A stretch of DNA of 64,000 nucleotides from Candidatus Paraprochloron terpiosi LD05 (GTDB lineage Bacteria; Cyanobacteriota; Cyanobacteriia; Cyanobacteriales; Prochloraceae): assembly GCA_018141785.1 (NCBI GenBank), contig CP073341.1, positions 2,837,261 to 2,901,260 on the forward strand. Direction: 5' to 3'. The notes beneath the pieces were generated by a model. That model searched no databases. It worked only from the letters and a program-made list of their open reading frames with translations, and was not told the origin of the DNA. The position numbers and the translations under genes are program-made. The number at the start of each line of letters is the position of its first letter. Positions within the stretch are counted from its first letter, which is position 1. This document shows, one piece after another, positions 1 to 64,000 of the stretch.

Positions 1-306
1 AAGTTCACCGATAGTTTCGATGTTTTGCTCTTGCGCTGCTACTAGGAAGGGGCTATCCCAGGGTACTCCAGGACTCACAACTATCAGTTGGGGTAAGTGG
101 TCAGGACCCAGGGTGGGGGTGTGTCCCAGTTTGACAGCTATTCCTTCTGCTTCTAGTTCCTGTTGGGTTGCTTGGAGAGTGGGGGAAGAGGCGCGATCCG
201 ATAATATTACTTCCCAACCATCTCTTTTTAAGACCCTCCCAGCAGCTATTCCCGACTTTCCCAGTCCGATAACGTATGCTTTCATTCCCTCTTTATCTGC
301 GTTCAT
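1..306 (-). CDS. murD: UDP-N-acetylmuramoylalanine--D-glutamate ligase, N-terminal part (gene continues past the window start)
   Basis: Own minus-strand translation from ATG at 285 (in-frame alternative ATG at 306): MKAYVIGLGKSGIAAGRVLKRDGWEVILSDRASSP...VVSPGVPWDSPFLVAAQEQNIETIGEL. It has the GxGxSG Rossmann N-terminus typical of MurD. It runs to the window edge, so it is missing from the ORF track. Confidence 0.75.
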   Translation of the reverse strand, partial: MNADKEGMKAYVIGLGKSGIAAGRVLKRDGWEVILSDRASSPTLQATQQELEAEGIAVKLGHTPTLGPDHLPQLIVVSPGVPWDSPFLVAAQEQNIETIGEL

Positions 307-330
307 CTTCAGTTATAATAACACTCTATT

Positions 331-645
331 ATGACAAATGTCTATTCAATTTTCAATCAAACCCAGGGAGAAAGAGTTAGTGACGGATCCATCGCCCCTG
401 TTTTATAAAATACTCAATCCGCTCCTCGTCTATTGGTGTTAATATGGTCTCAATTAGGAGATTTCGACAGTTTGGAATACGCTTGGTGGCTGCAACGAGA
501 AGCAGAATTGCTGATTGAAGAAGGGTTGGTTATACGGGCTATTGGTATTGGGGATAGAGCTTCTGGAAACCAAAGAGTGGCTTTTTGTGGATCCTAATGC
601 TCAACTACACCGCCAACTAAACAATTGAAGAAGAGAAAGTAATAC
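331..645 (+). pseudogene. Thioredoxin-fold (AhpC/TSA-like) gene remnant, frameshifted
   Basis: Three short frames read MTNVYSIFNQTQGERVSDGSIAPVL*, then APRLLVLIWSQLGDFDSLEYAWWLQREAELLIEEGLVIRAIGIGDRASGN, then WLFVDPNAQLHRQLN. The SQLGDFDSLEYA motif recalls cyanobacterial peroxiredoxin-like proteins. The family call is from memory only. Confidence 0.3.
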
Positions 646-1051
646 AAGCAGCACCTCTACCCCCTCTGAAAGGCTCCTTTTTTAACTTAGCAGGAGGTAT
701 TAAGTAAGTGTAAAATCTACGTATCAAAGGGAAATTATTTTACCCAGCGGTGATCCACTTTTCTCTTTGACTCCCAAGGAAAATTACTCTATGAATTAGT
801 TTCCCTAAAAGTAGGGTGGGCATCGCTCACCAGCCTTAGTCGTAAGCATTGCCCACCTTTACCCGTATCAATGCTGTTTTTGGTTCCAGATCTCAAAAGA
901 TGTCCTAAATCATTTACTATTGTTATATAATAACAGGTAAATTACTTGTTTGGAAACTCAGGCAAAGCAAAAAAAAAACTAGAAATACATCGGTCAAATT
1001 TGGATAAGAGAAAATCTGTCCCTGTAAATTTGAGTTAAACCTAAAATTATC

Positions 1052-1459
1052 ATGACTGCTACCATTACCCTTGATATTCCCGAGCAAATTCATCAGCGTC
1101 TGATAAATCAGGCTACTGCTACTAAACGTCCTCTCAAAGAAATTATCCTCCGGGTTCTTCAAGTTGGGAGTCCTCCCGTTTGGGATGATGCACCACCTGA
1201 GTTTCAGGCGAATTTGGCAGCTTTGGATAGATTAGACGATGGAACATTGTGGAAAATTGCCCGCAGCCAAAAAACTGAAGCGGAATTAAAACGGTATGAT
1301 GAGCTTCTCTATGGTAACCAAAATGCTAGTCTGACATCCGCTCAAAAAGCTGAGTTGACCACCTTGAGGAAGAAGTCTGAACGATTCATGCTCTGCAAAG
1401 CTCAAGCTATCGTTTTATTACGCTGGCGTGGTCATTCTATCATGGTCGGGGACTCCTAA
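1052..1459 (+). CDS. Hypothetical protein, partner of the downstream HNH endonuclease
   Basis: 135-aa ORF. Its stop overlaps the next start (TAATG at 1457..1461). The N-terminus TITLDIPEQIHQRL looks ribbon-helix-helix-like. No family recognised with certainty. Confidence 0.55.
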   Translation: MTATITLDIPEQIHQRLINQATATKRPLKEIILRVLQVGSPPVWDDAPPEFQANLAALDRLDDGTLWKIARSQKTEAELKRYDELLYGNQNASLTSAQKAELTTLRKKSERFMLCKAQAIVLLRWRGHSIMVGDS

Positions 1460-1851
1460 TGTCTGTCTATATTCCCGTTTCCCTACGTAATCAAATTCGA
1501 GAGTTTGATCGTAATCGTTGTAGGTACTGCCAAAGGAGGGAAACACTCAGCGGCATTCCTATGACCTTCGATCATATTCATCCTCTCTCAAAAGGTGGAG
1601 TAACGTCTTTTGAAAATGTTTGTCTGGCTTGTCGAGCCTGTAATGAATTCAAAGGAGATTGTGTTACTGCTCAAGATTTATTCATTCAGGAGATTGTACC
1701 ACTTTTTAACCCAAGAACACAAAAATGGCATGACCACTTTTCTTGGGGCGATGATGGAACCAGAGTTGAAGGCAAAACTAGCGTGGGGCGAGTTACAGTT
1801 TTTACTTTGCAGATGAATAACCAAGTAATAGTAACTGCAAGAAGACGATGA
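1459..1851 (+). CDS. HNH endonuclease
   Basis: CRYC...FDHIHPLSKGG...NVCLACRACNEFKG is an HNH/zinc-finger signature. Confidence 0.8.
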   Translation: MSVYIPVSLRNQIREFDRNRCRYCQRRETLSGIPMTFDHIHPLSKGGVTSFENVCLACRACNEFKGDCVTAQDLFIQEIVPLFNPRTQKWHDHFSWGDDGTRVEGKTSVGRVTVFTLQMNNQVIVTARRR

Positions 1852-2036
1852 GTTTTAGTGGGTTGGCATCCACCTATACAATAATCTTTTTATCCGAAAG
1901 CATTCCAGAGCGCATCGCCCATCGGTAGTTAGCCCATTTAGCAAAAGCCTCTTGTACCATTGCGATCGCCCACCATAGCTCCTAAATAGGTTCTCAATCA
2001 GTGACCACGTATTATGACAGTTATCAGGCGTATGAT

Positions 2037-2096
2037 GGGGAGTTGGGGAGTTGGGGAGTTGGGGAGTTGGGGTGCTGGAGCGCTGGAACGCTGGGG
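2037..2096. repeat. G-rich tandem 8-mer array (GGGGAGTT x3, then GGGGTGCT/GGAGCGCT/GGAACGCT)
   Basis: Read directly from the sequence; intergenic. Confidence 0.6.
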
Positions 2097-2433
2097 AAAA
2101 CGGTTCACTCTACATTTCCTCCTACCCCCTACCCCCCAGTCGTAGTCGTAGCATCGCCTACCAGCAGCAGTTCTGGTTTTGTTCCATGCTAATGGGGTTA
2201 CAATTTATTGATACAGTCTCAGATTAATTTATCTATTGTGCTTCACTCAAAGATTATACCTAAAAATTTGCTCTTGTCTGGAGCTGCTTCCTCTCCTCTT
2301 AATGGGTACTCCCACTCAATTAAAGTTCAAATCTTTTATACTGATGAAAGATGTGAGTTAGGTAAGAACACCCCAGGTGGACTACTGGACTCCCGTGCAG
2401 GCCCTACTCCCCCACTGAGCAGCACTATATGTC

Positions 2434-4581
2434 CTAACTTAACCTCGTAGGTTTAACAATCTGACCAAAATCAGCTAATACTCGGGAATGATTTCGCAGC
2501 AAAGCCAAAAGATTGAGACGATTGCGCTTAACATCGGGATTTTCCGCCATGACCAACACGCTATCTTCTCCATCAAAAAACTCCTGGACAATAGGGGCGA
2601 TCGCCTGAAAACCTGCCACTAACAATTGATAATTGCCCTCCCTTTTCACTTCCTCAGTTTGGGGTACCAACTGTACTAAAGCCTCATAAAGAGCACCTTC
2701 GGAAGATTGCTCAAACAGTGAGGTATTTACCACCATCTCCGGGTTTAACTCCTGGGTATCTAAATCCCCCTGTCGTGCCAAACGAGTGGAACGATTCACC
2801 GTCTCATATATCTGTTCCAACAAACCATTATGACGAATTTCTTGGAGGAAGAGAGCGCGACGGGGCACATCTAATAAATCCGCCAGAGCAAGTTTCTCAT
2901 ATTCTTGGTCACCCTCAGCCAAAACAGCATTGATTAAATCGTAATCTATCTCCAACTCAGAGGTGAGCAAAGTGCGAATCCTTTGAATAAAGAACAAAGA
3001 CAGGGATGAAGCAGGAGACTCCTTATCAGGATGAGCAGCGACAAAATCCTGGCTACTCTGCTCAATAATCTGGAGCAAATTAATCCCTAACCCACCATGC
3101 CAAGTAATATTAACCACTGCATTTGCCCCCCGTCGCAAAGCAAAGGGATCAGCAGAACCTGTGGGAATCATTCCCAAACCGAAAATACTGACCAGAGTAT
3201 CCAATCTATCTGCCAAACCCACCACCTGACCAGGCATATTTTCTGGCATCATATCATCTGAGAACCGAGGCAAATAATGGTCCCGTATACCCTTAGCTAC
3301 CTCCTTCGACTCCCCACTCACCAGGGCATATTTTTCCCCCATTACCCCTTGTAACTCCGGAAATTCAGACACCATTTGAGTCACTAAATCAGCCTTGCAC
3401 AACAAAGCCACCCTCTCCACAACGGACCTTTCCTCCTTCCTCAATCCCAACTGTTCCCCAATTTGGGCAGCAATTTTCATCAACCGCTTCACCTTATCTG
3501 CCATAGAACCCAAATCTTCCTGGAAAGTCACCTTTTCCAATTGGGGTAAATAGGTTTCCAAATGTTTCTTGCAGTCAGCTTCATAGAAAAAGCGCCCATC
3601 TGCCAATCGCGCCCGAATAACCCTTTCATTGCCAGCAGCAATAATATCTGCTTTAGAGGGGTCACCGTTAGCAACAGTGATAAAATAAGGCAAAAGAGAG
3701 TCTTGAGCTAAAATAGGAAAATAGCGCTGGTGAGTCACCATGACTGACCTAATGACTGACTGTGGCAAACTCAAGAATGAGGAGTCGAACTTACCTACCA
3801 CAGCTGTGGGCCATTCTACCAAATTAGTTACTTCAGCTAATAAGTCAGGATATATTTCTGCCTTTCCCCCCAATTCCCCGGCGACAGCTTCTACCTGCTG
3901 CTGAATTAGCTCTCGTCGTTTTATGGGGTCAACTTCAATATTTGCTGACCTTAGACAGGGCAAATAATCCCCAGCTTCGGGAATACTAACTTGATTACGA
4001 TGTAAAACTCGGTGTCCAGAAGCAAGGCGATCGCTCTTCACCGTCATGGAACAGTTAACCAATTCTAATGGCAATATCTCTCCATCCCACAATGCTACCA
4101 GACTGTGAATCGGTCGAGGAAAGCGCAATTCTCCATCTCCCCAACGCATGAACCGCTTCCCTTCCAAGCGCTCTATCCATTCCAGACTCAATTCCCCCAC
4201 AATATCTTTACCCTGCCTTCCGGGAATTTGTTTCTGAATAAAGACAAAATCCCCCTTTTTAGTGGGACGCACTTCCAGGGCTTCTATAGGTGCACATTGC
4301 TTGCGAGCAAACCCCACAGCAGCCTTAGTGGGTTTCCCGTCCTTAAAAGCAGCTTTAGCTGGGGGACCTTTAATTTCCTCCTCCCGATCTGGTTGTTGCA
4401 CTGGTAGTCCCCGTACCAGAACCGCGAGACGTCGGGGACTGCCGTACACTTCCACTGCTTCTGGTTTTAGGAACTGTTCTGTCAGGGTTTGGGGAATGAG
4501 AGATTGCCATTGGGCGATCGCCCCAGCAATGAAATCTGCGGGTAATTCTTCTGTACCTACTTCTAATAAATAGTTAGCCAT
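2434..4581 (-). CDS. glyS: Glycine--tRNA ligase beta subunit
   Basis: 715-aa ORF with N-terminus [18 protein letters not shown], characteristic of GlyS. Confidence 0.95.
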
Positions 4582-4657
4582 AGCTAAGAGTCCCTGGGAT
4601 GGTTAAATTTAAATCTTTCATTTATAATGATATCATCAAGATCAATAAATTACCAAA

Positions 4658-4891
4658 ATGGTTTGGACAATTGAAGAAGCCCAACAGAAATTAACAACAC
4701 TAATTAACGCAGCCAGCATTGAACCTCAACTGATCTACAAACAAGATCGACCTGTGGCAGCCATTGTGGAGGCTGAACTGTTTCAGGAATTTATTCTCTG
4801 GCACCAGCAAAGGCAAAAAGACTCACAGGTGGACCCATTCATCCAATTACGTCAAATCTTACGAATAATACGGGATTGGGTTTCATGGTAA
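4658..4891 (+). CDS. Phd/YefM-like antitoxin (orphan; no adjacent toxin seen)
   Basis: 77 aa. MVWTIEEAQQKLTTLINAASIEPQLIYKQDRPVAAIV follows the Phd/YefM N-terminal pattern. Confidence 0.45.
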   Translation: MVWTIEEAQQKLTTLINAASIEPQLIYKQDRPVAAIVEAELFQEFILWHQQRQKDSQVDPFIQLRQILRIIRDWVSW

Positions 4892-4923
4892 ACTAACAAC
4901 AAATAATCAAAACAAAACAACAA

Positions 4924-5679
4924 GTGATTTTAGCTTTAAGCGGATTATTAGCAGGTATCTTAGCAGGATTTCTCGGTATTGGGGGCGGTAGCCTATTAGT
5001 ACCTATTTTAGTAACATTAGGAAATGAACCCTTGCAGTCAGTCGCCACTAGTAACCTGGCAATTGCCATCATTTCTCTTTCCGGTAGCATCCAAAACTGG
5101 CGCATGGGTAAGTTAGACTTAAAGCGAGTATTTTATCTCAGTTTACCAGCATTAATAACTGCTCAAATTGGCGTTTATTTAGCTAAGAAACTACCCTCTA
5201 CCTTACTCCTAACTGCATTCGGTATATTGTTACTGGTGAACATTTATTTAGTGGGGCTGCGCCAGAAACTAACTAATAAAACAGCAGAAAATTCACAAGA
5301 AACAAAATATATTTTAAATTCAATGATAGCTAAAATAGCTGCTGGCAGTTTAGCAGGCTTATTAGCAGGCTTATTTGGGGTGGGTGGGGGTGTTATCATA
5401 GTACCCTTACAGATTGTCTTCTTAGGAGAAACCATTAAAGTGGCAATTCAAAGCAGTTTAGGGGTGATTTGCATCACCGCTATCTCTGCTACTATCGGTC
5501 ATAGTTTTCATGGTAATGTTTTGTTTACCGATGGTATAATTCTCGGTATCGGGGGTATAATAGGCAGTCAATTTAGCACCCGCATGTTGCCCAAATTGCC
5601 CGATAAAGTCATTCTTTTTGCTTTCCGCATTATACTAGCATCCCTCTCAATCTATATCCTATATAAAGCTAATTCCTAG
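4924..5679 (+). CDS. TauE/SafE family sulfite exporter-like membrane protein
   Basis: 251 aa, multi-TM, with duplicated G-rich helices (GFLGIGGGSLLVP and GLFGVGGGVIIVP). GTG start. Confidence 0.8.
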   Translation: MILALSGLLAGILAGFLGIGGGSLLVPILVTLGNEPLQSVATSNLAIAIISLSGSIQNWRMGKLDLKRVFYLSLPALITAQIGVYLAKKLPSTLLLTAFGILLLVNIYLVGLRQKLTNKTAENSQETKYILNSMIAKIAAGSLAGLLAGLFGVGGGVIIVPLQIVFLGETIKVAIQSSLGVICITAISATIGHSFHGNVLFTDGIILGIGGIIGSQFSTRMLPKLPDKVILFAFRIILASLSIYILYKANS

Positions 5680-5687
5680 ATAAAGAC

Positions 5688-6254
5688 ATGGTACAAGCAC
5701 CCATTAAAACTCTCAGCTTAGAGGAATTTCTCAAACTTCCCGATTCCAAACCTGCCAAGGAATATATCAATAGACAAGTTTTTCAAAAACCAATGCCACA
5801 AGGACATCACAGTACTATTCAAGTGGATCTAACTGAAACCATTAATGCTGTGGTTAAAAAACAACGCATTGGGCGCGCTTATACTGAACTTCGCTGTGTA
5901 TTTGGAGGGCGTGCAATTGTGCCTGATATTACACTGTTCCGATGGGAAAGAATCCCTGTAGACGAGGAAGGTAACGTTGCCAACGTTTTTAATCTTGCAC
6001 CTGATTGGATGATTGAAATACTTTCTCCTAACCAAAATCCAACAATTGTTACTGGTAAAATTTTACACGCTCTCAATCATGGTACCCAAATGGGTTGGAT
6101 AATTGATCCAGAAACACAATCAGTTTTAGTTTATCCTATGGGAAAACAACCACAATTATTCTCCGATAAAACGGCAATTTTACCTATAGTTCCGTTAGGA
6201 AAGGATTTACAATTAACGGTGGGAGAGATATTTGGATGGTTGAAACATCAATAA
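5688..6254 (+). CDS. Uma2 family (DUF820) endonuclease
   Basis: 188 aa. LSLEEFLKLP...EYINRQVF...PDITLF...APDWMIEILSP matches the Uma2 pattern. Confidence 0.8.
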   Translation: MVQAPIKTLSLEEFLKLPDSKPAKEYINRQVFQKPMPQGHHSTIQVDLTETINAVVKKQRIGRAYTELRCVFGGRAIVPDITLFRWERIPVDEEGNVANVFNLAPDWMIEILSPNQNPTIVTGKILHALNHGTQMGWIIDPETQSVLVYPMGKQPQLFSDKTAILPIVPLGKDLQLTVGEIFGWLKHQ

Positions 6255-6257
6255 TCC

Positions 6258-6851
6258 TCAATTGTGGGTTACTTCATCTTCAAAGCTTTCCCACCTATCG
6301 AAGTAAAAAGCTCCAGCAATAGATCCCCAAACCCGTTCGTCAGTTTCTGGATCCCTTCCCAAGTCATAGCTAATCAATTTTCCTTCTTCTATCTCAAAGC
6401 TATTATCCAAATAAGTAGTTTTACCATCACGTACCACAATACAAGCTTTTCCTGGCTGTATTTTGCCTTTAAAACTATGACCAGTCCATTGAACAATCAT
6501 GTCGCAACCAGGTAACAACTCCAAATCTTCAGCAGTTAATTTATTTAACTTCTTTAGGTTACGAGCAGCACCGTAGAACTTCTCGGGTTCTTTAAAAGAA
6601 TAGTGTTGGATTTCAATATGCTCTTCTACCACTTTTAATCGAAACACTCGCAAACGATAGGGTTGATTGAGCATAAAATCATACGCTTGTTCCAAAAAAA
6701 GACTGGTTCCCGACAGCAATGAAGGTGGTAAAGGACGCATACAGACGCGAATGTGAGCGTATAAAGGAGGATTAGCAAAAGCTTGTTCCTGGTTGCTGAA
6801 ATCTCCTGTCATCCAACGAGCTAAAGTTGCTATATCTGTAGAATTACTCAT
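6258..6851 (-). CDS. cpcT: CpcT/CpeT family phycobiliprotein bilin lyase
   Basis: LARWMTGDFSNQEQAFANPPLYAHIRVCMRPLP signature. Last gene of the cpc cluster. Its start overlaps the cpcF stop (ATGA). Confidence 0.85.
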   Translation of the reverse strand: MSNSTDIATLARWMTGDFSNQEQAFANPPLYAHIRVCMRPLPPSLLSGTSLFLEQAYDFMLNQPYRLRVFRLKVVEEHIEIQHYSFKEPEKFYGAARNLKKLNKLTAEDLELLPGCDMIVQWTGHSFKGKIQPGKACIVVRDGKTTYLDNSFEIEEGKLISYDLGRDPETDERVWGSIAGAFYFDRWESFEDEVTHN

Positions 6852-7516
6852 TTATTATTATTCTGAAGAGGTAGAATAGCTTCCAGTTGTTCTAAAGCCA
6901 TTTTAATACGAGCGCGAACTACTAATTCTGGATCTCCTTGAAGCATTTCTTGACATTGTTGAAGAATTTTGTCCATCAAATCAGACCGACTATCTGCGAA
7001 AGTATTGGCTAGAGATTCCAACCCCACCACAGCAGCATAGCGTACCACCCATTCTCCATCTTGACACACCAACAACAGAGTATCCAAAACTTCTGATTGA
7101 GCCAAAAATGCCTTTTGTGAATCCAACAAGAGCCAACGAATATTTCCCAGTCCCCGGGCTGCTGCACGACGAACGCTCAAAGAAAAGTCAGTACTAGCAG
7201 CTTTTAATAAGATGTCTAAAGCAGCTGGGTCGCCGATACCTGCCAATGCTCGAATTGCCCAGGCTCGAGCGCCATAATTATAGTCGTCAATTTGTTGCAG
7301 GAGATGGGGAACTGCTACTTCTTGCAAGTCTATTAACCCTTCCACTGCTGCAACTGCTGCTCCAGGGTTATTAAACCTTAGAACTTCAATGAGGGTGGGA
7401 ATTGCTGCTTCGTCGCGAGCTGCGCTCAGTGCTTCTACTGCATCTAATAATCCCTCAGCAGAATCGGCTTTTTCAACTGCTTCAATTAGTTTTTGGGTAG
7501 AGTCAGCAACAATCAT
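6848..7516 (-). CDS. cpcF: Phycocyanobilin lyase beta subunit (HEAT-repeat E/F type)
   Basis: 222 aa of HEAT/PBS-lyase repeats, directly downstream of the cpcE-like gene. Confidence 0.8.
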   Translation of the reverse strand: MIVADSTQKLIEAVEKADSAEGLLDAVEALSAARDEAAIPTLIEVLRFNNPGAAVAAVEGLIDLQEVAVPHLLQQIDDYNYGARAWAIRALAGIGDPAALDILLKAASTDFSLSVRRAAARGLGNIRWLLLDSQKAFLAQSEVLDTLLLVCQDGEWVVRYAAVVGLESLANTFADSRSDLMDKILQQCQEMLQGDPELVVRARIKMALEQLEAILPLQNNNK

Positions 7517-7560
7517 GAAAATATTTTGTAATGGTTAGAGGGGTTGGTTTCTTTCTAGTC

Positions 7561-8391
7561 TTAAAGAAGGCTGTCCATTAACTTTAAAATATTCTTGCTC
7601 TCAGGAAGCAATGTAAGAGTTTCGTTGCAATTTCCCTCAAGAGAACTTTCCAAGAGACCTTTGAGGGAAATAAGCTTGAGACTATTTTCTGCCAAAGTCT
7701 CGGCGATCGCCTCTCCTGCGGGTAAATAACCTATCGCCCCCAAATCTATCAATGCCGATCGCCGTAATTGCAATTCTTCCCCTCCCAATGCGCGAACCAA
7801 TATTTCTCCATATACCCCATTCCCTGTCAATTGATACATCGCCCTTGCAGCAGCATACTGTACTTTAGGAAAGGAATGTTCCAAAAAAGGTTCAATTTCT
7901 TCTATCGCTCCCTTAGCTCCTAAAGTTCCCAAAGCCTCGATAACTGCCTCATAAGGTTGTACCAAATGGGGTTTACCAGGTACTTGGGTTGCTGCTGCCA
8001 CTCCCCCAGCCAGCAAACAGCGTAATGCAGGAATGCAGCTTTTATCCCCTAACATCTCCAAAGCTTGGGCTGCTGCTTCCCTGACATAAAAGTCGGGAAA
8101 TTGCAAGCACCTAATTAAAGGAGGTACTGCTCGCCGTTCTCCCAATTTTCCCAATGCTCGCGCTGCATTGCGCCGCAGGGGATAGCCGCCATCTGGCGCT
8201 CTATCTTCTTCGTCCTCTAAAGCTTCCAGCAACGCTTTGATCGCCTCTGGGGAATTAACTCTAAACTTCCCTAGCCACCAAGCAGCGTAGTAGCGCTGTC
8301 CTAAATCTTCCTTTTGTTGCAAATTGGCGATGGCCTCCTCCACGGTCAAGGAATTCCCGTTGCCTTCTATGTGAGGATCCAACTCTTCCAT
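7561..8391 (-). CDS. cpcE: Phycocyanobilin lyase alpha subunit (HEAT-repeat E/F type)
   Basis: 276 aa. LGQRYYAAWWLGKFRV and repeated RRNAARALG-type HEAT motifs. Confidence 0.85.
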   Translation of the reverse strand: MEELDPHIEGNGNSLTVEEAIANLQQKEDLGQRYYAAWWLGKFRVNSPEAIKALLEALEDEEDRAPDGGYPLRRNAARALGKLGERRAVPPLIRCLQFPDFYVREAAAQALEMLGDKSCIPALRCLLAGGVAAATQVPGKPHLVQPYEAVIEALGTLGAKGAIEEIEPFLEHSFPKVQYAAARAMYQLTGNGVYGEILVRALGGEELQLRRSALIDLGAIGYLPAGEAIAETLAENSLKLISLKGLLESSLEGNCNETLTLLPESKNILKLMDSLL

Positions 8392-8437
8392 GAGCTAATC
8401 ATACTAATTTCATACACTAATTATTTTAAACATAAAT

Positions 8438-8480
8438 TAATGCCCGGAATGGCGAACCTTCTCTACCATTGCGGGCATTA
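8438..8480 (-). terminator. Long hairpin between cpcA and cpcE (terminator/attenuator or processing site)
   Basis: Minus strand TAATGCCCGCAATGG-loop-CCATTCCGGGCATTA, about 50 nt after the cpcA stop. No clear U-tract. Confidence 0.4.
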
Positions 8481-8529
8481 GTCTTTACCATTGAGGTTTG
8501 TCTCTTTTAGCTTAATTACTTACAGGTAA

Positions 8530-9018
8530 CTAGCTCAGAGCATTAATGGCATAATCGATATAGTTATTAGCCTCGGTACCAGCTTGACCAGCCAAACCGT
8601 GGTTAGCTTTGATATACTTGAGAGCTTCAATGTACCAGCTAGGGGACAGCTCGAAGCTACGATTGATTTCATCCAAACCAGCAATCAAATACTCATCCAT
8701 AGGACCAGTACCGCCAGCGACCAGACAGTAAGTTACCATGCGCAGGTAGTAACCGATATCCCGAGCACACTTAGCCTTACCTTCTGGAGTAGAAGCATAG
8801 GTAGGTCCGGGAGTGGAGGTAGTGAAGGGGAATTTGGTATAAACTGCTTGAGCAGCACCATTAATTAAACTCTGAGCGCTTGCGGTCAAAGCTTTAGCTG
8901 CTTCCAAGGAAGCAGAGGCACGCTGGTAACGACCAAAAGCTGATTGAATTTCCGTATTGCTCAAAAAGCGTCCTTGAGAATCAGCAGCTGCAACTGCTTC
9001 AGTCAGAGGGGTTTTCAT
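8530..9018 (-). CDS. cpcA: Phycocyanin alpha subunit
   Basis: 162 aa. [23 protein letters not shown]...[60 protein letters not shown]. Confidence 0.95.
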
Positions 9019-9104
9019 CTTAAACTGTCTCCCTATTATTTTGCTAAATTTTCCTTAAAATGGATTGTTTTGCCAAAACTGGCGAGTAATCTAAATTCCT
9101 CAGA

Positions 9105-9623
9105 CTAGGCAACTGCGGCAGCAGCGCGATCGAAGTAGGTAGCAATTTCAGACATTAGATTGCTGCAATCGCCGGGGGTGATACCGTTGCGGTCGTTAGC
9201 AATAGCAATAGCAGCATCCTTCATTTTTTGAACGCCAACAGCCACGGAAGCGCCGGGAGTTCCCAAAGCCAAGTAGGTTTCCCGCAGACCGTTCAAGCAG
9301 CGATCTTCCAGCACGCTAGCATCGCCAGAATAAATAGCATAGGTTACATAGCGGAGGATAATTTCCATATCCCGCAAGCAAGCAGCCATGCGACGGCTGG
9401 TGTAGGCATTACCGCCGGGAGTAATCAACTGGGGTTGCTCGGCGAACAAGGAGCGAGCGGCGTTAGTAACAATAGCAGATGCGTTGCTGGTGATCCGGTT
9501 CACAGCGTCCATGCGCTTGTTGCTTTCGCTCACCATGGCGCTGAGAGCATCTAACTGAGAGGTGGAAAGAAATTCGCCTCTGGCATCAGCTTGAGAAACT
9601 ACCTTTGTGAAGGCGTCGAACAT
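9105..9623 (-). CDS. cpcB: Phycocyanin beta subunit
   Basis: 172 aa. [20 protein letters not shown]...[20 protein letters not shown]...GITPGDCS. Confidence 0.95.
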
Positions 9624-9911
9624 GTTGCAAATCTCCTAACTTTAACTTAGTTGAGCTTTGTTGTACTTTGATGGATGTAGGTTATTGGGCAAAAGTTTTG
9701 CTCACCTGCCCTTTAATAAAACTTTATTATCGGACAAAATGAAAAAACTGCCTATTTTATGAGAAACCCTCGTATCACTCGGGTCTTGCGGAGTTTGGGT
9801 TGACTTTCCACAGTTGTTTCTAGCCCCCAGGTAACTTTTATACAACGGTGTTGTGTTTTTATTTGTTACATATTGTTAATTTTCTGGGAGTACCCCGGTA
9901 AAAACCAAGAC

Positions 9912-10646
9912 CTAGAGACTGATAATCCCCCAAGCAGCAAGAGCAACAGCCATTGTACCCAGTCCTAAAACTGTCGCCCCAGCGATTGTCATTATTTTTG
10001 CAGCCAGGAGAACTGGTTTTGGCGGATAATAAGGGACTCCATCCATCTCATTATGAGCGAAGTAACCCAGGGAAATCAGTTGCTGGCGATGGTATTTCCC
10101 ATAGCGAGGCATCCGGGCAAATGGTAAATCTCCTTCAGGGCGCTGGGGCAAAATGCGCCGCCGTTGATAGGGAACAGTATCGTAACCAAAGTTGGTCATG
10201 TACTCCTTGCTATCCAGGAGAGCATCGATAAACCCTTCTAACCCTTTAGTAGCTAAAACAGTTGACCAGGCTAATTCTTCCCGTTGACTATAAACATCCC
10301 GTCCGAGAATGCGCTGAACACACATCCTGACGAAGCGATAGTTATTGTTGGTTTCGTAATTGCGTCGTCGGAAAGATTCCGAAAGAGCAAGTCCCCGAAT
10401 GAAGTCTCGCACCAAAATTTGACCGAAACGCAGTTGAGATTCTAAAAAAGTTTGGCGATTGCTTGCCAGAAGTTGTTGTTCGTTAAAAATTTGACGATAG
10501 GCAGCGGCGATCGCAACTTCGATTTCTCCTGCTGAGGGCAGGGTTTCCATAGAGTAAATCATGGGCTGCTCATCCCCAGGTACCTCATAGCCAGCTACCC
10601 GCTGGTTTTGAGTTGAGGGAGAATATTCGAGCATTGGTATTGCCAT
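9912..10646 (-). CDS. cpcL: CpcG-family phycobilisome rod linker with a C-terminal hydrophobic helix (CpcL type)
   Basis: 244 aa. It has a PBS-linker domain (AAYRQIFNEQQ...FIRGLALSESFRR...VQRILGRDVY). The C-terminus VLLAAKIMTIAGATVLGLGTMAVALAAWGIISL is a predicted TM segment. Confidence 0.85.
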   Translation of the reverse strand: MAIPMLEYSPSTQNQRVAGYEVPGDEQPMIYSMETLPSAGEIEVAIAAAYRQIFNEQQLLASNRQTFLESQLRFGQILVRDFIRGLALSESFRRRNYETNNNYRFVRMCVQRILGRDVYSQREELAWSTVLATKGLEGFIDALLDSKEYMTNFGYDTVPYQRRRILPQRPEGDLPFARMPRYGKYHRQQLISLGYFAHNEMDGVPYYPPKPVLLAAKIMTIAGATVLGLGTMAVALAAWGIISL

Positions 10647-10789
10647 AGTTGAGCCTCCTCAAAATATGATTCCGGCAAAAGAATTGAGTAAATGTACTCA
10701 ACTCTCTCTCAAGAGTAAAGGATGGAGTTAACCAAATTTGAATTTTGTAACAAATAGCAAAAATCCGTAAAAATAGTTGATAAACCTTG

Positions 10790-11539
10790 TCAATCGACTG
10801 CTGCCAATGCCAATTTCCGATCCAAATCAAAGAGGAAACCGTGGATATACTCCTCCGTCCACTCCGAACCGTATAACCGAGTAAACATACCTCTAGCGGG
10901 ATCCTTTGCCGCCCTGTAGTCGATGTAGCGTAACTGAGCTTCCCTAATTTTTGTCAGCCTTTGACTATTACTAGCGGCTTGGGCCTTTTTGACAAAATTC
11001 AGATAAACGTCCAGATAGTCTTTAAAAGCTGCAAACACCCGGGTTTGTACCACTTCTGTATCCTGGGTCCGAGTCCAGAGAAAAGCAGGAGAAAAGAAGG
11101 GTTGAGCTTCTTCTGGGAAATCCCCTCCCCAAGGCAAATATTCTTTATGTAAATTAAATACAGGTAGTAGTGGTTCAGTGTATTTTTTTTGATAATCTGG
11201 ATCGTGGAAAAGGGGCTGCATATCCAGAGCGATCAGGTGTCCTCCCGGTAAGGTTACCAAGTCCGCGCCAAAAAAAGGCAAGTCGTACTTTAGTTCCGGA
11301 AAGATAACAAAATTGAGTACCTGTAAAGATTTACCCCCCTGGACATGAGCTGCGCGGATTTGTCTCAGTTTCCCCGATTTAAAAGCGTGAGAAGTAGTGA
11401 CAACTTGTTCCAGTCTCTTCCCCTTCCCTGAAGTCCCCTCCTTCCGCTCAAACCCTGCCGGAATCGGATAGGGTTCCAAGTCGAGCCGATCCTGGAGAAC
11501 TGCAATGGCGTAATTTAAAAAAGGCTGATAGAGAGTCAT
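10790..11539 (-). CDS. pebB: Phycoerythrobilin:ferredoxin oxidoreductase
   Basis: 249-aa FDBR-family ORF, second in the pebAB pair. Its ATGA start overlaps the pebA stop. Confidence 0.85.
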
Positions 11540-12270
11540 CTTTTTCCCCCAGCTACAGCTAAAGGTACAGCGTCTTCAAACAAAAACTCGTAGAGGAAGC
11601 GGTCAGCCCACTCCGAACCGAAATAACTGCTAAACAGACCGTGAGCTGGGTCTCGCTCAGCGCTATACTGGTCGTATTCTTTTTGCGCTTTGACAATTTT
11701 CTCAATGTCAGTCGAGTCCGTCAACCTTTCAGCCCCATCTAGCAATTGCCAATATAAGTGTATATATTCTTGGTAAGCTGGGAATAACCTGGTAACTACT
11801 GTCTCAGGGTTAGTTTTGGCAAAGAGCAAGTATTTAGAAAAATACTGATTCGCATCGTAAAATTTCATTTCCAGGTTTTGCGCCAACTCATTATACTTAT
11901 CCCTAATGGGCGCCATTGGCTCGATATACTTATCTAGATAATCCTGTGTGCGGAATAAAGGCTGGAAATCCAGAACTACGAGGATTTTTTTCTTACCGAA
12001 GGATAAAAAGTCAATTCCCAACAGGGGTAGATCGTAATAGTGAGCTGGATAGATAACGCTATTAAATACCTGGGCAGTTTCCCCAGCATCAATATAGCTG
12101 TATCGAATTTTGCGCAATTGGGGACAGGAGTAGCACCAACTCTGAATCGTCGCCGGATTCTTGCCGCGATCGCTGATATTGGATTCTAATCCCGGAGTAA
12201 TAGGGCTACTACTGAGATCGAAGCGGCTAAAAAGCTCTTTTTCTAAAAACTCGCGAAAAGGCTGGAACAT
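11536..12270 (-). CDS. pebA: 15,16-dihydrobiliverdin:ferredoxin oxidoreductase
   Basis: 244 aa. IQSWCY...VLDFQPL...[30 protein letters not shown] matches PebA. Confidence 0.85.
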
Positions 12271-12721
12271 GAATTCTCGCTCGGATATTAAATATCCTTC
12301 CTAGGGTACATCACGAGCAGCGATCCTGTCTCAATCCTCTCAAACAAAACAACATTCTGTGAGGTAGTTGCTAGTACACAAAAACGTGAACAAACCTCAG
12401 CTAAGTTAGCAAAACCTGTTGTACTTAGGAAAAAGTTTTAAAAATACCGCACTACATGGTATCTTAAAAATGGTCATGGCCGTGAGATAACGTAGGTTGG
12501 TAATGGCCCTACCCCGGCTCAGGGCGGGCGATTCGATCAAGCGTGAAATCGCGGCGTAAGCCAAGCATAAACTAGGGCTTGGGTAAGCAGCCTTCGTTAA
12601 ATCTAAGTTCAGAAATGAGCTGAAAAGCGGATTTCCTGAAAAGGAGCTGATTGCGCAAGCAACCGCGTAAGCGTCCCAAGACAACTAAATCTAGGATGCG
12701 GGTGAGAGAAATCAAGTCCCG

Positions 12722-12747
12722 CCCCCGCCATTAATCAATGCCGGGGG
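12722..12747. repeat. Mini-palindrome P1 (26 nt)
   Basis: Exact CCCCCGCCATTAATCAATGCCGGGGG inside intron B1. Confidence 0.85.
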
Positions 12748-12895
12748 GATTGCAGACTCCTAATCTGACCACATTCAATTGTGAATTCAAGCAATCTTGC
12801 CGGGTTTGTCACCGGGGGGTGAAGCTGGTAACAGGGCGGAATCAGGCACGAAAGTGACCCTGCCGCTAATAGGGAGAGTCTATGGTGAACAGAAG

Positions 12896-12921
12896 CCCCC
12901 GCCATTAATCAATGCCGGGGG
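12896..12921. repeat. Mini-palindrome P1 (26 nt)
   Basis: Exact CCCCCGCCATTAATCAATGCCGGGGG inside intron B1. Confidence 0.85.
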
Positions 12922-14078
12922 TGGTAAGTGAACTGTCGTAAAAAGCTTCTAATCCGGGGGAGCACAGCGTTAAGTTTAGGGGTGACGCCCCTTTAATGGG
13001 TATCCCAACTGGTAATTGAAACCCCACCTACTCAGCCCTGAAGAGAGGTATCCCTGGGGGACCAGTGGGCGAATTGATGGCACCTAAAGACTCGGAACAA
13101 TCTTAGATTTGGCAACGTTGCAAAAACGTAGGTAACCACATAGGGTGGTAACTAAGAGAGAGTTAGACAAACTCAAACGGGAACTACGAATAGGACGCAG
13201 GAACGAAACGAAAGCTAGTAATAGTGGAAACGATTGCCTGCAATGAGCGAGACCCGAAGAAGTACTCGAAATTGTATAAGTCGCTTGATGAACCTGAAAA
13301 GGTTAGATACCACGCCAGAGATGGTGATGATGAAGCAGGCGGTCAACCGAGTAGAGGAAAATAAGGGAAAGGCGACGAAAGTTATCTAAGCCAGAAACGG
13401 AACCAAATCTGATAACGGACGTTGTCAATGGTGAAGATGGATTCGCATCCAAAAGACAGCCATAGCTCATAGGAGCCGTGTACGGTGAAAGCTGTAAGCA
13501 CGGTTCTGAAGGGGAGCTGGGGTTTAGCAATGAACTCCTTCGACCCTGTCAGAATAAACTTTCCTTCGGGAATGATAGTTTCGGCAGCTAGGATAAATAA
13601 ACGTCGTTGCGTATTGCCACAGTGGTAGCTTGAGTAGCCCCATGATGGGCTCCAAATTTAAAAAAGCGCTTAACTTTCGAGTTAAGCTTTGCAGGCAACT
13701 GCCTTTACTATTTCTAGTGATGCTATACTTATCTCAGATTTATGCAGCAATGTATAAGTTTGAGCAGGTTAAATGTTGCACAAACTCCCACGGATGAATC
13801 ACGTGGGCTTTGCTTTTAGTTCGGTAATATTGTTTTTTTATGGAGCCGAGCAGAGTTGAACTGCTGTCCAGACTGGGTATTGACTGTCCGCTCATTCACA
13901 GGTTTAGCCCATCTAACCCTCAGGGCGGGAACCATCCCTTATCCCGGATGACAGGATACTCTGGCAAAGTCTTAGCTCTTGAGCCTACCAGAGGAGGAGC
14001 AAGAGAGCATCCGTTGAGGTTTGGCCCGCAGCCCTTAACGGAGTCAGACTGCGAGCGCTCGAACCTGTTTAGAGGTTT

Positions 14079-14126
14079 TTAGGCAACAGCAGCTGCCTTA
14101 CGAGCAAAAGGAACGATGTTGTTCGC
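14079..14126 (-). other. tmRNA tag reading frame ANNIVPFARKAAAVA plus stop
   Basis: Resume codon GCG at 14126..14124 and TAA at 14081..14079. This is a typical cyanobacterial ANNIV.FAR-type tag. Confidence 0.85.
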
Positions 14127-14127
14127 A

Positions 14128-14971
14128 GTTAGTCGAGATAGGTAGACCCTTACAGGTTTTCCCCCTCACAGTACCGGGCGTGCAACTTTCAAAGCACCCG
14201 GCTCCTGGTGTATCATCCTACTCCCGGCGCGTTAATTCCCATTTCTAGGACTGGTTTTTCAGGACTATTCCTACCGTCAGGCAGTCAAGTGGTTTTATTA
14301 ATCCTTAAATTTGACCAATCATCCCCGCCATTAGCGATTAGCCATAACGCTTTCAAACTTATGGGGAACATTGGGATTCAAGTCCCAGTTTCAGATTACA
14401 AATCCTATACGAATAGATTTGTAATTACGTTTCACCCTCTCTTACGTCAGCTCCCCTTTCGGGTAGACATTTGTCTATGAGTCAGGTTATACAGTCGTGT
14501 TTTCCCTCGGACTTTCGTCCATGACTCCATTCGCTTCTTAAGAGAGTCCTTTCTCCCCAGGGAATTGGTTCACCTTACGGCTTTCCTACGATTTCTCGAC
14601 CCTGTGGAGGTTTACTCGTTTCACAATAGTTAGATACGCCCGGGTTAGATTGCTCCTTACAACGGCGATGTGGTAGCTACCGCAGTCTAAAAATGAGTAG
14701 ACTTTTCACATATATCGCGTGCCATTTTGGCTAGAGTTTATCAGGTTGCTTAAACTCTTTCTCAAGTGACGTTGCTGCAAGCTTCGCTTTATGCTCACCA
14801 TACCGGACTTCCCATAGACTGTACCTGCTTACAACCTAGCAGGCCTTTAGCCACTTAACCCTCTAGCTGTGAAACACCCCCATTACTGGGACTGCCCCTT
14901 CGGGCTGGGACTGGAGAAACTACTCCCCGTGGGACTTTCGTTCACTAACTACTGCGACTTCCGAGTCGCAC
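14128..14971 (-). mobile_element. ORF-less group II intron, family C copy C1, inside ssrA
   Basis: The 5' end is GUGCGACUCGGAAGUCGCAGUAG (from 14971). Domain V is GAGCCGGGUGCUUUGAAAGUUGCACGCCCGGUAC at 14171..14204. Domain VI ends ...CCUAUCUCGACUAAC at 14128. A hairpin loop CAUUUU (14690..14695) is complementary to the last 6 nt of exon 1 (AAAAUG). No sense ORF of 60 aa or more is in the track. Confidence 0.85.
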
Positions 14972-15204
14972 CATTTTGTTTGAGCCTTTGATTTGCGAGA
15001 GGAGACTCACTCTCGACCTGAATCACAGGATAGCTTTCGCCAACCTGTCGAAACCGTTACGGCCCCTAGATTTCTTTCTCTATCCAATATCTTATAACAC
15101 TTGAGGGGTATTTAACAAGTTATTTTTATTAAGAATTGTAAATATTGTAAATATAGCTACAATTATCTACCAGAGTCAAAAATAGACCAAAAAGAAGCCG
15201 ACAG

Positions 15205-15681
15205 ATGGATTGTAGCCAGATTCAATTTTGCGTTGACAAATCAAAAATAGACCTGGAGCAATGCCTCGAATTATTCAACCTTAGTGCTTTTTGGGCGCAA
15301 GGGAGAAAAAAAGAGGATTTAGAAATAGCGATACGCTACTCGGATCCTGTAGTGAGCGTGTGGAACCAAGAGCTGATGGTAGGTTTTGCCAGAGCTACCT
15401 CCGACGGTATCTACCGCGCTACTATTTGGGATGTAGTCATCCATCCAGAATATCGGGGAGCCAGGTTAGGGCGCAAATTAGTAGAAACGGTTTTGAGCCA
15501 TCCAAAGGTGAACCGAGTAGAGCGAGTGTACTTGATGACTACCAATCAACAAAGCTTTTACGAACGAATTGGTTTTCTACCAAACCAAACTACTACTATG
15601 ATCCTCTACAACTCCTCCCCGAGCAGGGAGGTACTCATACCGCAGACTTGGCAAGAAGAAAGGAACACTCTAGCCGTGTAA
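15205..15681 (+). CDS. GNAT family N-acetyltransferase
   Basis: 158 aa. [36 protein letters not shown]...FYERIGF acetyl-CoA binding motif. Confidence 0.8.
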   Translation: MDCSQIQFCVDKSKIDLEQCLELFNLSAFWAQGRKKEDLEIAIRYSDPVVSVWNQELMVGFARATSDGIYRATIWDVVIHPEYRGARLGRKLVETVLSHPKVNRVERVYLMTTNQQSFYERIGFLPNQTTTMILYNSSPSREVLIPQTWQEERNTLAV

Positions 15682-15689
15682 GAGGCTGG

Positions 15690-16320
15690 TTTAGGTTTTC
15701 GGCTGTTAAATCCAAAACAGTCAAATCTGACTGGATGATTTCCAATAAGTTCTGACACAGCAACAATTTCATCCCCGGAGAAAAGTCCAGTTGTTGGTTA
15801 AAGGACTTAATAGCAGAGGATGTGGACAGGGTAGAAGGAGTTCATTGCTGATTGCGTAAGCTTTGCGTAAGCAACCGCCCTTTCGGGAAATTCGTCTTTC
15901 AGCTTATTTCTAAACTTAGATTAAACGGGGGCTGCTTACCCAGAGCTAGTGTTTATTCTTTGGCTTACGCCGTGATTTCGCCGGAAACGAATCGCCCGCG
16001 GAGGCAGTCTGTTGCCTCAAATCCACGGGTTCGCTCCAGATACTGGCATCACAGTCCACATCGATCTGAATCCAAACACGACTGCTGGGCTTGGGCAATA
16101 CAATCCCGTTCTTCTGCCGGACTGTCGCAGAGGTCGGACAAAATGAGCTGATACAAGCTAATTAAACTGGTGAGAGGCGATCCCAATTCGTGGAAAGTCC
16201 GCGCCAGAAACCCAGCTTTATACTGGCCCATTTGGGCGGCCATAAGGTATCGCAGCTGAGTTTATTTTAGTTGCTCTTTGAAGGCTTGAATCTCGTTCAT
16301 TGGAAATTATAATTTCAAAT
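15690..16320 (-). pseudogene. Histidine kinase remnant (frameshifted; interrupted by a mini-intron; upstream end abuts the tnpB element)
   Basis: H-box FLARTFHELGSPLTSL lies in ORF 16049..16243. After a frameshift comes IQIDVDCDASIWSEPVDLRQ. SSAIKSF (N-box-like) resumes only after the 173-nt insert. Confidence 0.5.
15825..15997 (-). mobile_element. Family B mini-intron derivative (5' ~150 nt fused to the last ~25 nt; no domain V)
   Basis: Minus strand GGGCGATTCGTTTCCGGCGAAATCACGGCGTAAGCC...GCTTACGCAATCAG joins directly to CAATGAACTCCTTCTACCCTGTC. Both ends are colinear with B1's termini. Confidence 0.6.
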
Positions 16321-16378
16321 TTCCCTGACGCCGGATATACCAATCCTTACCCGTCCATACTAAATTTGAGCCTTCAGG

Positions 16379-16518
16379 TACTATAGCGCGCCCCGCAGGG
16401 GAAGGGGTAAAGGGTGAAGGGTAAAGGGTAAAGGTTCGTGAAAACCATGTACACCGGTGGTTTGAGCACTTGTTCATTTTTTTAATTTGTAAATACCCCG
16501 GCGCGCACTGCTATAGAG
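16379..16518. repeat. Imperfect inverted repeat enclosing a GGGTAAA/GGGTGAA heptamer array, at the tnpB 3' end
   Basis: CTATAGCGCGCCCCG (16381..) pairs with CCCCGGCGCGCACTGCTATAG (16496..). Heptamers lie at 16405..16434. It could be the IS right end / guide-RNA region, or a separate element. Confidence 0.4.
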
Positions 16519-16534
16519 ACACTCTGCACGAAAT

Positions 16535-17766
16535 TTACTCAATGACCTTTTTGACATACTCCCCGCGCACCCGCGACGGGGATTCTGGGGTCAAGCAGCG
16601 AATGCAGGCAGCAGCCCAACTGACTTCACCTAACCCACAGGTTGATGCCCCAACCCGCTTAATATTGATAGCCGCATTCTCGTCCCGGTCATGTTCTGAC
16701 CCACAGGATGGACACTGCCAACGTCGCACTCTCAAATCCAATTTCTCCAATACATGACCACAGCAATGACAAGTTTTCGAGGAGGGGAACCAGCGGTCTA
16801 CATAAACCACCGCTTTCCCCTTCTTCTCGGCCACCCATTCTAGGATGGTCAAGAAGGTGCTCAAACCCAAATCGGAGACTTTTCTCCCCCAAAGTCGCTG
16901 CATCCCTTTCAGATTCAATGTTTCAAAATAGAGCACATCAAATTGGTCGGTTAGCCAATGGGAGAGCTTCCAAAACCAATCTTCTCGTCGATGTGCAATA
17001 TCCTCATGACGACGAGCCAGATGTTTCCGGGCGCGTTCGCGGTTATTTGACCCCTTCTGCTTGCGGGATAAATCTCGGTTCGCCTTCCGAATCTCTGTTA
17101 GAGATTGTTTGAAGAACAACGGCGCATCAATACTGAAACCTTCAGAGGTCGAGAGAAATTGCTTCAGTCCAAAATCAAAACCAGCGGTTTGACCCGTCTC
17201 GACGCTAAGAATTGGCTCAGAAGCTGTGTCCACCGTGACAAACAGAAACATCTCCCCCAAGGGAGTGCGTTTGATTGTTACGGTCTTCACTTTTCCCTCA
17301 ATTTCTCTAGATTTCCAGAACCGATACACCCGGTCGCCAATCTTGATGCGATTGCCATCGAGGAACTTGTATCCGCATTGCTTCAGGGTGAAGGATTTGT
17401 ATTTCCGAACTTTCTTAAAACTCGGGGGACGAACCCCTTGGTCTTTGTGCTTGAAAAACAACTGATACGCCCTCTCAATGCGCTGACAAATGTCTTGCAC
17501 CGCTTGAGAACCCACTTGCTGCCAGAAAGCGTTACGTTTCCGCAGCTTGGCAATATGCTTCTGGAGTTTGGCGCAGTTCAAGTGCTTGCCAAACATCCGG
17601 TAGTACCGACATGGATTGCCCTATGGGGCCTTCAGACCCATAGGGCCTGAAGGCAAACCAGATGTAGAGCAATGCAATGGTTGTAAATCCTCCCTGAGGC
17701 ATTGACGATGCGTTTCAGGTGACGATTGCGCTGGTGGTTGTAAAACTTAAACTTCAGTGTTTTCAT
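16535..17766 (-). pseudogene. tnpB: IS200/IS605-family TnpB (OrfB), split by a 53-nt insertion with frameshift; no tnpA
   Basis: The N-terminus MKTLKFKFYNHQRNRHLKRIVNASGRIYNHCIALH is in ORF 17632..17820. The remainder, MFGKHL...RuvC-like...CHCCGH...CPSCGSEHDRDENAAINI, is in ORF 16535..17596, in another frame. Upstream hairpins CCCCGTCGCTGACTTCGCGGGG and GCGGCTTTAGCCGC resemble an IS605 left end. Confidence 0.8.
17609..17661. repeat. 53-nt insert in tnpB with interleaved complementary segments (A-B-A'-B')
   Basis: Minus strand GCCTTCAG-GCCCTATGGG-T-CTGAAGGC-CCCATAGGGC sits between codons ...IALH and RYYRMFGK. Confidence 0.5.
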
Positions 17767-17914
17767 GTGGATGATTATATCCGGTTCACGGCGGCTAAAG
17801 CCGCACGAGTCGCTTTTCATCCCCGCGAAGTCAGCGACGGGGCTTTCAAGCTCCCGGATTTTTTCGTAAAACTCTACAAATATCGTTAAAGTTTCCCAAT
17901 CCCTTTTACCAACA

Positions 17915-18166
17915 TGTCAAATTCAGTTGTCAAGGTCCGGGGTAACTCCGAGGTTTCCCCACTAGCTTTGGCGGTTTTACCCGTTTTAACTGGCGGGTCA
18001 GGTAGAATTGCTAGGTGTTTTCAGCGGGTTTCCCTGCTTAAATTGTCACCTAGTTTTTAGCCTTCACGCCCGGGGGGGTTAAACCAAGCTTCAGTTTATG
18101 TGTGGCAAACGAGCCGCGCTCTCTGCGAGTCTCCGAGCGGCTACTTTCCCTGGAAACGAGCCGCAC
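17915..18166 (-). mobile_element. Group II intron 5' fragment, family D (D3), fused to the 3' end of prmC
   Basis: Minus strand GTGCGGCTCGTTTCCAGGGAAAGT[P4]CGCGGCTCGTTTGCCACACATAAAC...CGTGAAGGCTAAAAACT...GGGAAACCCGCTGAAAAC is colinear with the fragment at 26084. No domain V follows. Confidence 0.6.
18113..18141. repeat. Mini-palindrome P4
   Basis: GCCGCGCTCTCTGCGAGTCTCCGAGCGGC. The same string lies at 21088..21116, at the homologous position of another intron 5' fragment. Confidence 0.7.
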
Positions 18167-19064
18167 AATAGGAACGATAAGCTAGGGCAAAACGGTCAAT
18201 TCCGGCTAAGTCAGGGAAAATATTTATTTTTGTATAGCTGCCTTGTTCTTCAAGCATTGCAGCAACTTGCTCTCCTTGTCCTACCATTATTTCAATTAAC
18301 CAAACTCCCCCAGGGATGAGGTAATCTGGAGCAGTTTGGATCAGGTAGCGGATATGTTCCAGACCGTCTGCACCACCCGAGAGAGCTAAATGGGGTTCGT
18401 GTCGGGCTACTTCTGGTTGTAACTGGGAAAATAAGGTCGTAGGAATATAAGGAGGGTTGGATACCATACCGCTAAATTTCCCTTTCAGGTTTGCCAGAGG
18501 AGACCACCAGGAACCTTGAGAGAAAGTGATTCTCGAACTCAAACCGAGATTGACGGCATTTTCTTTGGCGATGGTCAAAGCTGCGTCGCTGCAATCCGTA
18601 GCATAAATTGAAGCATTTGTCAATAATTCCGCCAGACCGAGGGAGATAGCCCCGCTTCCGGTGCCCAGATCGACCCAGTTTCCCGAACTAATTTCCACCT
18701 CCGAGGGTTCTTCCACTACCTTTGCTACTAAGTCAATCAACAATTCAGTTTCCGGACGGGGAATGAAAACATCCGGGGAAACTTTGAGTTGAAAATGGCG
18801 CCAAGGTGCTACTCCAGCTATATATTGAACAGGCAAACTCTCCTGGAGACGCCGTCTCCATTGCTGGGTTAGCATTGACAGGGGTAGGGAGAGTCTGATT
18901 TGGTCTCGCTCTCTAAAAGATGCCATCGAGAGTGAAAGTTTGTCAACACCCGCCACTAATTCCAGGAGCCAGTCCACCTCTACTGGGGCTATATCAGAGG
19001 CGATCGCTGCTTCGCGCGCCTGTCTCCGCCACCAATAAAGTTTCTCCCCTGATACAATCACCAT
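18141..19064 (-). CDS. prmC: Release factor glutamine N5-methyltransferase; last 8 codons intron-derived
   Basis: 307 aa. VFIPRPETE, GTGSGAI and the NPPY motif (VSNPPYIP). The C-terminal ...AYRSY|CAARFQGK* reads into the GTGCGGCTCG intron 5' end. Confidence 0.85.
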   Translation of the reverse strand: MVIVSGEKLYWWRRQAREAAIASDIAPVEVDWLLELVAGVDKLSLSMASFRERDQIRLSLPLSMLTQQWRRRLQESLPVQYIAGVAPWRHFQLKVSPDVFIPRPETELLIDLVAKVVEEPSEVEISSGNWVDLGTGSGAISLGLAELLTNASIYATDCSDAALTIAKENAVNLGLSSRITFSQGSWWSPLANLKGKFSGMVSNPPYIPTTLFSQLQPEVARHEPHLALSGGADGLEHIRYLIQTAPDYLIPGGVWLIEIMVGQGEQVAAMLEEQGSYTKINIFPDLAGIDRFALAYRSYCAARFQGK

Positions 19065-19816
19065 TAAGGTTGAGATTGATTTTGCTGTTGTTGTTGGAGA
19101 GATTGTATAAATCGGATAGATTCGGACGATGGTATTATTACCATATTCCGTAGTGCATCATTTTCTTTTTGGTCGAAAGCTCCCATGAGAGACTCTAAAG
19201 GCACCACATTAATTTCTACATTTGAAGCTAATTCTGGCTTTTGCTCCTTGAATTTGGCCACAATGGCATCTAGTTGTTCTTTTTCAAAGAATAAAGGAAT
19301 CAATTCTCGATCTCCTTCGCTATAGGTTAGATATCCTTGTTCTTTTACCGTCGCAAAAAATAGCGGAACGCCCAGATATTGAGGCACATCTCGCTCTTGA
19401 TTCTGGAAAACATTCACAGCATACTGAATCTGCTGCCGCATCGGCACAAAACTAAAATTGGGGCTATCGAGCTGGTTGTCATTGTCCTTAATTTTCTTAT
19501 AAACCTCTGATAGGGGCACAACGACGATGCCCACGTCTTCAGCCAGTTCTGGATCTGTTTCCTTGACCTTTTCTAAAGCTGCCTGAGCATCTCGGGCGCT
19601 CAGATACATATAGGCTACCGTGCTGTCGTCTTCCCTGGAAACTACCAGAAAAGCACCTTGATTATTGGTGATTGTAAAAATTGGCACTTCTTGCAGCTTT
19701 TGGATCACTTGTTCTTGTGGTAAAGATAAGCCAGGCAGACTTTGACCCAAAACCGAACCTATTACCACACTGCTGATTAAACCTAGAGTTGCACGCCAAC
19801 GAAAAAATGATTTCAT
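19064..19816 (-). CDS. Tic22-like periplasmic/thylakoid chaperone family protein
   Basis: The track ORF is 19064..19855. MKSFFRWRATLGLISSVVIG looks like the signal-peptide start (19816). There are two Tic22-like repeats (VPIFTITNNQG..., VPLFFATVKEQG...). Confidence 0.75.
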   Translation of the reverse strand: MKSFFRWRATLGLISSVVIGSVLGQSLPGLSLPQEQVIQKLQEVPIFTITNNQGAFLVVSREDDSTVAYMYLSARDAQAALEKVKETDPELAEDVGIVVVPLSEVYKKIKDNDNQLDSPNFSFVPMRQQIQYAVNVFQNQERDVPQYLGVPLFFATVKEQGYLTYSEGDRELIPLFFEKEQLDAIVAKFKEQKPELASNVEINVVPLESLMGAFDQKENDALRNMVIIPSSESIRFIQSLQQQQQNQSQP

Positions 19817-19818
19817 AA

Positions 19819-20160
19819 TTACTTCAACCGTGATAAAGTTCTGAACACACCCCATCTAAATCCGGGATTATATCTGGTAATTAATTCACCAAAAACCCAC
19901 AAACTCGCTGAAAGAGCCCTGATAGCATCCTCACTTTTAAAAAACAAATCAATTTTCGTACCAGTCCCATTCTCGTTCCCAGTTGACACAAACTTATTCA
20001 GCCTATCAAGAATGGTATAAACAGGCACTGATTGTAATTTTTGGACAATTACCTCCTCAGGTATTGAGAGCGCAGGTATAGGAGGACAACCAAGGATCGA
20101 GCCCAAAACACTAATCAAGAGCCAACTCTGGCTGACATTCCTAGTAAGTAGAGACTTCAT
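19819..20160 (-). CDS. Short Tic22-like N-terminal paralog (possibly a remnant)
   Basis: MKSLLTRNVSQSWLLISVLG...SIPEEVIVQKLQSVPVYTILD parallels the N-terminus of the downstream Tic22-like gene. The upstream part of the track ORF is tRNA-Pro read-through. Confidence 0.4.
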   Translation of the reverse strand: MKSLLTRNVSQSWLLISVLGSILGCPPIPALSIPEEVIVQKLQSVPVYTILDRLNKFVSTGNENGTGTKIDLFFKSEDAIRALSASLWVFGELITRYNPGFRWGVFRTLSRLK

Positions 20161-20186
20161 ACTGACCAATGACCTCCCAGGACGAA

Positions 20187-20260
20187 TCGGGATGACAGGA
20201 TTTGAACCTGCGACATCCTGCTCCCAAAGCAGGCGCGCTACCAAGCTGCGCTACATCCCG
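20187..20260 (-). tRNA. tRNA-Pro (anticodon UGG)
   Basis: CGGGATGTAGCGCAGCTTGGTAGCGCGCCTGCTTTGGGAGCAGGATGTCGCAGGTTCAAATCCTGTCATCCCGA folds as a cloverleaf. The anticodon loop is TTTGGGA. No encoded CCA. Confidence 0.95.
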
Positions 20261-20322
20261 TAATCTTCTTGCTACTAGTATAACTAAATCTTCTCCTTCT
20301 GTCAACTAGGAGCAAAAAAAAA

Positions 20323-20877
20323 TTAATTTGGATACCAAAACATGCTTTTAATTCCCTCCGGGTCAAGCACAAACCCCAGTCTGCGATAGAAATTTACCAC
20401 TTGAGGATCGGCGAAGAGAGTAATATTGCTAATATCCTCTGCCCGAAGTTTTTCAATGGCGTACTTCATCAGAGCCTTACCCAGTCCTTTATTTTGAAAA
20501 TCAGGATCGATAGCCACATCCCAAATAGTGGCATTGAAAGCCCGATCAGACGTAGCGCGGGCAAAACCGATTAAACGGCGTCTTTTCCCCCGCACTTCCC
20601 ACATAGAAACAACCAAAAAACTGTACCTTATTGCTTTTCTGACCTTGCGGAGGGGACGACGAGCCCAACCAACGCGATCACATAGTTCTTCCAAATCGTA
20701 AAGGTCAATATCGGGATCCGTACTCACAACAATGCGACGTTCGTTCACAGGGCGACCCTGGCTTTGCCCGGATCCGCGCGATGCGGTATAATAAGTGAGA
20801 AGTTCCTCCTCTAAGTTTTTGTTATGATCGGTTGAGAATGCATCAGAATTGCTAAACAATCTTTTCCAAAAACTCAT
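20323..20877 (-). CDS. GNAT family N-acetyltransferase
   Basis: 184 aa. [35 protein letters not shown]...FYRRLGF. Confidence 0.8.
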
Positions 20878-20944
20878 GCAATGTGGCCCGAGTTATAGAC
20901 TTATTTGTCCTCGGAAAGTCATCCGGAGACCTAAATAGTAGCAC

Positions 20945-21141
20945 AAAGTGTCTAGCATATTCTCCTATGGGTAGTGGGTCACTCGTTCAGGTAGGAATCG
21001 GTTGTCCAGCTTTCAGGCCCTTATCGGGCGCTTAAATTGACTTGTCCGATGTCCCGGAAACCAGGCCCCTGCTTATGTTTTGCTTGCGCCGCGCTCTCTG
21101 CGAGTCTCCGAGCGGCTACTTTCACAGGGAACGAGCCGCAC
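20945..21141 (-). mobile_element. Group II intron 5' fragment, family A (A9)
   Basis: Minus strand GTGCGGCTCGTTCCCTGTGAAAGT[P4]CGCGGCGCAAGCAAAACATAAGCAGGGGCC...GGGACATCG is colinear with the first ~200 nt of intron A1. Confidence 0.6.
21088..21116. repeat. Mini-palindrome P4
   Basis: GCCGCGCTCTCTGCGAGTCTCCGAGCGGC. It is absent from the same position in A1 (GTGAAGGTCGCGGCG). Confidence 0.7.
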
Positions 21142-21390
21142 AGGTCGGTATACTCATCCATAGGTAAAGAATACATAACAGCTATATGTCTTATCCTAAC
21201 ACTGTTCTTTTTTCATTTAGGATTGCTATATGAAGTCGTCAAGAAGAAATAAGAGCAATGATAAAATTGATTGACAGGGAAATTATCTTGATTACTAGAA
21301 GAGTCTTGAGTGCAGTTCTTGTTTGCTACCTGCAACAATGAATTATTATAGTAATAAGCTTGTACAGTAAAAGCGCGATAAGCTTGCTTT

Positions 21391-21768
21391 ATGTTGTTAA
21401 AGAAATTAAGACTTAAGAAGTCGGATAAGAGTTACTTAGTTGAGGAGAATAAACCGATGCTACACCGCAAGATTTATCAAATGTGTGCAGATGGTCGTGA
21501 AGTTTGTATTTTCTTGCGGGATCAGCTTCGCTGGATCGAAGATGCTCGCATTATCGATCTTGAAGGAGATCTAGTTACGGTCCGATATGAAACAGAGGAA
21601 GATGATGAAATTAGTTCCTGGGAAGAAATGGTGCGTTTGGAAAGCATAGGTTCTGTAAGTCAAAAGCTAGCTTCCGTCTCCAGATTTAATTTTGATCCAA
21701 CCATTGCCGATGATTGTCCTGAAGCGGAACAAATTCACCCTCATTATCCCCAATCCAACCAAGATTAA
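21391..21768 (+). CDS. Hypothetical protein (acidic, small)
   Basis: 125-aa ORF. An internal MLHRKIYQMCADGREV (21457) may be the true start. No family recognised. Confidence 0.45.
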   Translation: MLLKKLRLKKSDKSYLVEENKPMLHRKIYQMCADGREVCIFLRDQLRWIEDARIIDLEGDLVTVRYETEEDDEISSWEEMVRLESIGSVSQKLASVSRFNFDPTIADDCPEAEQIHPHYPQSNQD

Positions 21769-21889
21769 TCCCAGGGTTCAGCTATCAACCAATTATACTA
21801 GCTAGAAACGAAGCTATGTAATATTGACTCTCTCCATCAGCCCAAAAGCTTACTCTCAAAGGGGTATATTGAAAGCTGAATGCTTACAT

Positions 21890-22012
21890 TCAGTGAGCAG
21901 AGCCGTTGCCATGGTAATTATCAGAGTCGTAAAATCCATTCTTAGTAGCAAAAAATAAGGAAGATAGGATAAAAAGACCAGTTAAAATTGGCAACACTAA
22001 TTTGATTTCCAT
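21890..22012 (-). CDS. Possible 40-aa single-TM protein
   Basis: Own translation: MEIKLVLPILTGLFILSSLFFATKNGFYDSDNYHGNGSAH*. Below the track's length cutoff. Hydrophobic helix plus a polar tail. Confidence 0.3.
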   Translation of the reverse strand: MEIKLVLPILTGLFILSSLFFATKNGFYDSDNYHGNGSAH

Positions 22013-22054
22013 AGGTTTGACTTACTTCTTCTTCTATCTGTTTGGTGATAGCTG

Positions 22055-22269
22055 GACGGGTCGAAGGAGTTCCTCGCGGGACCCCAGCTCACGCAGTCAG
22101 AACCGGACGTGAAAGTTTCCATTCATCACGGCTCCTATGACCTGCGGGTGTCACCCAATTGTTACATTCGAAGGGTTGGGGTGAACCAACCGCCCCTGTG
22201 CTTAGAACCGTGCGTGAGCTCCGGTTTATTCTTGGCTTACGCCGCGATTTCGCCAGAAATGAATCGCCC
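22055..22269 (-). mobile_element. Family B mini-intron mosaic (B2)
   Basis: Minus strand GGGCGATTCATTTCTGGCGAAATCGCGGCGTAAGCCAAGAATAAAC, then a family-E-like domain V half, then domain V GAGCCGTGATGAATGGAAACTTTCACGTCCGGTTCT, then ...CTCCTTCGACCCGTC. Confidence 0.55.
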
Positions 22270-22271
22270 TA

Positions 22272-24765
22272 ATTAGAGTCGAGGGAGATGTTGCCACCTC
22301 GCCCCTCTCCTACGAACTGTACGTGAGACTTTCACCTCATACAGCTCAGGTGCTCCTATGTCTTCACGACGCGCTTTACGAGTCCGTCCTTAATGCGCTT
22401 GCGATGTATTGCTTGCGCCTGGTGACATTCTCGGTGGAGGGCAACTAGATTCTTGGGTTTCCAGTTGTTATGATTGCCGTCTTTGTGGTGCAACTCCACA
22501 GCTCCATCCCTCTCCATGAACTTACGGTTGCAATGCGGACACGTACCCTTCTGTCGCTTAATGGCGTTAGCGGTTGGGCCACTATATAGTTTAGAGTTGC
22601 GACCGACCCAATAGGAAATATTCCCATTGAAGGGTGAGGCATCACCTTTGACCATTACGTGGTCATTGACTTTCCAGGGAACTGAGGGAAAGGCTTTCTC
22701 TATCTGGGCTATTGTAAGTTGGCGTTTTGCTGCTCCTACTAGGGGTTTCCCTTTGATAGCCAGACGTCTTGCTTTCTCCGCTTCCTTAATTGCCATCCTG
22801 CGTTTTTCAGCCCTCAGCTTACGCCATACCCAGTGACTGAGTGACCATAGCGAGTGCTTGTTCATGTCGCAGTTTTTGTGGTACTGCCTCCAACCTCGGA
22901 CTTGTGACTCTATCCTTTTCAGGCGAGCATCCGTGGTTGCGCCATTCTTCCAAGTGGTCTTTATCTTGGCCTTGATGTCCGCATAATTCTCAGAGCTCGG
23001 TGTAGATTTGAAGACTCCACGGGAATTGACACGGAAGCGCCACCCCAGGAAATCGAACCCATCCGTAGCTTTACTCACCTTAGTCTTAGTTTCGTTAATT
23101 CGTAGCCCTCTGGACTTTAGGAATTCATCGATATTCTCCCGTAGCCTCTTGGTATCAGCTCCGGGTTTACAGATAAAGACCGCATCATCTGCGTAACGTA
23201 TACCCCTTATGAGAGTGCCACCTTGGCGTCTCCTTTTCCATTGATTCAACCCCAGGTTCTCAAATCCATCTAGAGCGATATTGGCCAGTAGAGGTGAGAT
23301 AACCCCACCTTGGGGGGTACCCTTCATACTGGAGGGATATTCACCACGAACGCCTGCTTTTACAGCTTTCTTTAACCCCTTTAGAGCTTCGATTGGTAAG
23401 ATTACTCCATTGAGCATGACCTTGTGGTCAATTTCGTCAAAGCATTTACTGATATCTGTTTCCAGAATCAGCTTGTCTTTACCATTTGCTTGGCTGTTTA
23501 GGTTCACGAAAATCAGCTTTTGTGCGTCCGCAGTACAGCGACCGGGTCTGAAGCCGTAGCTCCGTTCTCCGGCGGTTGCTTCGTAGGCAGGCTCGGCTGC
23601 TAACTTAAGCAGTGCTTGCCATGCCCTGTCGGCCATTGTAGGGATGCCTAATCCCCTTGTTTTGCCGTTTGGCTTCGGGATATTTACCCTTCTTAGTTGC
23701 TGGTGTTTCCAGTGGTACCAGTGCTTATTCAGCCTTTGGCATAACACTAGACGCTCATTGGTAGAAAGCGCTGTTTTTCCATCAACTCCGGGGGACTTAC
23801 GCCCTGTGTTCAGCTGTGTTACTTGTTTGACGGCCAGAGCTTGAGCTGCACGACTCTGTAATAGGAGCCGTTGTAAACGTTTGACTTTGGCTTTGTGCTT
23901 GTCCTTTTGCGCTTTGAAGATACTCCGCTGTAACCGAAATACCTGACCTCGAAATCTCTTCCATGGCAGGTCTTTCCAGACATCGTCAGCCTTCCGGCCA
24001 ATCTTCCCCGCCATTAGCAGAACTGCTAGGTGGAGCCTCAAGGCTTTTAGACTGCGGTATTCGATTGGAGTCTGGTTAGTGATATTCACAGTTTTGACCT
24101 TCATTAGTCGCTCTGATAATTACATTGGGTATCTTCTCTGTAGAAACCATCAGGCAGTTACGCCTTCTCTTACCCTCGCTCTTCCGGTAGGCCGTTAATC
24201 GGGCGACCCCACCATCTCACATATCAGGGCTTGGAATCCCTTGTTTTAATGGAGGTTGAGCGAGTTTTTACTCGTTCCGAATGACCTATTGTTACGAACC
24301 CTTGGGACTCATCCTTTGACCTATCACCAACTCAGGAATGTAAATATGCTCCACGGATTTTACGAGTTTCTTTCGGTGTCTTTTCTGCTCTATAGCGGCT
24401 TGGCAGTGTCTCTCGTTAGGTCTTTTCACTGATGATTCACGTTGTTATCCCGGTGTTCTCCCTATTAGCGGCGTAACCATCGAACCGCTCGATAGTCCGG
24501 TCCCGCCCTGCTGCCAGCTTCAGCCTGATGATTAATCTCACTGTGGCCAGATAAGGATTCACATGATTCCTTCATGGGAGAGGCTTGGTAACACGATTTC
24601 TGGCCGTGCCCTCACTCTCATAGTTCATTCAGTTGTCAGGGTTCGGTATCGTTTGTCCGTTTTCGTCCCTTTCGGTGGTTTAGATTATCGGAGACGTTGT
24701 CCCGGGAACCCTGCTCCTGCTTATGTTTGGCTCACGCCGCGACCTTCACAGGAAACGAGCCGCAC
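22272..24765 (-). mobile_element. Full-length group II intron, family A (A1), with an intact IEP
   Basis: The 5' end is GTGCGGCTCGTTTCCTGTGAAGGTCGCGGCGTGAGCC (from 24765). Domain V is GAGCTGTATGAGGTGAAAGTCTCACGTACAGTTCG (about 22313..22347). The 3' end is ...CCCTCGACTCTAAT at 22272. No mini-palindrome insertions. Confidence 0.9.
22356..24104 (-). CDS. Group II intron reverse transcriptase/maturase with a C-terminal HNH endonuclease domain
   Basis: 582 aa. RT motifs (GTPQGGVISPLLANI, IRYADDAVF), a maturase region, and HNH (CPHCNRKF...ELHHKDGNHNNW...LHRECH). Confidence 0.95.
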   Translation of the reverse strand: MKVKTVNITNQTPIEYRSLKALRLHLAVLLMAGKIGRKADDVWKDLPWKRFRGQVFRLQRSIFKAQKDKHKAKVKRLQRLLLQSRAAQALAVKQVTQLNTGRKSPGVDGKTALSTNERLVLCQRLNKHWYHWKHQQLRRVNIPKPNGKTRGLGIPTMADRAWQALLKLAAEPAYEATAGERSYGFRPGRCTADAQKLIFVNLNSQANGKDKLILETDISKCFDEIDHKVMLNGVILPIEALKGLKKAVKAGVRGEYPSSMKGTPQGGVISPLLANIALDGFENLGLNQWKRRRQGGTLIRGIRYADDAVFICKPGADTKRLRENIDEFLKSRGLRINETKTKVSKATDGFDFLGWRFRVNSRGVFKSTPSSENYADIKAKIKTTWKNGATTDARLKRIESQVRGWRQYHKNCDMNKHSLWSLSHWVWRKLRAEKRRMAIKEAEKARRLAIKGKPLVGAAKRQLTIAQIEKAFPSVPWKVNDHVMVKGDASPFNGNISYWVGRNSKLYSGPTANAIKRQKGTCPHCNRKFMERDGAVELHHKDGNHNNWKPKNLVALHRECHQAQAIHRKRIKDGLVKRVVKT

Positions 24766-24785
24766 GTAGAGTCGAGATAGGTAGA

Positions 24786-24811
24786 CCCCCGCCATTAATC
24801 AATGCCGGGGG
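24786..24811. repeat. Mini-palindrome P1 (26 nt)
   Basis: Exact copy. It replaces the loop TTACAGG found in C1 (ggtagaccc-ttacagg-ttttccccc). Confidence 0.85.
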
Positions 24812-25031
24812 TTTTCCCCCTCACAGTACCGGGCGTGCAACTTTACAACTCTGTTGAACGGGGAACATTGGGCCTCAAGTCCAAGTTTCGGATTACAAAT
24901 CCTATACAAGCGGATTTGCTTTACGTTTCACCCATTCCTACGTCAGCTGCTTCGCAATCCCATTACTGGTTTCCTACGGCGATTGCCGACCCTGTGGAGG
25001 TTTACTCGTTCCGCAATAGTTAGATTCATCC

Positions 25032-25059
25032 GGGACGCCTTCGGCGGCACCTTCGGTGT
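25032..25059. repeat. Mini-palindrome P2
   Basis: GGGACGCCTTCGGCGGCACCTTCGGTGT. It is absent at the homologous site of C1. Confidence 0.75.
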
Positions 25060-25452
25060 TAGGCTGCTCCTTACCCCGACGGCTTGGTGTCTACTTGATA
25101 AAAGTAACAATTTATCTTTCAATTGCCGCATGCCTTAACTTTCTGAATATTTATTCAGAAAGTTGCCAATGGGACTAGACGGCTAGTCCACTAACTACTG
25201 CGATTGTCTAGTCGCACGCTACTATACTATATAGTACCCTATTTTATCACAAAGATACCAAATTTGGCAACCCGACGAGGGAAAATTATCTCGCCTTGAG
25301 TTTGCCGACCGGCTCTAAACTAGGTCAATCAGAAGACAGCCCAGTACTCCAACCATAATATTTGATTTGGTTGGTGGTGTAGGGCGAGTGAGTCGAGGTC
25401 GAGGTGCATCCCCTGACCAATGCTGAAAGCGAGGGAAGGGGATAGCGCCGAG

Positions 25453-26045
25453 GAGCGGGTCGAAGGAGTCCATCACTGATTGCGTAAGCAACCGCGTAAG
25501 CGTCCCACAGCTCACGCAGTCAGAACCGGACGGGACACTTTCCCATCATCCTGCTCCTATGACCTACGGTTGCTAAAACCCTTGACAAATTCTGTTATCA
25601 TGTTTGGTACCTTTTGACGGTTAGATAACTTTGGTTGTCTTTCCCTTACTTCCCTTTACTTTGCTTGGCGTGTTGCGGGTTTTTTGGAGAGATTTTATTT
25701 AACGTGCATATCATTCGTCACTACCCATGGGTGTGCAGTATTGTTCCCTTCAGGGAACAAATGCCTTTGCGTTTCCAGTTCAGTTCCGGTTCTCGGTCAT
25801 TGTGGGCAATTGTTTCCGCTATTACCAACTTATGTTTCGTTCCCACGTACTGATACCGTCGGTCGGGTAAGGGACGCTAACGCGGGACGCCAAGGGCGGT
25901 TGCTTACGCAAAGCTTGCGCAATCAGCTCCTATTCAGGAAATCCATTTTTCAGCCTCTTTCGAGGCTTAGATTTAACGGGGGCTGCTTACCCAAGCTCCG
26001 ATTTATTTTTGGCATTGCTGCGATTTCGCCGGAAACGAATCGCCC
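25453..26045 (-). mobile_element. Family B ORF-less intron, internally deleted (B3)
   Basis: The 5' end is GGGCGATTCGTTTCCGGCGAAATCGCAGC. A degenerate domain V reads GAGCAGGATGATGGGAAAGTGTCCCGTCCGGTTCT. The 3' end is ...GGACTCCTTCGACCCGCTC. Confidence 0.6.
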
Positions 26046-26083
26046 ACGAACAATGTACACGTTGTGGCACAATGTAGACATGC

Positions 26084-26386
26084 GTGCGGCTCGTTTCCTG
26101 TGAAGTCGAGGCTTAGGCCACATATAAACAGAGACTTGGTTTAACGTTAATGGCGTCTGAACAGCGGTTAGAGACCCTTCAATAGGGAAAAAAAAATACC
26201 TCAAAGGGATAACAAAGTGAACGTGAAGGCTAAAAACTGGAGACAATCTAAATGGGGAAACCCGCTGAAAACTCACAGCAATTCTGCCTGACCCGCGAGA
26301 TTAACGAGTGAAATAGGGAATATTCGCACCCGGGGCGGATTCTAAACAGAACCCTACAGGTAGTAATAACCGAACCTTGACAAGGA
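26084..26386 (+). mobile_element. Group II intron 5' fragment, family D (D4)
   Basis: GTGCGGCTCGTTTCCTGTGAAGTCGAGGCTTAGGCCACATATAAAC...CGTGAAGGCTAAAAACTGGAGACAATCTAAATGGGGAAACCCGCTGAAAAC. It is truncated at ...CCGAACCTTGACAA, where the GT39 fragment begins. Confidence 0.55.
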
Positions 26387-26643
26387 AACTGCCGTCAGCA
26401 ATGCTCTGGGTAAGCCAGTAGTCCATTCATTAACTGTGTGTCAACCCCAGCCAGAGCATAGGTAAGAGCAATCAATTCGTGGATTAGGGGAGGCTTATTC
26501 AGATATGGTTCTCTACCAAAAGTGGGAAACAGCAAGCCTTGAAAATCCCCCTTCACTGAAATTTCTTGAGCAACCTGCGCTACCGTACCTTCATCCCAAT
26601 CTCGCAGCGGTAAACTTCCAAGATTAATCCCAAATGAGAGCAA
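26387..26643 (-). pseudogene. Inverted duplicate of the 5' region of the GT39 gene (fragment)
   Basis: LSFGINLGSLPLRDWDEGTVAQVAQEISVKGDFQGLLFPTFGREPYLNKPPLIHELIALTYALAG corresponds to residues ~35-100 of ORF 28566..30185. About 88-90% nt identity by eye. Confidence 0.7.
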
Positions 26644-26645
26644 TG

Positions 26646-28544
26646 TTAATTCGACTGGCTATTTACAGGAGCAGCAATTGGGACTTCCTCAACTGTCGGC
26701 AACTTTTCTAACACCAGACGAGAAGACTGGGTATCGCCGGAAAGGCGTTTGAGCAATTTCGGTCTGGGATCGTGCAACAGATAAATAATCTCATCCCCAG
26801 CAAGCCATTCTTCCCCCGCTTTAACCACTTGTAGGTAAGACCTCTTCATCAGCAAAGGTAACAGTTCTCCAGAACGAATCAAAGCTTGTAGATGGGCTTG
26901 TTGAAAGGACAATCCCTGTTCCTTGAGTATTGTTGTTCCTAACTTAACTTGTCCATCCTTAATATATTGATTCCAAATTTTAATAGGTAATTCTGCAATA
27001 AAAGCATGACATATCTTGTTGTTATTATTATTAGTATCATATTGTTTTGGGAATACAGCGAGGACGCGAGGAGGCTGGAATTCTTCAACTGCGCGCTGGG
27101 CCAAAACTGAATTAACTTCCTCATTACTTGTGAGTGCCATAAAAGTTCCCATAGATTCAATCCCAGCCTCTTCAAGAATATTCAGGTCAAGACCGCTGCT
27201 CTGAAAAACTCGCAGGTTTTCCGCTTCTGCTTTTTGACAAGCTTCAGGGTCAGTATCAATCAAAACTACGGATTGTTGTTGTTCTTGGAACAGGCGAGCA
27301 ATCAAGCGAGTTAAGGGATTGCAACCGATAATTACCGCGCCTGTTGCATTACAATTGGTAATTTTCAACCAGCTTGCTACCCAACGGGCTGAAAGTCCTT
27401 GGATAAAAACGGTCATGATGATGGTCAGAAAAACCAGTGCTTTAATGGAGTCGCCACCGTTTAACCCCCGCTGTGTCAGCAGGATAGCAAATAAGGAAGA
27501 CACGGAAACAGAGACAATTCCTTTGGGTGCTACCCATGCTAAAAATAACTTCTGCCGCCAATTCATGCCACTTTTTAAAGTACACAAGCCAATGCTGAAG
27601 GGGCGAATCAAAAACATCAGAATCAATACTGTAAAAAGACCGCCCCAACCTAAGACAAAAATACTGGCAATGGAGAGGTCGGCGGCTAGGAGTATAAATA
27701 ATACTGAGGCACAGAGAACGGTCAATTGTCCCTTAAATCGTCTGAGCAGTCTTTCTTCTGGAATTGAGGCAGCTCTCAGGACTATCCCGGCGACTACCAC
27801 TGCCATCAATCCAGACTCACTGCGGCTAATTTGCGCAAAACCATATATACCCCATACTCCGGCTAAAACGACGAGGTTTTTCAGATCTTCGTCCAGAAAG
27901 TTAGCCCTCTTAAGAATTAAGCTGAGTAACCAACTACTCCCTGCACCAATGATAGCTCCAATTCCCAACCGCAACAGCAGATCGCTGACTATTTCTAAGA
28001 GCGCAGCATTACTATTCAAAATGGTATTGAGCACAACAACTGCTAAAATTGCTCCAACTGGATCAATGAGAACTCCTTCTCCCTCTAGCAAGGTAGCCAC
28101 TTTTCGGTCTACCGGCACTTGTTTTAGCAAGGGACCGATGACCGTAGGTCCGGTGACGACGACTAAAGAAGCATAGAGAAAGGCAATTGGCCAAGGGAAT
28201 TCTGCTAGCCAGTGAGCCGCCATGCCGCCGCCAATTAAAGTGATGAGGGTTCCTACTGTAACTAGATTGCGCAGGCTGCCGGACACTTTACCCAAATCCC
28301 GTAATTGTAGATTGAGCCCGCCATCAAAGAGTATGATGGCAACGGAAAGAGCTATGATCGTTTCTAAACCTACACCGAGGCTGTGAGGATTGAGGAGGTT
28401 GAAACAGTCGTGACCCAGTAGAATCCCAAACAGCAGCAAAAAGACGATACTCGGTACTTTGAGGTATTCTGCGATCACCTGGGCGCTAATGCCTGCCAGG
28501 ACTGCGATGACTATCTGGATGCTCAGTTCAAATGATTCTTCCAT
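26646..28544 (-). CDS. CPA1-type cation/proton (Na+/H+) antiporter with a C-terminal RCK/TrkA-like domain
   Basis: 632 aa. About 12 TM helices, then GAVIIGCNPLTRLIARLF (Rossmann-like) and a TrkA-C-like tail. Confidence 0.85.
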   Translation of the reverse strand: MEESFELSIQIVIAVLAGISAQVIAEYLKVPSIVFLLLFGILLGHDCFNLLNPHSLGVGLETIIALSVAIILFDGGLNLQLRDLGKVSGSLRNLVTVGTLITLIGGGMAAHWLAEFPWPIAFLYASLVVVTGPTVIGPLLKQVPVDRKVATLLEGEGVLIDPVGAILAVVVLNTILNSNAALLEIVSDLLLRLGIGAIIGAGSSWLLSLILKRANFLDEDLKNLVVLAGVWGIYGFAQISRSESGLMAVVVAGIVLRAASIPEERLLRRFKGQLTVLCASVLFILLAADLSIASIFVLGWGGLFTVLILMFLIRPFSIGLCTLKSGMNWRQKLFLAWVAPKGIVSVSVSSLFAILLTQRGLNGGDSIKALVFLTIIMTVFIQGLSARWVASWLKITNCNATGAVIIGCNPLTRLIARLFQEQQQSVVLIDTDPEACQKAEAENLRVFQSSGLDLNILEEAGIESMGTFMALTSNEEVNSVLAQRAVEEFQPPRVLAVFPKQYDTNNNNNKICHAFIAELPIKIWNQYIKDGQVKLGTTILKEQGLSFQQAHLQALIRSGELLPLLMKRSYLQVVKAGEEWLAGDEIIYLLHDPRPKLLKRLSGDTQSSRLVLEKLPTVEEVPIAAPVNSQSN

Positions 28545-28565
28545 AGATAAAGATCGTAGCAGGGG

Positions 28566-30185
28566 ATGAATTCAAAGAAGTCCAACGTTAGCGAACATAG
28601 AATGAATACTATACGTCAAAGAATTTTTCAGATAAGAATTGAGGGTTTGTACGTTGTCGGCTTGCTCTTAGCAGCATTGCTCTTATTTGGGATTAATCTG
28701 GGGGATTTACCGCTGCGAGATTGGGATGAAGGTACGGTAGCGCAGGTTGCTCGGGAAATTTCTGACCGGGGGGATTTTCAAAGCTTGCTTTTTCCCACTT
28801 TGGGTGGACAACCTTATCTAAATAAGCCTCCCCTGGTCCACGGATTGATTGCTCTTACCTATGCTCTGGCTGAGGTAAATGAATGGACTACTCGCTTACC
28901 CGGAGCATTGCTCACGGCAGTTTCCGTGCCATTGCTTTATGCTATGGGTCGGGAAATTTTTCCCAGACGCAGGAGCGCATTGTTCTCTGCTTTAACTTAT
29001 TTAACTTTATTGCCAGTAGTGCGTCACGGACGTTTGGCGATGCTGGATGGGGCAGTGCTTTGTTTTGCCATCTTGATGTTTTTGTGTATCCTGAAGTGCC
29101 GCCGAGATTTGCGTTGGTCTTTAGGAGTGGGACTTAGTTTTGGCGCTTTGTGTTTGACCAAGGGAATGATGGGATTGCTCTTGGGAGCCATCGCTTTGTT
29201 ATTTCTAGTATGGGATACTCCCAGACTGCTGACTTCTGTCTATCTTTGGCGTGCGTTGATTTGCGGAAGTATCCCCGTTATTGCCTGGTACGCTGCCCAA
29301 TGGATCCACTATGGAGAGGCTTTTGTTACCACTAGCATTCTCGACCAATCTCTGGAACGAATTTGGACTCCTGTGGAAGGTAATTTGGGGCCGCCCTGGT
29401 ACTATTTGTGGGAATTGGTGAAAAATGGATGGTCTTGGTTACTTTTTTATCTTTACGGACTTCATCTGGCTTGGTGTCATCGTAATTGGAGTTGGGCCAA
29501 GTTAATCCTGATTTGGAGTGGAGTTTATTTTCTGGCTGTTTCCCTCATGGCCACTAAACTTCCCTGGTATATTATGCCCATTTACCCTCCCTTGGCATTA
29601 GCAGTGGGTGGGGTATTGGCTGACGTTTTTAATTGGCCTTCAAACCGATCCTATCCTCGTAGTTGGTTTATCTGGTCAATTTTCTTAGCTGTTACAGCTC
29701 TGGTTGGTTGTATTTACTTTGGTTTTAGTGAAACAACTGACCGTTCTCTGGTGGTAATTCTCGGTGCAATTGCTCTGACTATGGGGGTGGTAGGGGTTCT
29801 CATTGAGCGAAAAGATGCCCAATTTATCGCTGTGATGTTTTGGGGAATGTATATAGCATTGCTACTATTTTTTCTTTCTCCTCACTGGATTTGGGAGTTA
29901 AATGAAGCCTATCCAGTGAAACCAGTTGCTGCCATGATTAAGTTTGGTGTACCTCAAAATCAAGTCGTCTACACTAATTTTGATTATGCTCGTCCTTCCC
30001 TTGATTTCTATAGCCAGCACCGAGTTATTCCCGCCAGTACTGAAGAAATTCAACTGTACTGGCGGTCCTCGGAGCCTTATTTATTGTTAGAAGCTGACAT
30101 TATGGAGCCGCTCCTACCGTTAGAATCAGCTCTAATTATCGGGACGGCTCGACCTAATTGGGTGTTAATAGCCAAAGATAGGTAA
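28566..30185 (+). CDS. ArnT/PMT-like glycosyltransferase family 39 membrane protein
   Basis: 539 aa, multi-TM. PLRDWDEGTVAQVAREI...YLNKPPLVHGLIA motif. Confidence 0.8.
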   Translation: MNSKKSNVSEHRMNTIRQRIFQIRIEGLYVVGLLLAALLLFGINLGDLPLRDWDEGTVAQVAREISDRGDFQSLLFPTLGGQPYLNKPPLVHGLIALTYALAEVNEWTTRLPGALLTAVSVPLLYAMGREIFPRRRSALFSALTYLTLLPVVRHGRLAMLDGAVLCFAILMFLCILKCRRDLRWSLGVGLSFGALCLTKGMMGLLLGAIALLFLVWDTPRLLTSVYLWRALICGSIPVIAWYAAQWIHYGEAFVTTSILDQSLERIWTPVEGNLGPPWYYLWELVKNGWSWLLFYLYGLHLAWCHRNWSWAKLILIWSGVYFLAVSLMATKLPWYIMPIYPPLALAVGGVLADVFNWPSNRSYPRSWFIWSIFLAVTALVGCIYFGFSETTDRSLVVILGAIALTMGVVGVLIERKDAQFIAVMFWGMYIALLLFFLSPHWIWELNEAYPVKPVAAMIKFGVPQNQVVYTNFDYARPSLDFYSQHRVIPASTEEIQLYWRSSEPYLLLEADIMEPLLPLESALIIGTARPNWVLIAKDR

Positions 30186-30408
30186 AGTCAAATAGAAGAA
30201 GGGTCCAGGGTCTGGGGTGAAAGGTCCGGCGGTAGTGGGAAAGAAAGTTTAGAAGTAGGAATTTAGAGAAAGGATATTTCCACCAATCGACCCCATACCC
30301 CTACCCAGACCGCGCGAAAGTGCTTTTCAGATGTATGTTTGACATCCGATGTAATTTGTACGGAGTACAAATCGAAATTCCTACGACCGTCACAGAAGAA
30401 CCAAGTTG

Positions 30409-30804
30409 TTAGGACACCGGAACCGTTTCTTCAGGTTTATCGATTTGCTTCAGATGAATGTGTTTGCGTCCAAGAGTTATTTCAAATTCATCTCCCGCTT
30501 TTAAGCCCATCTTTCTGGTATATGCCGAGCCAATCAGGAGATTGTGGTTAGACTGTACGCTAATGCGATAACTTGCTGAGCGTCCACCCCGTCCACTACC
30601 GTTAGCATTACCGTCTAGCTCAATTCCCTCAGCCGAGATCAGAGCATTCAGGAATTTCATCATATTAACTCGTTCTATCCCGTTCTTGGTAACGGTATAG
30701 TAGCCGCACTCTCTGGCTTTGTCTTCTTTGCTGCGGTTTCCCAGCTCTTTAATTTTTTTGATTAACTCATCGCCAATCAAGGGTTCTGGTTTCTGTTTAG
30801 CCAT
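30409..30804 (-). CDS. Cyanobacterial AbrB-like (cyAbrB) transcriptional regulator
   Basis: 131 aa. The C-terminal SpoVT/AbrB-like domain is YRISVQSNHNLLIGSAYTRKMGLKAGDEFEITLGRKHIHL. Confidence 0.8.
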   Translation of the reverse strand: MAKQKPEPLIGDELIKKIKELGNRSKEDKARECGYYTVTKNGIERVNMMKFLNALISAEGIELDGNANGSGRGGRSASYRISVQSNHNLLIGSAYTRKMGLKAGDEFEITLGRKHIHLKQIDKPEETVPVS

Positions 30805-31567
30805 ATACTTGAGTTGAAACTAATGACTTATCTAGTTTACAACTTTTTTGCAACTGAGCAACTAGTAGTCAAGGCAAGAAAGTTTGAGGTTGCTATCTAT
30901 CTAGCAGACTATATTATAGCCATGAAGTCAAATAAATTTCATTTTTGCGCAAACATCAATATTTTTTTCTCTTGACATAGAGTAAAGGAACCGAGGTAGA
31001 GTAGCTGGAGACTGTAAAACGAGGAAAATGGAGCGAAGCCTTGTGTGAAGTTACTATAGCGTGAAAGCCTTACTGGATATTAGCTTGCAGTCAGGTAATG
31101 CTCCCACATCAGTCACCCTGTCGTCCGCTTGCTGACGGCAAAATTTACCAGCTCCAAATCTTGAAAAATTGCTCATGGAAATGCGTCCTCTTCGGGTGCT
31201 CTCTCACAGGAGCTGGTGCTTGCTCTCAATTATAGCACTACGCAAACAGTTTAAGACATATAAATGGTATCCTAACCCTTTTTTGTACTGCTATAGCAAA
31301 ATTTACCCACACAAATTTCCTCTTTGTCAAATCTTGGCAGCAGTAGGAGAGGAGATTCTACCCCGATTGCGTAAGCAACCGTCAAAGGCGTCCTGACCAT
31401 TCCCCAGTCGGTATTGGGTGACTTGGAGTTTATGGCAGCGGCTAGAACAAAAACTCAAAGAAGCACTATCTTTGTATTACTCTCGGCAGATCTGTACTAT
31501 GATGCCCTTTCGCTGGCAAGCTGCGAGAGGTGAAGACAGTAGCTTTGTGATTTAAATTTTTTTAACG

Positions 31568-31957
31568 ATGACAAAAATGAACAAATCATTGACTTATCAA
31601 GGAGGCTGTCATTGTGGATCTGTCCGCTTCCAAGTAATTTTTGATAAACTGGAAGGTATGGAATGTAATTGCTCGATTTGCAGGAAAAAGGGGTATTTAC
31701 ACGCCATCGTTGCTCCGGACAAATTTACTCTGGTTCGTGGAGGGAATGTTTTGAGTACTTATATCTTCAACACTGGGGTTGCCAAGCACACATTCTGCCG
31801 CATCTGTGGCATTCACCCATTTTACCGACCCCGTTCCCATCCCGAGGCAATCGATGTGAACCTTCGCTGTTTAGATGGGGACGTGCTTTCTCAATTTGAG
31901 ATTAAGTTTTTTGATGGTGTGAATTGGGAAGAAAATATCAATCAAATTAGAGATTAG
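31568..31957 (+). CDS. GFA (glutathione-dependent formaldehyde-activating enzyme-like/CENP-V) family protein
   Basis: 129 aa. GGCHCGSVRF...CNCSICRKKGYLH...FCRICG zinc-binding cysteines. Confidence 0.8.
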   Translation: MTKMNKSLTYQGGCHCGSVRFQVIFDKLEGMECNCSICRKKGYLHAIVAPDKFTLVRGGNVLSTYIFNTGVAKHTFCRICGIHPFYRPRSHPEAIDVNLRCLDGDVLSQFEIKFFDGVNWEENINQIRD

Positions 31958-31974
31958 TATTACAACTCTCGAAA

Positions 31975-32940
31975 ATGTTGACCGCTCCTCGGGGACAGAT
32001 TTTTATTTTGTTGCTAGCTGCAAATCTGGATTATATCATCGGCGATCCGAAAGATTGGCTCCATCCAGTACAAGTAATGGGTTGGATAATTGCTGGTTTT
32101 CGACATGCGATTGCCCAGTTGGCTAAGGAAAAATGGCAGCGACGCACAGCTGGTATTATTCTCGGGCTAGGATTAATTCTTGGGAGTGCCATTGTCGGTT
32201 GGTTAATGGTGAGAGGGGCCGCACTAATTCATCCTTTGTTGGGTATGGTGGTAGAAATAATGCTCCTAGCCAGTTGTTTTGCCGGTCGCAGTTTGCGTCA
32301 AGCAGCAGTGGATGTTCTCGAACCTTTAAATAGGGGATTAATAGAAAGAGCACGTTCTCAATTAAGTCAATATGTCAGTCGGGACACGGCTAATTTACCA
32401 GAGTCGGAAATCCTCCGTGCTGTTCTGGAAACGGTCGCTGAAAATACCACCGATGGAGTAACTGCTCCTTTATTTTATGCCATTATGGGGGCATTTTTAC
32501 CAGGTGTAGGGAGTGTTCCGTTAGCACTAGCTTATAAAGCAGCCAGCACTCTTGATTCCACAGTTGGCTACCGGAAAGAACCATTCAGGGATTTGGGTTG
32601 GTTTAGCGCCCAATTAGAAGATCGTCTCACCTGGCTACCCTGCCGTTTAACTGTTTTAACTTTGGCAATTATATCCGGAAAACCTAAACAAGTTTGGGCT
32701 CTTTGCTGTCGGGATGCCATCGCAGATGCCAGTCCTAATTCCGGTTGGAGCGAATGTGCTTATGCTGCTATTTTGAAAGTTCAATTAGGTGGGAAAAACG
32801 TTTATGGAGAAGTGATTGACAATAAACCTTTGTTAGGCGATCCCATAGAGCCAATTATGCCGGAAAAAATCTACCAGGCTCTAGGGCTAACTCGAAAAAG
32901 CTTTCTCATTTGGCTAGCAATAGCTTCTATTTGTCTTTGA
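31975..32940 (+). CDS. cobD: Adenosylcobinamide-phosphate synthase CobD/CbiB
   Basis: 321 aa, membrane protein. DPKDWLHPV..., ENTTDGVTAPLFY, SPNSGWSE motifs. Confidence 0.9.
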   Translation: MLTAPRGQIFILLLAANLDYIIGDPKDWLHPVQVMGWIIAGFRHAIAQLAKEKWQRRTAGIILGLGLILGSAIVGWLMVRGAALIHPLLGMVVEIMLLASCFAGRSLRQAAVDVLEPLNRGLIERARSQLSQYVSRDTANLPESEILRAVLETVAENTTDGVTAPLFYAIMGAFLPGVGSVPLALAYKAASTLDSTVGYRKEPFRDLGWFSAQLEDRLTWLPCRLTVLTLAIISGKPKQVWALCCRDAIADASPNSGWSECAYAAILKVQLGGKNVYGEVIDNKPLLGDPIEPIMPEKIYQALGLTRKSFLIWLAIASICL

Positions 32941-33154
32941 GCCTGTAGAATATGACTCTGCTGTCTCCTGACAAAAGTTTATGTTGAAAATTACAGCTCT
33001 CTATTATACTAAAATAGATGAATTAAGGGCAAGGCAAAGACATGCCGCGCCCTAGAGCTGATAGATCTATTTTTTGAGGGGTGTAGTCAAAACCTGTTGG
33101 TAAAATGTCGATTTTTTGTCACGAGACTCTATTAACTACTTTGAATCGCAATCT

Positions 33155-33481
33155 TTATTTGAGATGTTTTTCTAAGGTATCAGCCAAAGTGTTTTTTGGA
33201 ACTGCACCCACTACCATATCTACCTTTTGACCGCCTTTAAAAATTATGAGAGTGGGAATGCTGCGAATTCCGTATTGACCTGCAGTACTTGGATTATCAT
33301 CCGTATTGAGTTTTAATACTTTAACCTTACCCTCGTATTGTTGGGCAATTTCCTCTACTACAGGGGCAACCATTCGACATGGGCCGCACCAGGGAGCCCA
33401 AAAATCGACTAGAACGGGACATTCGCTCTCTAAAACTTCTTTCTGAAAAGAAGAATCTGTCACTGGGGCAGTTGCTGACAT
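33155..33481 (-). CDS. trxA: Thioredoxin
   Basis: 108 aa with the [10 protein letters not shown] active site. Confidence 0.95.
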
Positions 33482-33792
33482 ACCTATAAATCCTTTATTG
33501 AGCCTGTTTATCTCGAATACTATCAGATTCTATCACAGCCAGAACTCGGCAGGATACAAAAAGAAACCGCCCGAACTATGTCCGGGCGGAGTGTGGTGTG
33601 AGGAGTGAACGGAAACATTTGTCTCCGCTATTTCTATTCTACGCTACAATTCTCGATTTGCTAGCAAAATTAAATTATAGCCCAACGCGGCAGGTGTAGT
33701 TACAACTAAAATTGAGGAACTGTTGATAGGTAATATATCCCAGTAAAATCTGTAAATAGGCTCCCGCGTTGCGCTATAAATTGACAAGACTT

Positions 33793-33835
33793 AGGCGGTC
33801 CGCGAAGCGGATCCGGGCTTTGTCCGGATCTCCTA
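33793..33835. repeat. Structured dispersed repeat (two hairpins in an outer stem)
   Basis: AGGCGGTCCGCGAAGCGGATCCGGGCTTTGTCCGGATCTCCTAC. A related copy lies at 37537..37588. Confidence 0.5.
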
Positions 33836-34475
33836 CCAACATTGATGGAAATGACACAAAAACAAGGACTGAGACTAGCTATAGTAGGGGCGATCCCGGA
33901 GGTATCTGCTTTGCGGCACGCCTTTTTTTCCCTTTCCTTCTTCCTCATCTTACACCGCCATTTTACTTTTTATGTGCGGCTCGATCAAGCGTGAAGTCGT
34001 GGCGTAAGCCACATATAAACTAGGGCCTGGTTTAGCGACTCCTAGTCGTGAAGGCGAAAATCCAAGGGTAATCTAAGTTGGGAAACTAGCTGAAAACCTA
34101 AGGAGATTATTACCGGATCCACTGGAAGTGGAGGTAAAGTCCTCTGAAGTAAGGCGGAAGGAAAGGCTAATAACCAAACCTACATGGTAATAATGACCGA
34201 ACCTTGACAACTGAATGAATTATGAGGGTGAAGAAGCTGGTCCGAATCAGCAGAGAAGAAGTCCCTCCCGCTAAGGAGTAGCGTGAATCCCTATCTGTCC
34301 ACACCGAGGGTTTGTCACCCGGAGTGAAGCTGGAAACAGGGCGCAACCGACGCTTTAGTAAGGTTACTGAGGTAAAGGCGCTAATGGGGAGAACACCGGA
34401 ATGGGCGATTGATTTCCGGCGAAAATCGCGGCATAAGCCAAAATATAACCCGCAGCTGGGGAAAGCAGCCCCCGC

Positions 34476-35741
34476 TATGAAGCAACTGCCGGGAAAAGAA
34501 GCTACGGCTTCAGACCCGGACGCTGTACTGCGGACGCACAACAGCTGATTTTCAACAATCTTAGCAGCCATGCAAATGGTAAGAACAAGCTGGTCTTGGA
34601 AACAGACATCCCTCTTATGCTTCGATGAGATAAGCCATGAGGTTATGCTCAGAGGAGTAGTTTTACCAAAAGAAGCCCTCAAAGGTCTCAAACTTGCTGT
34701 GAAAGCTGGTGTCCGTGGTGAATACCCCTCCAGTATTAAGGGAACTCCCCAAGGTGGTGTCATATCACCATTACTGGCCAATATCGCCCTAGATGGATTT
34801 GAGAATCTAGGGTCAGACCAATGGAAAAGATGTCGCACAAATGGCACTCTCATAAGGGGTATTCGTTACGCGGACGACGCGGTCTTTATCTGTAAACCAG
34901 AAGCCGACACCACGCGGCTAAGGGAAGATATTGACAAATTCTTGGAGTCCAGAGGGCTAAGAATTAATGAAGCTAAGACTAAGGAGAGTAAGGCAACGGA
35001 TGGATTCGATTTCCTGGGATGGCGCTTTCGCGTCAACTCTCGTGGGGTATTTAAATCCACACCGAGTTCCGAGAATTATGCAGACATAAAGGCCAAGGTT
35101 AAAGCAACTCAGGAATTGTGGCGCAACCACGGAAGCTCGTCTGAAAAGGATTGAGTCACAAGTCCGAGGCTGGAGGCAATATCACTCAAACTGCGATATG
35201 GGTAAACACGCCCTATGACCCGCTGCGGATATGGCTATGGCGCAAACTAAGGGCAGAAAAACGCAGGATGGCGACTATGGAAGCAGAGAAAGCACGACGG
35301 CTCGCCACCAAGGGGATTAAGCCTCAAGGGGCGGCCAAACGACAGCTCACCAATGAGCAGATAAAGAAAGCTTTCCCAGCAATCCCCTGGAAAGTCAATG
35401 GCCCCCGGCATTGATTAATGGCGGGGGTCAAAGGTGATGCCTCACCCTACGATGGGAATGTTTCCTATTGGGTTGGCCGGAATTCCAAACTGTACAGTGG
35501 GCCAACCGCTGAAGCAATTAAGCGACAAAAGGGCAAATGTCAGCATTGCAACCGATTGTTTATGGAGATGGATGGAGCCGTGGAGTTGCACCACATAGAT
35601 GGCAACCATAACAACTGGAAACGTAAGAATCTAGTTGCCCTCCACCGAGAGTGTCACCAGGCGCAAGCGATACATCGCAAGCGTATTAAGGACGGTCAAT
35701 GTCAGCGCGCCATAAAGGCATGTGCGGCTCGTTTCCTGTGA
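34476..35741 (+). pseudogene. Family A IEP pseudogene (A7): N-terminally truncated, frameshifted, with a P1 insertion
   Basis: Track ORFs 34570..35154, 35151..35414 and 35418..35741. It carries the ETDIPLMLR/TSLLCFDEI frameshift. PWKVNG[P1]VKGDASP has a stop. The C-terminus ...QRAIKA reads into the next intron's 5' end. Confidence 0.8.
35402..35427. repeat. Mini-palindrome P1 (26 nt, reverse orientation)
   Basis: Exact CCCCCGGCATTGATTAATGGCGGGGG. It replaces the hairpin TGACCAcgtaaTGGTCA of the intact IEP gene. Confidence 0.85.
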
Positions 35742-35954
35742 AGGTCGCGGCGTAAGCCAAACATAAGCAGGAGCCTGGTTACCGGGACATCGTCCGCCGG
35801 AAAGGGAATCCTGTAGTTGTCAAATCCATTACTAATAGTACCTCAAAGGAAGTTCTACCTGTCTTTTCTAAGGCAGCTGAGAAGCCTACACCCGGTGTAG
35901 GAGCGTCACATTCCATCATGTAGACACCACGCTGTCGGGGTATGGAGCAACCTA

Positions 35955-35982
35955 ACACCGAAGGTGCCGCCGAAGGCGTCCC
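35955..35982. repeat. Mini-palindrome P2
   Basis: ACACCGAAGGTGCCGCCGAAGGCGTCCC, at the same family-C site as 25032..25059. Confidence 0.75.
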
Positions 35983-36430
35983 GGATGAATCTAATTATTG
36001 CGAAACCTCCACTAGGTCGGCACAAGCCTTAGGGAACCAGTAATGGGAGCCAAGGTCAAACGCTTGGCAGCTAAGGCGTTAGCCAAAAGAACGGTCAGAG
36101 AGCCAAGGTCAAACGCTTGCAAAGGCTGCTATTACGCAGCCGGGCAGCCAAAGCGCTAGCTGTACGTCAGGTAACACAACTTAACACCGGGAAAGAGACC
36201 CAGGAGTAGATGGTAAAACCGCAATGACCACAAAGGAGCGGCTAACTCTATGCCAGGAGCTTCATCAAAAGTGGGAAGTGTGGCGGCACAAGAAGCTCAG
36301 GAGAGTCAACATCCCAAAGTCGAATGGGAAAACCAGAGGATTAGGTATCCCGATGATAGCTGATAGAGCGTGGCAATGTTTGCTGAGGCTATTCTCAGAA
36401 GGAGAGTCGAAAGACGATGAAATTGGGGAG

Positions 36431-36456
36431 CCCCCGGCATTGATTAATGGCGGGGG
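36431..36456. repeat. Mini-palindrome P1 (26 nt)
   Basis: Exact copy. It replaces the 5' half of the family-E domain V (compare the intact GAGCCGTGTGCGGTGAGAATCGCACGCACGGTTCT near 47720). Confidence 0.85.
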
Positions 36457-36715
36457 TGAAAGTCGCACGCACGGTTCCTTCGAAGAGGGTCGCTTTGATA
36501 ACAGAGTACTCTACTTCAACTCTTCTTACTACCAGGGTTTGAAGACCTGAAAGTGGTTTAAAATTGAGGTTGGTAATGTTTGCCCACTGACGTCCAATTC
36601 ACAATTCTTGGCTAATTTATTCAAGCTGCTTTCTATCCGCCGCCAATCTGGTTTCATGTCAACCACAATAATGCTGGAGCTATGCTTTTTGTAGATTAAC
36701 TCACTGGGCAATAAA

Positions 36716-37321
36716 ATGGAGCGAGAAAAATTAAAATCGAGACAAGTCATTTTAGTCACTGGTGCAGCTCGTTCCGGGAAAAGCGAGTGGGGAGAAACAC
36801 TGGCACGAGAAACTGGCAATCAAGTAGTTTACGTGGCCACAGCCCGAGTTGATGAAGTTGACCCAGAATGGCAGGCACGAATTACTAAACATCGCTGTCG
36901 GCGACCTCCTAGCTGGCAGACATTGACCGTTCAGGAAGCATTACCAGCAACTATTGAGACAGGATTGCCTACACATTGCCTGTTGGTGGATTCTCTCGGC
37001 ACTTGGGTGGCTAATTTACTTTCCAACGATGAAGATACTTGGGAGAAGATTGTTGCCCAATTGCTGGCCAGCTTGCAAACACCGGGAGCTGATACTATCT
37101 TGGTAGCTGAGGAAACTGGTTGGGGTGTTGTACCTGCTTATCCTGCTGGTCGAAAATTTAGAGATCGGTTGGGAATGCTCGTCCGTCGTATTGGGGCGAT
37201 CGCTGATCCGGTTTATCTCGTCACTGGTGGTCGCGTTCTCAATCTCAGTCTTTTAGGACAACCTTTATCACGTACCATGACAGTTACCAGCTCCTTCCGA
37301 ACAAAAACGCCCCAAAAATAG
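36716..37321 (+). CDS. cobU: Bifunctional adenosylcobinamide kinase/adenosylcobinamide-phosphate guanylyltransferase
   Basis: 201 aa. P-loop VTGAARSGKSEWGE, and ...VLVAEETGWGVVPAY. Confidence 0.9.
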   Translation: MEREKLKSRQVILVTGAARSGKSEWGETLARETGNQVVYVATARVDEVDPEWQARITKHRCRRPPSWQTLTVQEALPATIETGLPTHCLLVDSLGTWVANLLSNDEDTWEKIVAQLLASLQTPGADTILVAEETGWGVVPAYPAGRKFRDRLGMLVRRIGAIADPVYLVTGGRVLNLSLLGQPLSRTMTVTSSFRTKTPQK

Positions 37322-37536
37322 AAACTGGTAGGGGTGTGGGGTGGGGGAGGGAGATGGGGAGATTGGGACATTTATTGTAGGCGATCGCCTACAATAAAGA
37401 TTTAAAACAGCCTGCATCCCCTGTCCTGTAAATCTTTTAGTCGTCTGGTTTTAAATTTAAGTTTCTGGATAGTAAGCAGTTACCAGTAAGCAATTACCAG
37501 TTATAAGTTCCCAAGGACAACTATATGGTATGATTA

Positions 37537-37588
37537 AGGCGGTCTGCGCTACCGCGCAGATCCGGGCAAAGCCCGGGTCGCCCCCTAC
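37537..37588. repeat. Structured dispersed repeat (two hairpins in an outer stem)
   Basis: AGGCGGTCTGCGCTACCGCGCAGATCCGGGCAAAGCCCGGGTCGCCCCCTAC. Related to 33793..33835. Confidence 0.5.
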
Positions 37589-37620
37589 TAACACTCTTGT
37601 CATCTTTTCATATACTATGG

Positions 37621-38580
37621 CTAATCCTGAGTCCGTGAAACTTCCTTGTTTCTTCGTCTGGGGACTTCATAGGTAAAGAAATCATAAGCAAGTTTAGTCT
37701 GGGGAAAAATCGCCCTTGCCTCTTGCTTCAAGTTATCTAAAGTTAACACATTTCCCGGAGCATAGCGAGGACTAAAATGAGAGATAATTAATTTTCTAAC
37801 TTTTGCTGCTAGGGCTACTTGGGCTGCCATAGTGGAGGTAGAATGGAGACGTTCAAAAGCTAGGTTAGCGTCTTGGTCTGCAAAAGTTGCTTCGTGAATC
37901 AAAAGATCTGCGTCTTCTGCTAAGGTTATTGCTTCTTCGCAGAAAACAGTGTCCGTACAATAGGCAATTTTCCGCCCTTCTTCTGGTTCCTCACAGAGAG
38001 CGGCTCCTTTAATGTACCTACCGTCTGGGAGGGTCACATTTTGACCCTGTTTTAGTTGACCATAGATTGGACCGCTGGGAATACCTAAAGCTTTGGCTTT
38101 TTCTACTAAAAATCGTCCCGGTCTGTCTTTTTCCTGGACCCGGTAACCAAAAGCAGGAACCCTGTGTTTAAGGGGAAGACAAGAGACGGTAAAGTCGGAG
38201 TCGGTGAAAATAACTCCCGGTTTGACTTGGTGGACTCTAATGCGATGAGTAAGATTGGTATAGGAGTATTTACAGCAAGCCCAAAGGTATTCTTCTAAAC
38301 CTGCTGGTCCGTAAATGTCCACCTGTTGAGCAGAACCAGCTAAACCGCAGCTTGCCAGCAAACCCATTAAACCAAATATATGGTCTCCGTGCATGTGGGT
38401 GATGAATATTCGCGTAAGTTGGGAAGTTTTGATGTCGCTGCGCAGTAGTTGATGCTGGGTTCCTTCCCCGCAGTCAAATAACCAGCATTCTGCTCTCTGC
38501 GGCAGGCGCAGGACAATGCTGGAAACATTGCGCGATCGCGTCGGTACTCCAGAACTGGTTCCCAAAAACGTTATTTCCAC
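37621..38580 (-). CDS. rnz: Ribonuclease Z
   Basis: 319 aa. MEITFLGTSSGVPT..., the metallo-beta-lactamase HMHGDH motif, and ...ISHFSPRY. Confidence 0.9.
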   Translation of the reverse strand: MEITFLGTSSGVPTRSRNVSSIVLRLPQRAECWLFDCGEGTQHQLLRSDIKTSQLTRIFITHMHGDHIFGLMGLLASCGLAGSAQQVDIYGPAGLEEYLWACCKYSYTNLTHRIRVHQVKPGVIFTDSDFTVSCLPLKHRVPAFGYRVQEKDRPGRFLVEKAKALGIPSGPIYGQLKQGQNVTLPDGRYIKGAALCEEPEEGRKIAYCTDTVFCEEAITLAEDADLLIHEATFADQDANLAFERLHSTSTMAAQVALAAKVRKLIISHFSPRYAPGNVLTLDNLKQEARAIFPQTKLAYDFFTYEVPRRRNKEVSRTQD

Positions 38581-39037
38581 CTTTAACTCCGGATTTGCTG
38601 TTTCACCGTTAAATACGCTTCAAGAACGTACCCTCTTCAATCTTAATACCAAGAGTATGTTTGCCGTTTTCGGAAAAACCACATTTTATGCGGAAAACCG
38701 ATCCCCAAGGTAGTGATAACTAGATTTTTGCTAATAGATTAATGATGTATATTAGTTATGCTAAAAATAATAAATTGTTATATTATGAATAATCTATTTT
38801 CCAATAACCCCTGGTTAATTCCCGTAATACTGATAACGTTATGCCTAACGAAAATATTGCTCGCTAACCCTCAAAGGAATTTGCTTCTGGAGGGAAAGTG
38901 GAAGCAGTTGGTTCTGAAGCTCCAGATATCTCAAGGAGGTACTGGAGCAGGTAGGGCTAAATAAGCGGCGCCACCCGGCGCATTGGATAAAGGGGAGCTA
39001 TTTTGACTTCCCTTTTCTATAAGTATAACTTGAAATG

Positions 39038-39071
39038 AGGCGGTTATAACAACAATCGCCTCTTTTTTTTT
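39038..39071 (+). terminator. Rho-independent terminator-like hairpin with a T9 tract (orphan)
   Basis: GAGGCG-gttataacaacaat-CGCCTC followed by TTTTTTTTT. No annotated plus-strand gene ends here. Confidence 0.5.
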
Positions 39072-39096
39072 CATATTGACTCGCTTTGAGAAAGTT

Positions 39097-39145
39097 TCAC
39101 GCAGAGGCGCAGAGGCGCAGAGGGAGGTGAGGAAAGATTTTTTTG
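39097..39145. repeat. GCAGAGGC-type tandem/dispersed repeat
   Basis: TTCACGCAGAGGCGCAGAGGCGCAGAGGGAGGTGAGGAAAGATTTTT. A related copy lies at 63243..63290. Confidence 0.6.
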
Positions 39146-39263
39146 CTTTTAAATCATCCCAGAATATTAAAAGTAGGGTGCAGAGAGAATTCATTAGTCC
39201 ACGCTAGGTGGACTTCCCGATTAGAGTCGAGGGAGCTGCCACGCAGCTCGCCCCTCTCCTACG

Positions 39264-39291
39264 ACACCGAAGGTGCCGCCTTTGGCGTCCC
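39264..39291. repeat. Mini-palindrome P2
   Basis: ACACCGAAGGTGCCGCCTTTGGCGTCCC inside domain V of A2. Confidence 0.75.
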
Positions 39292-39307
39292 GGACGTGCA
39301 AGTTTCC

Positions 39308-39333
39308 CCCCCGCCATTAATCAATGCCGGGGG
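39308..39333. repeat. Mini-palindrome P1 (26 nt)
   Basis: Exact copy, replacing part of domain V of A2. Confidence 0.85.
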
Positions 39334-39344
39334 CTCAGGTGCTT

Positions 39345-41156
39345 CTATGCCTTTACGGCGCGCTGACATTGACCGTCCTTAATACGCTTGCGATGTATCG
39401 CTTGCGCCTGGTGACACTCTCGGTGGAGGGCAACTAGATTCTTACGTTTCCAGTTGTTATGGTTGCCATCTATGTGGTGCAATTCCACGGCTCCATCCAT
39501 CTCCATGAACAATCGATTGCAATGCTGACATTTGCCCTTCTGTCGCTTAATTGCTTCAGCGGTTGGCCCACTGTACAGTTTGGAATTCCGGCCAACCCAA
39601 TAGGAAACATTCCCATCGTAGGGTGAGGCATCACCTTTGACCCCCGCCATTAATCAATGCCGGGGGCCGTTGACTTTCCAGGGAATTGCTGGGAAAGCAA
39701 TATGTACCTGCTCACTGGTGAGCTGTCGTTTGGCCGCCCCTTGGGGTTTAATCCCCTTAGTGGCGAGCCGTCGTGCTTTCTCTGCTTCCATAGTCGCCAT
39801 CCTGCGTTTTTCTGCCCTTAGTTTGCGCCATAGCCATGTCCGCAGCGGGTCATAGGGCGTGTTTACCCATATCGCAGCTTGAGTGATATTGCCTCCAGCC
39901 TCGGACTTGTGACTCAATCCTTTTCAGACGAGCTTCCGTGGTTGCACCACTTTTCCAGGTTGCTTTAACCTTAGCCTTTATGTCTGCATAATTCTCGGAA
40001 CTCGGTGTGGATTTAAATACCCCACGAGAGTTGACGCGGAAGCGCCATCCCAGGAAATCGAATCCATCCGTTGCCTTACTCACCTTAGTCTTAGCTTCAT
40101 TAATTCTTAGCCCTCTGGACTTTAAGAATTTGTCTATATCCTCCCAGAGTCGCTGGATATCGGCTCCAGGCTTTAGGATAAAGACCGCGTCATCCGCATA
40201 ACGAATACCCCTTATTAGCGGTTCGTCTGACCGCTGCTTTTTCCGTTGGTCTAACCCTAGGTTCTCAAATCCATCTAGGGCGATATTGGCCAGTAGTGGT
40301 GATATGACCCCGCCTTGGGGGGTGCCCTTGATACTGGAGGGATATTCACCACGGACGCCAGCTTTTACTGCAAGTCCGAGACCCTTTCGAGCCTCTTTTG
40401 GCAAAGTCACTCTTCTGAGCATTAACTCATGGTCAATTTCGTCAAAGCATTTGCTAATATCTGTTTCCAGTATTGACTTTTCCTTGCCATTAGCATTGCT
40501 ACTGAGATTAAGAAAACTCAGCTGTTGTGCGGACGCACAACAGCGACCGGGTCGGAAGCCGTAGCTCCTTTCTCCGGCAGTGGCCTCATAGGCAGGCTCG
40601 GCTGCTAACTTGAGCAGTGCTTGCCATGCCCGGTCAGCCATTGTAGGGATGCCTAAACCCCGTGTTTTGCCGTTGGGCTTGGGGATGTTCACCCTTCTCA
40701 GTTGCTGGTGTCTCCAGTGGTGCCAATGCTTATTCAACTTTTGACACAGCACTAAACGCTCCCGTTTGATTCGTGCGGTTTTTCCATCAACTCCGGGGGT
40801 CTTACGCCCAAGATTTCGCTGTGTTACTTGTTTGACGGCCCTAGCTCTGGGCTGCACGGCTTTGTAATAGAAGCCGTTGTAAGCGTTTGACTTTGGATTT
40901 TTGATTGTTATGCATGCGCTTTGAAGATACACCGTTGTAACCGAAAGACCTGTTGCCGGAATCGCTTCCATGGCAAGTCCTTCCAGACATCGTCAGCCCT
41001 CCGGCCAATCTTCCCCGCCATTAGCAAAACTGCTAGGTGGAGCCTCAAGGCTTTCAGACTGCGGTATTCGATTGAAGTCGGGTTAGTGATGTTCACAGTT
41101 TTGACCTCATTAGTCGCTCTACTAGTTACATTGGGTCTCTTCTCTGTAGAAACCAT
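39345..41156 (-). pseudogene. Family A IEP pseudogene of A2 (at least 4 ORF pieces)
   Basis: Track ORFs 40908..41156, 39850..40971, 39654..39917 and 39345..39650. It has RT motifs, YADDAVF and HNH. It is broken by frameshifts and by P1. Confidence 0.85.
39641..39666. repeat. Mini-palindrome P1 (26 nt)
   Basis: Exact copy, at the same IEP codon position as 35402..35427. Confidence 0.85.
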
Positions 41157-41489
41157 CGGGCAGTTACGCCCTTCTTACCCTCGCCCTTCCGATAGGCCGT
41201 TAATCACGCGACCCCACCACATCACATGTTGGGCTTGGAATCCCCTGCTTCAGTGGAAGTTGAGCGAGTTTTTACTCGTTGGGAATGAACTATTGTTACG
41301 AACCCTTGGGACTCATCCCTTGGGTCATCACCAACTCAGGAATGTAAGTACTCTATTAATGGTCTTACGAGTTTCTTTCGGTGTCTTTTCTGCTCTCTAG
41401 CGGCTCGGCAGTGTCTTGCGTTAGGTCTTTTCGTAGATGATTCACGTTAGGTTATCCCGGTGTTCTCCCTGTTAGCAGTGTTACCGACG

Positions 41490-41517
41490 ACACCGAAGGT
41501 GCCGCCCAAGGCGTCCC
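41490..41517. repeat. Mini-palindrome P2
   Basis: ACACCGAAGGTGCCGCCCAAGGCGTCCC at the apex of the hairpin CGACGAG/CTCGTC. It is absent in copy A4. Confidence 0.75.
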
Positions 41518-41582
41518 GCTCGTCAGCTCCAGTCCCGCCCTGCTGCCAGCTTCCGTCTGGTGATTAACCTCACGGTGGCCAG

Positions 41583-41611
41583 CCCGGAGGGCGCGGCTGC
41601 GCAGGAGCAGG
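41583..41611. repeat. Mini-palindrome P3 variant (reverse orientation)
   Basis: CCCGGAGGGCGCGGCTGCGCAGGAGCAGG. It occupies the position where A1 reads GCCAG-ATAA-GGATTCAC. Confidence 0.6.
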
Positions 41612-41909
41612 GGATTCACGTGATTCCTTCACGGGAGAGGCTCGGTTACACGATTACTGACCGTTGTACTCACTCTCATAGTTCATTCAGTTGTCAAGGT
41701 TCGGTAATCACTACCTTAGAGGTTCGGCAACCCTGTTTTGAGGTCACTTAATTTCTCTCGCTTTTCCCTTATGGGTCTCGCGTTCAGGTAGGAGTCGTTT
41801 GTCCGTTTTCAGCCCCCCCTTTTGGTGGCTATCGGAAACGATGTCCCAGAAACCAGGCTCCTGCTTATGTTTGGCTTACGCCGCGACCTTCACAGGAAAC
41901 GAGCCGCAC

Positions 41910-42114
41910 TATTAGACCGCAATTCGCGGGCGAGCAAGCAGCCGAGCTTTACTATTCCTGTAGGGACAACTTATGAAGTAGTAACCCCTCATAGTTTAGA
42001 AGGATGGTACGAAGAATCCACTAGTAAAGCTTTCGGGGATAAGTGGATTAGGGAGGTAAGGTCATGTATTCTCATTGTATCGTCTCTAGTAGCCAAAGAG
42101 GACAATAATATTTT
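41910..42114 (+). pseudogene. RES-domain toxin gene remnant, middle segment
   Basis: ...FTIPVGTTYEVVTPHSLEGWYEESTSKAFGDKWIREVRSCILIVSSLVAKEDNNIL. The frame continues at 47426. No N-terminal half was found. Confidence 0.5.
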
Positions 42115-42199
42115 ATTAGAGTCGAGGGAGGTGTTACCACCTCGCCCCTCTCCTACGAACCGGACGTGAGACTTTCACCTCATCCGGCTCAGATGTCGT

Positions 42200-42637
42200 C
42201 TATGCCTTTACGGCGCGCTTTGCGAGTCCGTCGTTAATACGTTTGCGGTGTACCGCTTGCGCCTGGTGACATTCTCGATGGAGAGCGACTAGATTCTTGC
42301 GTTTCCAGTTGTTATGGTTGCCGTCAATGTGGTGCAACTCCACAGCACCGTCTATCTCCATGAACTTACGGTTGCAATGCTGACACTTACCCTTCTGTCG
42401 TTTGAGGGCTTCAGCGGTTGGTCCACTGTATAGTTTGGAATTACGGTTGACCCAATAGGTGATGTTTCCGTTGTAGGGTGAGGCATTTCCTTTGACCATC
42501 ACGTGGTCGTTGACTTTCCAGGAAACTTTTGGGAAGGCTTTCTCTATCTGCTTTGATGTAAGCTGGCGTTTAGCCGCTCCTAAGGGTTTACCCTTGATTG
42601 CCAGACGTCTTGCTTTCTTTGCTTCCTTTTGAGCCAT
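42200..42637 (-). pseudogene. C-terminal (HNH) part of the outer intron's IEP
   Basis: 145-aa ORF ...WKVNDHVMVKGNASPYNG...CQHCNRKF...ELHHIDGNHNNW. Confidence 0.8.
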
Positions 42638-42750
42638 CCTGCGTTTTTCCGCCCTCAGCTTATGCCATACCCAGTGATTAGAGTCGAGGGGGATGTTACC
42701 ACCCCGCCCCTCTCCTACGAACTGTACGTGAGACTTTCACCTCATACAGC

Positions 42751-44553
42751 TCAGGTGCTTCTACACCAATGGGAGGCGCGCTTTACGAGTCCGTCTTTAA
42801 TGCGCTTGCGGTGTATCGCTTGCGTTTGATGACATTCCCGATGGAGGGCGACTAGATTCTTACGTTTCCAGTTGTTATGGTTACCGTCAATGTGGTGCAA
42901 CTCCACGGCACCATCCATCTCCATGAACTTACGGTTGCAATGCTGACACTTACCCTTCTGTCGCTTGATAGCTTCAGCGGTTGGCCCACTATATAGTTTG
43001 GAATTTCGACCGGGCCAATAGGAGATGTTCCCATTGTAGGGTGAGGCATCACCTGTAACCATCACGTGGTTATTGACTTTCCAGGGAACTGTTGGGAAAG
43101 CTTTCTTAATCTGCTCTGATGTGAGCGCGCCTCGCGCGCTCCTAAGGGTTTACCCTTGATAGCCAGACGTCTTGCTTTCTCTGCTTCCTTGATTGCCATC
43201 CTGCGTTTTTCAGCCCTCAGCTTACGCCATACCCAGTGACTGAGCGACCATAGCGAGTGCTTGCTCATATCGCAGTTTTTGTGATACTGCCTCCAACCTC
43301 GGACTTGTGACTCTATCCTTTTCAGGCGAGCCTCCGTGGTTGCGCCATTTTTCCAAGTGGCTTTTACTTTGGCCTTGATGTCTGCATAATTCTCGGAGCT
43401 CGGTGTAGATTTGAAGACTCCACGGGAGTTGACACGAAAGCGCCACCCTAAGAAGTCGAACCCATCCGTAGCTTTACTCACCTTAGTCTTAGTTTCATTG
43501 ATTCTTAGCCCTCTGGACTCCAGGAATTCGTCGATATCTTCCCGTAGCTTCTTGGTATCAGCTTTGGGTTTACAGATAAAGACCGCGTCATCTGCATAAC
43601 GTATACCCCTTATGAGAGTCCCATTTTTGCGACTCCCTTTCCATTGGTCAGACCCTAGGTTCTCAAATCCATCTAGGGCGATGTTGGCCAGTAGGGGTGA
43701 TATGACACCACCCTGGGGCGTACCCTTAATACTGGAGGGATATTCACCGCGAACGCCTGCTTTTACAGCCAGTTTGAGACCTTTGAGAGCCTCTTTAGGT
43801 AGGACTACTCCTTTGAGCATGACTTTATGGTCAATTTCGTCGAAGCATAAGAGGGATGTCTGTTTCCAAGACCAGCTTGTTCTTACCATTTGCTTGGCTG
43901 CTTAGATTCTGGAAAATCAGCTTTTGTGCGTCCGCAGTACAGCGACCGGGTCGGAAGCCGTAGCTCCTTTCTCCGGCGGTTGCTTCATAGGTTGGCTCGG
44001 CTGCTGATTTGAGCAGCGCTTGCCAAGCCCGGTCAGCTATTGTCGGGATGCCTAGACCCCTTACTTTGCCGTTAGGCTTGGGGATATTAACCCTTCTCAG
44101 TTGCTGGTGTTTCCAGTGGTACCAATGCTTGTTTAGTCTTTGGCACAGTGTCAGACGCTCCTTGGTGGAGAGTGCTGTTTTACCATCAACTCCGGGGGAC
44201 TTACGCCCTGTATTCAGCTGTGCTACTTGTTTGACGGCCAGTGCTTGGGCTGCACGACTCTGTAATAGGAGCCGTTGTAAACGTTTAACCTTGGCTTTTT
44301 GACCATTCTTTTGCGCTTTGAAGATACACCGCTGTAACCGAAATACCTGATTGTGGAATCGCTTCCACGGTAGGTCTTTCCAGACATCGTCAGCTCTCCG
44401 GCCAATCTTCCCCGCTAGTAGGAATGCTGCTAAGTGGAGCCTCAAGGCTTTTAAACTGCGGTATTCGATTGAAGTCTGGTTAGTGATATTCACAGTTTTG
44501 ACCTCATTAATCGCTCTGATAATTACACTGGGTATCTTCTCTGTAGAAACCAT
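42751..44553 (-). pseudogene. IEP pseudogene of the inner intron (3 ORF pieces)
   Basis: Track ORFs 43831..44553, 43062..43889 and 42751..43065. It has the same ETDIPLMLR/TSLLCFDEI +1 frameshift as the copy at 34570. Confidence 0.85.
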
Positions 44554-44619
44554 CGGGCAGTTACGCCCTCTCTTACCCTCGCTTTTCCGATAGGCCGTTA
44601 ATCAAGCGACCCCACCACT

Positions 44620-44649
44620 CCTGCTCCTGCGCAGCCGCGCCTGAGCAGG
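44620..44649. repeat. Mini-palindrome P3 (30 nt)
   Basis: CCTGCTCCTGCGCAGCCGCGCCTGAGCAGG. Confidence 0.8.
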
Positions 44650-45003
44650 CATTGTTGGGATTGGACTCCCCTGTTTCCGTGGAGGTTGAGCGAGTTTTTA
44701 CTCGTTCCGAATGAACTATTGCTACGAACCCTTGGGACTCATCCCTTGACCTATCACCAACTCAGGAATGTAAGTGTCTCAGCACTGAAACTTACGAGTT
44801 TCTATCGGTGTCTTTTCTGTCTTTAGCGACTTGACAGTGTCTGGTATTAGGTCTTTTTCAGATGATTCACATTAAGTTATCCCGGTGTTCTCCCTGTTAG
44901 CGGTGTTACCGACGAGCCGCTCGTCAGCTCCAGACCCGCCCTGCTGCCAGCTTCCGCCTGGTGATTAACCTCACGGTGGCCAGATAAGGATTCACGTGAT
45001 TCC

Positions 45004-45033
45004 CCTGCTCCTGCGCAGCCGCGCCTGAGCAGG
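45004..45033. repeat. Mini-palindrome P3 (30 nt)
   Basis: Same 30-mer. A1 lacks it at this site (gattcc-ttcat-gggagagg). Confidence 0.8.
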
Positions 45034-45312
45034 CGGGAGAGGCTTGGTTGCACGATTTCTGACCGTGCCCTCACTCTCATAGTTCATTCAGTTGTCAAGG
45101 TTCGGTAATCATTACCTTAGAGGTTCGGTAATCCTATTTGAATCACCTGATTCCTCTCGCGTTTTCCCTTATGGGTCTCGCGTTCAGGTAGGAGTCGTTT
45201 GTCCGTTTTCAGCCCCTTTCGGTGGCTTAGATTATCGGAGACGATGTCCCGGAAACCCTGCTCCTGCTTATGTTTGGCTTATGCCGCGACCTTTACAGGA
45301 AACGAGCCGCAC

Positions 45313-46640
45313 ACTGAGTGACCATAGCGAGTGCTTGCTCATGTCGCAATTTTTGTGATACTGCCTCCAACCACGGATTTGTGACCCTATCCTTTTCAGG
45401 CGAGCATCCGTGGTTGCGCCGTTCTTCCAGGTGGTTTTAACCTTAGCCTTGATGTCCGCATAATTCTCGGAACTCGGTGCGGATTTAAAGACCCCATGGG
45501 AATTGACCCTAAAGTTCCATCCCAGGAAGTTGAATCCGTCCGTAGCCTTACTCACCTTAGTCTTAGTTTCGTTAATTCTTAGTCCTCTGGTCTTTAGGAA
45601 TTTGTCGATATCCTCCCGTAGCCTCTTGGTATCAGCTCCGGGTTTACAGATAAAGACCGCGTCGTCTGCGTAACGAACACCTCTTATGAGAATCCCATCT
45701 CTGCGACTCTTTTTCCATTGATTCGTTCCTAGATTCTCAAATCCATCTAGAGCGATGTTGGCCAGTAGGGGTGAAATCACTCCACCCTGGGGCGTACCCT
45801 TAATACTGGAGGGGTATTCACCACGAACGCCAGCTTTTACAGCCATCTTTAACCCCTTTAGGGCTTCGATTGGTAGGACTACTCCATCGAGCATAACCTT
45901 GTGGTCAATTTCGTCAAAGCATTTGCTAATATCTGTTTCCAGTATCAGCTTTTCCCTGCCATTTGTTTTGCTTCTGAGGTTATTGAAGATTAGCTGTTGT
46001 GCGTCCGCAGTACAGCGACCGGGTCGAAAGCCGTAGCTTCTTTCTCCGGCAGTAGCCTCATAGGCAGGCTCTGCTGCTAATTTGAGCAACGCTTGCCACG
46101 CCCGGTCGGCTATTGTAGGGATGCCCAATCCACGAGTTTTGCCGTTTGGCTTCGGGATATTTATCCTTCTTAGTTGCTGGTGTTTCCAGTGGTGCCAGTG
46201 CTTGTTCAGCCTTTGACACAACACTAGACGCTCTTTAGTAGAGAGTGCGGTTTTGCCATCAACTCCGGGGGACTTACGTCCTGTGTTTAGCTGTGTTACT
46301 TGTTTGACGGCTCCCGGCATCCTCGATGGCGGGAGGCTGCACGACTCTGTAGTAGGAGCCGTTGTAAACGTTTGACTTTGGCTTTTTGACCGTTCCTTTG
46401 CGCTTTAAAGATTGCCCGTTGTAATCGAAAAACATGATACCGGAATCGCTTCCATGGCAGGTCTTTCCAGACATCACTAGCCTTCCGGCCAATCTTCTCC
46501 ACCGACAGAAATACTGCCAAGTGAAGTCTCAGGGCTTTCAGACTAGGGTATTCGGTTGTAGTCTGGTTAGTGAAATTCACAAGTTTGACCTCATTAGTCG
46601 CTCTGATAATTACATTGGGTATCTTCTCTGTAGAGACCAT
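45313..46640 (-). pseudogene. N-terminal/RT part of the outer intron's IEP (frameshifted by a P1-variant insert)
   Basis: Track ORFs 46296..46640 and 45268..46320. CTCCCGGCATCCTCGATGGCGGGAG (46311..46335) interrupts LLLQSRAA|VKQVTQLN. Confidence 0.8.
46311..46335. repeat. Mini-palindrome P1 variant (P1b)
   Basis: CTCCCGGCATCCTCGATGGCGGGAG. Confidence 0.6.
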
Positions 46641-46713
46641 CGGGCAGTTACGCCCTCTCTTACCCTCGCTCTTCCGTTAGGCCGTTAATCAGGCGACCCC
46701 ACCACTTCACATG

Positions 46714-46758
46714 CCTGCTCCTGCGCAGCCGCGCCCCCGGCATCCGCGATGGCGGGGG
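46714..46758. repeat. P3 half-copy interrupted or replaced by a P1b variant (nested mini-palindromes)
   Basis: CCTGCTCCTGCGCAGCCGCGC followed by CCCCCGGCATCCGCGATGGCGGGGG. The 3' half of P3 (CTGAGCAGG) is missing. Confidence 0.6.
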
Positions 46759-47117
46759 TTGGGCTTGGAATCCCTAGTTTCCGTGGAAGTTGAGCGAGTT
46801 TTTACTCGTTCCGAATGAACTATTGTTGCGAACCCTTGGGACTCATCCATTGACCTATCACCAACTCAGGAATGTAAGTGTCTTAATGCTGAACCTTACG
46901 AGTTTCTTTCGGTGTTTCTTCTGTCGTCTGTAACGGCCTTTCGACAGTGTCACTTCTTAGGTCTTTTCGTAGATGATTCACGATTAAGTTATCCCGGTGT
47001 TCTCCCTGTTAGCGGAAGTATCTCTGCCTAACCGTTTGGCCGCACTTTACTGCCCTGTTGCCAGCTTCAGCCTGATGATTAATCTCACTGTGGCCAGATA
47101 AGGATTCACGTGATTCC

Positions 47118-47147
47118 CCTGCTCCTGCGCAGCCGCGCCTGAGCAGG
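47118..47147. repeat. Mini-palindrome P3 (30 nt)
   Basis: CCTGCTCCTGCGCAGCCGCGCCTGAGCAGG. Confidence 0.8.
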
Positions 47148-47425
47148 CGGGAGAGACTTGGTAACACGATTTCTGACCGTGTCCTCACTCTCATAATTCA
47201 TTCAGTTATCATGGTTCGGTTATCACTACCCTAGAGGTTCGGTAATCCTATTTGAATCACCTAATTTTCTCTTGTGTTTCTCTGGCGGGTCTCACATTCA
47301 GGTAGGAATCATTTGTCCGTTTTCAGCCTATTTCTGGGCTTAAATTATCGGAAACGATGCCCCTGAAACCAAGTCCTAGCTTATGTTTGGCCTAGGCCGC
47401 GACTTTTGCTAGGAACGAGCCGCAC

Positions 47426-47513
47426 GATTAATGAAGCTCACCCCCAGTTCCCCAATATTGAAAAAAGTCTCAACCGTCCATTGGTTTGGGATAAACGACT
47501 CTTCTCTAACTGA
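47426..47513 (+). pseudogene. RES-domain toxin gene remnant, C-terminal segment
   Basis: Joined in frame to 42114 it gives ...KEDNNILINEAHPQFPNIEKSLNRPLVWDKRLFSN*. This N.L.N..HP.F....FD.RL-like ending is typical of RES proteins. Confidence 0.5.
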
Positions 47514-47687
47514 GTTATTATGATTAAACAAACTCGATTAGGCACTCTTGACAGAGAGAGAGAAAGATAAAATAACAGCTCCAAACTATCAACTAGCTGC
47601 CAGAAATGTATCTGGATTCATCTGCGTTTATCTGTGTTCATCTGCGGTTCAATACATCCACTTTAAATCATACCACAACCATGAGCA

Positions 47688-48088
47688 GTTGAAGTAGAGT
47701 GCTCTGTTACCAAAGCGACCCTCTTCTTAGAACCGTGCGTGCGATTCTCACCGCACACGGCTCCCCAATTTCATCGCTGTTAAGCGCTCTTTCTAAGAGA
47801 TGCCCTCTTTGATTCGGTCCTTGTGAACCTCCTGGTATTGATGGCATTCCCTGTGCATAGCTTTGAGATTACGGCGTTTCCAGTTATTGTGGTCTCCATC
47901 CGCGTGGTGCAATTCCACTATATCGCTAAGCAGAAACGGTTCATTGCAATGAGCACATCGAAGTTTCTGTCTTTTCATAGCCTTTCCGGTCGGACTATCC
48001 GCGTATAGTTCAGACTTCCGGTTAACCCAGTAAGTCGTGTTCCCGTCATACGGGCTTGCGGTTCCCTTAACCATTACGTGGCTGTTTA
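47688..48088 (-). mobile_element. Family E group II intron 3' fragment (E2) with the HNH end of its IEP
   Basis: Domain V is GAGCCGTGTGCGGTGAGAATCGCACGCACGGTTCT. Domain VI is ...AGAGCACTCTACTTCAAC, ending at 47688. ORF 47793..48074 has the HNH motif (CAHCNEPF...ELHHADGDHNNW). Confidence 0.6.
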
Positions 48089-48170
48089 TCGAGATAGGTA
48101 GACTCTTACGGGTTTTCCCCCTCGCAGTAACGGACGTGCAACTTTCAAAGCATCCTGCTCCTGGTGTTTC
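48089..48170 (-). mobile_element. Family C 3' fragment (C3: domain V plus a truncated domain VI)
   Basis: Minus strand GAGCAGGATGCTTTGAAAGTTGCACGTCCGTTAC...GTCTACCTATCTCGA, abutting ...TAAACAGCCACGTAATGGTT of the E2 IEP gene. Confidence 0.45.
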
Positions 48171-49379
48171 AGCTTACTCACTCTAGTAACTATCGCTTTT
48201 GTCTTATCCTTACAGGTTTTCAGACGGACTCTACTAGTGATTTTTGTCCTCTTTAATCCCTGCCCGCCTCTGTTTGCTTAATTAGAGTCGAGGGAGCTGC
48301 CACGCAGCTCGCCCCTCTCCTACGAACTGTACGTGAGACTTTCACCTCATACAGCTCAGGTGCTTCTATGCCAATGGGAGGCGCGCTTTCGTAGACCGTC
48401 CTTAATACGCTTGCGGTGTATCGCTTGCGCCTGGTGACACTCTCGATGGAGGGCAACTAGATTCTTACGTTTCCAGTTGTTATGGTTGCCATCGATGTGG
48501 TGCAACTCCACGGCTCCGTCCATCTCCATGAACAATCGGTTGCAGTGCTGACATTTGCCCTTCTGTAGCTTAATGGCATCAGCGGTTGGCCCACTATATA
48601 GTTTGGAATTCCAACCAACCCCCGCCATTGACTTTCCAGGGAATTGCTGGGAAAGCTTTCCTTTTTTGCTCTGATGTGAGCTGACGCTTCGCTGACCCCT
48701 GTGGCTTTTTGCCAAAAGTTGCCATCTGTCGTGCTTTCTCTGCTTCCTTTTGAGCCATCCTACGTTTTTCAGCTCTCAACTTCCGCCATACCCATTGTTT
48801 GAGCGACCATAGCGAGTGCTTACCCATATCGCAGTTTGAGTGATATTGCCTCCAGCCTCGGACTTGTGACTCTATCCTTTTCAGACGAGCTTCCGTGGTA
48901 GCACCACAATTCCTGAGTTGCTTTAACCTTGGCCTTTATGTCTGCATGATTCTCGTTACTCGGTGTGGATTTGAATACTTCTCTTGAATTAACGCGAAAG
49001 CGCCATCCCAGAAAATCGAATCCATCCGTAGCTTTACTCACCTTCGTCTTAGCTTCATTTATCCTTAGCCCTCTGGACTTTAAGAATTTGTCTATATCTT
49101 CTCTTAACCGCGTGGTGTCGGCTTCGGGTTTACAGATAAAGACCGCGTCGTCTGCGTAACGTATACCCCTTATTAGGCTCCTTGAGCGTTGCCTTTTCCA
49201 TTGGTCAGACTTTGACCCATCACCAACTCAGGAATGTAAATATTCTGGTCTACCTTACGAGTTTCTTTCGGTGTCTCTTCTGCTCTTTAGCGGCTTGGCA
49301 GTGTCTGCGTTTAGGTCTTTTCTCAGATGATTCACGTTAAGTTATCCCGGTGTTCTCCCTGTTAGCGGTGTTACCGACG

Positions 49380-49407
49380 ACACCGAAGGTGCCGCCCTTG
49401 GCGTCCC
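49380..49407. repeat. Mini-palindrome P2
   Basis: ACACCGAAGGTGCCGCCCTTGGCGTCCC, at the same hairpin apex as in A2. Confidence 0.75.
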
Positions 49408-49492
49408 GCTCGTCAGCTCCAGTCCCGCCCTGCTGCCAGCTTCCGCCTGGTGATTAACCTCGCGGTGGCCAGATAAGGATTCACGTGATTCC

Positions 49493-49522
49493 CCTGCTCC
49501 TGCGCAGCCGCGCCTGAGCAGG
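49493..49522. repeat. Mini-palindrome P3 (30 nt)
   Basis: CCTGCTCCTGCGCAGCCGCGCCTGAGCAGG. Confidence 0.8.
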
Positions 49523-49772
49523 CGGGAGAGGCTTGGTTGCACGATTACTGACGGTGGCCTCACTCTCATAGTTCATTCAGTTATCAAGGTTCGGTTTTCA
49601 CTACCTTAGAGTTTCGGTAATCTTTTACAATCGCCTATTTTCTCTTTAGATAGGATTGTCTGAGCCCTTCAGCCAGTTTCCCGGCTTAGATTTCACTCTG
49701 ACTTTTAGCCTAGAACCAAGCCCCTGCTTATGTTCTGCTTGCGCCGCGACTTTCACAGAGAACGAGCCGCAC

Positions 49773-50157
49773 TACCAAAACGCATCTAACTTACGGCGGG
49801 GTCTTATGTCGTGATACCTAGATTTAGTTGTCAAGGGACCCCCGCCATTAATCAATGCCGGGGGGGACGCCAAGGGCGGTTGCTTACGCAAAGCTTACGC
49901 AATCAGCTCCCTCTTGGGATATCCGCTTTTCAGTTTCTTTCGGTACTTAGATTGTGCGGGGGCTGCTTTCCCCAGCTGCAGGTTATATTTTGGCTTATGC
50001 CGCGATTTTCGCCTTCACGTCACTTTGTCTATCCTTTTGGTTTGATTTTTTCCCTGTTTTGGTTCTTAAACCTCTTGTCAGGACGCCATGTCGTTAAACC
50101 AAGCCCTAGTTTATATGCGAGCTAATGCCCACGTTTTCACGCTTGATCGAGCCGCAC
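49773..50157 (-). mobile_element. Mosaic of family D 5' end (D2) and family B 5' region, fused to the cca 3' end
   Basis: Minus strand GTGCGGCTCGATCAAGCGTGAAAACGTGGGC...GTGACGTGAAG|GCGAAAATCGCGGCATAAGCC...GCGTCCC[P1]TCCCTTGACAACTAAATC. The D/B junction falls in the shared GGCGAAAATC string. Confidence 0.55.
49839..49864. repeat. Mini-palindrome P1 (26 nt)
   Basis: Exact copy. B1 lacks it at this site (GCGTCCCAAGACAACTAAATC). Confidence 0.85.
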
Positions 50158-51359
50158 AATTCCAGAGCTTCTTCCCTAGTGGTAATTTTACCTTCTATCC
50201 GTGCTAGTTGAACTTCCCTTAATAGTTCCCCAATCTTGGGACTAGGGGGTAAATTGAGATGAGTCATAATATCCTTCCCCGTAACCAATGGCTGAGGATG
50301 AGCTACTATATCCAAAGGATCTAAATAACGGTTCATCAAAGGAGCTAAGTTTTTAAACCCCAGGCTATTTGCTACCCCTAATACTGCTACAATAGGAAAA
50401 ACATCCCCTACATCCACAAAGAAGAAATATTGCTCTTTTAGACTGAGAGGTGTTTCCAGAAGGAGCAGTTGGGGTAATACCTTTAATGCAGTAACCACAG
50501 AGCGAATTTCTGCCCGAGAATACTTCAGTTTCAATAGTTCTACTTCTGCTTCAGAAGGTCTCTGGGAAACGAGACTTGCCAGTTTGGCTGTCTTCAAGCA
50601 AGATGGATAATAATTGTTTAATTGGGGCCAAGTAGCAATCATCGTATTTGCTGCTGCGTCTATTTTAGCTACTTGCTGCAACTTTTCCGGGGTAACATTA
50701 ACCAACCAGGACTGGAACAAACCATCTCTATATGCTTCAGGCAACCATTTGTTTCCTGTTTCTTTTTTGAGTAAATATCCTAACTCCGTTTGGACTCTTT
50801 CTGCTGCTACTGCACCCAACTTACCTGCTAAACTGCGAATTGTTGCTCTGGTGAGGGGATCGATGGTAAAATTTAACTGTGCAGCAATTCGATAAGCTCG
50901 CAACAACCTTAAAGGGTCATCTTCCAGATTGGTTTTGGCTACCATTCTCATTACCCCCCGTTTCAGATCCAACCTCCCCCCTAAAGGGTCAATTATTGCT
51001 TCGGTTTTCGGGTTATAAGCGATGGCGTTGACCGTAAAATCCCGCCGTTGCAAGTCCTTTACCAAATTCTCCCCAACCTGAGGAGCAAAGTCCACCGTTG
51101 CTTCCCGAAAAACTACCCTGGCAATTTGCCGTTCTGGATCTAAGAGCACAAACCCAACCCCATAATGACGGGCTATTTTCCGTGCAGTCTCTACTGGTTC
51201 GGTGGGTAAGACAAAGTCCAAATCTAAATATTCCTGCTGAGTGGAACCCGAAAGGAAAGCATTCCGCACCGCACCTCCCACCAAATAAGCTGTTTCTGGT
51301 AGCCACTCCAAACCAAAAGGCCAATTTTGAGGCGATAAACTAGAAAAAGGCATCTTCAA
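50106..51359 (-). CDS. cca: CCA-adding enzyme (tRNA nucleotidyltransferase); last 16 codons intron-derived
   Basis: 417 aa. GGAVRNAFL...DLDF..., RRDFTVNAIAY, DPLRLLRAYR. The host-coded part ends at 50158 (...EEALEL), then CGSIKRENVGISSHIN* is read from the GTGCGGCTCGATCAAGCG intron 5' end. Confidence 0.85.
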   Translation of the reverse strand: MKMPFSSLSPQNWPFGLEWLPETAYLVGGAVRNAFLSGSTQQEYLDLDFVLPTEPVETARKIARHYGVGFVLLDPERQIARVVFREATVDFAPQVGENLVKDLQRRDFTVNAIAYNPKTEAIIDPLGGRLDLKRGVMRMVAKTNLEDDPLRLLRAYRIAAQLNFTIDPLTRATIRSLAGKLGAVAAERVQTELGYLLKKETGNKWLPEAYRDGLFQSWLVNVTPEKLQQVAKIDAAANTMIATWPQLNNYYPSCLKTAKLASLVSQRPSEAEVELLKLKYSRAEIRSVVTALKVLPQLLLLETPLSLKEQYFFFVDVGDVFPIVAVLGVANSLGFKNLAPLMNRYLDPLDIVAHPQPLVTGKDIMTHLNLPPSPKIGELLREVQLARIEGKITTREEALELCGSIKRENVGISSHIN

Positions 51360-51382
51360 CCAAGAAAGGGAATAATAGGTAT

Positions 51383-51631
51383 ATGTGTATTTGTATAAAC
51401 TGCTACTTTGTAGACCGCTGTGAAACCTATCATGCAGTAGAAACTCAGCACCAACAACCCCACTTGACGGACAACCCGGACTTTGAACCGGACGAACCCA
51501 CTATCAATGTCAATATCCGTCCCCAACAAGACCATGTCGAAATGGAGTGGGACGTGGTGGGTTGTCACAGTTTCCTGAAAGAAGATGGGAAATGGGCAAA
51601 ACTGCGACCAGGAGAAGCAGTCCCTACCTAA
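51383..51631 (+). CDS. ycf34: Ycf34 family protein
   Basis: 82 aa. MCICINCYFVDRCETYHAVE cysteine motif. Confidence 0.8.
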   Translation: MCICINCYFVDRCETYHAVETQHQQPHLTDNPDFEPDEPTINVNIRPQQDHVEMEWDVVGCHSFLKEDGKWAKLRPGEAVPT

Positions 51632-51706
51632 ACACTTATCATGACAGTCTCACCTGGATTGTGTTAATATGTCAATTTTAGTAAACCTTTGTCAAGATTG
51701 GGCTGA

Positions 51707-52315
51707 ATGTCATTAGAGCTTTTCTCATTAGATAACATCCAGGAAATAGCACGTCAATACGGATATTGGGCTGTATTTTTGGGAATAGCTCTAGAAAATA
51801 CAGGAATACCTCTACCTGGGGAAACAATCACTGTGGTGGGGGGTTTTTTTGCAGGTAGCGGCGAGTTAAAATATTGGTTAGTGTTGGGTAGCGCCATTTC
51901 TGGTGCGGTTCTGGGGGATAATTTTGGTTACTGGATTGGTAGAATGGGGGGTTGGCCATTTTTACTCAAAGTAGGAAGCATTTTTCGGATTCAGGAGAAA
52001 CAATTAGAAGAAGGGAGAAATAAATTTAGAAAGAACGCTGAATCAGCAGTCTTTTTTGGTCGCTTTATCGCCCTCTTGCGGATTTTTGCCGGTCCCATAG
52101 CTGGAGTCGCCGAAATGCCCTATGGTCGATTTTTACTTTGCAATTTCAGCGGTGCTGCTTTGTGGGGATTCATAATGGTCAGTATATCATTTTTCCTGGG
52201 CAAATTGGTTCCTTTATACCAAATAGTCCATTGGATCAGCCAATTTGGTGTTGCTCTCCTCTTTTTAATCATCCTTGGGTTTATCCTGACCACCTGGTGG
52301 GAGTCTCAAGATTAG
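51707..52315 (+). CDS. DedA family membrane protein
   Basis: 202 aa. LENTGIPLPGETI...FGRFIALLRIFAGPIAG. Confidence 0.8.
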   Translation: MSLELFSLDNIQEIARQYGYWAVFLGIALENTGIPLPGETITVVGGFFAGSGELKYWLVLGSAISGAVLGDNFGYWIGRMGGWPFLLKVGSIFRIQEKQLEEGRNKFRKNAESAVFFGRFIALLRIFAGPIAGVAEMPYGRFLLCNFSGAALWGFIMVSISFFLGKLVPLYQIVHWISQFGVALLFLIILGFILTTWWESQD

Positions 52316-52332
52316 ACAGCAATTCTTAAATT

Positions 52333-52395
52333 GTAGGTTGGGTAGAAAGTCGTGAAACCTGCAAATGTTGGGTTTCGTCCCTCAATCCAACCTAC
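52333..52395. repeat. Palindromic intergenic repeat (GTAGGTTGGG...CCAACCTAC)
   Basis: Inverted termini with an internal TGTTGGGTTTCG motif. It resembles dispersed cyanobacterial MITE-like repeats. Only one copy is in the window. Confidence 0.3.
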
Positions 52396-52873
52396 TAATA
52401 CTGGGTAGAAAATCTTCACAATTACTAGTTAAATGAGCCAATCTATTTGACCAAGACAGCATATTTTAAAACTTCCCTGTGTACAAGAAAGTTCAATAAC
52501 TTCAAACAGTGATAGGACAAAAATAACTCTTACTGACTTTTGATGAATTAGATGATAAACAGGCTGAATTATTAGCAAGCTTTACCAACACTAAGCTTCC
52601 AGAAGTGCAAGAAGTTATCGCATTAGGAAAGGAAGTGAAGGAAAAACAACATGAATCAACCCGATTCGATTCCCTCTGGGATGAAACAGGAGAAATCTTC
52701 TCTCGTTGGAATTTACAGGAGATTCCTTTCTCCGAGAGTGCTTCCAGTTTGCAGTCTAATTTAGATAAAGTGTTTACTGGTCGAAGTTCCGAGTTAAAGC
52801 AAGTCTTCCAACTGCTGCTCTCACTCAAGAGCTTCTAATTCGAGAGAGAGGTTTATAGTAAGGCGGCTCAATG

Positions 52874-52901
52874 ACACCGAAGGTGCCGCCCTTGGCGTCC
52901 C
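52874..52901. repeat. Mini-palindrome P2 (the only copy outside intron DNA)
   Basis: ACACCGAAGGTGCCGCCCTTGGCGTCCC in intergenic DNA. Confidence 0.75.
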
Positions 52902-53197
52902 AAGAATCGTGGTCGTGTCAATTGACCTAACAATCGAACTGAAACAACTGGACTCCCAGTTACGGCGCGCTATCCCTCCCCACGCCGCTACGCTGAGCGT
53001 GGGGTCTCCCGCGCGTTACGATGAAAGTAATGGGGGTATCCTGATTATAGCAGCGAATGCTATTGAGCAGTGCGACCCGCCTGTTCCATTACTTTATCAT
53101 TAGCTGTAATATAAATGCCTCGTACCATGATAGGGCGATCTGTGGTAACAGATCTGGCGGGTGGGGCGCGCCCCACCCCCAGATCGCCAGATTCGAG

Positions 53198-53271
53198 TGG
53201 AGGTAAGCGGAGTCGAACCGCTGACATCCTGCTTGCAAAGCAGGTGCTACTACCAACTGAGCTATACCCCC
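53198..53271 (-). tRNA. tRNA-Ala (anticodon UGC)
   Basis: GGGGGTATAGCTCAGTTGGTAGTAGCACCTGCTTTGCAAGCAGGATGTCAGCGGTTCGACTCCGCTTACCTCCA. G3:U70 is present. No encoded CCA. It is followed by the palindrome GGGTGGGGCGCGCCCCACCC. Confidence 0.95.
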
Positions 53272-53359
53272 GAATTTTTACTATTATACAAAGAATAATT
53301 CCCTTGTCAAGGGTTTTGACAAAAAAATTTTTTCTGGATTTTCAGCATTATACCACAAA

Positions 53360-54088
53360 ATGACTATTATTGCCACATTTTATAAATTTGTTTCCCTAAA
53401 GAACTTGGTGGACTTTCAACAATCCCTGGGGCAAAACTGCCTTGAATTGGGAGTGAAAGGAACCATTCTCTTAGCTCCAGAAGGGATTAACGGTACCATC
53501 GCCGGTTCCAGGGAGACTATTGATTCGTTGCTCGGTTTACTCCGTTCCCACCCCCTTTTATCCGATTTAGACTCGAAAGAGTCTTTTGCTGCCCAGCCAC
53601 CTTTTAAACGGATGAAAGTTCGTCTGAAGCGGGAAATCGTCACTTTGGGTATTGCTAATGTAAAACCGAGATTACAAGTAGGAACCTATGTCAGCCCCCA
53701 GGACTGGAATAAGCTCATTTCTGACCCGGGGGTAACAGTCATAGATACTCGCAACCACTATGAGATAGCCCTAGGTACTTTTAAGGGAGCAGAAAATCCC
53801 CAAACCAAGTCATTCGGCAAGTTTCCCGACTATGTGTACCACCACCTGGATCCGAAGAAACAGAAAAAGGTGGCTTTATTTTGTACCGGAGGCATTCGCT
53901 GCGAAAAAGCGACGTCTTATTTGTTGGCTCAAGGTTTTGAAGAGGTATATCATCTTAAAGGGGGTATTCTCAAGTATTTCGAGGAAGTACCGACAGAAGA
54001 AAGTCTTTGGGAAGGAGAGTGTTTTGTGTTTGACGAACGTATCACCGTGAGTCAAGATAATTTAAATAAAGGAGGAAATTATGGATGA
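53360..54088 (+). CDS. trhO: Rhodanese-domain protein of the UPF0176/TrhO (tRNA U34 hydroxylase) family
   Basis: 242 aa. ATFYKF..., IDTRNHYE..., the active-site loop [10 protein letters not shown]. Confidence 0.75.
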
Positions 54089-54413
54089 AGCGGTTGGGAA
54101 ATTAGCAGGAGTGGGTTTACCCGGCGTTATTCTTCTTATCGCAATGGCAAGTACAGGGTTAACGGGAGCCGCAGCAATTACAGCCGCACTGGCAATGTTG
54201 GGACCAGGTGGTATGATTGGAGGAGTTGTCTTCTTAGGTATTATTGGTTTAGCATCAGATTCTTTGAGCAAATATGGCTTATCCACTTTGCTTAAAGGCA
54301 TTTACCATAAGCGTCTTGCCAATGGGGAACCTTTAGACAATTTGATTAAAGAGATTAATAGATTGCCCATTTCTAAAAGACTTAAATTAGTACTCAAGGA
54401 CGAAATTTGTTAA
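54081..54413 (+). CDS. Hypothetical small membrane protein
   Basis: 110 aa with two Gly/Ala-rich hydrophobic segments. Its start overlaps the upstream stop by 8 nt. Confidence 0.4.
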
Positions 54414-54564
54414 TTTATTATATAAAATATGTATGCCAAGTTATTACCACTCAACAGTACTAACTTGGAACCAGAGCGCGGCGCTTATAAAATGGGGAAT
54501 AATTTTTCTTGCCCTTAGTCCCAAGGGTGTAATATAGTCTTTCCAAAGTTCAATTAATTGTTGA

Positions 54565-55758
54565 TTGTTTAAGCTGAAGCAACTACTTTTAGCCTCTTTA
54601 GTTTTATTAGGGGGGTGTCTTCTGGTAAGCACCTCAGCCTCATCGCCAAAATGCCTGGCGTCTGAACCAGGTGACAGCCAGTCATTTGGTCACGCATTGG
54701 CAGTTAGCGAGGATTATCTGGCTGTGGGGGATCCAGAAGCTAATCGTGTTGTGCTCTATCGGCGAGATACCAGAGGGGGTTGGGCAAGGACACGGGAAAT
54801 TCTTCCCCCGGCAGGATCTGCTGCGGAACAAGTTGGGGTTGGCTTTGGTTATGCGGTTGCTCTTAACAACGATACTCTGGTTATCGGTGCTTACATCAGG
54901 AGCACACATAGAAGACCTAATAATACATTTGAGGTTGAGGAGTCAGGCTCGATTTACTTTGCCTCGTTTCTCTCTGGGGAAATTGGCTCATTACAGGAAG
55001 TATTAATTCCTGAAACAGATATAGTAGCTGGTTACGCTGTTTCATTTCTGAGTGACAAGATTGCATTTGCGGTTAGACCTAAAGTCGCTCTTGGAAATAC
55101 TTGGCTTGAGCGCCTGCTAATAGCAGATAGCACTGGAAAAATAACCAAGCAGCGCGAGGCTCCAGATGAGCTCGATAGCAACTTTGAATTAATTATGGAT
55201 AGGGCTAACGGAGCACTGTTGATTGGTGTAAGTAGTACCTCATCCCGTGGGATGGCATATTTAATCACTGTAGATGGAAAATTTGATAAAATCTCATTTG
55301 AAGAAACAGGTCTATCTCCTTTTTCAAGAAGAGGCCCCTTTGCGATTACTGATAGTTTAATGGCAATTGGCCGTTGGAGAGCTTTTAATAGCTCAGATAC
55401 GGTTTTATTATGGCACTCAGTAGAGAAAGGATGGTCCTATATAGATAGTGTACATTTGAGTGGGCCTCTAGATACTAATGGCTCTCAAGTGTTGATCTCA
55501 AATAGAAACGAGGGAGCGGGGGCAATGCCTTCTTTTCCTCCTACTCCTTTATCTGAGCCGGATCATTTACTAGTTCGAGTTGATGCAAATCAAGTTGCAG
55601 TTGAGTCAGAAATCAAATGGCATCGAGGTGGTAAATATAGCAAATTTACAAATGGATTAATTGACTCAGATGATCTAATTCTTAGTGCAAAAGGACAAGT
55701 TGTTCAAATACCGATGGCTAGTCTCACAGGTTCGCATGTTATTAAAAATTGCCTCTAA
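54565..55758 (+). CDS. Putative lipoprotein with FG-GAP/beta-propeller-like repeats
   Basis: 397 aa. Lipobox LVLLGGC. Repeats of the type FGHALAVSEDYLAVGDP and GFGYAVALNNDTLVIGAY. Confidence 0.55.
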   Translation: MFKLKQLLLASLVLLGGCLLVSTSASSPKCLASEPGDSQSFGHALAVSEDYLAVGDPEANRVVLYRRDTRGGWARTREILPPAGSAAEQVGVGFGYAVALNNDTLVIGAYIRSTHRRPNNTFEVEESGSIYFASFLSGEIGSLQEVLIPETDIVAGYAVSFLSDKIAFAVRPKVALGNTWLERLLIADSTGKITKQREAPDELDSNFELIMDRANGALLIGVSSTSSRGMAYLITVDGKFDKISFEETGLSPFSRRGPFAITDSLMAIGRWRAFNSSDTVLLWHSVEKGWSYIDSVHLSGPLDTNGSQVLISNRNEGAGAMPSFPPTPLSEPDHLLVRVDANQVAVESEIKWHRGGKYSKFTNGLIDSDDLILSAKGQVVQIPMASLTGSHVIKNCL

Positions 55759-55796
55759 ACTTTTGTTGGCCAATCAAATCTCATTGGAAATCTCTA

Positions 55797-58250
55797 TTTA
55801 AGGAGTCGGGTAAGGTTCAGGAATCGCTTCCATCCCCTCCCCTAAGAACCGGACGTGACAGTTTCCTATCATCCGGCTCAAGCCTCACTTCAAGCCCTGC
55901 TTGGAATTTTCTTGAATGTACCTGCTTATGACACGTTTTATGTAGGTGTTGAAGGTTGTCGATATCGTCAGAACCTCCATCCCTTATAGGTACTATGTGA
56001 TGGGTTTCGATTTCCTCCCCGTTGAAGAGGTGGTCGTGGCAGATTGGGCATTTCCAATCTTGCGACTTTCCAACGTTTTCGTATTTTGAGCCTTTAGACC
56101 ATATAATCTTGCCCGACTTCGTTCGCCGCTTTGACCAATATTCCACCTGTTCGGGGTCGTCTGGGGAATAAGCTCCCTTAACTTTGATATGTCTTTCAAT
56201 CGGGACAGTTTTTATATTGTACAAGTTATGTACTATTCTTTTGCCCCTCCGGTCATTACCTTCGTAGAAAAACACCCAATTTCTTTCGCCCGTTGTTCGG
56301 AAGTACTTTTCTTTTACCCATTTTCGTGATTTTTTGGGGTGTCGTCTTTTTGCCCAACGCCAGAGGTACCACCATACTCGGTTGTGTATATATGAAAAGG
56401 TTTCTTTGCTGCATACTCCTCTGTAGTAATTCGCAAAACCTCTGAGAAGCGGTTCTATCTTGCGGATGACCTGTTCTGGGGTTTTTGTTTTCATGCTGTC
56501 GATGGTTGCACCGACTTTCTTGCAGAGTTCTAATACCTTTGACTTCTGTGGCTCAATGATTAGTTTATCCCGTAGGATTTTATCTTCTCCTTTCACCTCA
56601 TAGTGTCTCAAGTTAAACCCCAGGAAATCAAATCCGTCTCTTAAATGTACTATCCGCGTCTTCTCATCACTAATCTCAAGACCTCGTTCTGACAGCCATT
56701 GATTTATCTGGATTTTCAATTCCTCCAAGGATTCCTTGTCCTTTGCAGTGACTACGAAATCATCTGCGTACCTGATGACGCCTACCTTTGGGTTACATTC
56801 TTTGATATATGTTTCTAACCCGTGGAGTCCGATATTTGCTAACAAAGGACTTATTACGCCACCCTGTGGAGTTCCTTTTTCAGTTGGGCTATATCCCTTC
56901 TTACTCTCGATAGATCCAGCTTTTAACCATCCATCAACCAAGGTATTTTCCCTGACTGCTGTCTGGATGGATTTATGGTCAATGTTGTCAAAGAAGCCTT
57001 TGATATCAGCGTCCAAAACCCATTTATCGTGCTTTCGCCATGTTCCGGTCTTCGTTTTATAGTCGCCGCGTAGTCTACTGAAACATTGTCCAATAGCATC
57101 TAGGCAACTTCGACCGGGTCTGAAGCCATAGGAGTTAGCTTCAAACTTGGCCTCCCATTCGGGTTCCAGTGCATTTTTGACTATTGCCTGAGCGACTCTA
57201 TCTCTGATGGTTGGGATTCCAAGAGGACGTTTCTTACCATTCGCTTTAGGAATGTATACCCGTCTGGCAGGTTTTGCCTTGGGCATTTCCCAGTTATTGG
57301 CAAGTTTCACACGCTGTGCTGGGGTGTCTATGACCTCCTTATCTACCCCCGCTGTTCGTTTTCCGGTATTTACCTGTGTGATTTGTCTGATGCTCAGTAA
57401 TAGGTTCGACCGACATCTTTTCATCAGTTTCTGTAAAGACAGTAATCGTCTCCACAGTCCAAGCTTTTGGGCACGAAATATCCGACCGCGTAAATTCCTA
57501 ACAATCTTTTTTGTGCGACGCCAGTTAATGTCGCCCCACTCAGTTAATTGTCCGTTCAGTCCATTTTCGGGAATTTCTTCCGTCATCTAACTTTTCCGTT
57601 CGTTTGGTTTCTAGTTGTCTTCAATTTTCGTATGAGACCCAAGTGAAGTCTGCTATTCCTTTCGGTCAAGGGCAAATTTTGAACCCCTATCTCCCTCATT
57701 ACAAGGGAGCATTCGCTTTTTCACTCATCCTTTACCCTCCAGAGAATTCTGCCTCCGTTACCTTTGGCTTACTAACGGACTCGACCCTCCGTTAGACTCT
57801 GTAGGGCTTATCCTGTTGTTTCGCTTAGTTTTCTTAACTGGTTAGGCTGGTTCCTTTCCCCCGGTAGCGCTCTGGTTCCCCGAATTGATAATACTCCAGT
57901 ATCAATTCTTCCCGAACTGATAACCATATAGTGTCAGTTCCTGTCTACTTGCCATTTTGGCTAAGGCGTATCAGAGATAATTTCGCCTTTCATGGGTCAC
58001 GAGGTTTATACGGAGGGATTCGTTGAAGGCGAATCCTTTTACTTCACTTTCGTTCAGCCTTCCAGCTATTTCCCTCTTGCTCCTGACCCTTAATCTCTAG
58101 GGCTTCGGTTACTTTCGGGGTCTGCATTCCAACGGTTTTATTACTTACTCCCGCCGTGACCGGACTCATAGAGTCTTTTCCGTGAGGGCTAGGGGTGGAA
58201 CTCCCTAGGGGACTCGATGTCCCGTACTAAACGACCAGTTCAGGCCGCGC
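55797..58250 (-). mobile_element. Full-length group II intron, family F, with an intact IEP; boundaries approximate
   Basis: Domain V is GAGCCGGAUGAUAGGAAACUGUCACGUCCGGUUCU at 55845..55879. Domain VI has a bulged A (CCCGA*CUCC) and an end near 55796..55799. The 5' region GCGCGGCCUGAACUGGUCGUUUAGUACGGG starts at 58250 and is non-canonical (GCGCG). Confidence 0.8.
55817..57586 (-). CDS. Group II intron reverse transcriptase/maturase with an HNH endonuclease domain
   Basis: 589 aa. GTPQGGVISPLLANI, IRYADDFVV, a maturase region, and HNH (CPICHDHL...THHIVPIRDGGSDDIDNLQHLHKTCH). The C-terminal tail EPDDRKLSRPVL is a translation of domain V. Confidence 0.95.
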   Translation of the reverse strand: MTEEIPENGLNGQLTEWGDINWRRTKKIVRNLRGRIFRAQKLGLWRRLLSLQKLMKRCRSNLLLSIRQITQVNTGKRTAGVDKEVIDTPAQRVKLANNWEMPKAKPARRVYIPKANGKKRPLGIPTIRDRVAQAIVKNALEPEWEAKFEANSYGFRPGRSCLDAIGQCFSRLRGDYKTKTGTWRKHDKWVLDADIKGFFDNIDHKSIQTAVRENTLVDGWLKAGSIESKKGYSPTEKGTPQGGVISPLLANIGLHGLETYIKECNPKVGVIRYADDFVVTAKDKESLEELKIQINQWLSERGLEISDEKTRIVHLRDGFDFLGFNLRHYEVKGEDKILRDKLIIEPQKSKVLELCKKVGATIDSMKTKTPEQVIRKIEPLLRGFANYYRGVCSKETFSYIHNRVWWYLWRWAKRRHPKKSRKWVKEKYFRTTGERNWVFFYEGNDRRGKRIVHNLYNIKTVPIERHIKVKGAYSPDDPEQVEYWSKRRTKSGKIIWSKGSKYENVGKSQDWKCPICHDHLFNGEEIETHHIVPIRDGGSDDIDNLQHLHKTCHKQVHSRKFQAGLEVRLEPDDRKLSRPVLRGGDGSDS

Positions 58251-61200
58251 GTGATAAACCCATGTCAATCGTAGGAACAGATAATCGGAGTGTAGTAAAT
58301 AACCTGAGCGCAGATCCATTTGATTCTGTTGTAGCAGTTGATACATTAATTTCACCTGGGAGCGGGGGTAGCGGTAGCGGTATCATCATTGGCCCTAATC
58401 AAGTTCTTACCGCAGGTCATGTTGTAACTCGGGAGAATGGTTTTTTGACCTCGCTTTTTGGCCCAGATTTTGCCCCTGCACAGGGTGTCAGGACAACACC
58501 GGGACAAAATGTGCCTTCTCTACCATCTCGCACAACAAACCTGATCTCTACCAGTAGCTTCAATGCAACAGCAGGTGATTTGAGCTTCCCCGCAGATGGT
58601 TATAACGGCGGTGGAGGTGGCGACGATCTCGCTTTGATTACAGTTAACCAATCTTTTCCTGTGGCGCAACAGATTGGGATCGTGGCATTTGTAGATCCAA
58701 GTGATGCAAATGGAAGGACTGTAACAACTGGAGGCTATCCTGCACTAGTGGAGACAATCAATCTTCAGAACAGTAATAACGCCCAATTTTTGATTACCGA
58801 CGCAAATGGGAACCCATCTGTACCTGTCAACTATGCAGGAGGAGCATTTTTAACTGATGGGCTTGTCCAATTCTCTGCTACAGGAACCATCGACAGTACA
58901 TCCAATGATGGAACCTTTAGTCTCTCTCCTGCGATTGATATCGAGGCCGGACAAAGTGGTAGTGGCTACTGGACAATTTTGGATGGTGATCAAGATCCTC
59001 GTGTACTTGGTGTTGCAAGCTATCAAACTAATACAACCCCAGGAGGATTTCTAGGGATTGGTGCAAATCCTGGGGATAATTTTGGTGCGCTAATCACCAC
59101 AGATGTCTATGACAATATTGTGGCGGCGATAGCAGCCGCATCAACGAACTTGTCTGGCAATAATCTCCCTGAAAATGCCATTGTCGGCTCCAATCCTGGT
59201 TTTTTCTCCTTTCTCACAGGAAATGGCAAGGACGATATTTTCGGTTCTTTTCTCAGGGAGCGCATCATTGGACAAGGTGGCAATGACAGACTGTTCGGTG
59301 GTGGTGCAAACGATCGCCTAGAAGGTGGTGATGGAGTTGACCAGGCACTCTTCTCCGACATCTTCACCAATTATAGTTTCACAATCACCGATCCAACCAA
59401 TCCGGCCTTTCAGTTCGACCACACCGGTGGCACTATGGCTGACGGTATGGACACCACTCAAGATATTGAGTTTGGGGTATTTGAATTTGTCGATGGCAAT
59501 AACGATGGTAACGATGATGATGGCGACTTATTCTTCGTGCCCCTACAAGTTGACCCCGACGACAACACAAAATTAAAAGATGGTCCAGAAATCACCCCTG
59601 AGGTGGATATTCTAGACGAGGATGGGGAAACAATCGGCACCATCACCGTAGAATCTCCAGCCTGGACATTTGATGGGGATGTAGAGTACACCCTAACCCT
59701 CGGTTCCGAGCAAGGAACCTTATTCAATTTTGCCTACATCATTGATGTCTCTGGCAGTGTTCGGGGAACACCCCTTCAGGAAGCTCAAAACGCCTATGTT
59801 ACTCTGACGAATTCCTTGGTCAATCGTGGTGTGGCTGACAATAGCCGCTTTGCCGTAATACCATTCTCGTCTAGCGCATCGCTGATCGGGCCATTAACCC
59901 CTACTGATGCTATCTCCACGATTCAAGGCTTGACTGCTGGTGGTGGCACCAATTTCAATGCAGCACTCACACAAGCCAACCAATTCTTTTCTGGATCATC
60001 TGGCGCGTCAAATATTGCCTACTTCTTATCTGATGGATTGTCCAATACAGGGGGTGATTTTAGCAGCAGTGCGGCGGCACTTCAATCTGTTGCCGATGTT
60101 CGGGCTTTTGGTATAGGTGGTGCCGATATTGGAGCTTTAAATATCATTGATTCTGGTTCTGCCGAATTCCTCTCCGATCCTTCAGACTTGGACGATGCGT
60201 TCACAGCAGCAACCGTGGGGCGAGATACTATCGAACGCATTGACGTAAAGCTGGCGGGCAATGTGATTGAGATGATTGCCCCAAGTCAACTCACCGAAGA
60301 CACTCTCGGTCTCCAATTTGAAGGAACGATTGACGGGCTAGAGATGACACGCACAGCAGAAAATGAGATCATGTTTGATGTGGTGTTCAACAATGGGACT
60401 CCTACTGCTTCTCTGAGCTACATTATTACGACAGGTCAAGAGCAAGTTACCCAGCAAACCAATAATGGCACACAAGAAGTAATCATCTTCAGTGTAAATC
60501 AATCTGACTTTACTGCCACATCGGCCACAAATCAGTCCATAAGCAGAGAAATTAATGGCAATGATCTTGACAATGTAATTACCGTTGAAGACGGTAACAA
60601 TACTCTGTTAGGCAATGGCGGTAATGACCGTTTTATCCTCTCTGGTGGCATAAACCTAGTTGACGGTGGGGAAGGGATTGATACTGTTGCGATCGACATG
60701 ACCCAAGTGGAAGCTGGTGAAATTTCCCAAACTGGAAATGTCATCAATATTGGCACCGACACCACTTTATTGAATGTGGAGTTCATCGAATTTAGTGATG
60801 TTCGACTTGCCACCACTGATGACACCCCCATCGTCACACCTATCCTATCCTTGGCTGAAACTGGAATCTCCATCACCGAAGGCGATCCAAACTCAAACCA
60901 GGCTACCTTCACCATCAATCTATCAAGTGTGACAACCGAAGATGTGGTGATCGACTTTGCTACCCAGTCCAATGTGGCAAATGCAGGCACTGACTTTGTT
61001 GAAGCGACAGGTCAGCTCACGATCGCTGCGGGTGAAAGTTCCGGTGACATTACAGTTGAAGTGCTAGATGATAGTGATGTCGAGGGTGAGGAATTGGTAC
61101 TCCTGACTCTCATGGCAGTTTCTGGGGCTACATTTGCTGATGGCGCAATTAATCAAACCGCTGCAATAAATATCCTGGACAACGATAGCGCTATTGCATT

Positions 61201-62506
61201 GCCACTAACTGGCTTTCCCATCGTGATCGAAGGCGATCCTGATGATGATGAACAGACTTTACTGACTCTTGAGATTGAGCGACTGGGCAGTTCCAGTGGG
61301 ACTGACACCATTGAAGTTGAGATCCTTGCGGCTGGTACTAATCCCGCTCAAGCATCTGATTTTGTAGATGGTTTCTCTTCAACTCAGGTTACCTTTGCTC
61401 TTGATGAAGAGACGAAAACCGTTGATATTGCTATTACCCCCGATGAAGAAATTGAGGAAGATGAAACATTTGGCATCAGACTTAATAGTGTCTCAGGCTC
61501 CGCATCAGTTGCGAATGGGGAGACTCTCTTTACAATATTTGACAATGATGCACCTGATCGCCAGATTGGGCAAAATCCGATAATTAGCAACACCAGCGAT
61601 CAAAACGATAACAATATCTTAGTTCTAGATCTTGGAGGAGAACTGACTTTTACGATTACAGCAAATGCAAATGAATCCGCCTTTTCACAACAACTTGTTG
61701 CAATTCTTGGAGACAACTCCATTCCGATTTTATCCACATTAGGCAATGCCTCTGGTCTCCCCGGAACCTTTTCTACCAGCAATCTCTCTATCAGAGCACT
61801 ATTGGGAACAGGAGAGTTCCAGCTGGGTCTCCAGGCACCCGATAGGGATACCGTCACACCTCTAGATCTGAGCAATGTAACTTCCAACGGATTTAACCTG
61901 TCCGGTGGTGGTGTAGAAATCGCAGTTACTATCCCTGACGGAACAGAACAAGTATTTGTAGAGACTACTACAGTCGGAGAGGAAACCGCCCTAGGAGTAG
62001 AAATCACTGATGGGGTCAACAATGCTCCAAATGCTCAAGTCACGGTAAGCGCAACCCTTCATCGTGAAGCAGCCTTTGACAACACCATAGGCTTCTATTT
62101 AATCGATGCTGCTAACGATGGAGCAGTCATTGATCCTTTAACGGGTCAAGCCATTACGGGTTCAACGTCCAGTAATCGCTTGGGCCACCTACAGGCAGCT
62201 ATTGACAATACTCTAATTAGTGCGGCAGCTCCATCTAATAATCAGACGCGCCCTATTGACGAAACATTCGACATTACTAATTTAGACACTGACGTACAAC
62301 TTTTTCTTGTTCCTTACCTTATTTCAAGCGAATTGCCATCGGATTTCAGCAATATGTATAGCAGCTTCCTCGGAACAAATGCTGATGGGGCAGAGCATGT
62401 ACGACTGCTGAGTAATAATGCATTCGGTTTTGAGGACTTAGCTGGCGGTGGAGATAACGATTTCGATGACATTGTTGTTGAAATCAATGGTATCCAAGTT
62501 ATATAG
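58217..62506 (+). CDS. Giant secreted multidomain protein: trypsin-like serine protease, RTX repeats, VWA, Calx-beta x3, C-terminal DUF4114
   Basis: Protease triad contexts are TAGHVV, GDDLALI and GQSGSGYW. RTX repeats are GGNDRLFGGGANDRLEGGDG. The VWA MIDAS motif is DVSGS. Calx-beta repeats are EGD..FTI..S......DF.....G.L.....E. The tail is GGGDNDFDDIVVEI. The first 34 nt overlap the family F intron 5' end, so ATG 58262 (MSIVGTDN) is the more likely start. Confidence 0.85.
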   Translation: MSRTKRPVQAARDKPMSIVGTDNRSVVNNLSADPFDSVVAVDTLISPGSGGSGSGIIIGPNQVLTAGHVVTRENGFLTSLFGPDFAPAQGVRTTPGQNVPSLPSRTTNLISTSSFNATAGDLSFPADGYNGGGGGDDLALITVNQSFPVAQQIGIVAFVDPSDANGRTVTTGGYPALVETINLQNSNNAQFLITDANGNPSVPVNYAGGAFLTDGLVQFSATGTIDSTSNDGTFSLSPAIDIEAGQSGSGYWTILDGDQDPRVLGVASYQTNTTPGGFLGIGANPGDNFGALITTDVYDNIVAAIAAASTNLSGNNLPENAIVGSNPGFFSFLTGNGKDDIFGSFLRERIIGQGGNDRLFGGGANDRLEGGDGVDQALFSDIFTNYSFTITDPTNPAFQFDHTGGTMADGMDTTQDIEFGVFEFVDGNNDGNDDDGDLFFVPLQVDPDDNTKLKDGPEITPEVDILDEDGETIGTITVESPAWTFDGDVEYTLTLGSEQGTLFNFAYIIDVSGSVRGTPLQEAQNAYVTLTNSLVNRGVADNSRFAVIPFSSSASLIGPLTPTDAISTIQGLTAGGGTNFNAALTQANQFFSGSSGASNIAYFLSDGLSNTGGDFSSSAAALQSVADVRAFGIGGADIGALNIIDSGSAEFLSDPSDLDDAFTAATVGRDTIERIDVKLAGNVIEMIAPSQLTEDTLGLQFEGTIDGLEMTRTAENEIMFDVVFNNGTPTASLSYIITTGQEQVTQQTNNGTQEVIIFSVNQSDFTATSATNQSISREINGNDLDNVITVEDGNNTLLGNGGNDRFILSGGINLVDGGEGIDTVAIDMTQVEAGEISQTGNVINIGTDTTLLNVEFIEFSDVRLATTDDTPIVTPILSLAETGISITEGDPNSNQATFTINLSSVTTEDVVIDFATQSNVANAGTDFVEATGQLTIAAGESSGDITVEVLDDSDVEGEELVLLTLMAVSGATFADGAINQTAAINILDNDSAIALPLTGFPIVIEGDPDDDEQTLLTLEIERLGSSSGTDTIEVEILAAGTNPAQASDFVDGFSSTQVTFALDEETKTVDIAITPDEEIEEDETFGIRLNSVSGSASVANGETLFTIFDNDAPDRQIGQNPIISNTSDQNDNNILVLDLGGELTFTITANANESAFSQQLVAILGDNSIPILSTLGNASGLPGTFSTSNLSIRALLGTGEFQLGLQAPDRDTVTPLDLSNVTSNGFNLSGGGVEIAVTIPDGTEQVFVETTTVGEETALGVEITDGVNNAPNAQVTVSATLHREAAFDNTIGFYLIDAANDGAVIDPLTGQAITGSTSSNRLGHLQAAIDNTLISAAAPSNNQTRPIDETFDITNLDTDVQLFLVPYLISSELPSDFSNMYSSFLGTNADGAEHVRLLSNNAFGFEDLAGGGDNDFDDIVVEINGIQVI

Positions 62507-62564
62507 CAGTCCCGTAAGGTGCATCAATAATATTGCATACATTTTTAACTTAAACAAGTTTTTA

Positions 62565-63227
62565 TTAATATTTAACTGCCAGAGTCAAACCATCAGCAAT
62601 GGGTACTAGACTTATTTTAACTCTTTTATCTTCATGAAGTTTTTGATTAAAGGCGCGAATAACATTTGTTGTCTTATCTTGTACTTCATGGTCCGCCACT
62701 TTCCCTGACCAAAGGACGTTATCTACAGCTATGAGTCCCCCAGGGCGAAGCAATTTTAGCGCCCGTTCGTAATAGTTGCCATGATTACTTTTATCGGCAT
62801 CGATGAAGGCAAAATCGAAGGTATTTGCTTCTCCTTCTGATAGGAGGCGATCTAAAGTTTCTAGTGCGGGGGCAATGTGGAGGTCAATTTTAGGGGAAAC
62901 CCCTGCTTGCTGCCAATAACGACGGGCGATCGCGGTATATTCTTCATTGATATCGCAAGCAACTATTTTACCATCGGTGGGTAGTGCTAAGGCTACGGCT
63001 AAAGAACTATAACCGGTAAATACCCCCACCTCTAAAGTTTTCTTCGCCCCCATTAACTGCACCAGCAATGCCATAAATTGTCCTTGTTCCGGGGCTATTT
63101 GCATCCTCGCCATGGGGTGGGCTGCTGTTTCTTGGCGCAGCTGTTGCAAAATTTCCGGTTCTCTGAGAGAAATGTCTTGGAAGTACTGGTAAAGGTTACT
63201 ATCTAGCCCAATGGTTTTCTTTGTCAT
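62565..63227 (-). CDS. Class I SAM-dependent O-methyltransferase (caffeoyl-CoA OMT-like)
   Basis: 220 aa. TLEVGVFTGYSSL..., FDFAFIDADK..., GGLIAVDNVLW. Confidence 0.85.
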   Translation of the reverse strand: MTKKTIGLDSNLYQYFQDISLREPEILQQLRQETAAHPMARMQIAPEQGQFMALLVQLMGAKKTLEVGVFTGYSSLAVALALPTDGKIVACDINEEYTAIARRYWQQAGVSPKIDLHIAPALETLDRLLSEGEANTFDFAFIDADKSNHGNYYERALKLLRPGGLIAVDNVLWSGKVADHEVQDKTTNVIRAFNQKLHEDKRVKISLVPIADGLTLAVKY

Positions 63228-63242
63228 TTTACTTTTTTTGTT

Positions 63243-63290
63243 TCACGCAGAGACACAGAGACGCAGAGAGGTGGGGAGAGATTTTAACCA
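63243..63290. repeat. GCAGAGAC-type tandem/dispersed repeat
   Basis: TTCACGCAGAGACACAGAGACGCAGAGAGGTGGGGAGAGATTTT. Related to 39097..39145. Confidence 0.6.
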
Positions 63291-64000
63291 AAACGACCAC
63301 TAATGTATTCCTTAGTCGCTTGTTGTTCAGGAGACTGGAAGATTACTTCCGTGGTATTCAATTCCACCAAATATCCTGTTTTGCCCCCCTTTTCTGTAGC
63401 TTCCACATTGAAAAAGGCAGTAATGTCAGATACACGGGCAGCTTGCTGCATATTGTGAGTTACGATAATAATCGTGTATTGCTCTTTTAGCTCGTGAATT
63501 AATTCTTCAACCTTCAGAGTTGAAATGGGATCTAATGCAGAACAGGGTTCATCCATTAAAATAACTTCTGGCTGAATGGCGATCGCCCGAGCAATACAAA
63601 GACGTTGTTGCTGTCCCCCAGAAAGGGCTAAACCACTTTCTCTCAATTTGTCCTTCACCTCGTCCCAAAGGGCTGCTTTGTGCAATGCACTTTCCACTAA
63701 TTCATCCATCTCCCCCTGATAGCCATTAATTCTAGCACCAAAGGCAATATTGTCGTAAATTGACTTGGGAAAAGGATTGGGCTTTTGAAACACCATGCCA
63801 ATGCGCCGTCGCAGTTCTACTGCGTCCACTTTCTCGTCGTAAATATCCCTGTCGTGAAAGGTAATTTTCCCCTTTACCTTAGCCCCTGGTATGAGGTCAT
63901 TCATGCGGTTAAAACAACGCAAAATGGTGCTTTTACCGCATCCCGAAGGTCCAATAAAGGCCACAACTTGGTTTTCGGGGATATCCAGATTAACATCCCT
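63284..64000 (-). CDS. pstB: Phosphate ABC transporter ATP-binding protein, C-terminal ~238 aa (gene continues past the window end)
   Basis: Walker [10 protein letters not shown], signature LSGGQQQRL, Walker B ILMDEP, and the C-terminus ...[10 protein letters not shown]. The frame stays open to position 64000. Confidence 0.9.

Follow-up and report, generated by a model that had tools for sequence, protein, structure and literature searches.

The element at positions 12526 to 13550 of the 64,000-nt window (the whole stretch of DNA analyzed, from the genome of Candidatus Paraprochloron terpiosi LD05) is a complete group II intron without an ORF, probably chloroplast-like/IIB in type, here called B1, and it begins with GGGCG. 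Family B, to which B1 belongs, is a branch of a larger GGGCG clade; it is old, and most of it has decayed. We regard as highly probable a joint explanation comprising the complete intron B1, an ORF-less clade spread through the genome, and remnants or fragments as the other family B copies of the window. G003, a genome of the same genus, was used for empty-site comparisons throughout. The features of B1 and its surroundings are as follows.

12361 to 12525, plus strand: 5' part of the host repeat element of B1 (about 438 nt, non-coding, absent from this site in G003)
12519 to 12525, plus strand: IBS1 of B1 (UCAGGGC), 7 nt with which the 5' exon ends, a perfect complement of GCCCUGA
12526 to 13550, plus strand: B1, complete 1025-nt ORF-less group II intron, starting GGGCGAUU and ending ...CGACCCUGUC
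12721 to 12747, no strand assigned: palindromic mini-element of 27 nt that interrupts B1, first copy (many sites in the genome match it at 100%)
12895 to 12921, no strand assigned: 27-nt palindromic mini-element inserted in B1, second copy
13035 to 13041, plus strand: EBS1 of B1 (GCCCUGA), located in the loop of a domain I hairpin
13471 to 13550, plus strand: domains V and VI of B1 (RF00029, 57.4 bits, E = 1.2e-08)
13551 to 13823, plus strand: 3' part of the host repeat element of B1

Covariance-model analysis bore out the good domain V that a preliminary description of this DNA had attributed to B1. RF00029 matched positions 13471 to 13549 with 57.4 bits, above the cutoff of 40, and folding agreed: the domain V/VI fold has a z-score of -4.0, and none of 200 shuffles folded as well. 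The 34-nt hairpin of domain V (13473 to 13506) carries an AGC triad and a 2-nt bulge and is capped by a GAAA loop. In domain VI, A13543 is bulged and lies 8 nt from the 3' end (...GACCCUGUC). B1 contains no ORF of ≥100 aa and, by this measure, no intron-encoded reverse transcriptase (RT)/maturase in domain IV; together with the domain V/VI fit, this upholds its description as an ORF-less group II intron. The covariance-model check was positive for RF00029, and the group-II-D1D4 models gave no match: the Rfam models of domains I to IV matched neither B1 (E ≤ 10) nor any other intron in the window, protein-encoding ones included, so that they are no guide to the class here. Domains V and VI and the EBS1 hairpin came out in consensus folding of whole introns, which was unreliable elsewhere; as a curiosity, it paired G1 to G3 with the CCC after the branch A, and it misaligned the family B rows near the 5' end. 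Across the B1 insertion point, paralogues of the host element that carry no interruption (genome positions 584000 and 3413258) read CCCCGGCGATGTAC followed directly by AGAATAAAC. Rfam gave no match for these uninterrupted copies, and promoter and terminator scans of the host element gave no informative signal.

GGGCG is the real 5' boundary of these introns, as the preliminary description had proposed. Similarity of B1 to other copies begins at 12526, and the flanks directly upstream of GGGCG differ among all copies; the preceding bases listed earlier (C, T, C, A, and T) proved correct in the five copies checked. The 5' splice site of B1 would be set by pairing of EBS1 with exon bases 12519 to 12525, a 7-bp interaction that ends at the base before GGGCG, and because this pairing would fix the splice site, the first intron bases should be GGGCG. 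The EBS1 loops of 13 GGGCG introns align at one position and vary in sequence along with the 5' exon. In 10 of these 13, the loop forms 6 to 8 contiguous pairs with its own exon bases ending at -1, compared with 19 of 138 mismatched exon/loop pairings that served as a control. Two of the three introns without a good match are at sites mismatched at -1, and the third scores only 2. G003 has empty sites at 15825 to 15997, at the block ending at 22055, at the 5' junction of 26045, and at an 86-nt mini-element described below; it also lacks a 993-nt GGGCG intron present within a DUF4347 gene.

We give almost no credence to the opposite reading, that GGGCG is not the intron end and that the copies are uniformly 5' truncated or the boundary is misplaced. 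The exon of B1 ends with ...GGGC right before GGGCG, which makes a slip of 4 nt formally possible in B1 alone, but the EBS1-IBS1 pairing stops exactly at -1 in those 10 of 13 introns, and the boundary of several copies is pinned down by empty sites and reading frames. For the clade, a misplaced or truncated boundary is already refuted. The scenario named beforehand as fatal to the GGGCG boundary, full-length copies extending upstream to a canonical GUGCG, is excluded by the pairing, the empty sites, and the varied flanks. A canonical start, GTGCGATT, is found in a relative, the 86-nt mini-element.

The window holds five family B copies that start with GGGCGATT, at 12526(+), 34403(+), 15997(-), 22269(-), and 26045(-). 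Those other than B1, the truncated copy near 50010, and the 86-nt relative elsewhere in the genome are listed below.

15825 to 15997, minus strand: 173-nt remnant, consisting of the family 5' ~115 to 135 nt, a dispersed ~36-nt repeat, and the last ~25 to 37 nt of domain VI
22055 to 22269, minus strand: 215-nt remnant, consisting of the 5' 55 nt, filler that includes the 3' half of a domain V, and a weak domain V/VI
25453 to 26045, minus strand: internally deleted copy of ~593 nt with a degenerate domain V (33 bits)
34403 to 34477, plus strand: 5' fragment (~75 nt) of a family B copy, followed by frameshifted RT/maturase remnants
49864 to 50013, minus strand: 5'-truncated family B fragment, in which similarity begins at about family position 16 to 21 and the first ~15 to 20 nt are missing
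genome positions 1261188 to 1261273: 86-nt relative starting GTGCGATT, made up of a hairpin stub at the 5' end and an entire domain VI, bulged A included

Alignment of the five copies with a GGGCGAT(T) start showed 78 to 90% identity across 55 to 135 nt. In an nhmmer search, the window copies were five of the seven top matches (E = 5.6e-19 to 1.7e-15); the other two, at genome positions 11357(-) and 3498082(-), are outside the window. Six copies had been said to share the GGGCGAT(T/G) end. This holds for five, the one near 50013 being a real copy that is 5' truncated. The heptamer GGGCGAT by itself is not diagnostic for family B, and most of its occurrences are unrelated: it is found 24 times in the window, 19 of them not at family B ends. 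The reported colinearity with family D was confirmed, since the first ~55 nt of family B match intron ends of the type GTGCGGCTCG... The statement that none of the copies encodes a protein is true of B1 and the minis and needs qualification at 34403, which is adjoined by frameshifted RT/maturase remnants at 34464 to 35720. Both 34403 and ~50013 are 5' fragments within rearranged intron debris that contains RT remnants.

Contigs from four public runs were compared with the window over 11800 to 27000 for empty sites or full-length minis, and contig joints that linked repeated intron parts and had short sides were left out. These contigs span the junctions of B1, 15997, and 22269 with 0 differences to the window. 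Neither alternative form was seen over this interval, and the unique parts were identical. The four runs may represent the same strain as the window.

The preliminary description treated its six copies as a self-contained family; they are instead part of the genome-wide clade, since 28 of 150 recognizable intron 5' ends in this 3.84-Mb cyanobacterial genome, which has at least 226 domain V/VI signatures, read GGGCG. Position 2 is G in all 28 clade copies, and positions 1 and 3 to 5 fit GUGYG; GGGCG of B1 would thus be a fixed U2-to-G variant. The clade copies are ORF-less and about 0.86 to 1.05 kb long, and are longer only where nested introns lie inside; the proteins encoded within them belong to these nested introns, which have their own domain V. 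Several clade copies are in frame within long open reading frames, a GGGCGAC copy at genome position 374836 is inside an open gene, and precise removal leaves ≥100 open codons on each side in 3 of 18 full-size copies. Near-identical copies occur at different sites, and every one ends with ...CGACCCGAAC. The helix of intron nt 3 to 8 shows compensatory variants (GGCU/AGUC, GAUU/AAUC, GACU/AGUC, and GGCU/AGCU). In GGGCGAC copies, the bulged A of domain VI is placed as in B1, 8 nt from the end, and GGGCGAC and GGGCGGC copies have an AY 3' end (...GAAC). Family B ends with ...GUC or ...GUCC, that is, UC or CC rather than AY, at a boundary good to within 1 nt. This could impair the second splicing step, or the boundary could be off by 1 to 2 nt. 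No simple partner covarying with position 2 was found, GGGCG being combined with both ...AAC and ...GUC ends; the covariation test at this position has no power because the clade is probably monophyletic.

G003 also has many copies whose alignments begin at the GGGCG base. The exact GGGCG 5'-hairpin pattern matched only the genome under study among 401 genomes of the phylum, a set outside which the sister genomes lie, and this narrow pattern says little on how widespread GGGCG is. We infer that the B1 clade comprises about 28 or more ORF-less introns here and more in the sister species, all starting with GGGCG, and that it spread by reverse splicing into sites matching the EBS1 of each intron. 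The genome has roughly 50 genes for intron-encoded proteins, and these presumably provided RT/maturase in trans. The protein of a related intron in the window matches chain C of PDB 6me0 (3.6e-81), which we take to be the T. elongatus intron protein.

The short copies retain the family ends and little in between. Both short derivatives singled out in the preliminary description keep both termini, as stated there. The 173-nt copy has no domain V, again as described, and gave no RF00029 match at E ≤ 1. Removal of exactly 173 nt restores frame and homology to a 271-aa ORF of G003, and the host gene, which has an in-frame stop and has lost an internal segment, is a pseudogene. For the 215-nt copy, the 5' 55 nt and a domain V/VI are present as had been reported, with two corrections: the RF00029 match (22054 to 22136) is weak, its 34.7 bits being under the cutoff of 40, and the copy also contains filler. 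It lies between genes, where three introns have entered ancestral sequence within 7 nt of one another, and is the last of them; the G003 empty site for the block that ends in it reads GC TCTAC TA AGCTATC. The empty site at the ~593-nt copy reads ...ATTGTTCGT followed directly by CCTACACC in G003, which places the 5' junction of 26045 at GGGCG. A point against our explanation is that the inserted block continues for another ~75 nt after domain VI. The 86-nt element is located 13 nt upstream of a start codon.

We favor the interpretation that the 173-, 215-, and ~593-nt copies are internal-deletion remnants of formerly complete insertions. The GGGCGAUU branch would then be old and mostly dead, with 34403 and ~50013 as 5' fragments. 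Family B copies are 10 to 20% divergent yet absent from the orthologous sites of G003, and no close source copies were found for their insertions; the divergence and the missing source copies fit poorly with recent insertion. The remnants are missing domain V, the exon-binding portion of domain I, or both, and so would be unable to splice alone.

Alternatively, the minis may have been born short: during retrohoming, the RT would have jumped from domain VI, at the 3' side of a full-length intron RNA, straight to the 5' side, such that a new insertion kept exact termini and lost the middle. The 86-, 173-, 215-, and ~593-nt forms do keep exact 5' ends at sites empty in G003, the three shortest keep exact 3' ends too, and full-length versions of the minis were not seen in the four other runs. 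Internal deletion, however, by definition preserves both ends, copies missing an end also exist (34403, ~50013, and 11357), and the four runs look like the same strain. The deletion junction of the 173-nt copy coincides with the dispersed ~36-nt repeat, which suggests later, repeat-mediated deletion. We consider the born-short origin unlikely.

The preliminary description likened the short copies to MITE-like reduction, i.e., to a non-autonomous family mobilized in trans as short elements. Retained termini and the abundance of intron-encoded proteins in the genome are consistent with this notion. Each mini, however, occurs only once, and its deletion junction was found nowhere else in the genome; the minis also lack domain V and/or EBS1, which are needed for reverse splicing. 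The MITE-like reading is close to refuted, and we assign it a minimal probability.

It is also conceivable, and in our view very improbable, that the minis are working introns like the group III introns of the Euglena plastid, excised with catalysis assisted in trans by the many group II introns of the genome and their proteins. A group III-type makeup (domain I stub and domain VI, without domain V) fits the 86-nt element, whose 5' stub is a hairpin and whose domain VI is complete, bulged A included, with nothing else present, and fits the 173-nt copy loosely. Frame is restored on removal of the latter, and the genome supplies many domain V RNAs and maturases. Against this, the 173-nt copy sits in a gene that is already a pseudogene, the 215- and 86-nt copies are outside coding sequence, each form occurs once only and none is conserved in G003, and the 86-nt element folds no better than its shuffles do (z = -0.76).

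The second intron base is almost invariant in group II introns and is the counterpart of the U in spliceosomal GU. A clade with G at this position at dozens of sites in two species indicates that the change is compatible with mobility and very likely with splicing too. The GGGCG clade is natural material for the question of the role of U2. Literature searches turned up no paper on introns of this organism or on cyanobacterial GGGCG introns. In the remnants, ORF-less introns have decayed to pieces of about 90 to 200 nt with only termini left; such non-mobile derivatives are rare and short-lived in bacteria according to the accessible portion of a review (PMC4424553). The count of domain V/VI signatures in 3.84 Mb exceeds the maximum of 101 introns per genome given in the available part of a 2022 survey (PMC8919778).

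A GGGCG 5' end is already in print for permuted and organellar group II introns, as far as the consulted sections of the two reports go. Circularly permuted group II RNAs have a conserved GGGCG in place of GUGYG, as here (Roth et al. 2021, PMC8637638); in contrast to the normal domain order here, that of these RNAs is permuted, and circles of RNA are released. For organellar introns, GGGCG is among the 5' splice-site sequences of modelled introns, beside GUGCG and UUGCG (PMC6867995). Those introns are from eukaryotic organelles, and the present ones form a mobile bacterial clade.

The group III introns of Euglena gracilis plastids are about 90 to 120 nt long and sometimes consist only of domain I and domain VI motifs, according to the available text of Zimmerly and Semper (2015, PMC4424553). 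The 86- and 173-nt copies share this short makeup without domain V. Euglena carries such introns in essential genes and removes them by splicing, whereas each copy here occurs once, lies in a pseudogene or in non-coding DNA, and is at most a putative substrate of splicing. We hold it very doubtful that the 86- to 215-nt copies are bacterial counterparts of these introns, removed in trans. If they were, catalytic RNA and maturase would come in trans from >200 resident group II introns, and the genome would be a living bacterial example of a step from self-splicing introns to trans-acting splicing machinery.

As described in the available parts of two papers (PMC4424553 and PMC2882425), introns of Methanosarcina acetivorans resemble those studied here in repeated homing into or beside other introns and in lying outside housekeeping genes. 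Unlike those, three introns here stand head to tail within 7 nt of exon, un-nested. The ORF-less TeI3 introns of Thermosynechococcus elongatus, for which proteins from other introns drive splicing and mobility (Mohr, Ghanem and Lambowitz 2010, PMC2882425, in its accessible text), are similar in several respects: in both cases, ORF-less derivatives exist beside related protein-encoding introns in a cyanobacterium, have spread to many sites, and form twintrons. Protein help in trans was shown for TeI3, whereas for the GGGCG clade we infer it. The 5' end here is GGGCG and the 3' end assigned to family B is not AY; the available TeI3 text holds neither a GUGCG nor a GGGCG string, which leaves the termini of TeI3 outside this comparison. 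The intron load here is far larger than that described there, and many of the copies are decayed, some of them to a very short length.

Five introns or intron fragments in the window start with GGGCGAT(T) (12526 and 34403 on the plus strand; 15997, 22269 and 26045 on the minus strand), and the 55 to 135 nt that follow align at 78 to 90% identity. We refer to this ORF-less group as family B. The preliminary description had counted six copies with the shared 5' end; the truncated sixth, near 50013 on the minus strand, enters the alignment only from family position 16 to 21. The base preceding GGGCG was read as C, T, C, A and T in the five copies, as had been reported. A profile of the five ends recovered seven full ends genome-wide (E 5.6e-19 to 1.7e-15), namely, the five window ends and those at 11357 and 3498082, both on the minus strand. 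Below these, the same profile listed many ends reading GTGCGGCTCG..., which are colinear with family B ends. The elements considered here are as follows.

12526-13550, plus strand: B1, an ORF-less group II intron of 1,025 nt
15825-15997, minus strand: 173-nt mini; first ~115 to 135 nt of the family, a ~36-nt repeat and the last ~25 to 37 nt of domain VI
22055-22269, minus strand: 215-nt mini; first 55 nt, filler including the 3' half of a domain V, and a weak domain V/VI
24765-22272, minus strand: 2.5-kb protein-encoding intron
25213-24766, minus strand: 448-nt element starting GTGCGAC..., its domain V damaged
26045, minus strand: copy of ~593 nt with a degenerate domain V
34403, plus strand: 5' fragment in rearranged intron debris
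~50013, minus strand: 5' fragment in rearranged intron debris
Genome 1261188-1261273 (L021:489-574): 86-nt relative with the canonical start GTGCGATT (GTGCG); 5' hairpin, small hairpin and complete domain VI only

B1 is the only complete family B copy. The good domain V attributed to it was borne out by a match of 57.4 bits to the Rfam domain V/VI model RF00029 and by a fold z of -4.0 for domains V and VI. The family 3' end reads ...GACCYGUC(C), with UC or CC in place of a terminal AY. Copies diverge from one another by 10 to 20%; that at 3498082 is a 3.4-kb twintron. Directly behind the 34403 fragment come RT/maturase remnants with frameshifts, covering residues 170 to 582 of the protein type that the 24765-22272 intron carries. 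The family appears to be old and largely dead. A 27-nt palindromic mini-element is present twice in B1 (12721-12747 and 12895-12921). Such small palindromes, 27 nt or ~36 nt long (the latter at 15847-15882), are dispersed in introns at many genome sites.

The source genome (G000; one contig, 3.84 Mb, 44.5% G+C, with a Yfr1 match) contains at least 226 domain V/VI profile matches and at least 150 RF00029 matches above the cutoff. Near full-length intron protein matches were found at only 51 loci, and RT cores at 111; ORF-less introns form the majority. The intron load exceeds the published per-genome maximum of 101 (PMC8919778). Among 150 intron 5' ends identified by profile genome-wide, 112 read GTGCG, 28 GGGCG and 3 AGGCG, and 7 were other or unrecognizable. 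Three ~1-kb ORF-less relatives of family B (genome 673984, 717856 and 802342) appear to begin with AGGCGATT, a provisional 5' boundary given the similarity of their upstream flanks.

GGGCG is the true 5' end of these introns. The GGGCG ends fall into sub-families reading GGGCGATT (family B), GGGCGACTCG (two groups) and GGGCGGCTCG, and their upstream flanks vary copy by copy. An EBS1 hairpin loop lies ~390 to 510 nt into the GGGCG introns, at an alignment position common to all, and is complementary to exon bases up to and including the one directly before GGGCG. Loop and exon vary together (UUCCUC/GAGGAA, GCAUAG/CUAUGC, UCCUUU/AAAGGA, UUUGAU/AUCAAA and CUUACG/CGUAAG); in B1, GCCCUGA (13035-13041) pairs with UCAGGGC (12519-12525). 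Counting contiguous pairs from exon position -1, 10 of 13 introns formed 6 to 8 with their own loop, and mismatched pairings did so in 19 of 138 cases. Of the three exceptions, two copies are mismatched at -1 and one scores 2. Empty sites in the sister species of the same genus (G003) place the boundary at the same base. The site of 15825-15997 lies there within a 271-aa ORF, and taking exactly 173 nt out of the window sequence restored frame and homology. The site of the 26045 5' junction reads ...ATTGTTCGT followed directly by CCTACACC, and the block ending at 22055 is represented by uninterrupted sequence (GC TCTAC TA AGCTATC). A DUF4347 gene is interrupted by a 993-nt GGGCG intron, which G003 likewise lacks. 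Finally, two uninterrupted paralogues of the B1 host repeat read CCCCGGCGATGTAC joined to AGAATAAAC at the point matching the B1 insertion. The end census, the EBS1-IBS1 pairing, the empty sites and the host paralogues together exclude the alternative foreseen in the preliminary description, in which a canonical GUGCG lies farther upstream and the copies are 5' truncated.

The block at 22055-25213 (minus strand) consists of three different introns head to tail, the 448-nt element first, the protein-encoding intron second and the 215-nt mini last, and G003 lacks all three. The exon bases between them (TCTAC and TA) reproduce the G003 sequence GC^TCTAC^TA^AGCTATC, with the insertions confined to 7 nt of ancestral sequence. 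Elsewhere in the genome, several further introns begin immediately after ...CTCGACTCTAA(T), with which another intron ends; for this reason, one intron type may home to a site resembling its own 3' end.

GGGCG copies measure ~0.86 to 1.05 kb; any longer copy owes its extra length to other introns nested within it, which bring a domain V and protein gene of their own. One GGGCG intron, of 993 nt, was located at genome 899691. As had been stated for the window copies, no GGGCG intron among the clade copies was found to have a protein gene of its own. They share domain V (GAGCCGUGUGAGG...) and a domain VI whose bulged A is 8 nt from the end; in the GGGCGAC and GGGCGGC copies, the terminal sequence is ...CGACCCGAAC, directly after which the flanks diverge. 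Intron nt 3 to 8 pair with a strand ~15 to 25 nt downstream in four pairing-preserving variants (GGCU/AGUC, GAUU/AAUC, GACU/AGUC and GGCU/AGCU). Rfam domain I-IV models gave no match in the window, and the RNA class is taken from relatives. The protein-encoding relatives in the window have RVT_N, RVT_1 and GIIM domains, with HNH in one of two proteins tested. The best solved-structure match of a related intron protein was 6me0 chain C (3.6e-81), a Thermosynechococcus IIB intron protein. G003 contains many clade copies, aligned from the GGGCG base onward; across 27 further genera of the order, pieces matching B1 were only domain V sized. Precise removal left a single frame open for at least 100 codons on either side in 3 of 18 full-size copies (in one of them, at least 299 and 300 codons). 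Taken together, these results mean that the U2-to-G end has been compatible with repeated reverse splicing and, because host genes stay open, probably with forward splicing too. The proteins needed would have to come in trans from the intron protein genes of the genome, by analogy with the ORF-less introns of T. elongatus, for which such supply was shown (PMC2882425).

The host of B1 is a structured noncoding repeat of ~438 nt (12361-12525 and 13551-13823) with no Rfam match. Uninterrupted copies are present at genome 584000-584420 and 3413258-3413700 (L012 and L013), and related pieces occur in genomes G001 and G003. It is inserted 19 nt downstream of ssrA and is absent from that position in G003 and G002. 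The sole tmRNA gene of the genome (ssrA, 13843-15070, minus strand) is itself interrupted by an ORF-less group II intron of 840 nt (14132-14971) running from GTGCGAC... to ...CTCGAC, a few nucleotides upstream of the tag reading frame (ANNIVPFAR...). No other copy scored above the cutoff in this genome; the tmRNA of G003 is intact (134.8 bits). Within the syntenic region, G003 has a stretch of its own that carries a HEARO RNA (RF02033, 146.7 bits; L010:4664-4883), which is absent from the window.

The preliminary description had both minis right in outline: 15825-15997 has no domain V, and 22055-22269 retains the 5' ~55 nt with domains V/VI, to which the filler is now added. At least 20 genome sites carry the ~36-nt repeat found in the 173-nt mini. 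The repeat is palindromic and, in the mini, sits at the deletion junction. The 173-nt mini interrupts a histidine-kinase-like pseudogene, which shows both an in-frame stop and an internal deletion. The 86-nt relative is located 13 nt ahead of a start codon, and its absence from G003 is precise. The inserted block of the 26045 copy extends ~75 nt beyond domain VI; this segment (25381-25452, minus strand) also is absent from G003 and ends ...CCTCGACCTCGACTCACTCGC, resembling the 3' tail of another intron. The block may be chimeric. The minis had been called reminiscent of MITE-like reduction, yet no deletion junction of these short copies, the 26045 copy and the 86-nt relative included, occurs a second time in the genome, which argues against an amplified family of this kind. 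We read these short copies as decay products, the deletions having arisen after insertion or during reverse transcription.

Contigs from four public runs showed no differences from the window over the B1, 15997 and 22269 junctions; the runs look like the same strain and hence add no polymorphism. GGGCG has been published as a 5' splice-site motif of circularly permuted bacterial group II RNAs (PMC8637638) and of some organellar introns (PMC6867995). We found no literature on GGGCG introns in cyanobacteria or on introns of this organism. New here are the EBS1-IBS1 covariation, the sister-species empty sites, the non-AY end of family B, and how the minis are built, together with their occurrence as single copies. 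In make-up, these short copies resemble the Euglena plastid group III introns (PMC4424553); unlike those introns, none of them sits in an intact gene.

Follow-up and report, generated by a model that had tools for sequence, protein, structure and literature searches.

Three short hairpin sequences, P1, P2 and P3, recur in the 64,000-nt stretch of Candidatus Paraprochloron terpiosi LD05 DNA analysed here (the window) and probably represent lineage-specific mobile families that are copied to new genomic sites at the DNA level, as judged from sequence comparison of their sites. The host is a symbiotic cyanobacterium of the Prochloron lineage, in which these GC-rich imperfect hairpins of 24-30 nt (26 nt for P1) enter numerous sites with no relation to one another, among them group II introns that are no longer active. 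A fourth hairpin, P4, is known from only one position in one lineage of introns and is not treated here as mobile.

The window holds 20 exact copies (P1, eight; P2, six; P3, four; P4, two; Table 1), whereas shuffled sequences are expected to hold none, and near-copies with 1-3 mismatches are absent for every family in this window, which was not ascertained by exact match. All copies listed in an earlier note on this DNA were recovered, among them its six P2, its four exact P3, a reverse-orientation P3 variant, a P3 half-copy, and a P3 interrupted by a P1 variant, seen here as a truncated P3 fused to that variant. Its P1 tally of eight exact copies, two variants and a half-copy stands except that we found only one clear variant, so its observations as a whole are confirmed in part. 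Intron-derived DNA contains 19 of the 20 exact copies, as claimed, the exception being the P2 at 52874. No P element is found in either of the window's two intact introns, one of which, A1, supplies the empty reference sites.

Table 1. P elements and intron hosts in the window, with the bases replaced and the corresponding homologous sites.
Feature	Position	Strand	Context	Replaced	Homologous sites
P1	12722..12747	+	ORF-less intron B (about 12524-13560, + strand)	CCTGCAAGGG or CCTACAAAGG	Segment still present in homologous copies, related genomes
P1	12896..12921	+	Intron B domain I		Filled in 4 copies, empty (CAGAAAACTG) in 1 copy of Prochloron sp.
P4	18113..18141	+	Solo intron 5'-end fragment (GTGCGGCTCG... 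at 18166, - strand)		
P4	21088..21116	+	Second intron 5'-end fragment (5' end 21141, - strand)		Position homologous to 18113
Intact A-type group II intron A1	22270..24765	-	582-aa RT/maturase ORF 22356-24104; domain V/VI 22272-22349		
P1	24786..24811	+	Domain VI apex, mini-intron C2	CCTGTAAGGG	Kept in C1 (14147-14156); variant at 48103-48112
P2, loop GAA	25032..25059	-	Mini-intron C2 domain I		Empty in C1 homolog; further empty sites (CC or AC) in related loci
P1	35402..35427	-	Degenerate maturase ORF		Paralog of 39641 copy
P2, loop GAA	35955..35982	+			Paralog of 25032 copy
P1	36431..36456	-	+ strand intron remnant, directly after GAG	Domain V 5' strand	
Cluster of A-type and other intron copies, degenerate and in part nested	39220..49960	-	13 of 20 P copies		
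P2, loop TTT	39264..39291	+	Base of domain V 3' strand, adjoining domain VI	GT of CGTCCG-GT-TCGTAG	Filled in 8 intron copies, three other genomes incl. Hormoscilla
P1	39308..39333	+	Intron copy A2	Domain V 5' strand (CYGKATGAGG)	Intact: 22335-22344, 42178-42187, 47751-47760, 48345-48354
P1	39641..39666	+	Degenerate maturase ORF; net +15 nt	CCATTACGTGG	Empty: 22652-22662, 42496-42506, 43059-43069
P2, loop CAA	41490..41517	+	Apex of A2 domain I hairpin GACGAG/CTCGTC		Empty: 44911-44925, 24479-24493
P3 left part, reverse	41590..41611	-	A2; about 20 nt from 45004-type site	AGATAA	
P3	44620..44649	+	A4	TC	Empty versions include 41223-41234 and matching A1 site (24177-24260, alignment)
P3	45004..45033	+	A4	TTCA	Empty: 24565-24580, 41622-41637
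P3 left 22 nt	46714..46735	+	7 nt from 44620-equivalent position; fused to P1 variant		
P1 variant	46734..46758	-	Nested in truncated P3; P1 stem unchanged, loop CGCGG, not TAATCA		
P3	47118..47147	+	A5		Equivalent to 45004
P1 half-copy	48619..48628	+	Product of deletion between two CCATT repeats		Maturase site common to 39641 and 35402
P2, loop CTT	49380..49407	+	A6; CTT is the inversion of CAA		Equivalent to 41490
P3	49493..49522	+	A6		Equivalent to 45004
P1	49839..49864	+	Abuts solo second hairpin of P2 at 49865-49878	CGCTAACGCG	Retained in paralog 25875-25884
P2, loop CTT	52874..52901	+	Outside introns; constant part of a non-intron repeat, about 120 nt, n=9 in 3 genomes		

The target of P1 is a local DNA mini-palindrome and not an RNA helix apex, because it overwrites the 5' strand of intron domain V and CCATTACGTGG within the maturase ORF, neither of which is an apex. 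It replaces an existing mini-hairpin of about 10 nt, in which a stem of 3 bp carries a loop of about 4 nt and the outer bases are C...G: seven of ten replaced segments are strict 3-bp mini-hairpins, compared with 1.8% of random 10-mers (p = 6e-11), and a further two qualify with a 1-nt offset. Ten pairs of filled and empty homologous sites were found for P1 through flanking anchors. Domain V is a recurrent target, where P1 occurs in both orientations; CCGGATGAGG is overwritten and the domain destroyed, and the reported P1 copies in place of domain V halves are seen at 36431 and 39308. Stems vary through compensatory pairs alone, as in CCCGCGCC..GGCGCGGG, seen in at least 19 copies, and in CCGCCGCC..GGCGGCGG; no P1 stem variant with a single mismatch was found, and the C.C mismatch of the stem is retained in all variants. 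Flank logos revealed no conserved cleavage-type motif beside P1.

P2 and P3 follow other rules. At A|NC|C sites, P2 replaces 1-2 nt and lengthens the sequence by a net 24 nt; position -1 is A in 86% of contexts and position +1 is C in 89%, and 18 filled/empty homologous pairs were recovered through flanking anchors. Its loop flips in place between TTT and AAA and between CAA and CTT in identical contexts. P2 carries no stop codon in any of six reading frames and adds eight codons, keeping the frame within ORFs. P3 takes the place of 2-4 nt that lie between AC(C) and C, with A, C and C at -3 to -1 in 78%, 94% and 68% of contexts, and has a compensatory stem variant, GTGC..GCAC. The truncated P3 at 46714 and the reverse left part at 41590 are each independent events. 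Elements of both families are free of mismatches (0/1541 positions in P2 and 0/870 in P3) compared with 4.6-4.7% in adjacent flanks, a difference inflated by exact-match ascertainment.

Of the clean presence/absence described earlier, the filled and empty paralogous sites are real, but the difference between them is not clean: target bases are replaced (about 10 nt by P1, 1-2 by P2, 2-4 by P3), and filled/empty comparisons showed no target-site duplication at P1, P2 or P3 sites. The claim that elements lie mostly at hairpin apices applies to P1 and one P2 site but not to the other P2 sites or to P3, and flanks able to form at least five cross pairs make up 33%, 30% and 21% of contexts against a null of 26%, with no excess over random positions. 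Likewise, harmless stem extension fits only some sites, namely C2's domain VI apex and the hairpin of domain I that is occupied at 41490 and 49380. Elements also nest in one another.

Exact copies of P1, P2 and P3 are nearly confined to the related genomes of Prochloron sp. and Ca. Paraprochloron, and these families are specific to that lineage. They occupy 39, 37 and 19 distinct flank contexts, respectively, and within the window alone 7, 4 and 4 non-homologous sites. Introns account for 16 of 17 contexts in the window, where they make up 35% of bases by an approximate mask extended by iterative BLAST, and for 33 of 88 distinct contexts (about 37%) against 10% of bases in related-genome loci, which were fetched by exact element matches and are not a random sample of those genomes. 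The excess is weak relative to DNA outside long ORFs (p = 0.014 in the window, p = 0.07 in related loci). Non-intron contexts comprise IS605 tnpB genes, some with interrupted motifs, an IS605 right-end hairpin bearing P1 at its apex, other or intergenic repeats, and host genes, namely TamB-like and CheA-like ORFs, which are entered in frame. The earlier interpretation that the targets are structured RNA-gene hairpins is not supported as a specific preference, given the weak excess and the roughly 63% of related-genome contexts that are non-intron, whereas the resemblance that it suggested to small dispersed repeats stands, P1-P3 being, like those of Nostoc, tiny, nested hairpins present or absent in homologous DNA in many contexts; that interpretation is therefore supported in part.

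All seven known P4 copies, from three genomes, occupy one homologous position in the intron 5' end, so that the two copies reported at 18113 and 21088 are real but do not establish a family that inserts independently. A diverged P4-like segment lies inside domain V of L024 and L107 and is the sole hint of a non-homologous P4 context.

Based on these patterns, we propose that copying would require the element to be folded as a hairpin in single-stranded DNA, as would the target in the case of P1. An IS200/IS605-type Y1 (HUH) transposase, supplied in trans, is a candidate for the enzyme; alternatively, hairpins could be copied by enzyme-independent template switching. Y1_Tnp genes are present in P-bearing loci of a related genome, and the window encodes none. 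We know of no Y1 system that replaces target hairpins. P elements may pile up in group II introns because introns are non-essential, hairpin-rich and multi-copy; insertions there would be tolerated, after which duplication of the intron would multiply them and recombination among intron copies would shuffle them, and some, for example in domain V, may help to kill intron copies. The perfect conservation of the elements could reflect function or gene conversion, not recent transposition. The intron-rich region provides natural before-and-after pairs for studying the movement of tiny elements.

A single intron entry per family, spread by intron duplication or retromobility with no independent insertions, was the case that the earlier note set against its own reading. 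This holds for P4, and paralogous copies do share sites (39641/35402/48619, 41490/49380 and 45004/47118/49493), but distinct flanks, inside the window and beyond it, and the non-intron sites refute it for P1-P3, and we regard it as extremely improbable. Entry at the RNA level, with hairpins joining exposed loops of intron RNA by reverse-transcriptase template switching or ligation and becoming fixed at retrotransposition, would account for the enrichment in introns relative to total DNA and for those sites that are true RNA hairpin apices, in domain VI and in one hairpin of domain I; reverse transcriptases are also abundant. However, this is very unlikely given that P1-P3 also lie in non-intron DNA and inside ORFs, that each of the three families has copies in the sense as well as the antisense direction of the intron, that the domain V target of P1 is a mini-palindrome in one helix strand and not a loop of folded RNA, and that loop flips are typical of DNA hairpins.

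It is also rather unlikely that enzyme-free templated mutation, through replication template switching or microhomology-guided gene conversion between hairpins, turns short palindromes into the commonest long one. In its favour, the outer bases of the mini-hairpins replaced by P1 (C...G, often CC...GG) match the P1 ends, target duplication is absent, in-place loop inversions show active hairpin template switching in these genomes, and slippage between repeats of 5 nt gave rise to the half-copy at 48619. Yet homology amounts to just 1-3 nt per side, P1 occupies 7 of about 265 potential C-NN-N4-NN-G targets in the window, the targets of P2 and P3 are sequence-specific and not hairpins, and P1 conserves an asymmetric C.C mismatch and its loop, which suggests that a protein recognises it. 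Selection for P1-P3 as binding or processing sites, for example of an RNA- or DNA-binding protein, or as stabilising stem-loops, with dispersal secondary, is an unlikely explanation: elements are perfectly conserved beside diverging flanks, stem changes are compensatory, and P2 is both constant in the ~120-nt repeat, itself conserved, and open in six frames, but elements also lie within introns that have become pseudogenes, abolish domain V, break up tnpB motifs and are found in either orientation, an Rfam search gave no family match, and the appearance of an identical 26-mer at new sites would be left unexplained.

P1-P3 have parallels in several known systems. REP/REPIN sequences are 20-40-nt imperfect palindromes, high-copy and lineage-specific, with RAYT (Y1 HUH) transposases (PMC3116915, PMC3733652). 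As in P elements, a conserved stem imperfection marks one strand, and the RAYT enzyme class, which works on single-stranded DNA hairpins, is of the Y1 type found in the P-bearing related genome. However, REPs lie outside genes, bear a GTAG or CGTC tag and move as inverted doublets beside a RAYT gene, whereas P1-P3 are singlets, tagless according to flank logos, and are found within introns, IS elements and ORFs; a RAYT was not identified. Mobile hairpins of organelles include yeast mitochondrial GC clusters, Allomyces double-hairpin elements and the repetitive hairpin-forming elements of sponges (PMC2800124). Like P elements, these are GC-rich, invade introns, variable rRNA regions and sometimes ORFs, stay in transcripts and have conserved stems, but they belong to organelle genomes and to different sequence families. 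To our knowledge, replacement of mini-hairpins has not been reported for them. Rickettsia palindromic elements, reportedly described by Ogata et al. in 2000 as selfish DNA lying in frame in protein-coding and RNA genes, resemble P2 in their in-frame insertion but measure 100-150 bp and come from a different phylum. The Nostoc tRNA-Leu(UAA) group I intron undergoes replacement of its P6b stem-loop (PMC4476775). There, as at P sites, an intron hairpin region is swapped as a block by repeat-bearing sequence, although the intron is of group I, the repeats are heptanucleotide motifs and a single site is affected.

Similar in size are SDR1-8, small dispersed repeats known from Nostoc punctiforme and its relatives and reportedly described by Elhai et al. 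in 2008 (Genome Res 18:1484). These dispersed sequences of 21-27 nt, some families of which form hairpins, are likewise present or absent within otherwise conserved repeats. SDR5 inserts precisely in the palindrome HIP1, between nucleotides 3 and 4 (PMC4390886), a further likeness to P elements, and no SDR-like repeats were found outside the Nostocaceae (PMC5861425). P1-P4 differ from SDRs in sequence and lineage, exact copies being absent from Nostocales genomes, and in their targets, which are group II introns, IS605 elements and ORFs.

The palindromic mini-elements P1, P2 and P3 are real features of this genome. All exact copies that the earlier note had claimed for its four families were recovered at their positions, comprising eight of P1 (CCCCCGCCATTAATCAATGCCGGGGG, 26 nt), six of P2 (ACACCGAAGGTGCCGCCnnnGGCGTCCC, with units of 26-28 nt), four of P3 (30 nt) and two of P4 (29 nt), against an expectation of none in dinucleotide-preserving shuffles. 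The composite that it described at 46714..46758 is likewise a P1 variant, joined to a P3 of which the left 22 nt are present. Scans of the window found no copies with one to three mismatches, although intron copies there differ by 5-25%. About 35% of the window is intron-derived DNA and, as the earlier note had it, all copies but one lie inside it (19/20), the exception being the P2 at 52874; neither of the two intact introns in the window carries a P element.

The region, a graveyard of cyanobacterial introns, gave eight Rfam matches to domain V/VI (14 with an HMM made from those eight), 13 or more GTGCG-type intron 5' ends and several truncated A-type ORFs. The intron copy A6 is a mosaic, with a P2-bearing part 94% identical to copy A2 and a P3-bearing part 97% identical to copy A4, and it unites a filled P2 site, as in A2, with a filled P3 site, as in A4 and A5 (filled and empty denote homologous sites with and without an element). 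For these two sites each of the four filled/empty combinations is represented, so intron copies recombine. An intron 5' end lies ~50 nt before the stop of a CCA-adding enzyme ORF, and the introns clustered over 11 kb downstream of it may represent a single outer intron with nested copies, inserted in the 3' end of that gene.

Features in the window (plain coordinates) and in loci from related genomes (L-numbers)
Feature	Position	Strand	Remarks
P1 variant, other loop	46734-46758	-	fused to a partial P3
P1 half-copy	48619-48628
P3 left part	41590-41611	-	reverse orientation
Intact A-type intron	22270-24765		582-aa RT/maturase
HNH-type intron, intact ORF	~55.8-58.3 kb		589 aa
Intron copy A2	39333-41914
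Intron copy A4	42677-45312
Intron copy A6	48278-49775
Intron 5' end	50157	-	GTGCGGCTCGATCAAG...
CCA-adding enzyme ORF	50106-51359	-
TnpB ORF	16535-17596	-	353 aa; OrfB_IS605 + Cas12f1-like TNB; no adjoining Y1 gene
Yfr1 cyanobacterial sRNA gene	33565-33628	-	Rfam RF01116, 61.7 bits
Small free-standing HNH endonuclease ORF	1459-1851	+	130 aa
~120-nt repeat	52790-52960; L057, L079, L081, L082, L089, L100, L103, L108		window copy and 8 relatives
P2 in tnpB	L054:661, L056, L070, L088, L091, L092, L040, L051, L052, L062		Prochloron sp.
P2 in TamB-like ORF	L104:3823		Prochloron sp.; 2010 aa; in frame, QDAKGGTFGV
P2 in CheA-like ORF	L065:121		Prochloron sp.; near start; in frame
P1 at IS605 right end	L005:4217, L015:7486, L053:1553		Prochloron sp.
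P1 + small CCCGAAGGG hairpin	L034:4202, L046:3278		Ca. Paraprochloron
P2 outside Prochloron lineage	L090:6159		Hormoscilla sp. GUM202

Homologous sites were found through flanking anchors and not through the element itself. P1 always overwrites a short segment, and the ten target segments compared (CAGAAAACTG, CCGTACACGG, CCGGATG(A/C)GG, CGCTATCGCG, CACCAATATGGGTG, CCGCGACACGA, CCTGCAAGGG, CCATTACGTGG, CCTGTAAGGG and CGCGTTAGCG) begin with C in all ten cases and end with G in nine. Seven of them form a strict mini-hairpin with a 3-bp stem, compared with 1.8% of random 10-mers (p = 6e-11), and two more do so if an offset of 1 nt is allowed. Since the window holds ~265 potential C-NN-N4-NN-G targets, ~1.5 times denser in intron DNA, such a mini-hairpin is needed but not sufficient for P1. 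At ..A|(A/C/G)C|C.. (18 empty sites), P2 takes the place of 1-2 nt and lengthens the sequence by a net 24 nt; the base at -1 is A in 86% of its contexts (its distinct flank groups), and that at +1 is C in 89%. P3 replaces 2-4 nt (TCAG, AGG, AGCC, TC, TTCR) preceded by A-C-C and followed by C. No target duplication was seen for any family at filled and empty sites. The clean presence and absence reported in the earlier note is therefore correct in that such sites exist, but target bases are replaced and not cleanly interrupted. At two Ca. Paraprochloron loci, P1 and a second, small hairpin lie between GCGAT and CGC, flanks that look like a split HIP1 site and would recall SDR5, one of the small dispersed repeats (SDRs) of Nostoc, whose insertions lie at a precise point within the HIP1 palindrome (PMC4390886).

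Grouped by their flanks, copies of P1, P2 and P3 occupy 39, 37 and 19 distinct contexts, respectively (seven, four and four within the window alone), and filled and empty homologous pairs were found for each of these families via flanking anchors. A single ancestral insertion spread solely by intron duplication is thus ruled out for P1-P3, which have been copied into non-homologous sites with family-specific target rules. P4 yielded no filled and empty pair, and all seven copies occupy one homologous intron 5'-end position, GTGCGGCTCGTT..GTGAAAGTA[P4rc]GTAAGCC, where P4rc is its reverse complement. A single homologous position, as expected of a native intron element, is the pattern of P4 and not of P1-P3; with only this site in the genome scan, P4 was rejected as a mobile family, and its listing as one should be dropped. 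The single hint of a second P4 site is a diverged P4-like segment that follows the same TGAAAGTA within domain V in two introns of Paraprochloron.

The emphasis originally placed on introns and hairpin apices is right in part only. In the window the intron excess is weak: 16 of 17 contexts lie in intron sequence (by an approximate mask extended by iterative BLAST) against 68% of the DNA outside long ORFs (p = 0.014). In related genomes, intron-like contexts number 33 of 88, at loci where introns take up 9.8% of all bases; these loci were fetched by exact element matches and are not a random sample of the genomes. However, with DNA outside long ORFs as the baseline, 30% intron is expected (p = 0.07), and after this normalisation intron-specific targeting was rejected as the main explanation. 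True RNA hairpin apices are occupied in domain VI of the mini-intron C2 and, at 41490 and 49380, in a domain I hairpin, and the fold comparison suggested in the earlier note predicts that the basal stem is retained in C2 and at 49380; harmless stem extension holds at some sites only. By contrast, P1 overwrites the 10 nt after GAG, on the 5' strand of the domain V helix, in at least six intron copies from three genomes and in both orientations; its replacement of half of domain V, already noticed in the window, would on sequence grounds remove half of the catalytic domain. In the maturase ORF a mini-palindrome is also overwritten by P1, the GT at the base of the domain V 3' strand, adjoining domain VI, gives way to P2, and P3 folds as a separate hairpin within stretches predicted to be unpaired. 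Since flank pairing around the elements also showed no excess over random positions in strict and folded tests, the apex of a larger hairpin was dropped as a general rule, and these sites together identify the target as a local DNA feature.

Coding sequences and other repeats host elements as well. P2 lies in frame in IS605-family tnpB genes, flanked by ATEKL and KGM of the RuvC motif, where it adds TPKVPPLAS; of these ten copies some have a TTT loop and others AAA, tnpB copies with the site empty are also known, and P3 and P1 also occur in, or just after, tnpB. Lacking a stop codon in all six frames, P2 inserts exactly eight codons, and it is also found in TamB-like and CheA-like ORFs. In an IS605 element encoding TnpB and Y1_Tnp (an IS200/IS605-type HUH transposase; E = 1e-40), P1 sits at the apex of the right-end subterminal hairpin, CCTACACCG..CGGTGTAGG, and since it is present in every copy seen of that right end, the end hairpin tolerates P1. 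The non-intron P2 at 52874 is a constant part of a ~120-nt repeat with nine copies in three genomes, of the form ..ggtcaatg[P2]caagaatccc-(variable hairpin)-gggagtgtcaa, in which the sequence of the variable hairpin changes and its hairpin form stays. A known RNA family was sought at 52.8 kb, and Rfam gave no match to this repeat.

Among 23 P1 relatives with one to three mismatches, 19 are the compensatory variant CCCGCGCC..GGCGCGGG, one is this variant with an extra end change, one is CCGCCGCC..GGCGGCGG and two differ in the loop, with no single stem mismatch in the set. A C.C mismatch is kept in all P1 variants and the loop is kept in the stem variants, and P3 also has a compensatory variant (GTGC..GCAC). 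These compensatory variants show that the elements depend on hairpin pairing, for which the predicted dG is -8 to -21 kcal/mol. We give little weight to a test of element against flank conservation, since retrieving the loci by exact match makes it circular in part. P2 loops TTT/AAA and CAA/CTT (CCAAGG/CCTTGG) alternate in identical contexts, which is an inversion of the loop in place. Nesting also occurs, with P1-like units within P3 and P3b and P1 within a P1-like stem.

As the elements are found in both orientations, enter ORFs and hit a domain V segment that is no RNA hairpin, we infer that the process acts on DNA, with single-stranded DNA hairpins as the probable substrate. It could proceed via a Y1/HUH transposase acting in trans, or via enzyme-free template switching or microhomology-guided conversion. 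Y1_Tnp is encoded in a related genome, the sampled loci show only ordinary IS200/IS605 Y1_Tnp genes, and no Y1 transposase was found in the window. A dedicated single-stranded DNA hairpin exchange for P1, whereby a trans-acting Y1/HUH-type enzyme would excise any C...G-closed mini-hairpin of ~10 nt and join the 26-nt P1 in its place, seems to us rather unlikely; if true, few known transposable units would be as small as P1, its target would be set by structure and not by sequence, and the multi-copy introns here would be natural traps recording each event.

Exact-match scans of one genome per species (185,579 species) recovered 59 copies of P1 in total, only in the Prochloron sp. MAG OZ240666.1 and Ca. 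Paraprochloron terpiosi, and 73 copies of P2 in the same genomes, with one further P2 in Hormoscilla sp. and two chance matches in actinobacteria. The left part of P3 has 32 copies in the same two genomes besides chance matches in high-GC genomes, P4 has four occurrences in Prochloron sp. and a one-mismatch copy in Paraprochloron, and no exact P1-P4 was found among the Nostocaceae scanned. The search of relatives proposed earlier thus located P1-P3 in both genera, and this distribution, together with a 90%-identity cluster that the CobU of the window shares with those of Prochloron sp. and of a MAG, assigns the families to the Prochloron lineage and not to the Nostocales. The Hormoscilla copy, the sole exact P2 outside this lineage, lies at the base of domain V adjoining domain VI, at the same site of a homologous group II intron, which suggests that the P2-bearing intron either is old or was passed between symbionts of sponges or ascidians.

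How repeats of 20-30 nt move is a question that Nostoc SDRs, many REP-like repeats and organellar GC clusters also pose. The window and its relatives provide dozens of filled/empty pairs with unusually clean, base-level junctions and three target rules; combined with the compensatory variants and Y1 in the same genomes, these make the question testable. Group II introns can be inactivated when P1 overwrites their domain V, the elements can add in-frame peptides to tnpB and host genes, and these hairpins can mislead the annotation of introns, IS and ORFs in symbiont genomes. Literature on Prochloron palindromes and group II introns yielded no published description of them.

The closest known system to P1-P3 is that of the Nostoc SDRs, and the earlier note was right to draw this analogy. 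In Elhai's 2008 account, SDR units are reportedly ~21-27 nt long, dispersed in many copies, and present or absent in homologous sequence. Compared by description, both systems have short dispersed units and filled/empty homologous sites, but SDRs occur in Nostocaceae and P1-P3 instead in Prochloron/Paraprochloron. MITEs are non-autonomous IS derivatives with IS-matching terminal inverted repeats and target-site duplication, whereas P1-P3 replace bases without duplication and, at 24-30 nt, are far below MITE size. SDR-like elements exist outside Nostocaceae, against the published survey as cited in PMC5861425, where such repeats are reported absent outside that family. REP/REPIN-RAYT elements resemble P1-P3 as imperfect palindromes in the 20-40-nt range at high copy number (P1 with its conserved C.C mismatch), but are extragenic, form inverted doublets and carry an unpaired conserved GTAG or CGTC tag at the hairpin foot (PMC3116915, PMC3733652). 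P1-P3 occur singly, within introns, IS elements and ORFs, and the tag is not in their flank logos, P1 flanks being unconserved and P2 flanks conserved only at A(-1) and C(+1); in P2 the CGTC of GGCGTCC is in part paired. Functional analogues of P1-P3 are organellar hairpin elements (PMC2800124) and, in the group I intron of Nostoc trnL, the replacement of P6b as a block (PMC4476775).

Follow-up and report, generated by a model that had tools for sequence, protein, structure and literature searches.

A predicted ORF-less group II intron within the tmRNA gene of the cyanobacterium LD05

We analyzed a 64-kb stretch of the LD05 genome (hereafter, the window) and found that its tmRNA gene, ssrA, lies on the minus strand in two pieces that are almost certainly separated by an ORF-less group II intron. 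The host is a phycoerythrin-containing cyanobacterium related to Prochloron, and the locus is its chromosomal, orthologous ssrA, with the order ssrA, GNAT, methyltransferase, and tRNA-Pro found also in Prochloron. We favor the reading that the split gene is spliced into a working tmRNA, which the sequence features discussed below make likely but far from certain, and ribosome rescue in LD05 would then probably depend on RNA splicing. For the broader proposition that LD05 has a fourth natural tmRNA architecture, in which a gene of standard order is split shortly ahead of its resume codon by a protein-less group II intron and is the cell's only ssrA, we consider the case evenly balanced.

The two pieces of the gene were delimited with a profile HMM made from 114 uninterrupted cyanobacterial tmRNAs. 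In the 64 kb searched with nhmmer, only two matches were obtained, and they abut on the tmRNA model with neither gap nor overlap, together covering its whole length (1-388). Model positions 1-95 correspond to exon 1 (95 nt, 15066..14972 on the minus strand; 90 bits, E = 3e-27), which contains the GGGGCCG 5′ acceptor strand with G3, the 5′ strand of P2, PK1, and a single-stranded end that finishes in ...CAAACAAAAUG. Positions 96-388 correspond to exon 2 (291 nt, 14131..13841 on the minus strand; 278 bits, E = 2.5e-84), which begins with UAACU and continues through the tag reading frame (GCG...UAA, 14079..14126), PK2-PK4, and the T-arm to the CGGCUCC 3′ acceptor strand and discriminator A; CCA is not encoded at its 3′ end. 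The insertion point lies between the G and U of ...CAAAAUG^UAACUGCG..., in the single-stranded stretch between PK1 and the resume codon, the latter (14126..14124) being separated from the splice junction by 5 nt.

A preliminary description of this DNA had placed the insertion in a single-stranded stretch ahead of the tag frame, and the tmRNA model coordinates bear this out; the sequences it quoted were all found at their minus-strand positions. Its 3′ boundary requires revision, as exon 2 starts not at 14127 but 4 nt upstream, at 14131 (UAACUGCG...), and the insert is 840 nt long (14971..14132) rather than 844 nt. Because the 3′ splice site (...CUCGAC|UAACUGCG) is thus 4 nt upstream of the earlier call, the intron ends 5 nt before the resume codon instead of 1 nt.

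We judged the spliced sequence with ARAGORN and nhmmer. Joining the two pieces in silico had been proposed as a route to a complete tmRNA and, at the corrected junction, it gave one of 386 nt with the tag ANNIVPFARKAAAVA (ARAGORN). Only this join restores both the conserved ...AAAAUG|UAACUGCG... and that tag. The earlier join deletes the conserved UAAC, upon which ARAGORN reads the wrong tag AQTKCANNIV..., and its 3′ site would leave the branch-point A at a distance of 11 nt, compared with the 7-8 nt expected. Both the 5′ and the 3′ tRNA domains were called by ARAGORN in the joined exons; the acceptor stem has 7 bp (GGGGCCG with CGGCUCC-A) with the G3.U pair present, and 24 of the consensus base pairs are formed between the two exons. 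In total, 70 of 72 consensus pairs (97%) are present in the spliced RNA, compared to a median of 96% among 115 tmRNAs, where the count is of nested pairs and pseudoknot pairs lie outside the score. The tag frame opens at the resume codon without a start codon, closes with UAA, and encodes a hydrophobic C-terminus; the same tag is encoded in Synechococcus PCC 7002 and Thermosynechococcus (ARAGORN) and in Prochloron (L003). Exons 1 and 2 are 95.8% and 90.4% identical, respectively, to Prochloron ssrA, in which the equivalents of the exon ends are contiguous (5303|5304) and colinear with the join; the joined sequence carries ...CAAACAAAATGTAACTGCGAA, as do the uninterrupted alleles L125 and L132.

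As the preliminary description had anticipated, standard finders miss the gene as it stands in the genome. Neither the window nor the unspliced locus gave a tmRNA call with ARAGORN, and RF00023 reached 37.5 bits on the unspliced genomic sequence, below its gathering threshold of 47, misaligning domain V of the intron as the 5′ acceptor strand. Upstream of the gene, a promoter-like TTGACT-18 nt-TATATT (15150..15179, minus strand) is located ∼85 nt from the mature 5′ end; it agrees with the consensus at 10 of 12 positions, but this is a consensus match only, and such sites are no commoner here than in shuffled sequence. On the other side, ∼155 nt past the 3′ end of ssrA, a terminator-like hairpin precedes a run of T (13668..13687, minus strand); this is likewise a consensus match only.

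The insert between the exons (14132..14971, minus strand) runs from 5′ GUGCGAC to CUCGAC 3′. Its boundaries are fixed independently because they are set by the tmRNA model coordinates, the intron being the remainder between the two abutting matches, and its identity is supported by RF00029 and by homology to introns of Nostoc. The ends, GUGCG at 14971..14967 and ...GAC at 14132, fit the 5′ GUGYG and 3′ AY consensus. RF00029, which covers domains V and VI and had been suggested as a check on the insert, matched 14206..14132 with 51.4 bits against a required gathering score of 40; E was 3.4e-7 over the whole window. The companion check with the Rfam D1-D4 models gave no match to the intron. The preliminary description had noted no ORF of at least 60 codons on the intron strand, and we found the longest stop-free stretch there to be 40 codons; tblastn showed no similarity in the intron to the intron-encoded proteins of the window. 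With no ORF exceeding 40 codons and no trace of an encoded protein, the intron was filed as an ORF-less derivative, a recognized group II intron variant (PMC4424553). By type it is IIB/chloroplast-like, a kind common in cyanobacteria.

All six domains could be placed on the minus strand. Domain I (14614..14966, intron nt 6-358) is closed by a 13-bp stem (nt 15-27/339-351), which was read from the sequence and is also in the MFE fold, and its long-range stems are kept via compensatory changes relative to the Nostoc introns. In the same comparison, the stem of domain II (14553..14610, nt 362-419) is kept through four compensatory pairs. J2/3 (AAAGGA, 14552..14547) follows directly, and then domain III (14437..14546, nt 426-535), in which compensatory changes preserve both the basal stem CUCUCUUA/UAAGAGAG and a 5-bp stem further in. 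A short domain IV region without a reading frame occupies ∼nt 540-765 (14207..14432), with inferred boundaries. The RF00029 alignment places the 34-nt domain V at 14171..14204 and domain VI at 14135..14167 and ends at 14132, with GAC as the tail. The bulged A claimed for domain VI was found at 14139, with G.U pairs on both sides, 7 nt from the 3′ splice site.

Domain V had been called canonical. Its AGC triad, AC bulge, GAAA loop, and above-threshold RF00029 score fit that description, but three of its pairs are non-canonical (A2.A33, U12.U21, and U13.U20) and do not. The A2.A33 mismatch is the pair of the A of the AGC catalytic triad, and both U.U mismatches adjoin the GAAA loop. Domain V is fully paired in all seven other Rfam-scoring introns of the window.

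The alignment with Nostoc spans the full length of domains I-III and involves two introns, each encoding a reverse transcriptase/maturase. The ssrA intron retains 110 of the 127 consensus pairs (87%), whereas slid-partner controls retained 35-47%, and 42 pairs are kept through changes on both sides. Taken together, the abutting HMM coordinates, the colinearity with intron-less alleles, the RF00029 match, the covariation in domains I-III, and the match of EBS1 loops to their own 5′ exons across three related introns uphold the claim that ssrA is split by an ORF-less group II intron. At the level of sequence, these data establish which sequences are the exons, where exactly they join, what the intron is, and that its fold is intact.

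We also identified the elements through which the intron would recognize its exon. The last 6 nt of exon 1 (IBS1, AAAAUG, 14972..14977) form a perfect 6-bp complement to CAUUUU (EBS1, 14695..14690, intron nt 277-282) in the loop of the hairpin AGUCUA-CUCAUUUU-UAGACU (14684..14703), in agreement with the EBS1-IBS1 pairing put forward earlier. CAUUUU occurs once in the intron, and it is present in ∼5% of shuffled domain I sequences. In Nostoc HK-01, the loop of the homologous hairpin, AAGAAAG, pairs at 7 of 7 positions with its own 5′ exon, CUUUCUU; the EBS1 loops of these two introns thus covary with their own 5′ exons. A second pairing is probable between UGAGC (EBS2, 14793..14797, intron nt 175-179), whose position is homologous to that of UUAAC in the Nostoc introns, and GCUCA at exon positions -14 to -10 (IBS2, 14981..14985), which overlaps the 3′ strand of PK1 and would form five Watson-Crick pairs. 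EBS3/IBS3 was not identified in the intron.

From this arrangement we infer single-unit transcription, splicing in vivo, a source of maturase, and the function of the product. In the proposed pathway, the locus would be transcribed as a single precursor of ∼1.4 kb, and the intron would fold with exon 1 held by EBS1 and EBS2. The 2′-OH of the bulged A of domain VI would attack the 5′ splice site, and the freed exon 1 would attack the 3′ splice site after ...CUCGAC. Trimming of the ligated exons by RNase P and 3′ processing, and addition of CCA, would yield a tmRNA that tags stalled proteins with ANNIVPFARKAAAVA. It is reasonable to predict that the unspliced RNA is inactive, that trans-translation is splicing-dependent, and that a maturase is required in trans.

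As the intron encodes no protein, its splicing is probably assisted by an outside maturase, whose likely source is a different intron of the same genome. Within the window, two reverse transcriptase/maturase genes are intact, and their products combine RVT_N, RVT_1, and GIIM domains. The best maturase candidate there is a 589-aa protein (57586..55817) that matches the TeI4h protein of T. elongatus (PDB 6ME0; E = 6e-126) and is the nearest relative in the window of the Nostoc intron proteins, both being of a TeI4h-like lineage. The ribozyme that carries it has weak, distant similarity to the ssrA intron, and no cognate protein-encoding parent of the ssrA intron type was found in the window. ORF-less cyanobacterial introns are known to be spliced or mobilized in trans (PMC2882425), and in Trichodesmium 10 of 17 introns splicing in vivo are without an ORF (PMC4649490).

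Intron-less alleles were found when we compared other cyanobacterial ssrA loci, a comparison that had been recommended for this gene. No intron in ssrA was present in ∼116 other cyanobacterial genome loci or in six metagenome alleles. As the ssrA intron is known from the LD05 genome alone, conservation provides no argument for its function. The preliminary description was aware of no group II-interrupted ssrA, and we likewise found none in the searchable literature. The 2025 tmRNA database, with 97,179 sequences, holds standard, group I-intron, and permuted forms only, and the census makes no mention of group II introns; its authors state that introns outside the T-loop may be missed systematically, and 33,537 bacterial genomes were left without a tmRNA assignment (PMC11915505).

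At least some cyanobacteria can do without tmRNA, and an inactivated ssrA is therefore biologically possible. The intron may no longer splice, or may never have spliced well enough, in which case LD05 would carry a recent ssrA pseudogene and use another rescue factor or none. We regard this as unlikely, although several observations speak for it. The intron is without its own protein, and one of its three non-canonical domain V pairs lies in the catalytic-triad helix. Elsewhere in the window this intron type has two further copies, both dead: the one at 25217..24771 has an internal deletion, and that at 48088..48179 is 5′-truncated, with a degraded domain V whose 38.1 bits fall short of the gathering score. 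The window also abounds in intron proteins with frameshifts and in nested intron debris, and the insertion is found in LD05 alone among ∼120 ssrA loci. The authors of the Trichodesmium study also cautioned that, in genomes of this kind, intron-interrupted genes may be pseudogenes until shown otherwise (PMC4649490). The state of this gene, however, argues against decay. The exons keep nearly all of their consensus pairs, and the tag frame, G3.U, and T-arm are intact; domains I-III of the intron keep their pairs to the extent described above, in many cases through compensation. EBS1 and EBS2 pair with the exon over 11 bp in total, and a good EBS/IBS match was taken in T. elongatus as a sign of expected efficient splicing (PMC2882425). 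Finally, the unusual features of domain V are common to the three copies at three loci and are therefore older than the mobility of the intron family; since they predate its spread, they were compatible with reverse splicing. These observations lead us to prefer splicing into a working tmRNA.

A second, uninterrupted ssrA elsewhere could supply the tmRNA and leave the interrupted locus free to carry the intron, spliced or not, but we think this improbable. The tmRNA search covered 64 kb of the genome, which leaves room for such a copy, although no second tmRNA match was found in the window. The interrupted gene is, moreover, the one at the ancestral position, syntenic with Prochloron, and each of 110 other cyanobacterial loci with an ARAGORN match has one standard ssrA in the stretch compared.

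It is very improbable that the RNA works as a two-piece tmRNA without ligation, with the exons released by excision of the intron or by cleavage of the precursor at the splice sites and kept together by P1 and P2. Natural two-piece tmRNAs are interrupted beyond the end of the tag reading frame, whereas here the break would come 5 nt ahead of the resume codon, in the region that sets the frame. We saw no sequence sign of hydrolytic processing over ordinary splicing, and the intron has all elements for both splicing steps. The 24 consensus pairs between exons 1 and 2 could nevertheless hold two pieces together, and genes whose tmRNA consists of two base-paired pieces are an established type (PMC11915505). 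We give almost no credence to an assembly artifact that misplaced a repeated intron between the ssrA halves: the genome is rich in repeated introns, where short-read contigs break, but an independent Logan contig (L001, two samples) spans GNAT, exon 1, and the first 117 intron nt with a sequence identical to the window, the junctions coincide precisely with GUGCG and AC and give back a perfect tmRNA, and for most of its length the ssrA intron occurs only once in the window.

If spliced as we propose, the LD05 gene would resemble the group I intron-containing ssrA genes, in which a self-splicing-type intron must be removed before a mature tmRNA exists and which standard finders also miss or miscall (PMC11915505). 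Those genes comprise 883 unique sequences with introns of 200-400 nt at four subsites of the T-psi-C loop (PMC11915505), whereas the LD05 intron would use lariat/branch A chemistry and EBS/IBS recognition and lies in the mRNA-like part. Its closest precedent is TeI4h, another cyanobacterial IIB-type intron with good EBS/IBS matches, inserted in a gene for a small structured RNA of translation, the single-copy tRNA-Ile(CAU) gene of T. elongatus (PMC2882425). TeI4h differs in its tRNA gene host and in having its own protein; the protein-less LD05 intron in ssrA is in this respect like the TeI3 introns, which are ORF-less and are spliced and mobilized by the proteins of other introns (PMC2882425).

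The genome of Trichodesmium erythraeum is similarly intron-rich, with ORF-less introns in conserved genes that rely on self-splicing or on maturases encoded elsewhere, and nested introns occur there as in the LD05 window (PMC4649490). In T. erythraeum, however, the hosts are protein-coding genes and splicing was seen in vivo (PMC4649490), whereas the LD05 host is non-coding and its splicing is predicted from sequence. The permuted tmRNA genes of alpha-proteobacteria, some beta-proteobacteria, and marine cyanobacteria share with this locus a non-standard ssrA architecture, in their case non-colinear, but they give two RNA pieces by tRNA-type processing without splicing, while the LD05 gene has the standard order and would require intron removal. 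Plastid tRNA introns (trnK/matK) also reside in small structured RNAs whose function depends on splicing, and their maturase often serves several introns. They are organellar, ancient, and vertically inherited, unlike the LD05 intron, which is bacterial, known so far from a single genome, and of a mobile-type family with several copies and nested insertions.

The LD05 locus is a concrete case of a tmRNA gene that ARAGORN misses and that falls below the Rfam threshold, and annotation pipelines should accept split tmRNA matches. It adds tmRNA to the few small structured RNAs known to carry a bacterial group II intron. If the proposed splicing is correct, trans-translation in this organism would rest on a ribozyme of retroelement origin together with a maturase taken from a different intron, and splicing efficiency could set the amount of working tmRNA. 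Should this be the only ssrA, splicing would become a requirement of a universal quality control system, and so, probably, would the maturase of a selfish element. We note that the host site CAAACAAAAUG|UAACUGCG is also present in uninterrupted alleles of other cyanobacterial lineages; because it is conserved across many cyanobacteria, it could serve as a homing site.

Standard gene finders left the ssrA locus blank. The sole ARAGORN calls in the window were tRNA-Pro and tRNA-Ala, no tmRNA was reported on the unspliced locus, and none was found in the window at Rfam gathering thresholds. With relaxed thresholds, the Rfam tmRNA model RF00023 reached 37.5 bits, below its threshold of 47, in an alignment that mistakes domain V of the intron for the 5′ acceptor strand. 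However, when the two pieces proposed in the preliminary description, whose quoted sequences were all located on the minus strand, were joined in silico, ARAGORN called a full tmRNA. Together, these results indicate that the split gene is real and hidden from standard finders, as had been predicted. Eight matches to group II domains V/VI were obtained in the window at Rfam gathering thresholds, and the one within the split gene (RF00029, 14206..14132) scored 51.4 bits against a gathering score of 40, in line with the group II assignment made from the sequence.

The 3′ boundary of the insert had to be revised. It had been placed at 14128|14127, but the Rfam domain VI alignment stops 4 nt earlier, at ...CUCGAC (14132). 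Joining 15066..14972 to 14131..13841 yields a 386-nt RNA, which ARAGORN recognized as a tmRNA whose tag, ANNIVPFARKAAAVA, is the canonical cyanobacterial one, and the ligated-exon junction predicted from this join reads ...CAAACAAAAUG|UAACUGCGAAC... We also trained a profile HMM on 114 cyanobacterial tmRNAs that lack an interruption, with the window left out; it gave exactly two matches in the window, 15066..14972 to model positions 1-95 and 14131..13841 to positions 96-388, so that the model coordinates of the two exons abut. In the closest intron-less allele among the loci compared, that of Prochloron didemni (L003), the match to exon 1 (5210-5303, 95.8% identity) is contiguous with that to the corrected exon 2 (5304-5593, 90.4% identity), and two uninterrupted metagenomic alleles (L125 and L132) read identically, ...CAAACAAAATGTAACTGCGAA. 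From the domain VI end, the ARAGORN tag, the abutting HMM matches, and the intron-less alleles, we assign the insert to 14971..14132, 840 nt rather than 844, with the insertion point between G and U in AAAAUG^UAACUGCG. The resume codon GCG (14126..14124) thus follows the intron at a distance of 5 nt, not of 1 nt as originally described. A 3′ splice site at 14128|14127 was rejected: the conserved UAAC would be lost, the ARAGORN tag would become AQTKCANNIV..., the branch A would be 11 nt away, and the site conflicts with the domain VI end, the HMM coordinates, and the intron-less alleles.

The insert begins with GUGCG, ends in AC, and carries domains V and VI as well as homologous domains I-III, which bears out its group II identity. 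Domain V has the AGC triad, the AC bulge, and a GAAA loop, and domain VI has a bulged A (14139) between G.U pairs, followed by 7 nt to the 3′ splice site. The Rfam D1-D4 models gave no match to the intron alone, even at E values up to 10. The single-sequence minimum free energy fold had a z-score of −2.6 but missed domain V, and it served solely for local hairpins and the closing stem of domain I. By blastn against plasmids, intron nucleotides 58-120 matched domain I in each of two group II introns from Nostoc, distant relatives that encode a reverse transcriptase/maturase and were the sole plasmid matches, and the first 552 nt of the ssrA intron, which cover domains I-III and reach into IV, could be aligned with both from end to end. 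RNAalifold predicted 134 pairs from this three-intron alignment, 45 with a compensatory change, and 42 consensus pairs are retained via changes on both sides. Of 127 consensus pairs, 110 (87%) form in the ssrA intron by itself, compared with 35-47% in a control in which the 3′ partners were slid by 1-3 columns, although a consensus structure from three sequences is partly fitted to its own data. Even in so small an alignment, compensatory stems stand out clearly in domains II and III, as do long-range stems in domain I.

The proposed EBS1-IBS1 interaction also held: the CAUUUU hairpin forms 6 bp with AAAAUG and is homologous to a hairpin of the Nostoc HK-01 intron, whose loop AAGAAAG pairs at 7 of 7 positions with its own 5′ exon, CUUUCUU. 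Pairing with its own exon is poorer for the N. edaphicum copy, which lies inside a CRISPR repeat. EBS2 is probably UGAGC, which would form 5 bp with GCUCA and occupies the site of UUAAC in the Nostoc introns. As first noted, the intron is ORF-less: none of its reading frames exceeds 40 codons, and no intron-protein remnant was found within it. These features identify the insert as a group II intron whose predicted fold is intact, and the identification of the locus as an ssrA gene split by such an intron appears secure, with very little room for doubt. As a separate observation, the N. edaphicum relative (plasmid pNe_2, NZ_CP054694.1, 3436-5830) is a protein-encoding group II intron inserted inside the repeat (GTTTTAATTCCTTTACCCCTCACGGGGATGG|intron) beside cas1, with more repeats of the CRISPR array downstream.

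We compared the exons with a consensus structure derived by RNAalifold from 115 cyanobacterial tmRNAs. The spliced RNA would form 70 of 72 consensus pairs (97%; the median is 96%), 24 of which span the two exons. Gene order across 13835-20766 follows that of the Prochloron locus (ssrA, a GNAT acetyltransferase, a methyltransferase, tRNA-Pro, and others), at ∼65-85% protein-level identity, so that this is the ancestral ssrA locus in a different genus-level relative of Prochloron. Judged by structure and synteny, the exons are intact and orthologous. The unit as a whole is flanked by a promoter-like site on its 5′ side and a terminator-like hairpin on its 3′ side, both identified as consensus matches alone.

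Among the ssrA loci compared, the intron was found in this genome alone. A tag-pattern scan of one-genome-per-species contigs returned at least 120 stretches, a sample, and the intron-less alleles that the preliminary description had looked to for comparison were found in at least 110 of these loci, where ARAGORN called an uninterrupted ssrA. The other matches listed include six loci that are uninterrupted at the junction but truncated by the end of the locus, three chance hits to other genes, and one locus ending at a contig edge; no informative locus among the matches listed had an intron in ssrA. A metagenome scan with the end of exon 1 gave six uninterrupted alleles and three chance matches. 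Locus L100 stops at a contig edge at UGCGAAC and is uninformative, since this break is not at the intron site. The exon 1-intron junction was found independently in a Logan contig (two sequencing runs), which was also the only match, and an identical one, in a blastn search of the intron against ∼120 fetched loci. Its domain V/VI, run as an exact pattern against metagenome contigs, gave 0 matches. Logan contigs retrieved through the neighboring proteins were all short, ending where the intron repeats begin to recur.

Splicing of an ORF-less intron would probably draw on proteins encoded elsewhere, and two intact proteins in the window are candidates: one of 582 aa with RVT_N, RVT_1, and GIIM domains (24104..22356) and one of 589 aa that also has an HNH domain (57586..55817), at 33% identity to each other. 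The 589-aa protein matches that of the Thermosynechococcus elongatus intron TeI4h (PDB 6ME0) at E 6e-126. It is also the closest relative in the window (43-58% identity) of the two Nostoc intron proteins, whose introns have ribozymes alignable with the ssrA intron, and it is the best maturase candidate here. The ribozyme of its own intron aligned with the ssrA intron only in patches and with an unreliable 5′ end, an alignment that does not demonstrate a cognate link.

In domain V of the ssrA intron, A2.A33 replaces the usual A-U pair beneath the catalytic triad, and two U.U pairs adjoin the loop, whereas domain V of the remaining seven Rfam-scoring introns of the window is fully paired. Two further copies of this intron type in the window have the same oddities, a 5′-truncated copy (48088..48179; RF00029 at 48088-48162, 38.1 bits, just below threshold) and an internally deleted 447-nt relic (25217..24771, minus strand). 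Since three copies have them in common, the oddities are older than the spread of the family and were presumably no bar to reverse splicing. Read by eye, domain V of the N. edaphicum intron allows a related tandem U.U arrangement. The 48088 copy differs in domain V by one compensatory and two broken pairs in the pair table, and not by two compensatory pairs; by this count, it is decaying and gives no evidence of selection. The domain V mispairs cast doubt on activity, as do the death of both sister copies and the lack of a protein-encoding parent of this intron type in the window, and the main rival explanation, a recently inactivated ssrA gene, draws on these points. We consider recent inactivation rather unlikely, given pristine exons, an intact ribozyme fold, and good exon-binding pairing. 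With maturases available as well, these features favor splicing to a working tmRNA, the best-supported reading and a reasonably probable one.

Precedents of the same kind exist. In T. elongatus, TeI4h lies inside the gene for tRNA-Ile(CAU), which is present in a single copy, and ORF-less introns of that species are spliced and mobilized by the proteins of other introns (PMC2882425); TeI4h and the ssrA intron are thus both group II introns inside RNA genes, a tRNA gene in one case and the tmRNA gene in the other. Ten of 17 Trichodesmium introns spliced in vivo have no ORF (PMC4649490), and cyanobacterial chloroplast-like introns occur in housekeeping genes, ORF-less introns being otherwise rare in bacteria (PMC4424553). 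A 2025 tmRNA database paper recognizes three gene forms: the standard one, the permuted one, and one whose T-loop carries a group I intron. Group II introns go unmentioned there, and the paper allows that introns elsewhere may have been missed (PMC11915505). We found no report of a group II intron in a tmRNA gene in the full-text literature searched, whose coverage is incomplete, so that this absence is no proof. With these precedents and no earlier report found, we regard ssrA as a host gene, and this position as a site, that are new for group II introns, and the split gene as a new ssrA architecture.

Several other features of the window were recorded. Relative to Prochloron (L003, 5600-8000), ∼620-13835 contains ∼13 kb of additional DNA between conserved flanks, including glyS and a phycoerythrin cluster (pebA, pebB, a phycobilisome linker, two phycobiliprotein subunits, HEAT-repeat lyase-like genes, and cpeT). 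The absence of this cluster from the Prochloron ssrA locus fits the lack of phycobilisomes in Prochloron. A TnpB/IS605 OrfB-type gene with a Cas12f-like TNB domain (16535-17596, minus strand) is inserted between genes that adjoin each other in Prochloron at this locus. The conserved cyanobacterial small RNA Yfr1 is at 33565-33628 (minus strand; RF01116, 61.7 bits), and a CCA-adding enzyme/poly(A) polymerase family gene at 50106-51359 (minus strand) is relevant because ssrA here has no encoded 3′ CCA.

The 25217..24771 relic runs from GTGCGACTAGAC to GGGTCTACCTATCTCGAC, and the 5′ strand of its domain V is missing. In tandem with it (22272-25217), a full-length intron (24765..22272, minus strand, GTGCGGCTCG...) starts 5 nt downstream and encodes the intact 582-aa reverse transcriptase/maturase; sequence past its 3′ end resembles the 5′ part of another intron, a nested arrangement. 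On the minus strand, 39800-48800 is an intron graveyard with five RF00029 matches, a sub-threshold sixth at 48088-48162, and a string of reverse transcriptase/maturase/HNH reading frames with frameshifts or truncations, which suggests introns inserted into introns. An ORF-less group II intron-like element (∼12520-13549, plus strand; RF00029, 57.4 bits at 13471-13549) occupies the pebA-ssrA spacer, convergent with ssrA and ending ∼290 nt from its 3′ end. No GUGYG 5′ end was found for this element, and its 5′ part (GGGCGATTCG...GAAATCGCGGCGTAAGCC) resembles the sequence after the intron at 22272. A GC-clamped short imperfect palindrome (CCCCCGCCATTAATCAATGCCGGGGG plus its reverse complement) recurs at 12719-12750, 12896-12925, and 24775-24805, with one copy standing in for the domain VI loop of the relic intron, and may be a miniature repeat element.

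What the first reader, a model, noticed from the sequence alone, without database searches (positions are those of the whole stretch)
42115..47425. Same-family twintron: a family A intron inserted exactly between two codons of another family A intron's IEP gene
- The outer intron's IEP frame reads ...AAG CAC TCG CTA TGG TCA CTC AGT on the minus strand, ending at 45313.
- It resumes CAC TGG GTA TGG CAT AAG CTG at 42676. This reconstitutes KHSLWSLS|HWVWHKLRAEKRR, the same peptide as in the intact IEP (HSLWSLSHWVWRKLRAEKRR).
- The 2636 nt in between start GTGCGGCTCG and end CGACTCTAAT, so they are a complete family A intron in the same orientation.
- Unoccupied copies of the site TCACTCAGT|CACTGGGTATGG persist in A1 (junction at 22835/22836) and in the inner intron itself.
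- The conserved domain I string CCUGAGUUGG includes CUGAGU, complementary to ACUCAG. That sequence ends 1 nt before the insertion point, so the EBS1-IBS1 match is only approximate.
- Both IEPs are now broken.
Basis: seen in the sequence. Interest (0 to 1): 0.7.

Follow-up and report, generated by a model that had tools for sequence, protein, structure and literature searches.

The report
Decayed group II intron twintron
One mobile group II intron has inserted precisely into the protein gene of a related intron in a Prochloron-type cyanobacterial symbiont; this intron-in-intron is real, but it is a known kind of arrangement and both copies are now crippled.

Summary
On the minus strand, a 2636-nt family-A group II intron (45312->42677) sits between codons 423 and 424 of the protein (IEP) gene of a related intron (47425->42115). 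With the inner copy removed, the outer one is colinear with the reference copy A1 and its reading frame is restored with no duplication or loss.

The conserved CCUGAGUUGG string is one strand of a stem. The true EBS1, EBS2 and EBS3 are variable loops that covary with the flanking exons in five copies. The inner intron's set matches the ORF site in exact register, which indicates RNA-guided reverse splicing.

Both introns keep canonical ends, D5 and D6. Both IEP genes are broken: the outer by a 14-nt net palindromic insertion as well as by the inner intron, the inner by two frameshifts. dN/dS of about 0.15 says the two sublineages diverged while still functional.

Contigs spanning the two inner-intron junctions occur at single-copy depth in four public runs between them. 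No RNA data were available, so splicing is untested.

Related Prochloron and Paraprochloron genomes carry other twintrons in the same IEP gene. Precedents exist in Thermosynechococcus, Methanosarcina, Trichodesmium and plant mitochondria. This is a new member of a known kind, of modest interest.

The parts
42115..47425 (-). Whole twintron (5311 nt): outer family-A group II intron with the inner intron nested in it.
   Evidence: Ends read; colinear with A1.
45313..47425 (-). Outer intron, 5' segment: domains I-III, start of domain IV, and IEP codons up to S423. The start ATG is at 46640.
   Evidence: A1 nt 1-1930 aligns here; alignment of the five copies; ORFs.
42677..45312 (-). Inner intron, complete (2636 nt): 5' GTGCGGCTCG, 3' CGACTCTAAT. 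The IEP gene (ATG at 44553, stop at 42751) has two frameshifts.
   Evidence: A1 nt 1-2494 aligns here at about 85-93% identity. ORF pieces lie in frames 0/1/0. Pfam finds RVT_N, RVT_1, GIIM and HNH on the pieces.
42115..42676 (-). Outer intron, 3' segment: IEP codons from H424 (end of the X domain, then D and HNH/En; stop at 42200), followed by D5 and D6.
   Evidence: A1 nt 1930-2494 aligns here at 85%. The joined frame is open from the junction to the stop. Weak HNH match (E 0.0046, 17.5 bits, below the 21.4 gathering cutoff) on the joined protein.
45313..45324 (-). Target site of the inner intron inside the outer IEP gene: IBS2 UGGU (45324-45321) and IBS1 CUCAGU (45318-45313). IBS3 is the C at 42676.
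   Evidence: Complementary to the inner intron's EBS2, EBS1 and EBS3.
44778..44783 (-). Inner EBS1, GCUGAG, in the terminal loop of a GUAAG/CUUAC stem.
   Evidence: Variable loop that covaries with the 5' exons in five copies; fold; coordinates.
44842..44846 (-). Inner EBS2, (U)ACCA.
   Evidence: Variable 5-mer between the conserved AAAGACCUAA and GACACUG. Cognate pairing is the best in 5 of 5 copies.
44745..44745 (-). Inner EBS3, G, which pairs with the first 3'-exon base (C at 42676).
   Evidence: The N column in GGUCAA[N]GGAUGAG covaries with the +1 exon base in 5 of 5 copies.
46883..46889 (-). Outer EBS1 region, G(C)AUUAA. It pairs with UUAAU(C) at 47431-47426 with either a C.C mismatch at -1 or a bulged C.
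46952..46956 (-). Outer EBS2, GAAGU, which pairs with GCUUC at 47437-47433. Outer EBS3 is the U at 46849, which pairs with the A at 42114.
42677..42754 (-). Inner D5-D6: AGC triad and bulged branch A.
   Evidence: RF00029 at 60.4 bits; consensus fold with compensatory pairs.
42115..42192 (-). Outer D5-D6.
   Evidence: RF00029 at 60.5 bits. It differs from the inner D5 and D6 only by compensatory pair changes.
46311..46335 (-). 25-nt hairpin element CTCCCGCCATCGAGGATGCCGGGAG in the outer IEP gene. It adds a net 14 nt and shifts the frame in the RT N-terminal region.
   Evidence: Comparison with A1 and the inner copy; the repeat has a second copy at 46734-46758.
43845..43856 (-). Inner IEP +1 frameshift region (ETDIPLMLRRN* where other copies read ETDISKCFDEIDH).
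43123..43138 (-). Inner IEP -1 frameshift region, a palindrome GAGCGCGCGAGGCGCGCUC that replaces the usual sequence.
43227..43253 (-). Unoccupied copy of the same target site inside the inner intron's own IEP gene (one mismatch, at position -7).
22272..24765 (-). Reference copy A1, with an open 582-aa IEP (22356-24104) and an unoccupied target site at 22824-22850. It is a candidate source of maturase acting in trans.

Best explanation
This is a genuine but decaying group II twintron in a Prochloron-clade cyanobacterial symbiont.

Proposed history:
1. A family-A intron (subgroup IIB-like, with an RT/X/D/HNH intron-encoded protein, IEP) reverse-spliced into DNA about 240 nt downstream of the cca gene. 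It lies antisense inside a RES-domain toxin gene. Its own EBS2, EBS1 and EBS3 guided the insertion.
2. Later, an intron of a sister sublineage inserted into the sense strand of that intron's IEP gene. The site is the codon boundary S423|H424 in the maturase (X) domain. The inner intron's EBS2 (ACCA), EBS1 (GCUGAG) and EBS3 (G) pair with UGGU, CUCAGU and C there, so this was retrohoming or retrotransposition by target-primed reverse transcription, and it left a seamless junction.
3. Both IEP genes then acquired frameshifts, so neither copy is autonomous.

Both ribozymes still have canonical 5' and 3' ends, D5 and D6. Any present splicing would therefore need a maturase supplied in trans, for example by A1.

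Because the inner copy sits in the domain IV loop, the outer ribozyme could in principle fold without its removal.

Shown here: anatomy, colinearity, base-pairing covariation, ORF lesions, and presence in independent samples. Inferred: the order of events, the insertion mechanism, and the dependence on a trans-acting maturase.
For: - Ends and colinearity are confirmed.
- There are two separate D5/D6 hits. Compensatory changes between inner and outer in D5 (pairs 19:44 and 21:42) and in D6 (pair 64:78) show that structure was preserved.
- The joined frame restores HSLWSLSHWVW.
- The junction lies inside the GIIM domain: residues 377-433 in A1, with the junction at 423|424.
- EBS1 and EBS2 are variable loops that match each copy's own 5' exon. 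EBS3 covaries with the +1 base in 5 of 5 copies.
- dN/dS is 0.15-0.17 between copies, so they diverged under selection before the frameshifts arose.
- The A1 IEP matches TIGR04416 (E 4e-88) and the TeI4h IEP in 6ME0 (E 3.6e-81).
- Exact junction-spanning contigs occur at single-copy depth: X1 (both junctions), X2 (5'), X6 and X8 (3').
- Another inner-like copy sits after the same 13-nt IBS2+IBS1 block in unrelated DNA. This supports RNA-guided targeting.
- Relatives carry other introns inside this IEP gene: L029, L030 and L015.
Against: - No RNA data exist, so neither splicing nor its order is known.
- Inner EBS2-IBS2 is only 4 bp.
- Outer EBS1 needs a mismatch or a bulge at position -1.
- Only one occupied instance of this exact ORF site was found. 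Two unoccupied cognate sites lie in the same window.
- No inner-less allele of the outer intron was found in two collection scans or in the laid contigs, so the order of events rests on anatomy alone.
- The composite could have moved as a unit before decaying.
Confidence: 0.85

Rival explanations
1. The twintron is still active. It splices sequentially, the inner intron first, to regulate or restore expression of the outer IEP.
For: Both ribozymes keep GUGCG, AAU, the D5 AGC triad and the D6 branch A. The EBS-IBS pairings are good. Sequential splicing is documented for the Trichodesmium twintron and a Lycopodiaceae twintron.
Against: Even after removal of the inner intron, the outer IEP keeps a 14-nt frameshift near its N-terminus. 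The inner IEP has two frameshifts. The locus is intergenic or antisense to a dead toxin gene, so no host function depends on splicing. No RNA evidence is available.
Confidence: 0.1
2. The inner sublineage is specialised to home into the family's own IEP gene, which serves as a perpetual safe-haven site as in Methanosarcina. On this view the insertion is not a one-off ectopic event.
For: The target lies in a conserved protein-coding block (LWSLSHWVW). IBS2 is conserved across relatives. The EBS1/2/3 match is in exact register. Relatives show repeated intron insertions into this IEP gene at other sites.
Against: Only one occupied instance was found, and its junction contigs are single-copy. A1 and the inner intron carry cognate sites that are empty. 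About 92% of family copies in run X1 carry a mismatch at IBS1 position -2. An inner-like copy also sits at a site outside any IEP gene.
Confidence: 0.2
3. The arrangement is an assembly artefact, or the product of recombination between two tandem copies, and not an insertion.
For: The family is highly repeated, on the order of 100 copies. Head-to-tail tandem copies exist in a relative (L012).
Against: Exact junction contigs occur in four independent runs at single-copy depth. The breakpoints coincide to the base with intron termini on one side and a codon boundary on the other, with no duplication or loss. The site matches the inner intron's EBS set. Recombination between homologous copies would join homologous positions, not position 1930 to position 1.
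Confidence: 0.03

Closest known systems
Thermosynechococcus elongatus twintrons: F3 ORF-less TeI3 introns inside the ORF of F1 TeI4 introns (Mohr, Ghanem and Lambowitz 2010, PMC2882425)
   Same: This is also a cyanobacterial, chloroplast-like-type intron family that has split into sublineages with different EBS sets. [quoted passage not shown] The A1 IEP is closest to the TeI4h IEP among solved structures (6ME0, E 3.6e-81).
   Different: Here the inner intron is full length and ORF-bearing, not ORF-less. The site is in the X-domain coding region and not between the first two ATGs. Only one occupied instance is known, and both copies are degenerate. The inner copies in T. elongatus are identical and recent, whereas here inner and outer differ by 15%.
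Methanosarcina acetivorans nested group II introns (Dai and Zimmerly 2003; summarised in PMC4424553)
   Same: [quoted passage not shown] The exons carry no host gene function. Nesting creates a graveyard or safe haven for introns. The window likewise holds about 11 kb of stacked intron remnants.
   Different: That system is archaeal, with up to five levels of nesting at repeatedly used sites. Here only one level is shown at this site, and repeated use of the site is not demonstrated.
Plant mitochondrial twintrons: atp9i87g2-twin and the 'zombie' twintrons, including an intron that invaded itself (Zumkeller, Gerke and Knoop 2020, PMC7049729)
   Same: [quoted passage not shown] There are same-family (paralogue) invasions. 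Some cases are fossilised, with the maturase degenerate and the inner intron possibly no longer spliced.
   Different: Those are organellar and were verified at the RNA level. Here the host is bacterial and RNA is untested.
Trichodesmium erythraeum Tery_4732 twintron (Pfreundt and Hess 2015, PMC4649490)
   Same: It is a cyanobacterial group II twintron of about 5.1-5.4 kb with an inner intron of about 2.5 kb.
   Different: There the inner intron lies 154 nt into the host intron, in the ribozyme part. The twintron interrupts a conserved protein gene, and sequential splicing was shown. Here the inner intron lies in the IEP ORF, and the twintron is intergenic and antisense to a pseudogene.

Membership tests
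Group II intron (both inner and outer) | Consensus boundaries: 5' GUGYG and 3' AY | tested here: met
   GTGCG at 47425 and 45312...CTAAT at 42115 and 42677.
Group II intron (both inner and outer) | Domain V with the catalytic AGC triad, and domain VI with a bulged branch adenosine | tested here: met
   RF00029 at 60.5 and 60.4 bits against a threshold of 40. The consensus fold has 13 of 29 pairs kept through changes on both sides.
Group II intron (both inner and outer) | Domain IV encodes an IEP with RT, X/maturase and (optionally) D/En domains | tested here: met
   RVT_N, RVT_1 and GIIM (and, on the inner piece, HNH) pass Pfam's cutoffs on A1, the joined outer and the inner pieces. HNH on the joined outer is sub-threshold (17.5 bits against 21.4), and Pfam reported no HNH on A1, where the motif was seen only by eye. 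TIGR04416 scores E 4e-88 and 295.9 bits, just under its 300-bit cutoff. The reading frames of inner and outer are disrupted.
Group II intron (both inner and outer) | EBS1/IBS1, EBS2/IBS2 and EBS3/IBS3 (or delta-delta') pairing with the flanking exons | tested here: met
   Inner: 6 + 4 + 1 pairs. Outer: 5 + 5 + 1 pairs. Covariation is seen across five copies.
Group II intron (both inner and outer) | Splicing by lariat formation, in vivo or in vitro | not testable with these tools
   No RNA-seq run could be found.
Twintron | A complete intron, with its own termini, lies inside another intron. The outer intron is contiguous once the inner one is removed. | tested here: met
Twintron | Sequential or independent splicing of the two introns | not testable with these tools
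   No transcript data. The laid contigs show no 42676|45313 joint, but contigs cannot show absence.
Chloroplast-like (CL) IEP lineage / subgroup IIB RNA | The IEP clusters with CL IEPs in a phylogeny. The RNA has IIB features: EBS3 in the coordination loop and EBS2 in an internal loop of domain Id. | tested here: inconclusive
   The best solved relative is the TeI4h IEP, and an EBS3-type single-base contact was found. No phylogeny was built, and no Rfam D1-D4 model matched.

The most novel reading that the evidence does not exclude
One sublineage of this very abundant intron family may have retargeted itself to a conserved 26-nt block (-13 to +13) in the maturase-coding region of its own relatives. 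It would then act as an intron that parasitises the family's IEP gene. A copy of the same block also appears to exist, and to be occupied, outside any IEP gene. That would suggest the target cassette itself has been spread or mimicked.
Probability: 0.15. Interest if true: 0.5.

Novelty: new member of a known kind. Interest (0 to 1): 0.3.

Why it matters
The locus adds a clean bacterial example of one ORF-bearing group II intron invading the maturase-coding region of a related one. It comes with base-pairing covariation that pins down the family's EBS1, EBS2 and EBS3.

It also shows that Prochloron-type symbionts carry a very large, recently active chloroplast-like-type intron family, on the order of 100 copies, that nests and stacks on itself. 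That bears on how introns proliferate and decay in host-restricted genomes, and on annotation: the published Paraprochloron genome paper reported 50 'RNA-directed DNA polymerase' genes without recognising them as introns.

It does not reveal a new mechanism.

Tried and rejected
rejected. It is invariant in five copies with five different 5' exons and pairs with AAACUCG.
- **Collection scans:** exact scans of genome contigs and metagenome contigs for the 5' junction found nothing. A metagenome scan for an inner-less outer allele also found nothing. The source genome is apparently not searchable there.
- **RNA-seq:** no run was found.
- **Rfam D1-D4 class models:** no match, even at E <= 1.
- **Other occupied copies of the ORF site:** laying Logan contigs on A1's empty site was uninformative because the contigs are only 60-100 nt long.
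- **Second-site flanks:** attempts to identify them failed. There was no hit in the window or loci, no Pfam, NCBIfam or PDB hit, and the peptide was too short for the homologue search.
- **Simple EBS1 cross-pairing matrix:** it is noisy when G.U pairs are allowed, because one flank is U/G-rich. EBS2 and EBS3 give the clean signal.
- **Assembly artefact or tandem recombination:** rejected on junction precision and on contigs from independent runs.


Full report
**1. Observation**

Reading 42000-47600 on the minus strand and scanning for family termini gives four junctions:

| Junction | Sequence | Coordinates |
|---|---|---|
| Outer 5' end | TTCATTAATC\|GTGCGGCTCG | 47426/47425 |
| Inner 5' end | CTATGGTCACTCAGT\|GTGCGGCTCG | 45313/45312 |
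| Inner 3' end | CGACTCTAAT\|CACTGGGTATGG | 42677/42676 |
| Outer 3' end | CGACTCTAAT\|AAAATATT | 42115/42114 |

The inner element is 2636 nt. blastn of the reference copy A1 (24765->22272, 2494 nt) against the window gives three alignments:
- A1 1-1930 = 47425..45313
- A1 1930-2494 = 42677..42115
- A1 1-2494 = 45312..42677

The outer halves are therefore colinear with A1 across the junction, and the inner element is a full copy. Rfam finds a separate D5/D6 at 42115-42192 and at 42677-42754, each at about 60 bits. The joined outer frame reads KHSLWSLS|HWVWHKLRAEKRR. The junction falls between codons 423 and 424 in A1 numbering, inside the GIIM/X domain (residues 377-433). Unoccupied copies of the site are at 22824-22850 in A1 (exact) and 43227-43253 in the inner intron (one mismatch).

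**2. Exon-binding sites**

In folds it pairs with the upstream AAACUCG. It is a stem strand, not EBS1.

Three positions vary and track the flanks:
- **EBS2:** a 5-mer between AAAGACCUAA and GACACUG.
- **EBS1:** the loop closed by GUAAG/CUUAC.
- **EBS3:** one base in GGUCAA[N]GGAUGAG.

| Copy | EBS2 : IBS2 | EBS1 : IBS1 | EBS3 : +1 base |
|---|---|---|---|
| Inner | ACCA : UGGU | GCUGAG : CUCAGU (6 pairs, G.U at -1) | G : C |
| A1 | CGAGA : UCUCG | GUGGAG : CUCUAC | A : U |
| Outer | GAAGU : GCUUC | (C)AUUAA : UUAAU(C) | U : A |

The single-base column matches the +1 exon base in 5 of 5 copies, using three different pairs. EBS2 pairs best with its own flank in 5 of 5 copies. The inner intron therefore matches the ORF site in exact register.

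**3. State of the two copies**

- **Outer IEP:** besides the inner intron, it has a net 14-nt insertion, a 25-nt hairpin at 46335-46311. This shifts the frame after codon ~103 (ORF terminates at residue 114).
- **Inner IEP:** it has a +1 shift (about 43856-43845) and a -1 shift (about 43138-43123, a GAGCGCGC/GCGCGCUC palindrome).
- **Domains:** the order RVT_N, RVT_1, GIIM, HNH is recognisable on the pieces.
- **A1:** it keeps an open 582-aa frame with YADD. It matches TIGR04416 (E 4e-88) and the TeI4h IEP of 6ME0 (E 3.6e-81).
- **D5 and D6:** inner and outer differ only by compensatory pair changes, and the AGC triad and branch A are kept.
- **Divergence:** overall identity is 84.9% for inner versus outer, 87.6% for A1 versus inner, and 85.4% for A1 versus outer. 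dN/dS is 0.15-0.17 for all pairs, and dS for inner versus outer is 0.56.

Most of the divergence therefore accrued while the IEPs were under selection, and the frameshifts are comparatively late.

**4. Is it real DNA?**

Logan contigs of public runs hold exact junction-spanning pieces at single-copy depth:

| Run | Contig(s) | Junction spanned | Depth (single-copy depth) |
|---|---|---|---|
| X1 | 45283-45347 and 42623-42704 | 5' and 3' | about 1500-1580 |
| X2 | 45283-45348 | 5' | 145 (about 200) |
| X6 | 42623-42704 | 3' | single-copy |
| X8 | 42623-42704 | 3' | single-copy |

The outer junctions are also exact in X1. No contig joins 42676 to 45313, though contigs cannot prove absence. No RNA run was available.

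**5. Context**

The outer intron lies about 240 nt downstream of the predicted stop of a CCA-adding enzyme gene (50158-51359, minus strand), on the same strand. That gene's 3' end is itself interrupted by a 2470-nt mosaic of intron fragments (50157->47688).

On the plus strand, the two flanks of the twintron (41910-42114 and 47426-47512) join into the C-terminal half of a RES-domain toxin. The Pfam match runs across the junction (E 1.2e-5, 25.9 bits against a 23.2 cutoff). The outer intron is thus antisense in a toxin gene remnant, which another family-A copy (41909->39220, with no recognisable D5) also truncates.

**6. Organism and relatives**

The closest IEP genes are in a Prochloron sp. 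MAG (OZ240666.1) and in Ca. Paraprochloron terpiosi SP5CPC1. Host DNA in locus L021 of the Prochloron MAG is about 90-95% identical to window 21225-22053, 25218-25387 and 26636-27940, but it lacks 22054-25217, the segment that holds A1. The window therefore comes from a close relative of that MAG, and the family has moved since the two genomes split.

Relatives carry other twintrons in the same IEP gene:
- In L029 and L030, an ORF-less intron of about 830 nt ends exactly where the ORF resumes, between residues 101 and 102.
- In L015, the same kind of intron lies near residues 37-40.

The exact IBS1 of the present site (CUCAGU) is confined to the A1/inner/outer subgroup. Relatives read CUGAGC, CUGCGC and similar at that position.

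**7. A second site**

Single-copy contigs in X1, X2, X6 and X8 end in an inner-like 5' terminus preceded by the same 13 nt (AUGGUCACUCAGU), then run into unrelated DNA. Others end in an inner-like 3' terminus followed by CACUGGGUAUGGC, then unrelated DNA. I could not show that the two flanks belong to one locus, nor identify them. At the least, the 5' flank shows a second insertion guided by the same IBS2+IBS1 block outside an IEP gene.

**8. Comparison with known systems**

- Insertion of one sublineage into the IEP ORF of another, with matching EBS/IBS and IEPs acting in trans, is described for T. elongatus.
- Repeated homing into related introns is described for Methanosarcina.
- A maturase-interrupting inner intron, self-invasion and fossil 'zombie' twintrons are described for plant mitochondria.
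- A spliced cyanobacterial twintron is described for Trichodesmium.
- Cyanobacterial chloroplast-like-type expansions of up to 101 copies are on record.

No paper in the searched library links Prochloron to group II introns. The Paraprochloron genome paper noted 50 RT genes without calling them introns.

**9. Verdict**

This is a new member of a known kind and is probably a fossil. Interest is 0.3.

Noticed in passing
window 41910-42114 and 47426-47512 (+): The two flanks of the twintron join on the plus strand into the C-terminal half of a RES-domain toxin (Pfam E 1.2e-5, with the match spanning the junction). The outer intron is antisense in this gene, and the N-terminal half is missing beyond the neighbouring intron at 41909.
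   Followed up: partly
window 47688-50157 (-): A 2470-nt mosaic of fragments from several intron families interrupts the last codons of a CCA-adding enzyme gene. It includes an internally deleted family-A copy (49772->48281), a mini-intron D5/D6 piece (48179-48089) and a foreign HNH ORF. Removing it would give ...EALEF|AHGCGMI*.
   Followed up: partly
window 14132-14971 (-); 24771-25217 (-); L029 4293-5124; L030 4294-5125; L015 642-1469: This is an ORF-less 'mini' group II intron family of about 830-840 nt. In Prochloron and Paraprochloron relatives it sits inside the family-A IEP ORF, forming further twintrons. In the window, a deleted copy ends 5 nt upstream of A1, so A1's IBS2 and part of its IBS1 lie in the mini-intron's 3' end.
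   Followed up: partly
window 44620-44649, 45004-45033, 47118-47147, 49493-49522 (-): A 30-nt palindrome, CCTGCTCAGGCGCGGCTGCGCAGGAGCAGG, occurs four times. All four copies are exact and all lie inside introns that are otherwise only about 85% identical. One position is unique to the inner intron, and an inverted version is in the 41909 copy. It looks like a small mobile or converting element.
   Followed up: partly
window 46311-46335 and 46734-46758 (-): A 25-nt hairpin repeat, C[CT]CCCGCCATCG[AC]GGATGCCGGG[AG]G, occurs twice, both times in the outer intron. One copy causes the IEP frameshift. Loose ends in runs X6 and X7 show the same element in other copies.
   Followed up: no
window 22054-25217 versus L021 3370-3378: The segment holding A1 and the mini-intron remnant is absent from the otherwise 93-95% identical locus of Prochloron MAG OZ240666.1. 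This is an empty-site comparison showing recent activity of the family.
   Followed up: partly
window 22830-22840; run X1: Per-position contig depth over the IEP site is about 235,000 against about 1,500 for single-copy DNA. This implies on the order of 100 or more family-A copies per genome. About 92% of them have A instead of G at IBS1 position -2.
   Followed up: partly
L012 595-5854: Two family-A introns lie head to tail in the Prochloron MAG, the second starting immediately after the CTCTAAT end of the first.
   Followed up: no
runs X1, X2, X6, X8; flanks of window 45313-45325 and 42664-42676: Single-copy contigs show an inner-like intron flanked by the same 13 nt on the 5' side and, in other contigs, the same 13 nt on the 3' side, embedded in unrelated DNA. 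This may be a 26-nt copy of the IEP-ORF target outside any IEP gene.
   Followed up: partly
window 55805-58200 (-): An unrelated group II intron has an intact 589-aa IEP (RVT_N, RVT_1, GIIM, HNH) and shares no nucleotide similarity with family A apart from D5.
   Followed up: no
window 24630-24650 region of A1 (alignment columns 136-224): A1, the only copy with an open IEP, lacks about 89 nt of domain I that the other copies have. Contigs in the runs show that many genome copies also lack it.
   Followed up: no
window 33565-33628 (-): A Yfr1 cyanobacterial sRNA is present (Rfam, 61.7 bits), consistent with a cyanobacterial source.
   Followed up: no
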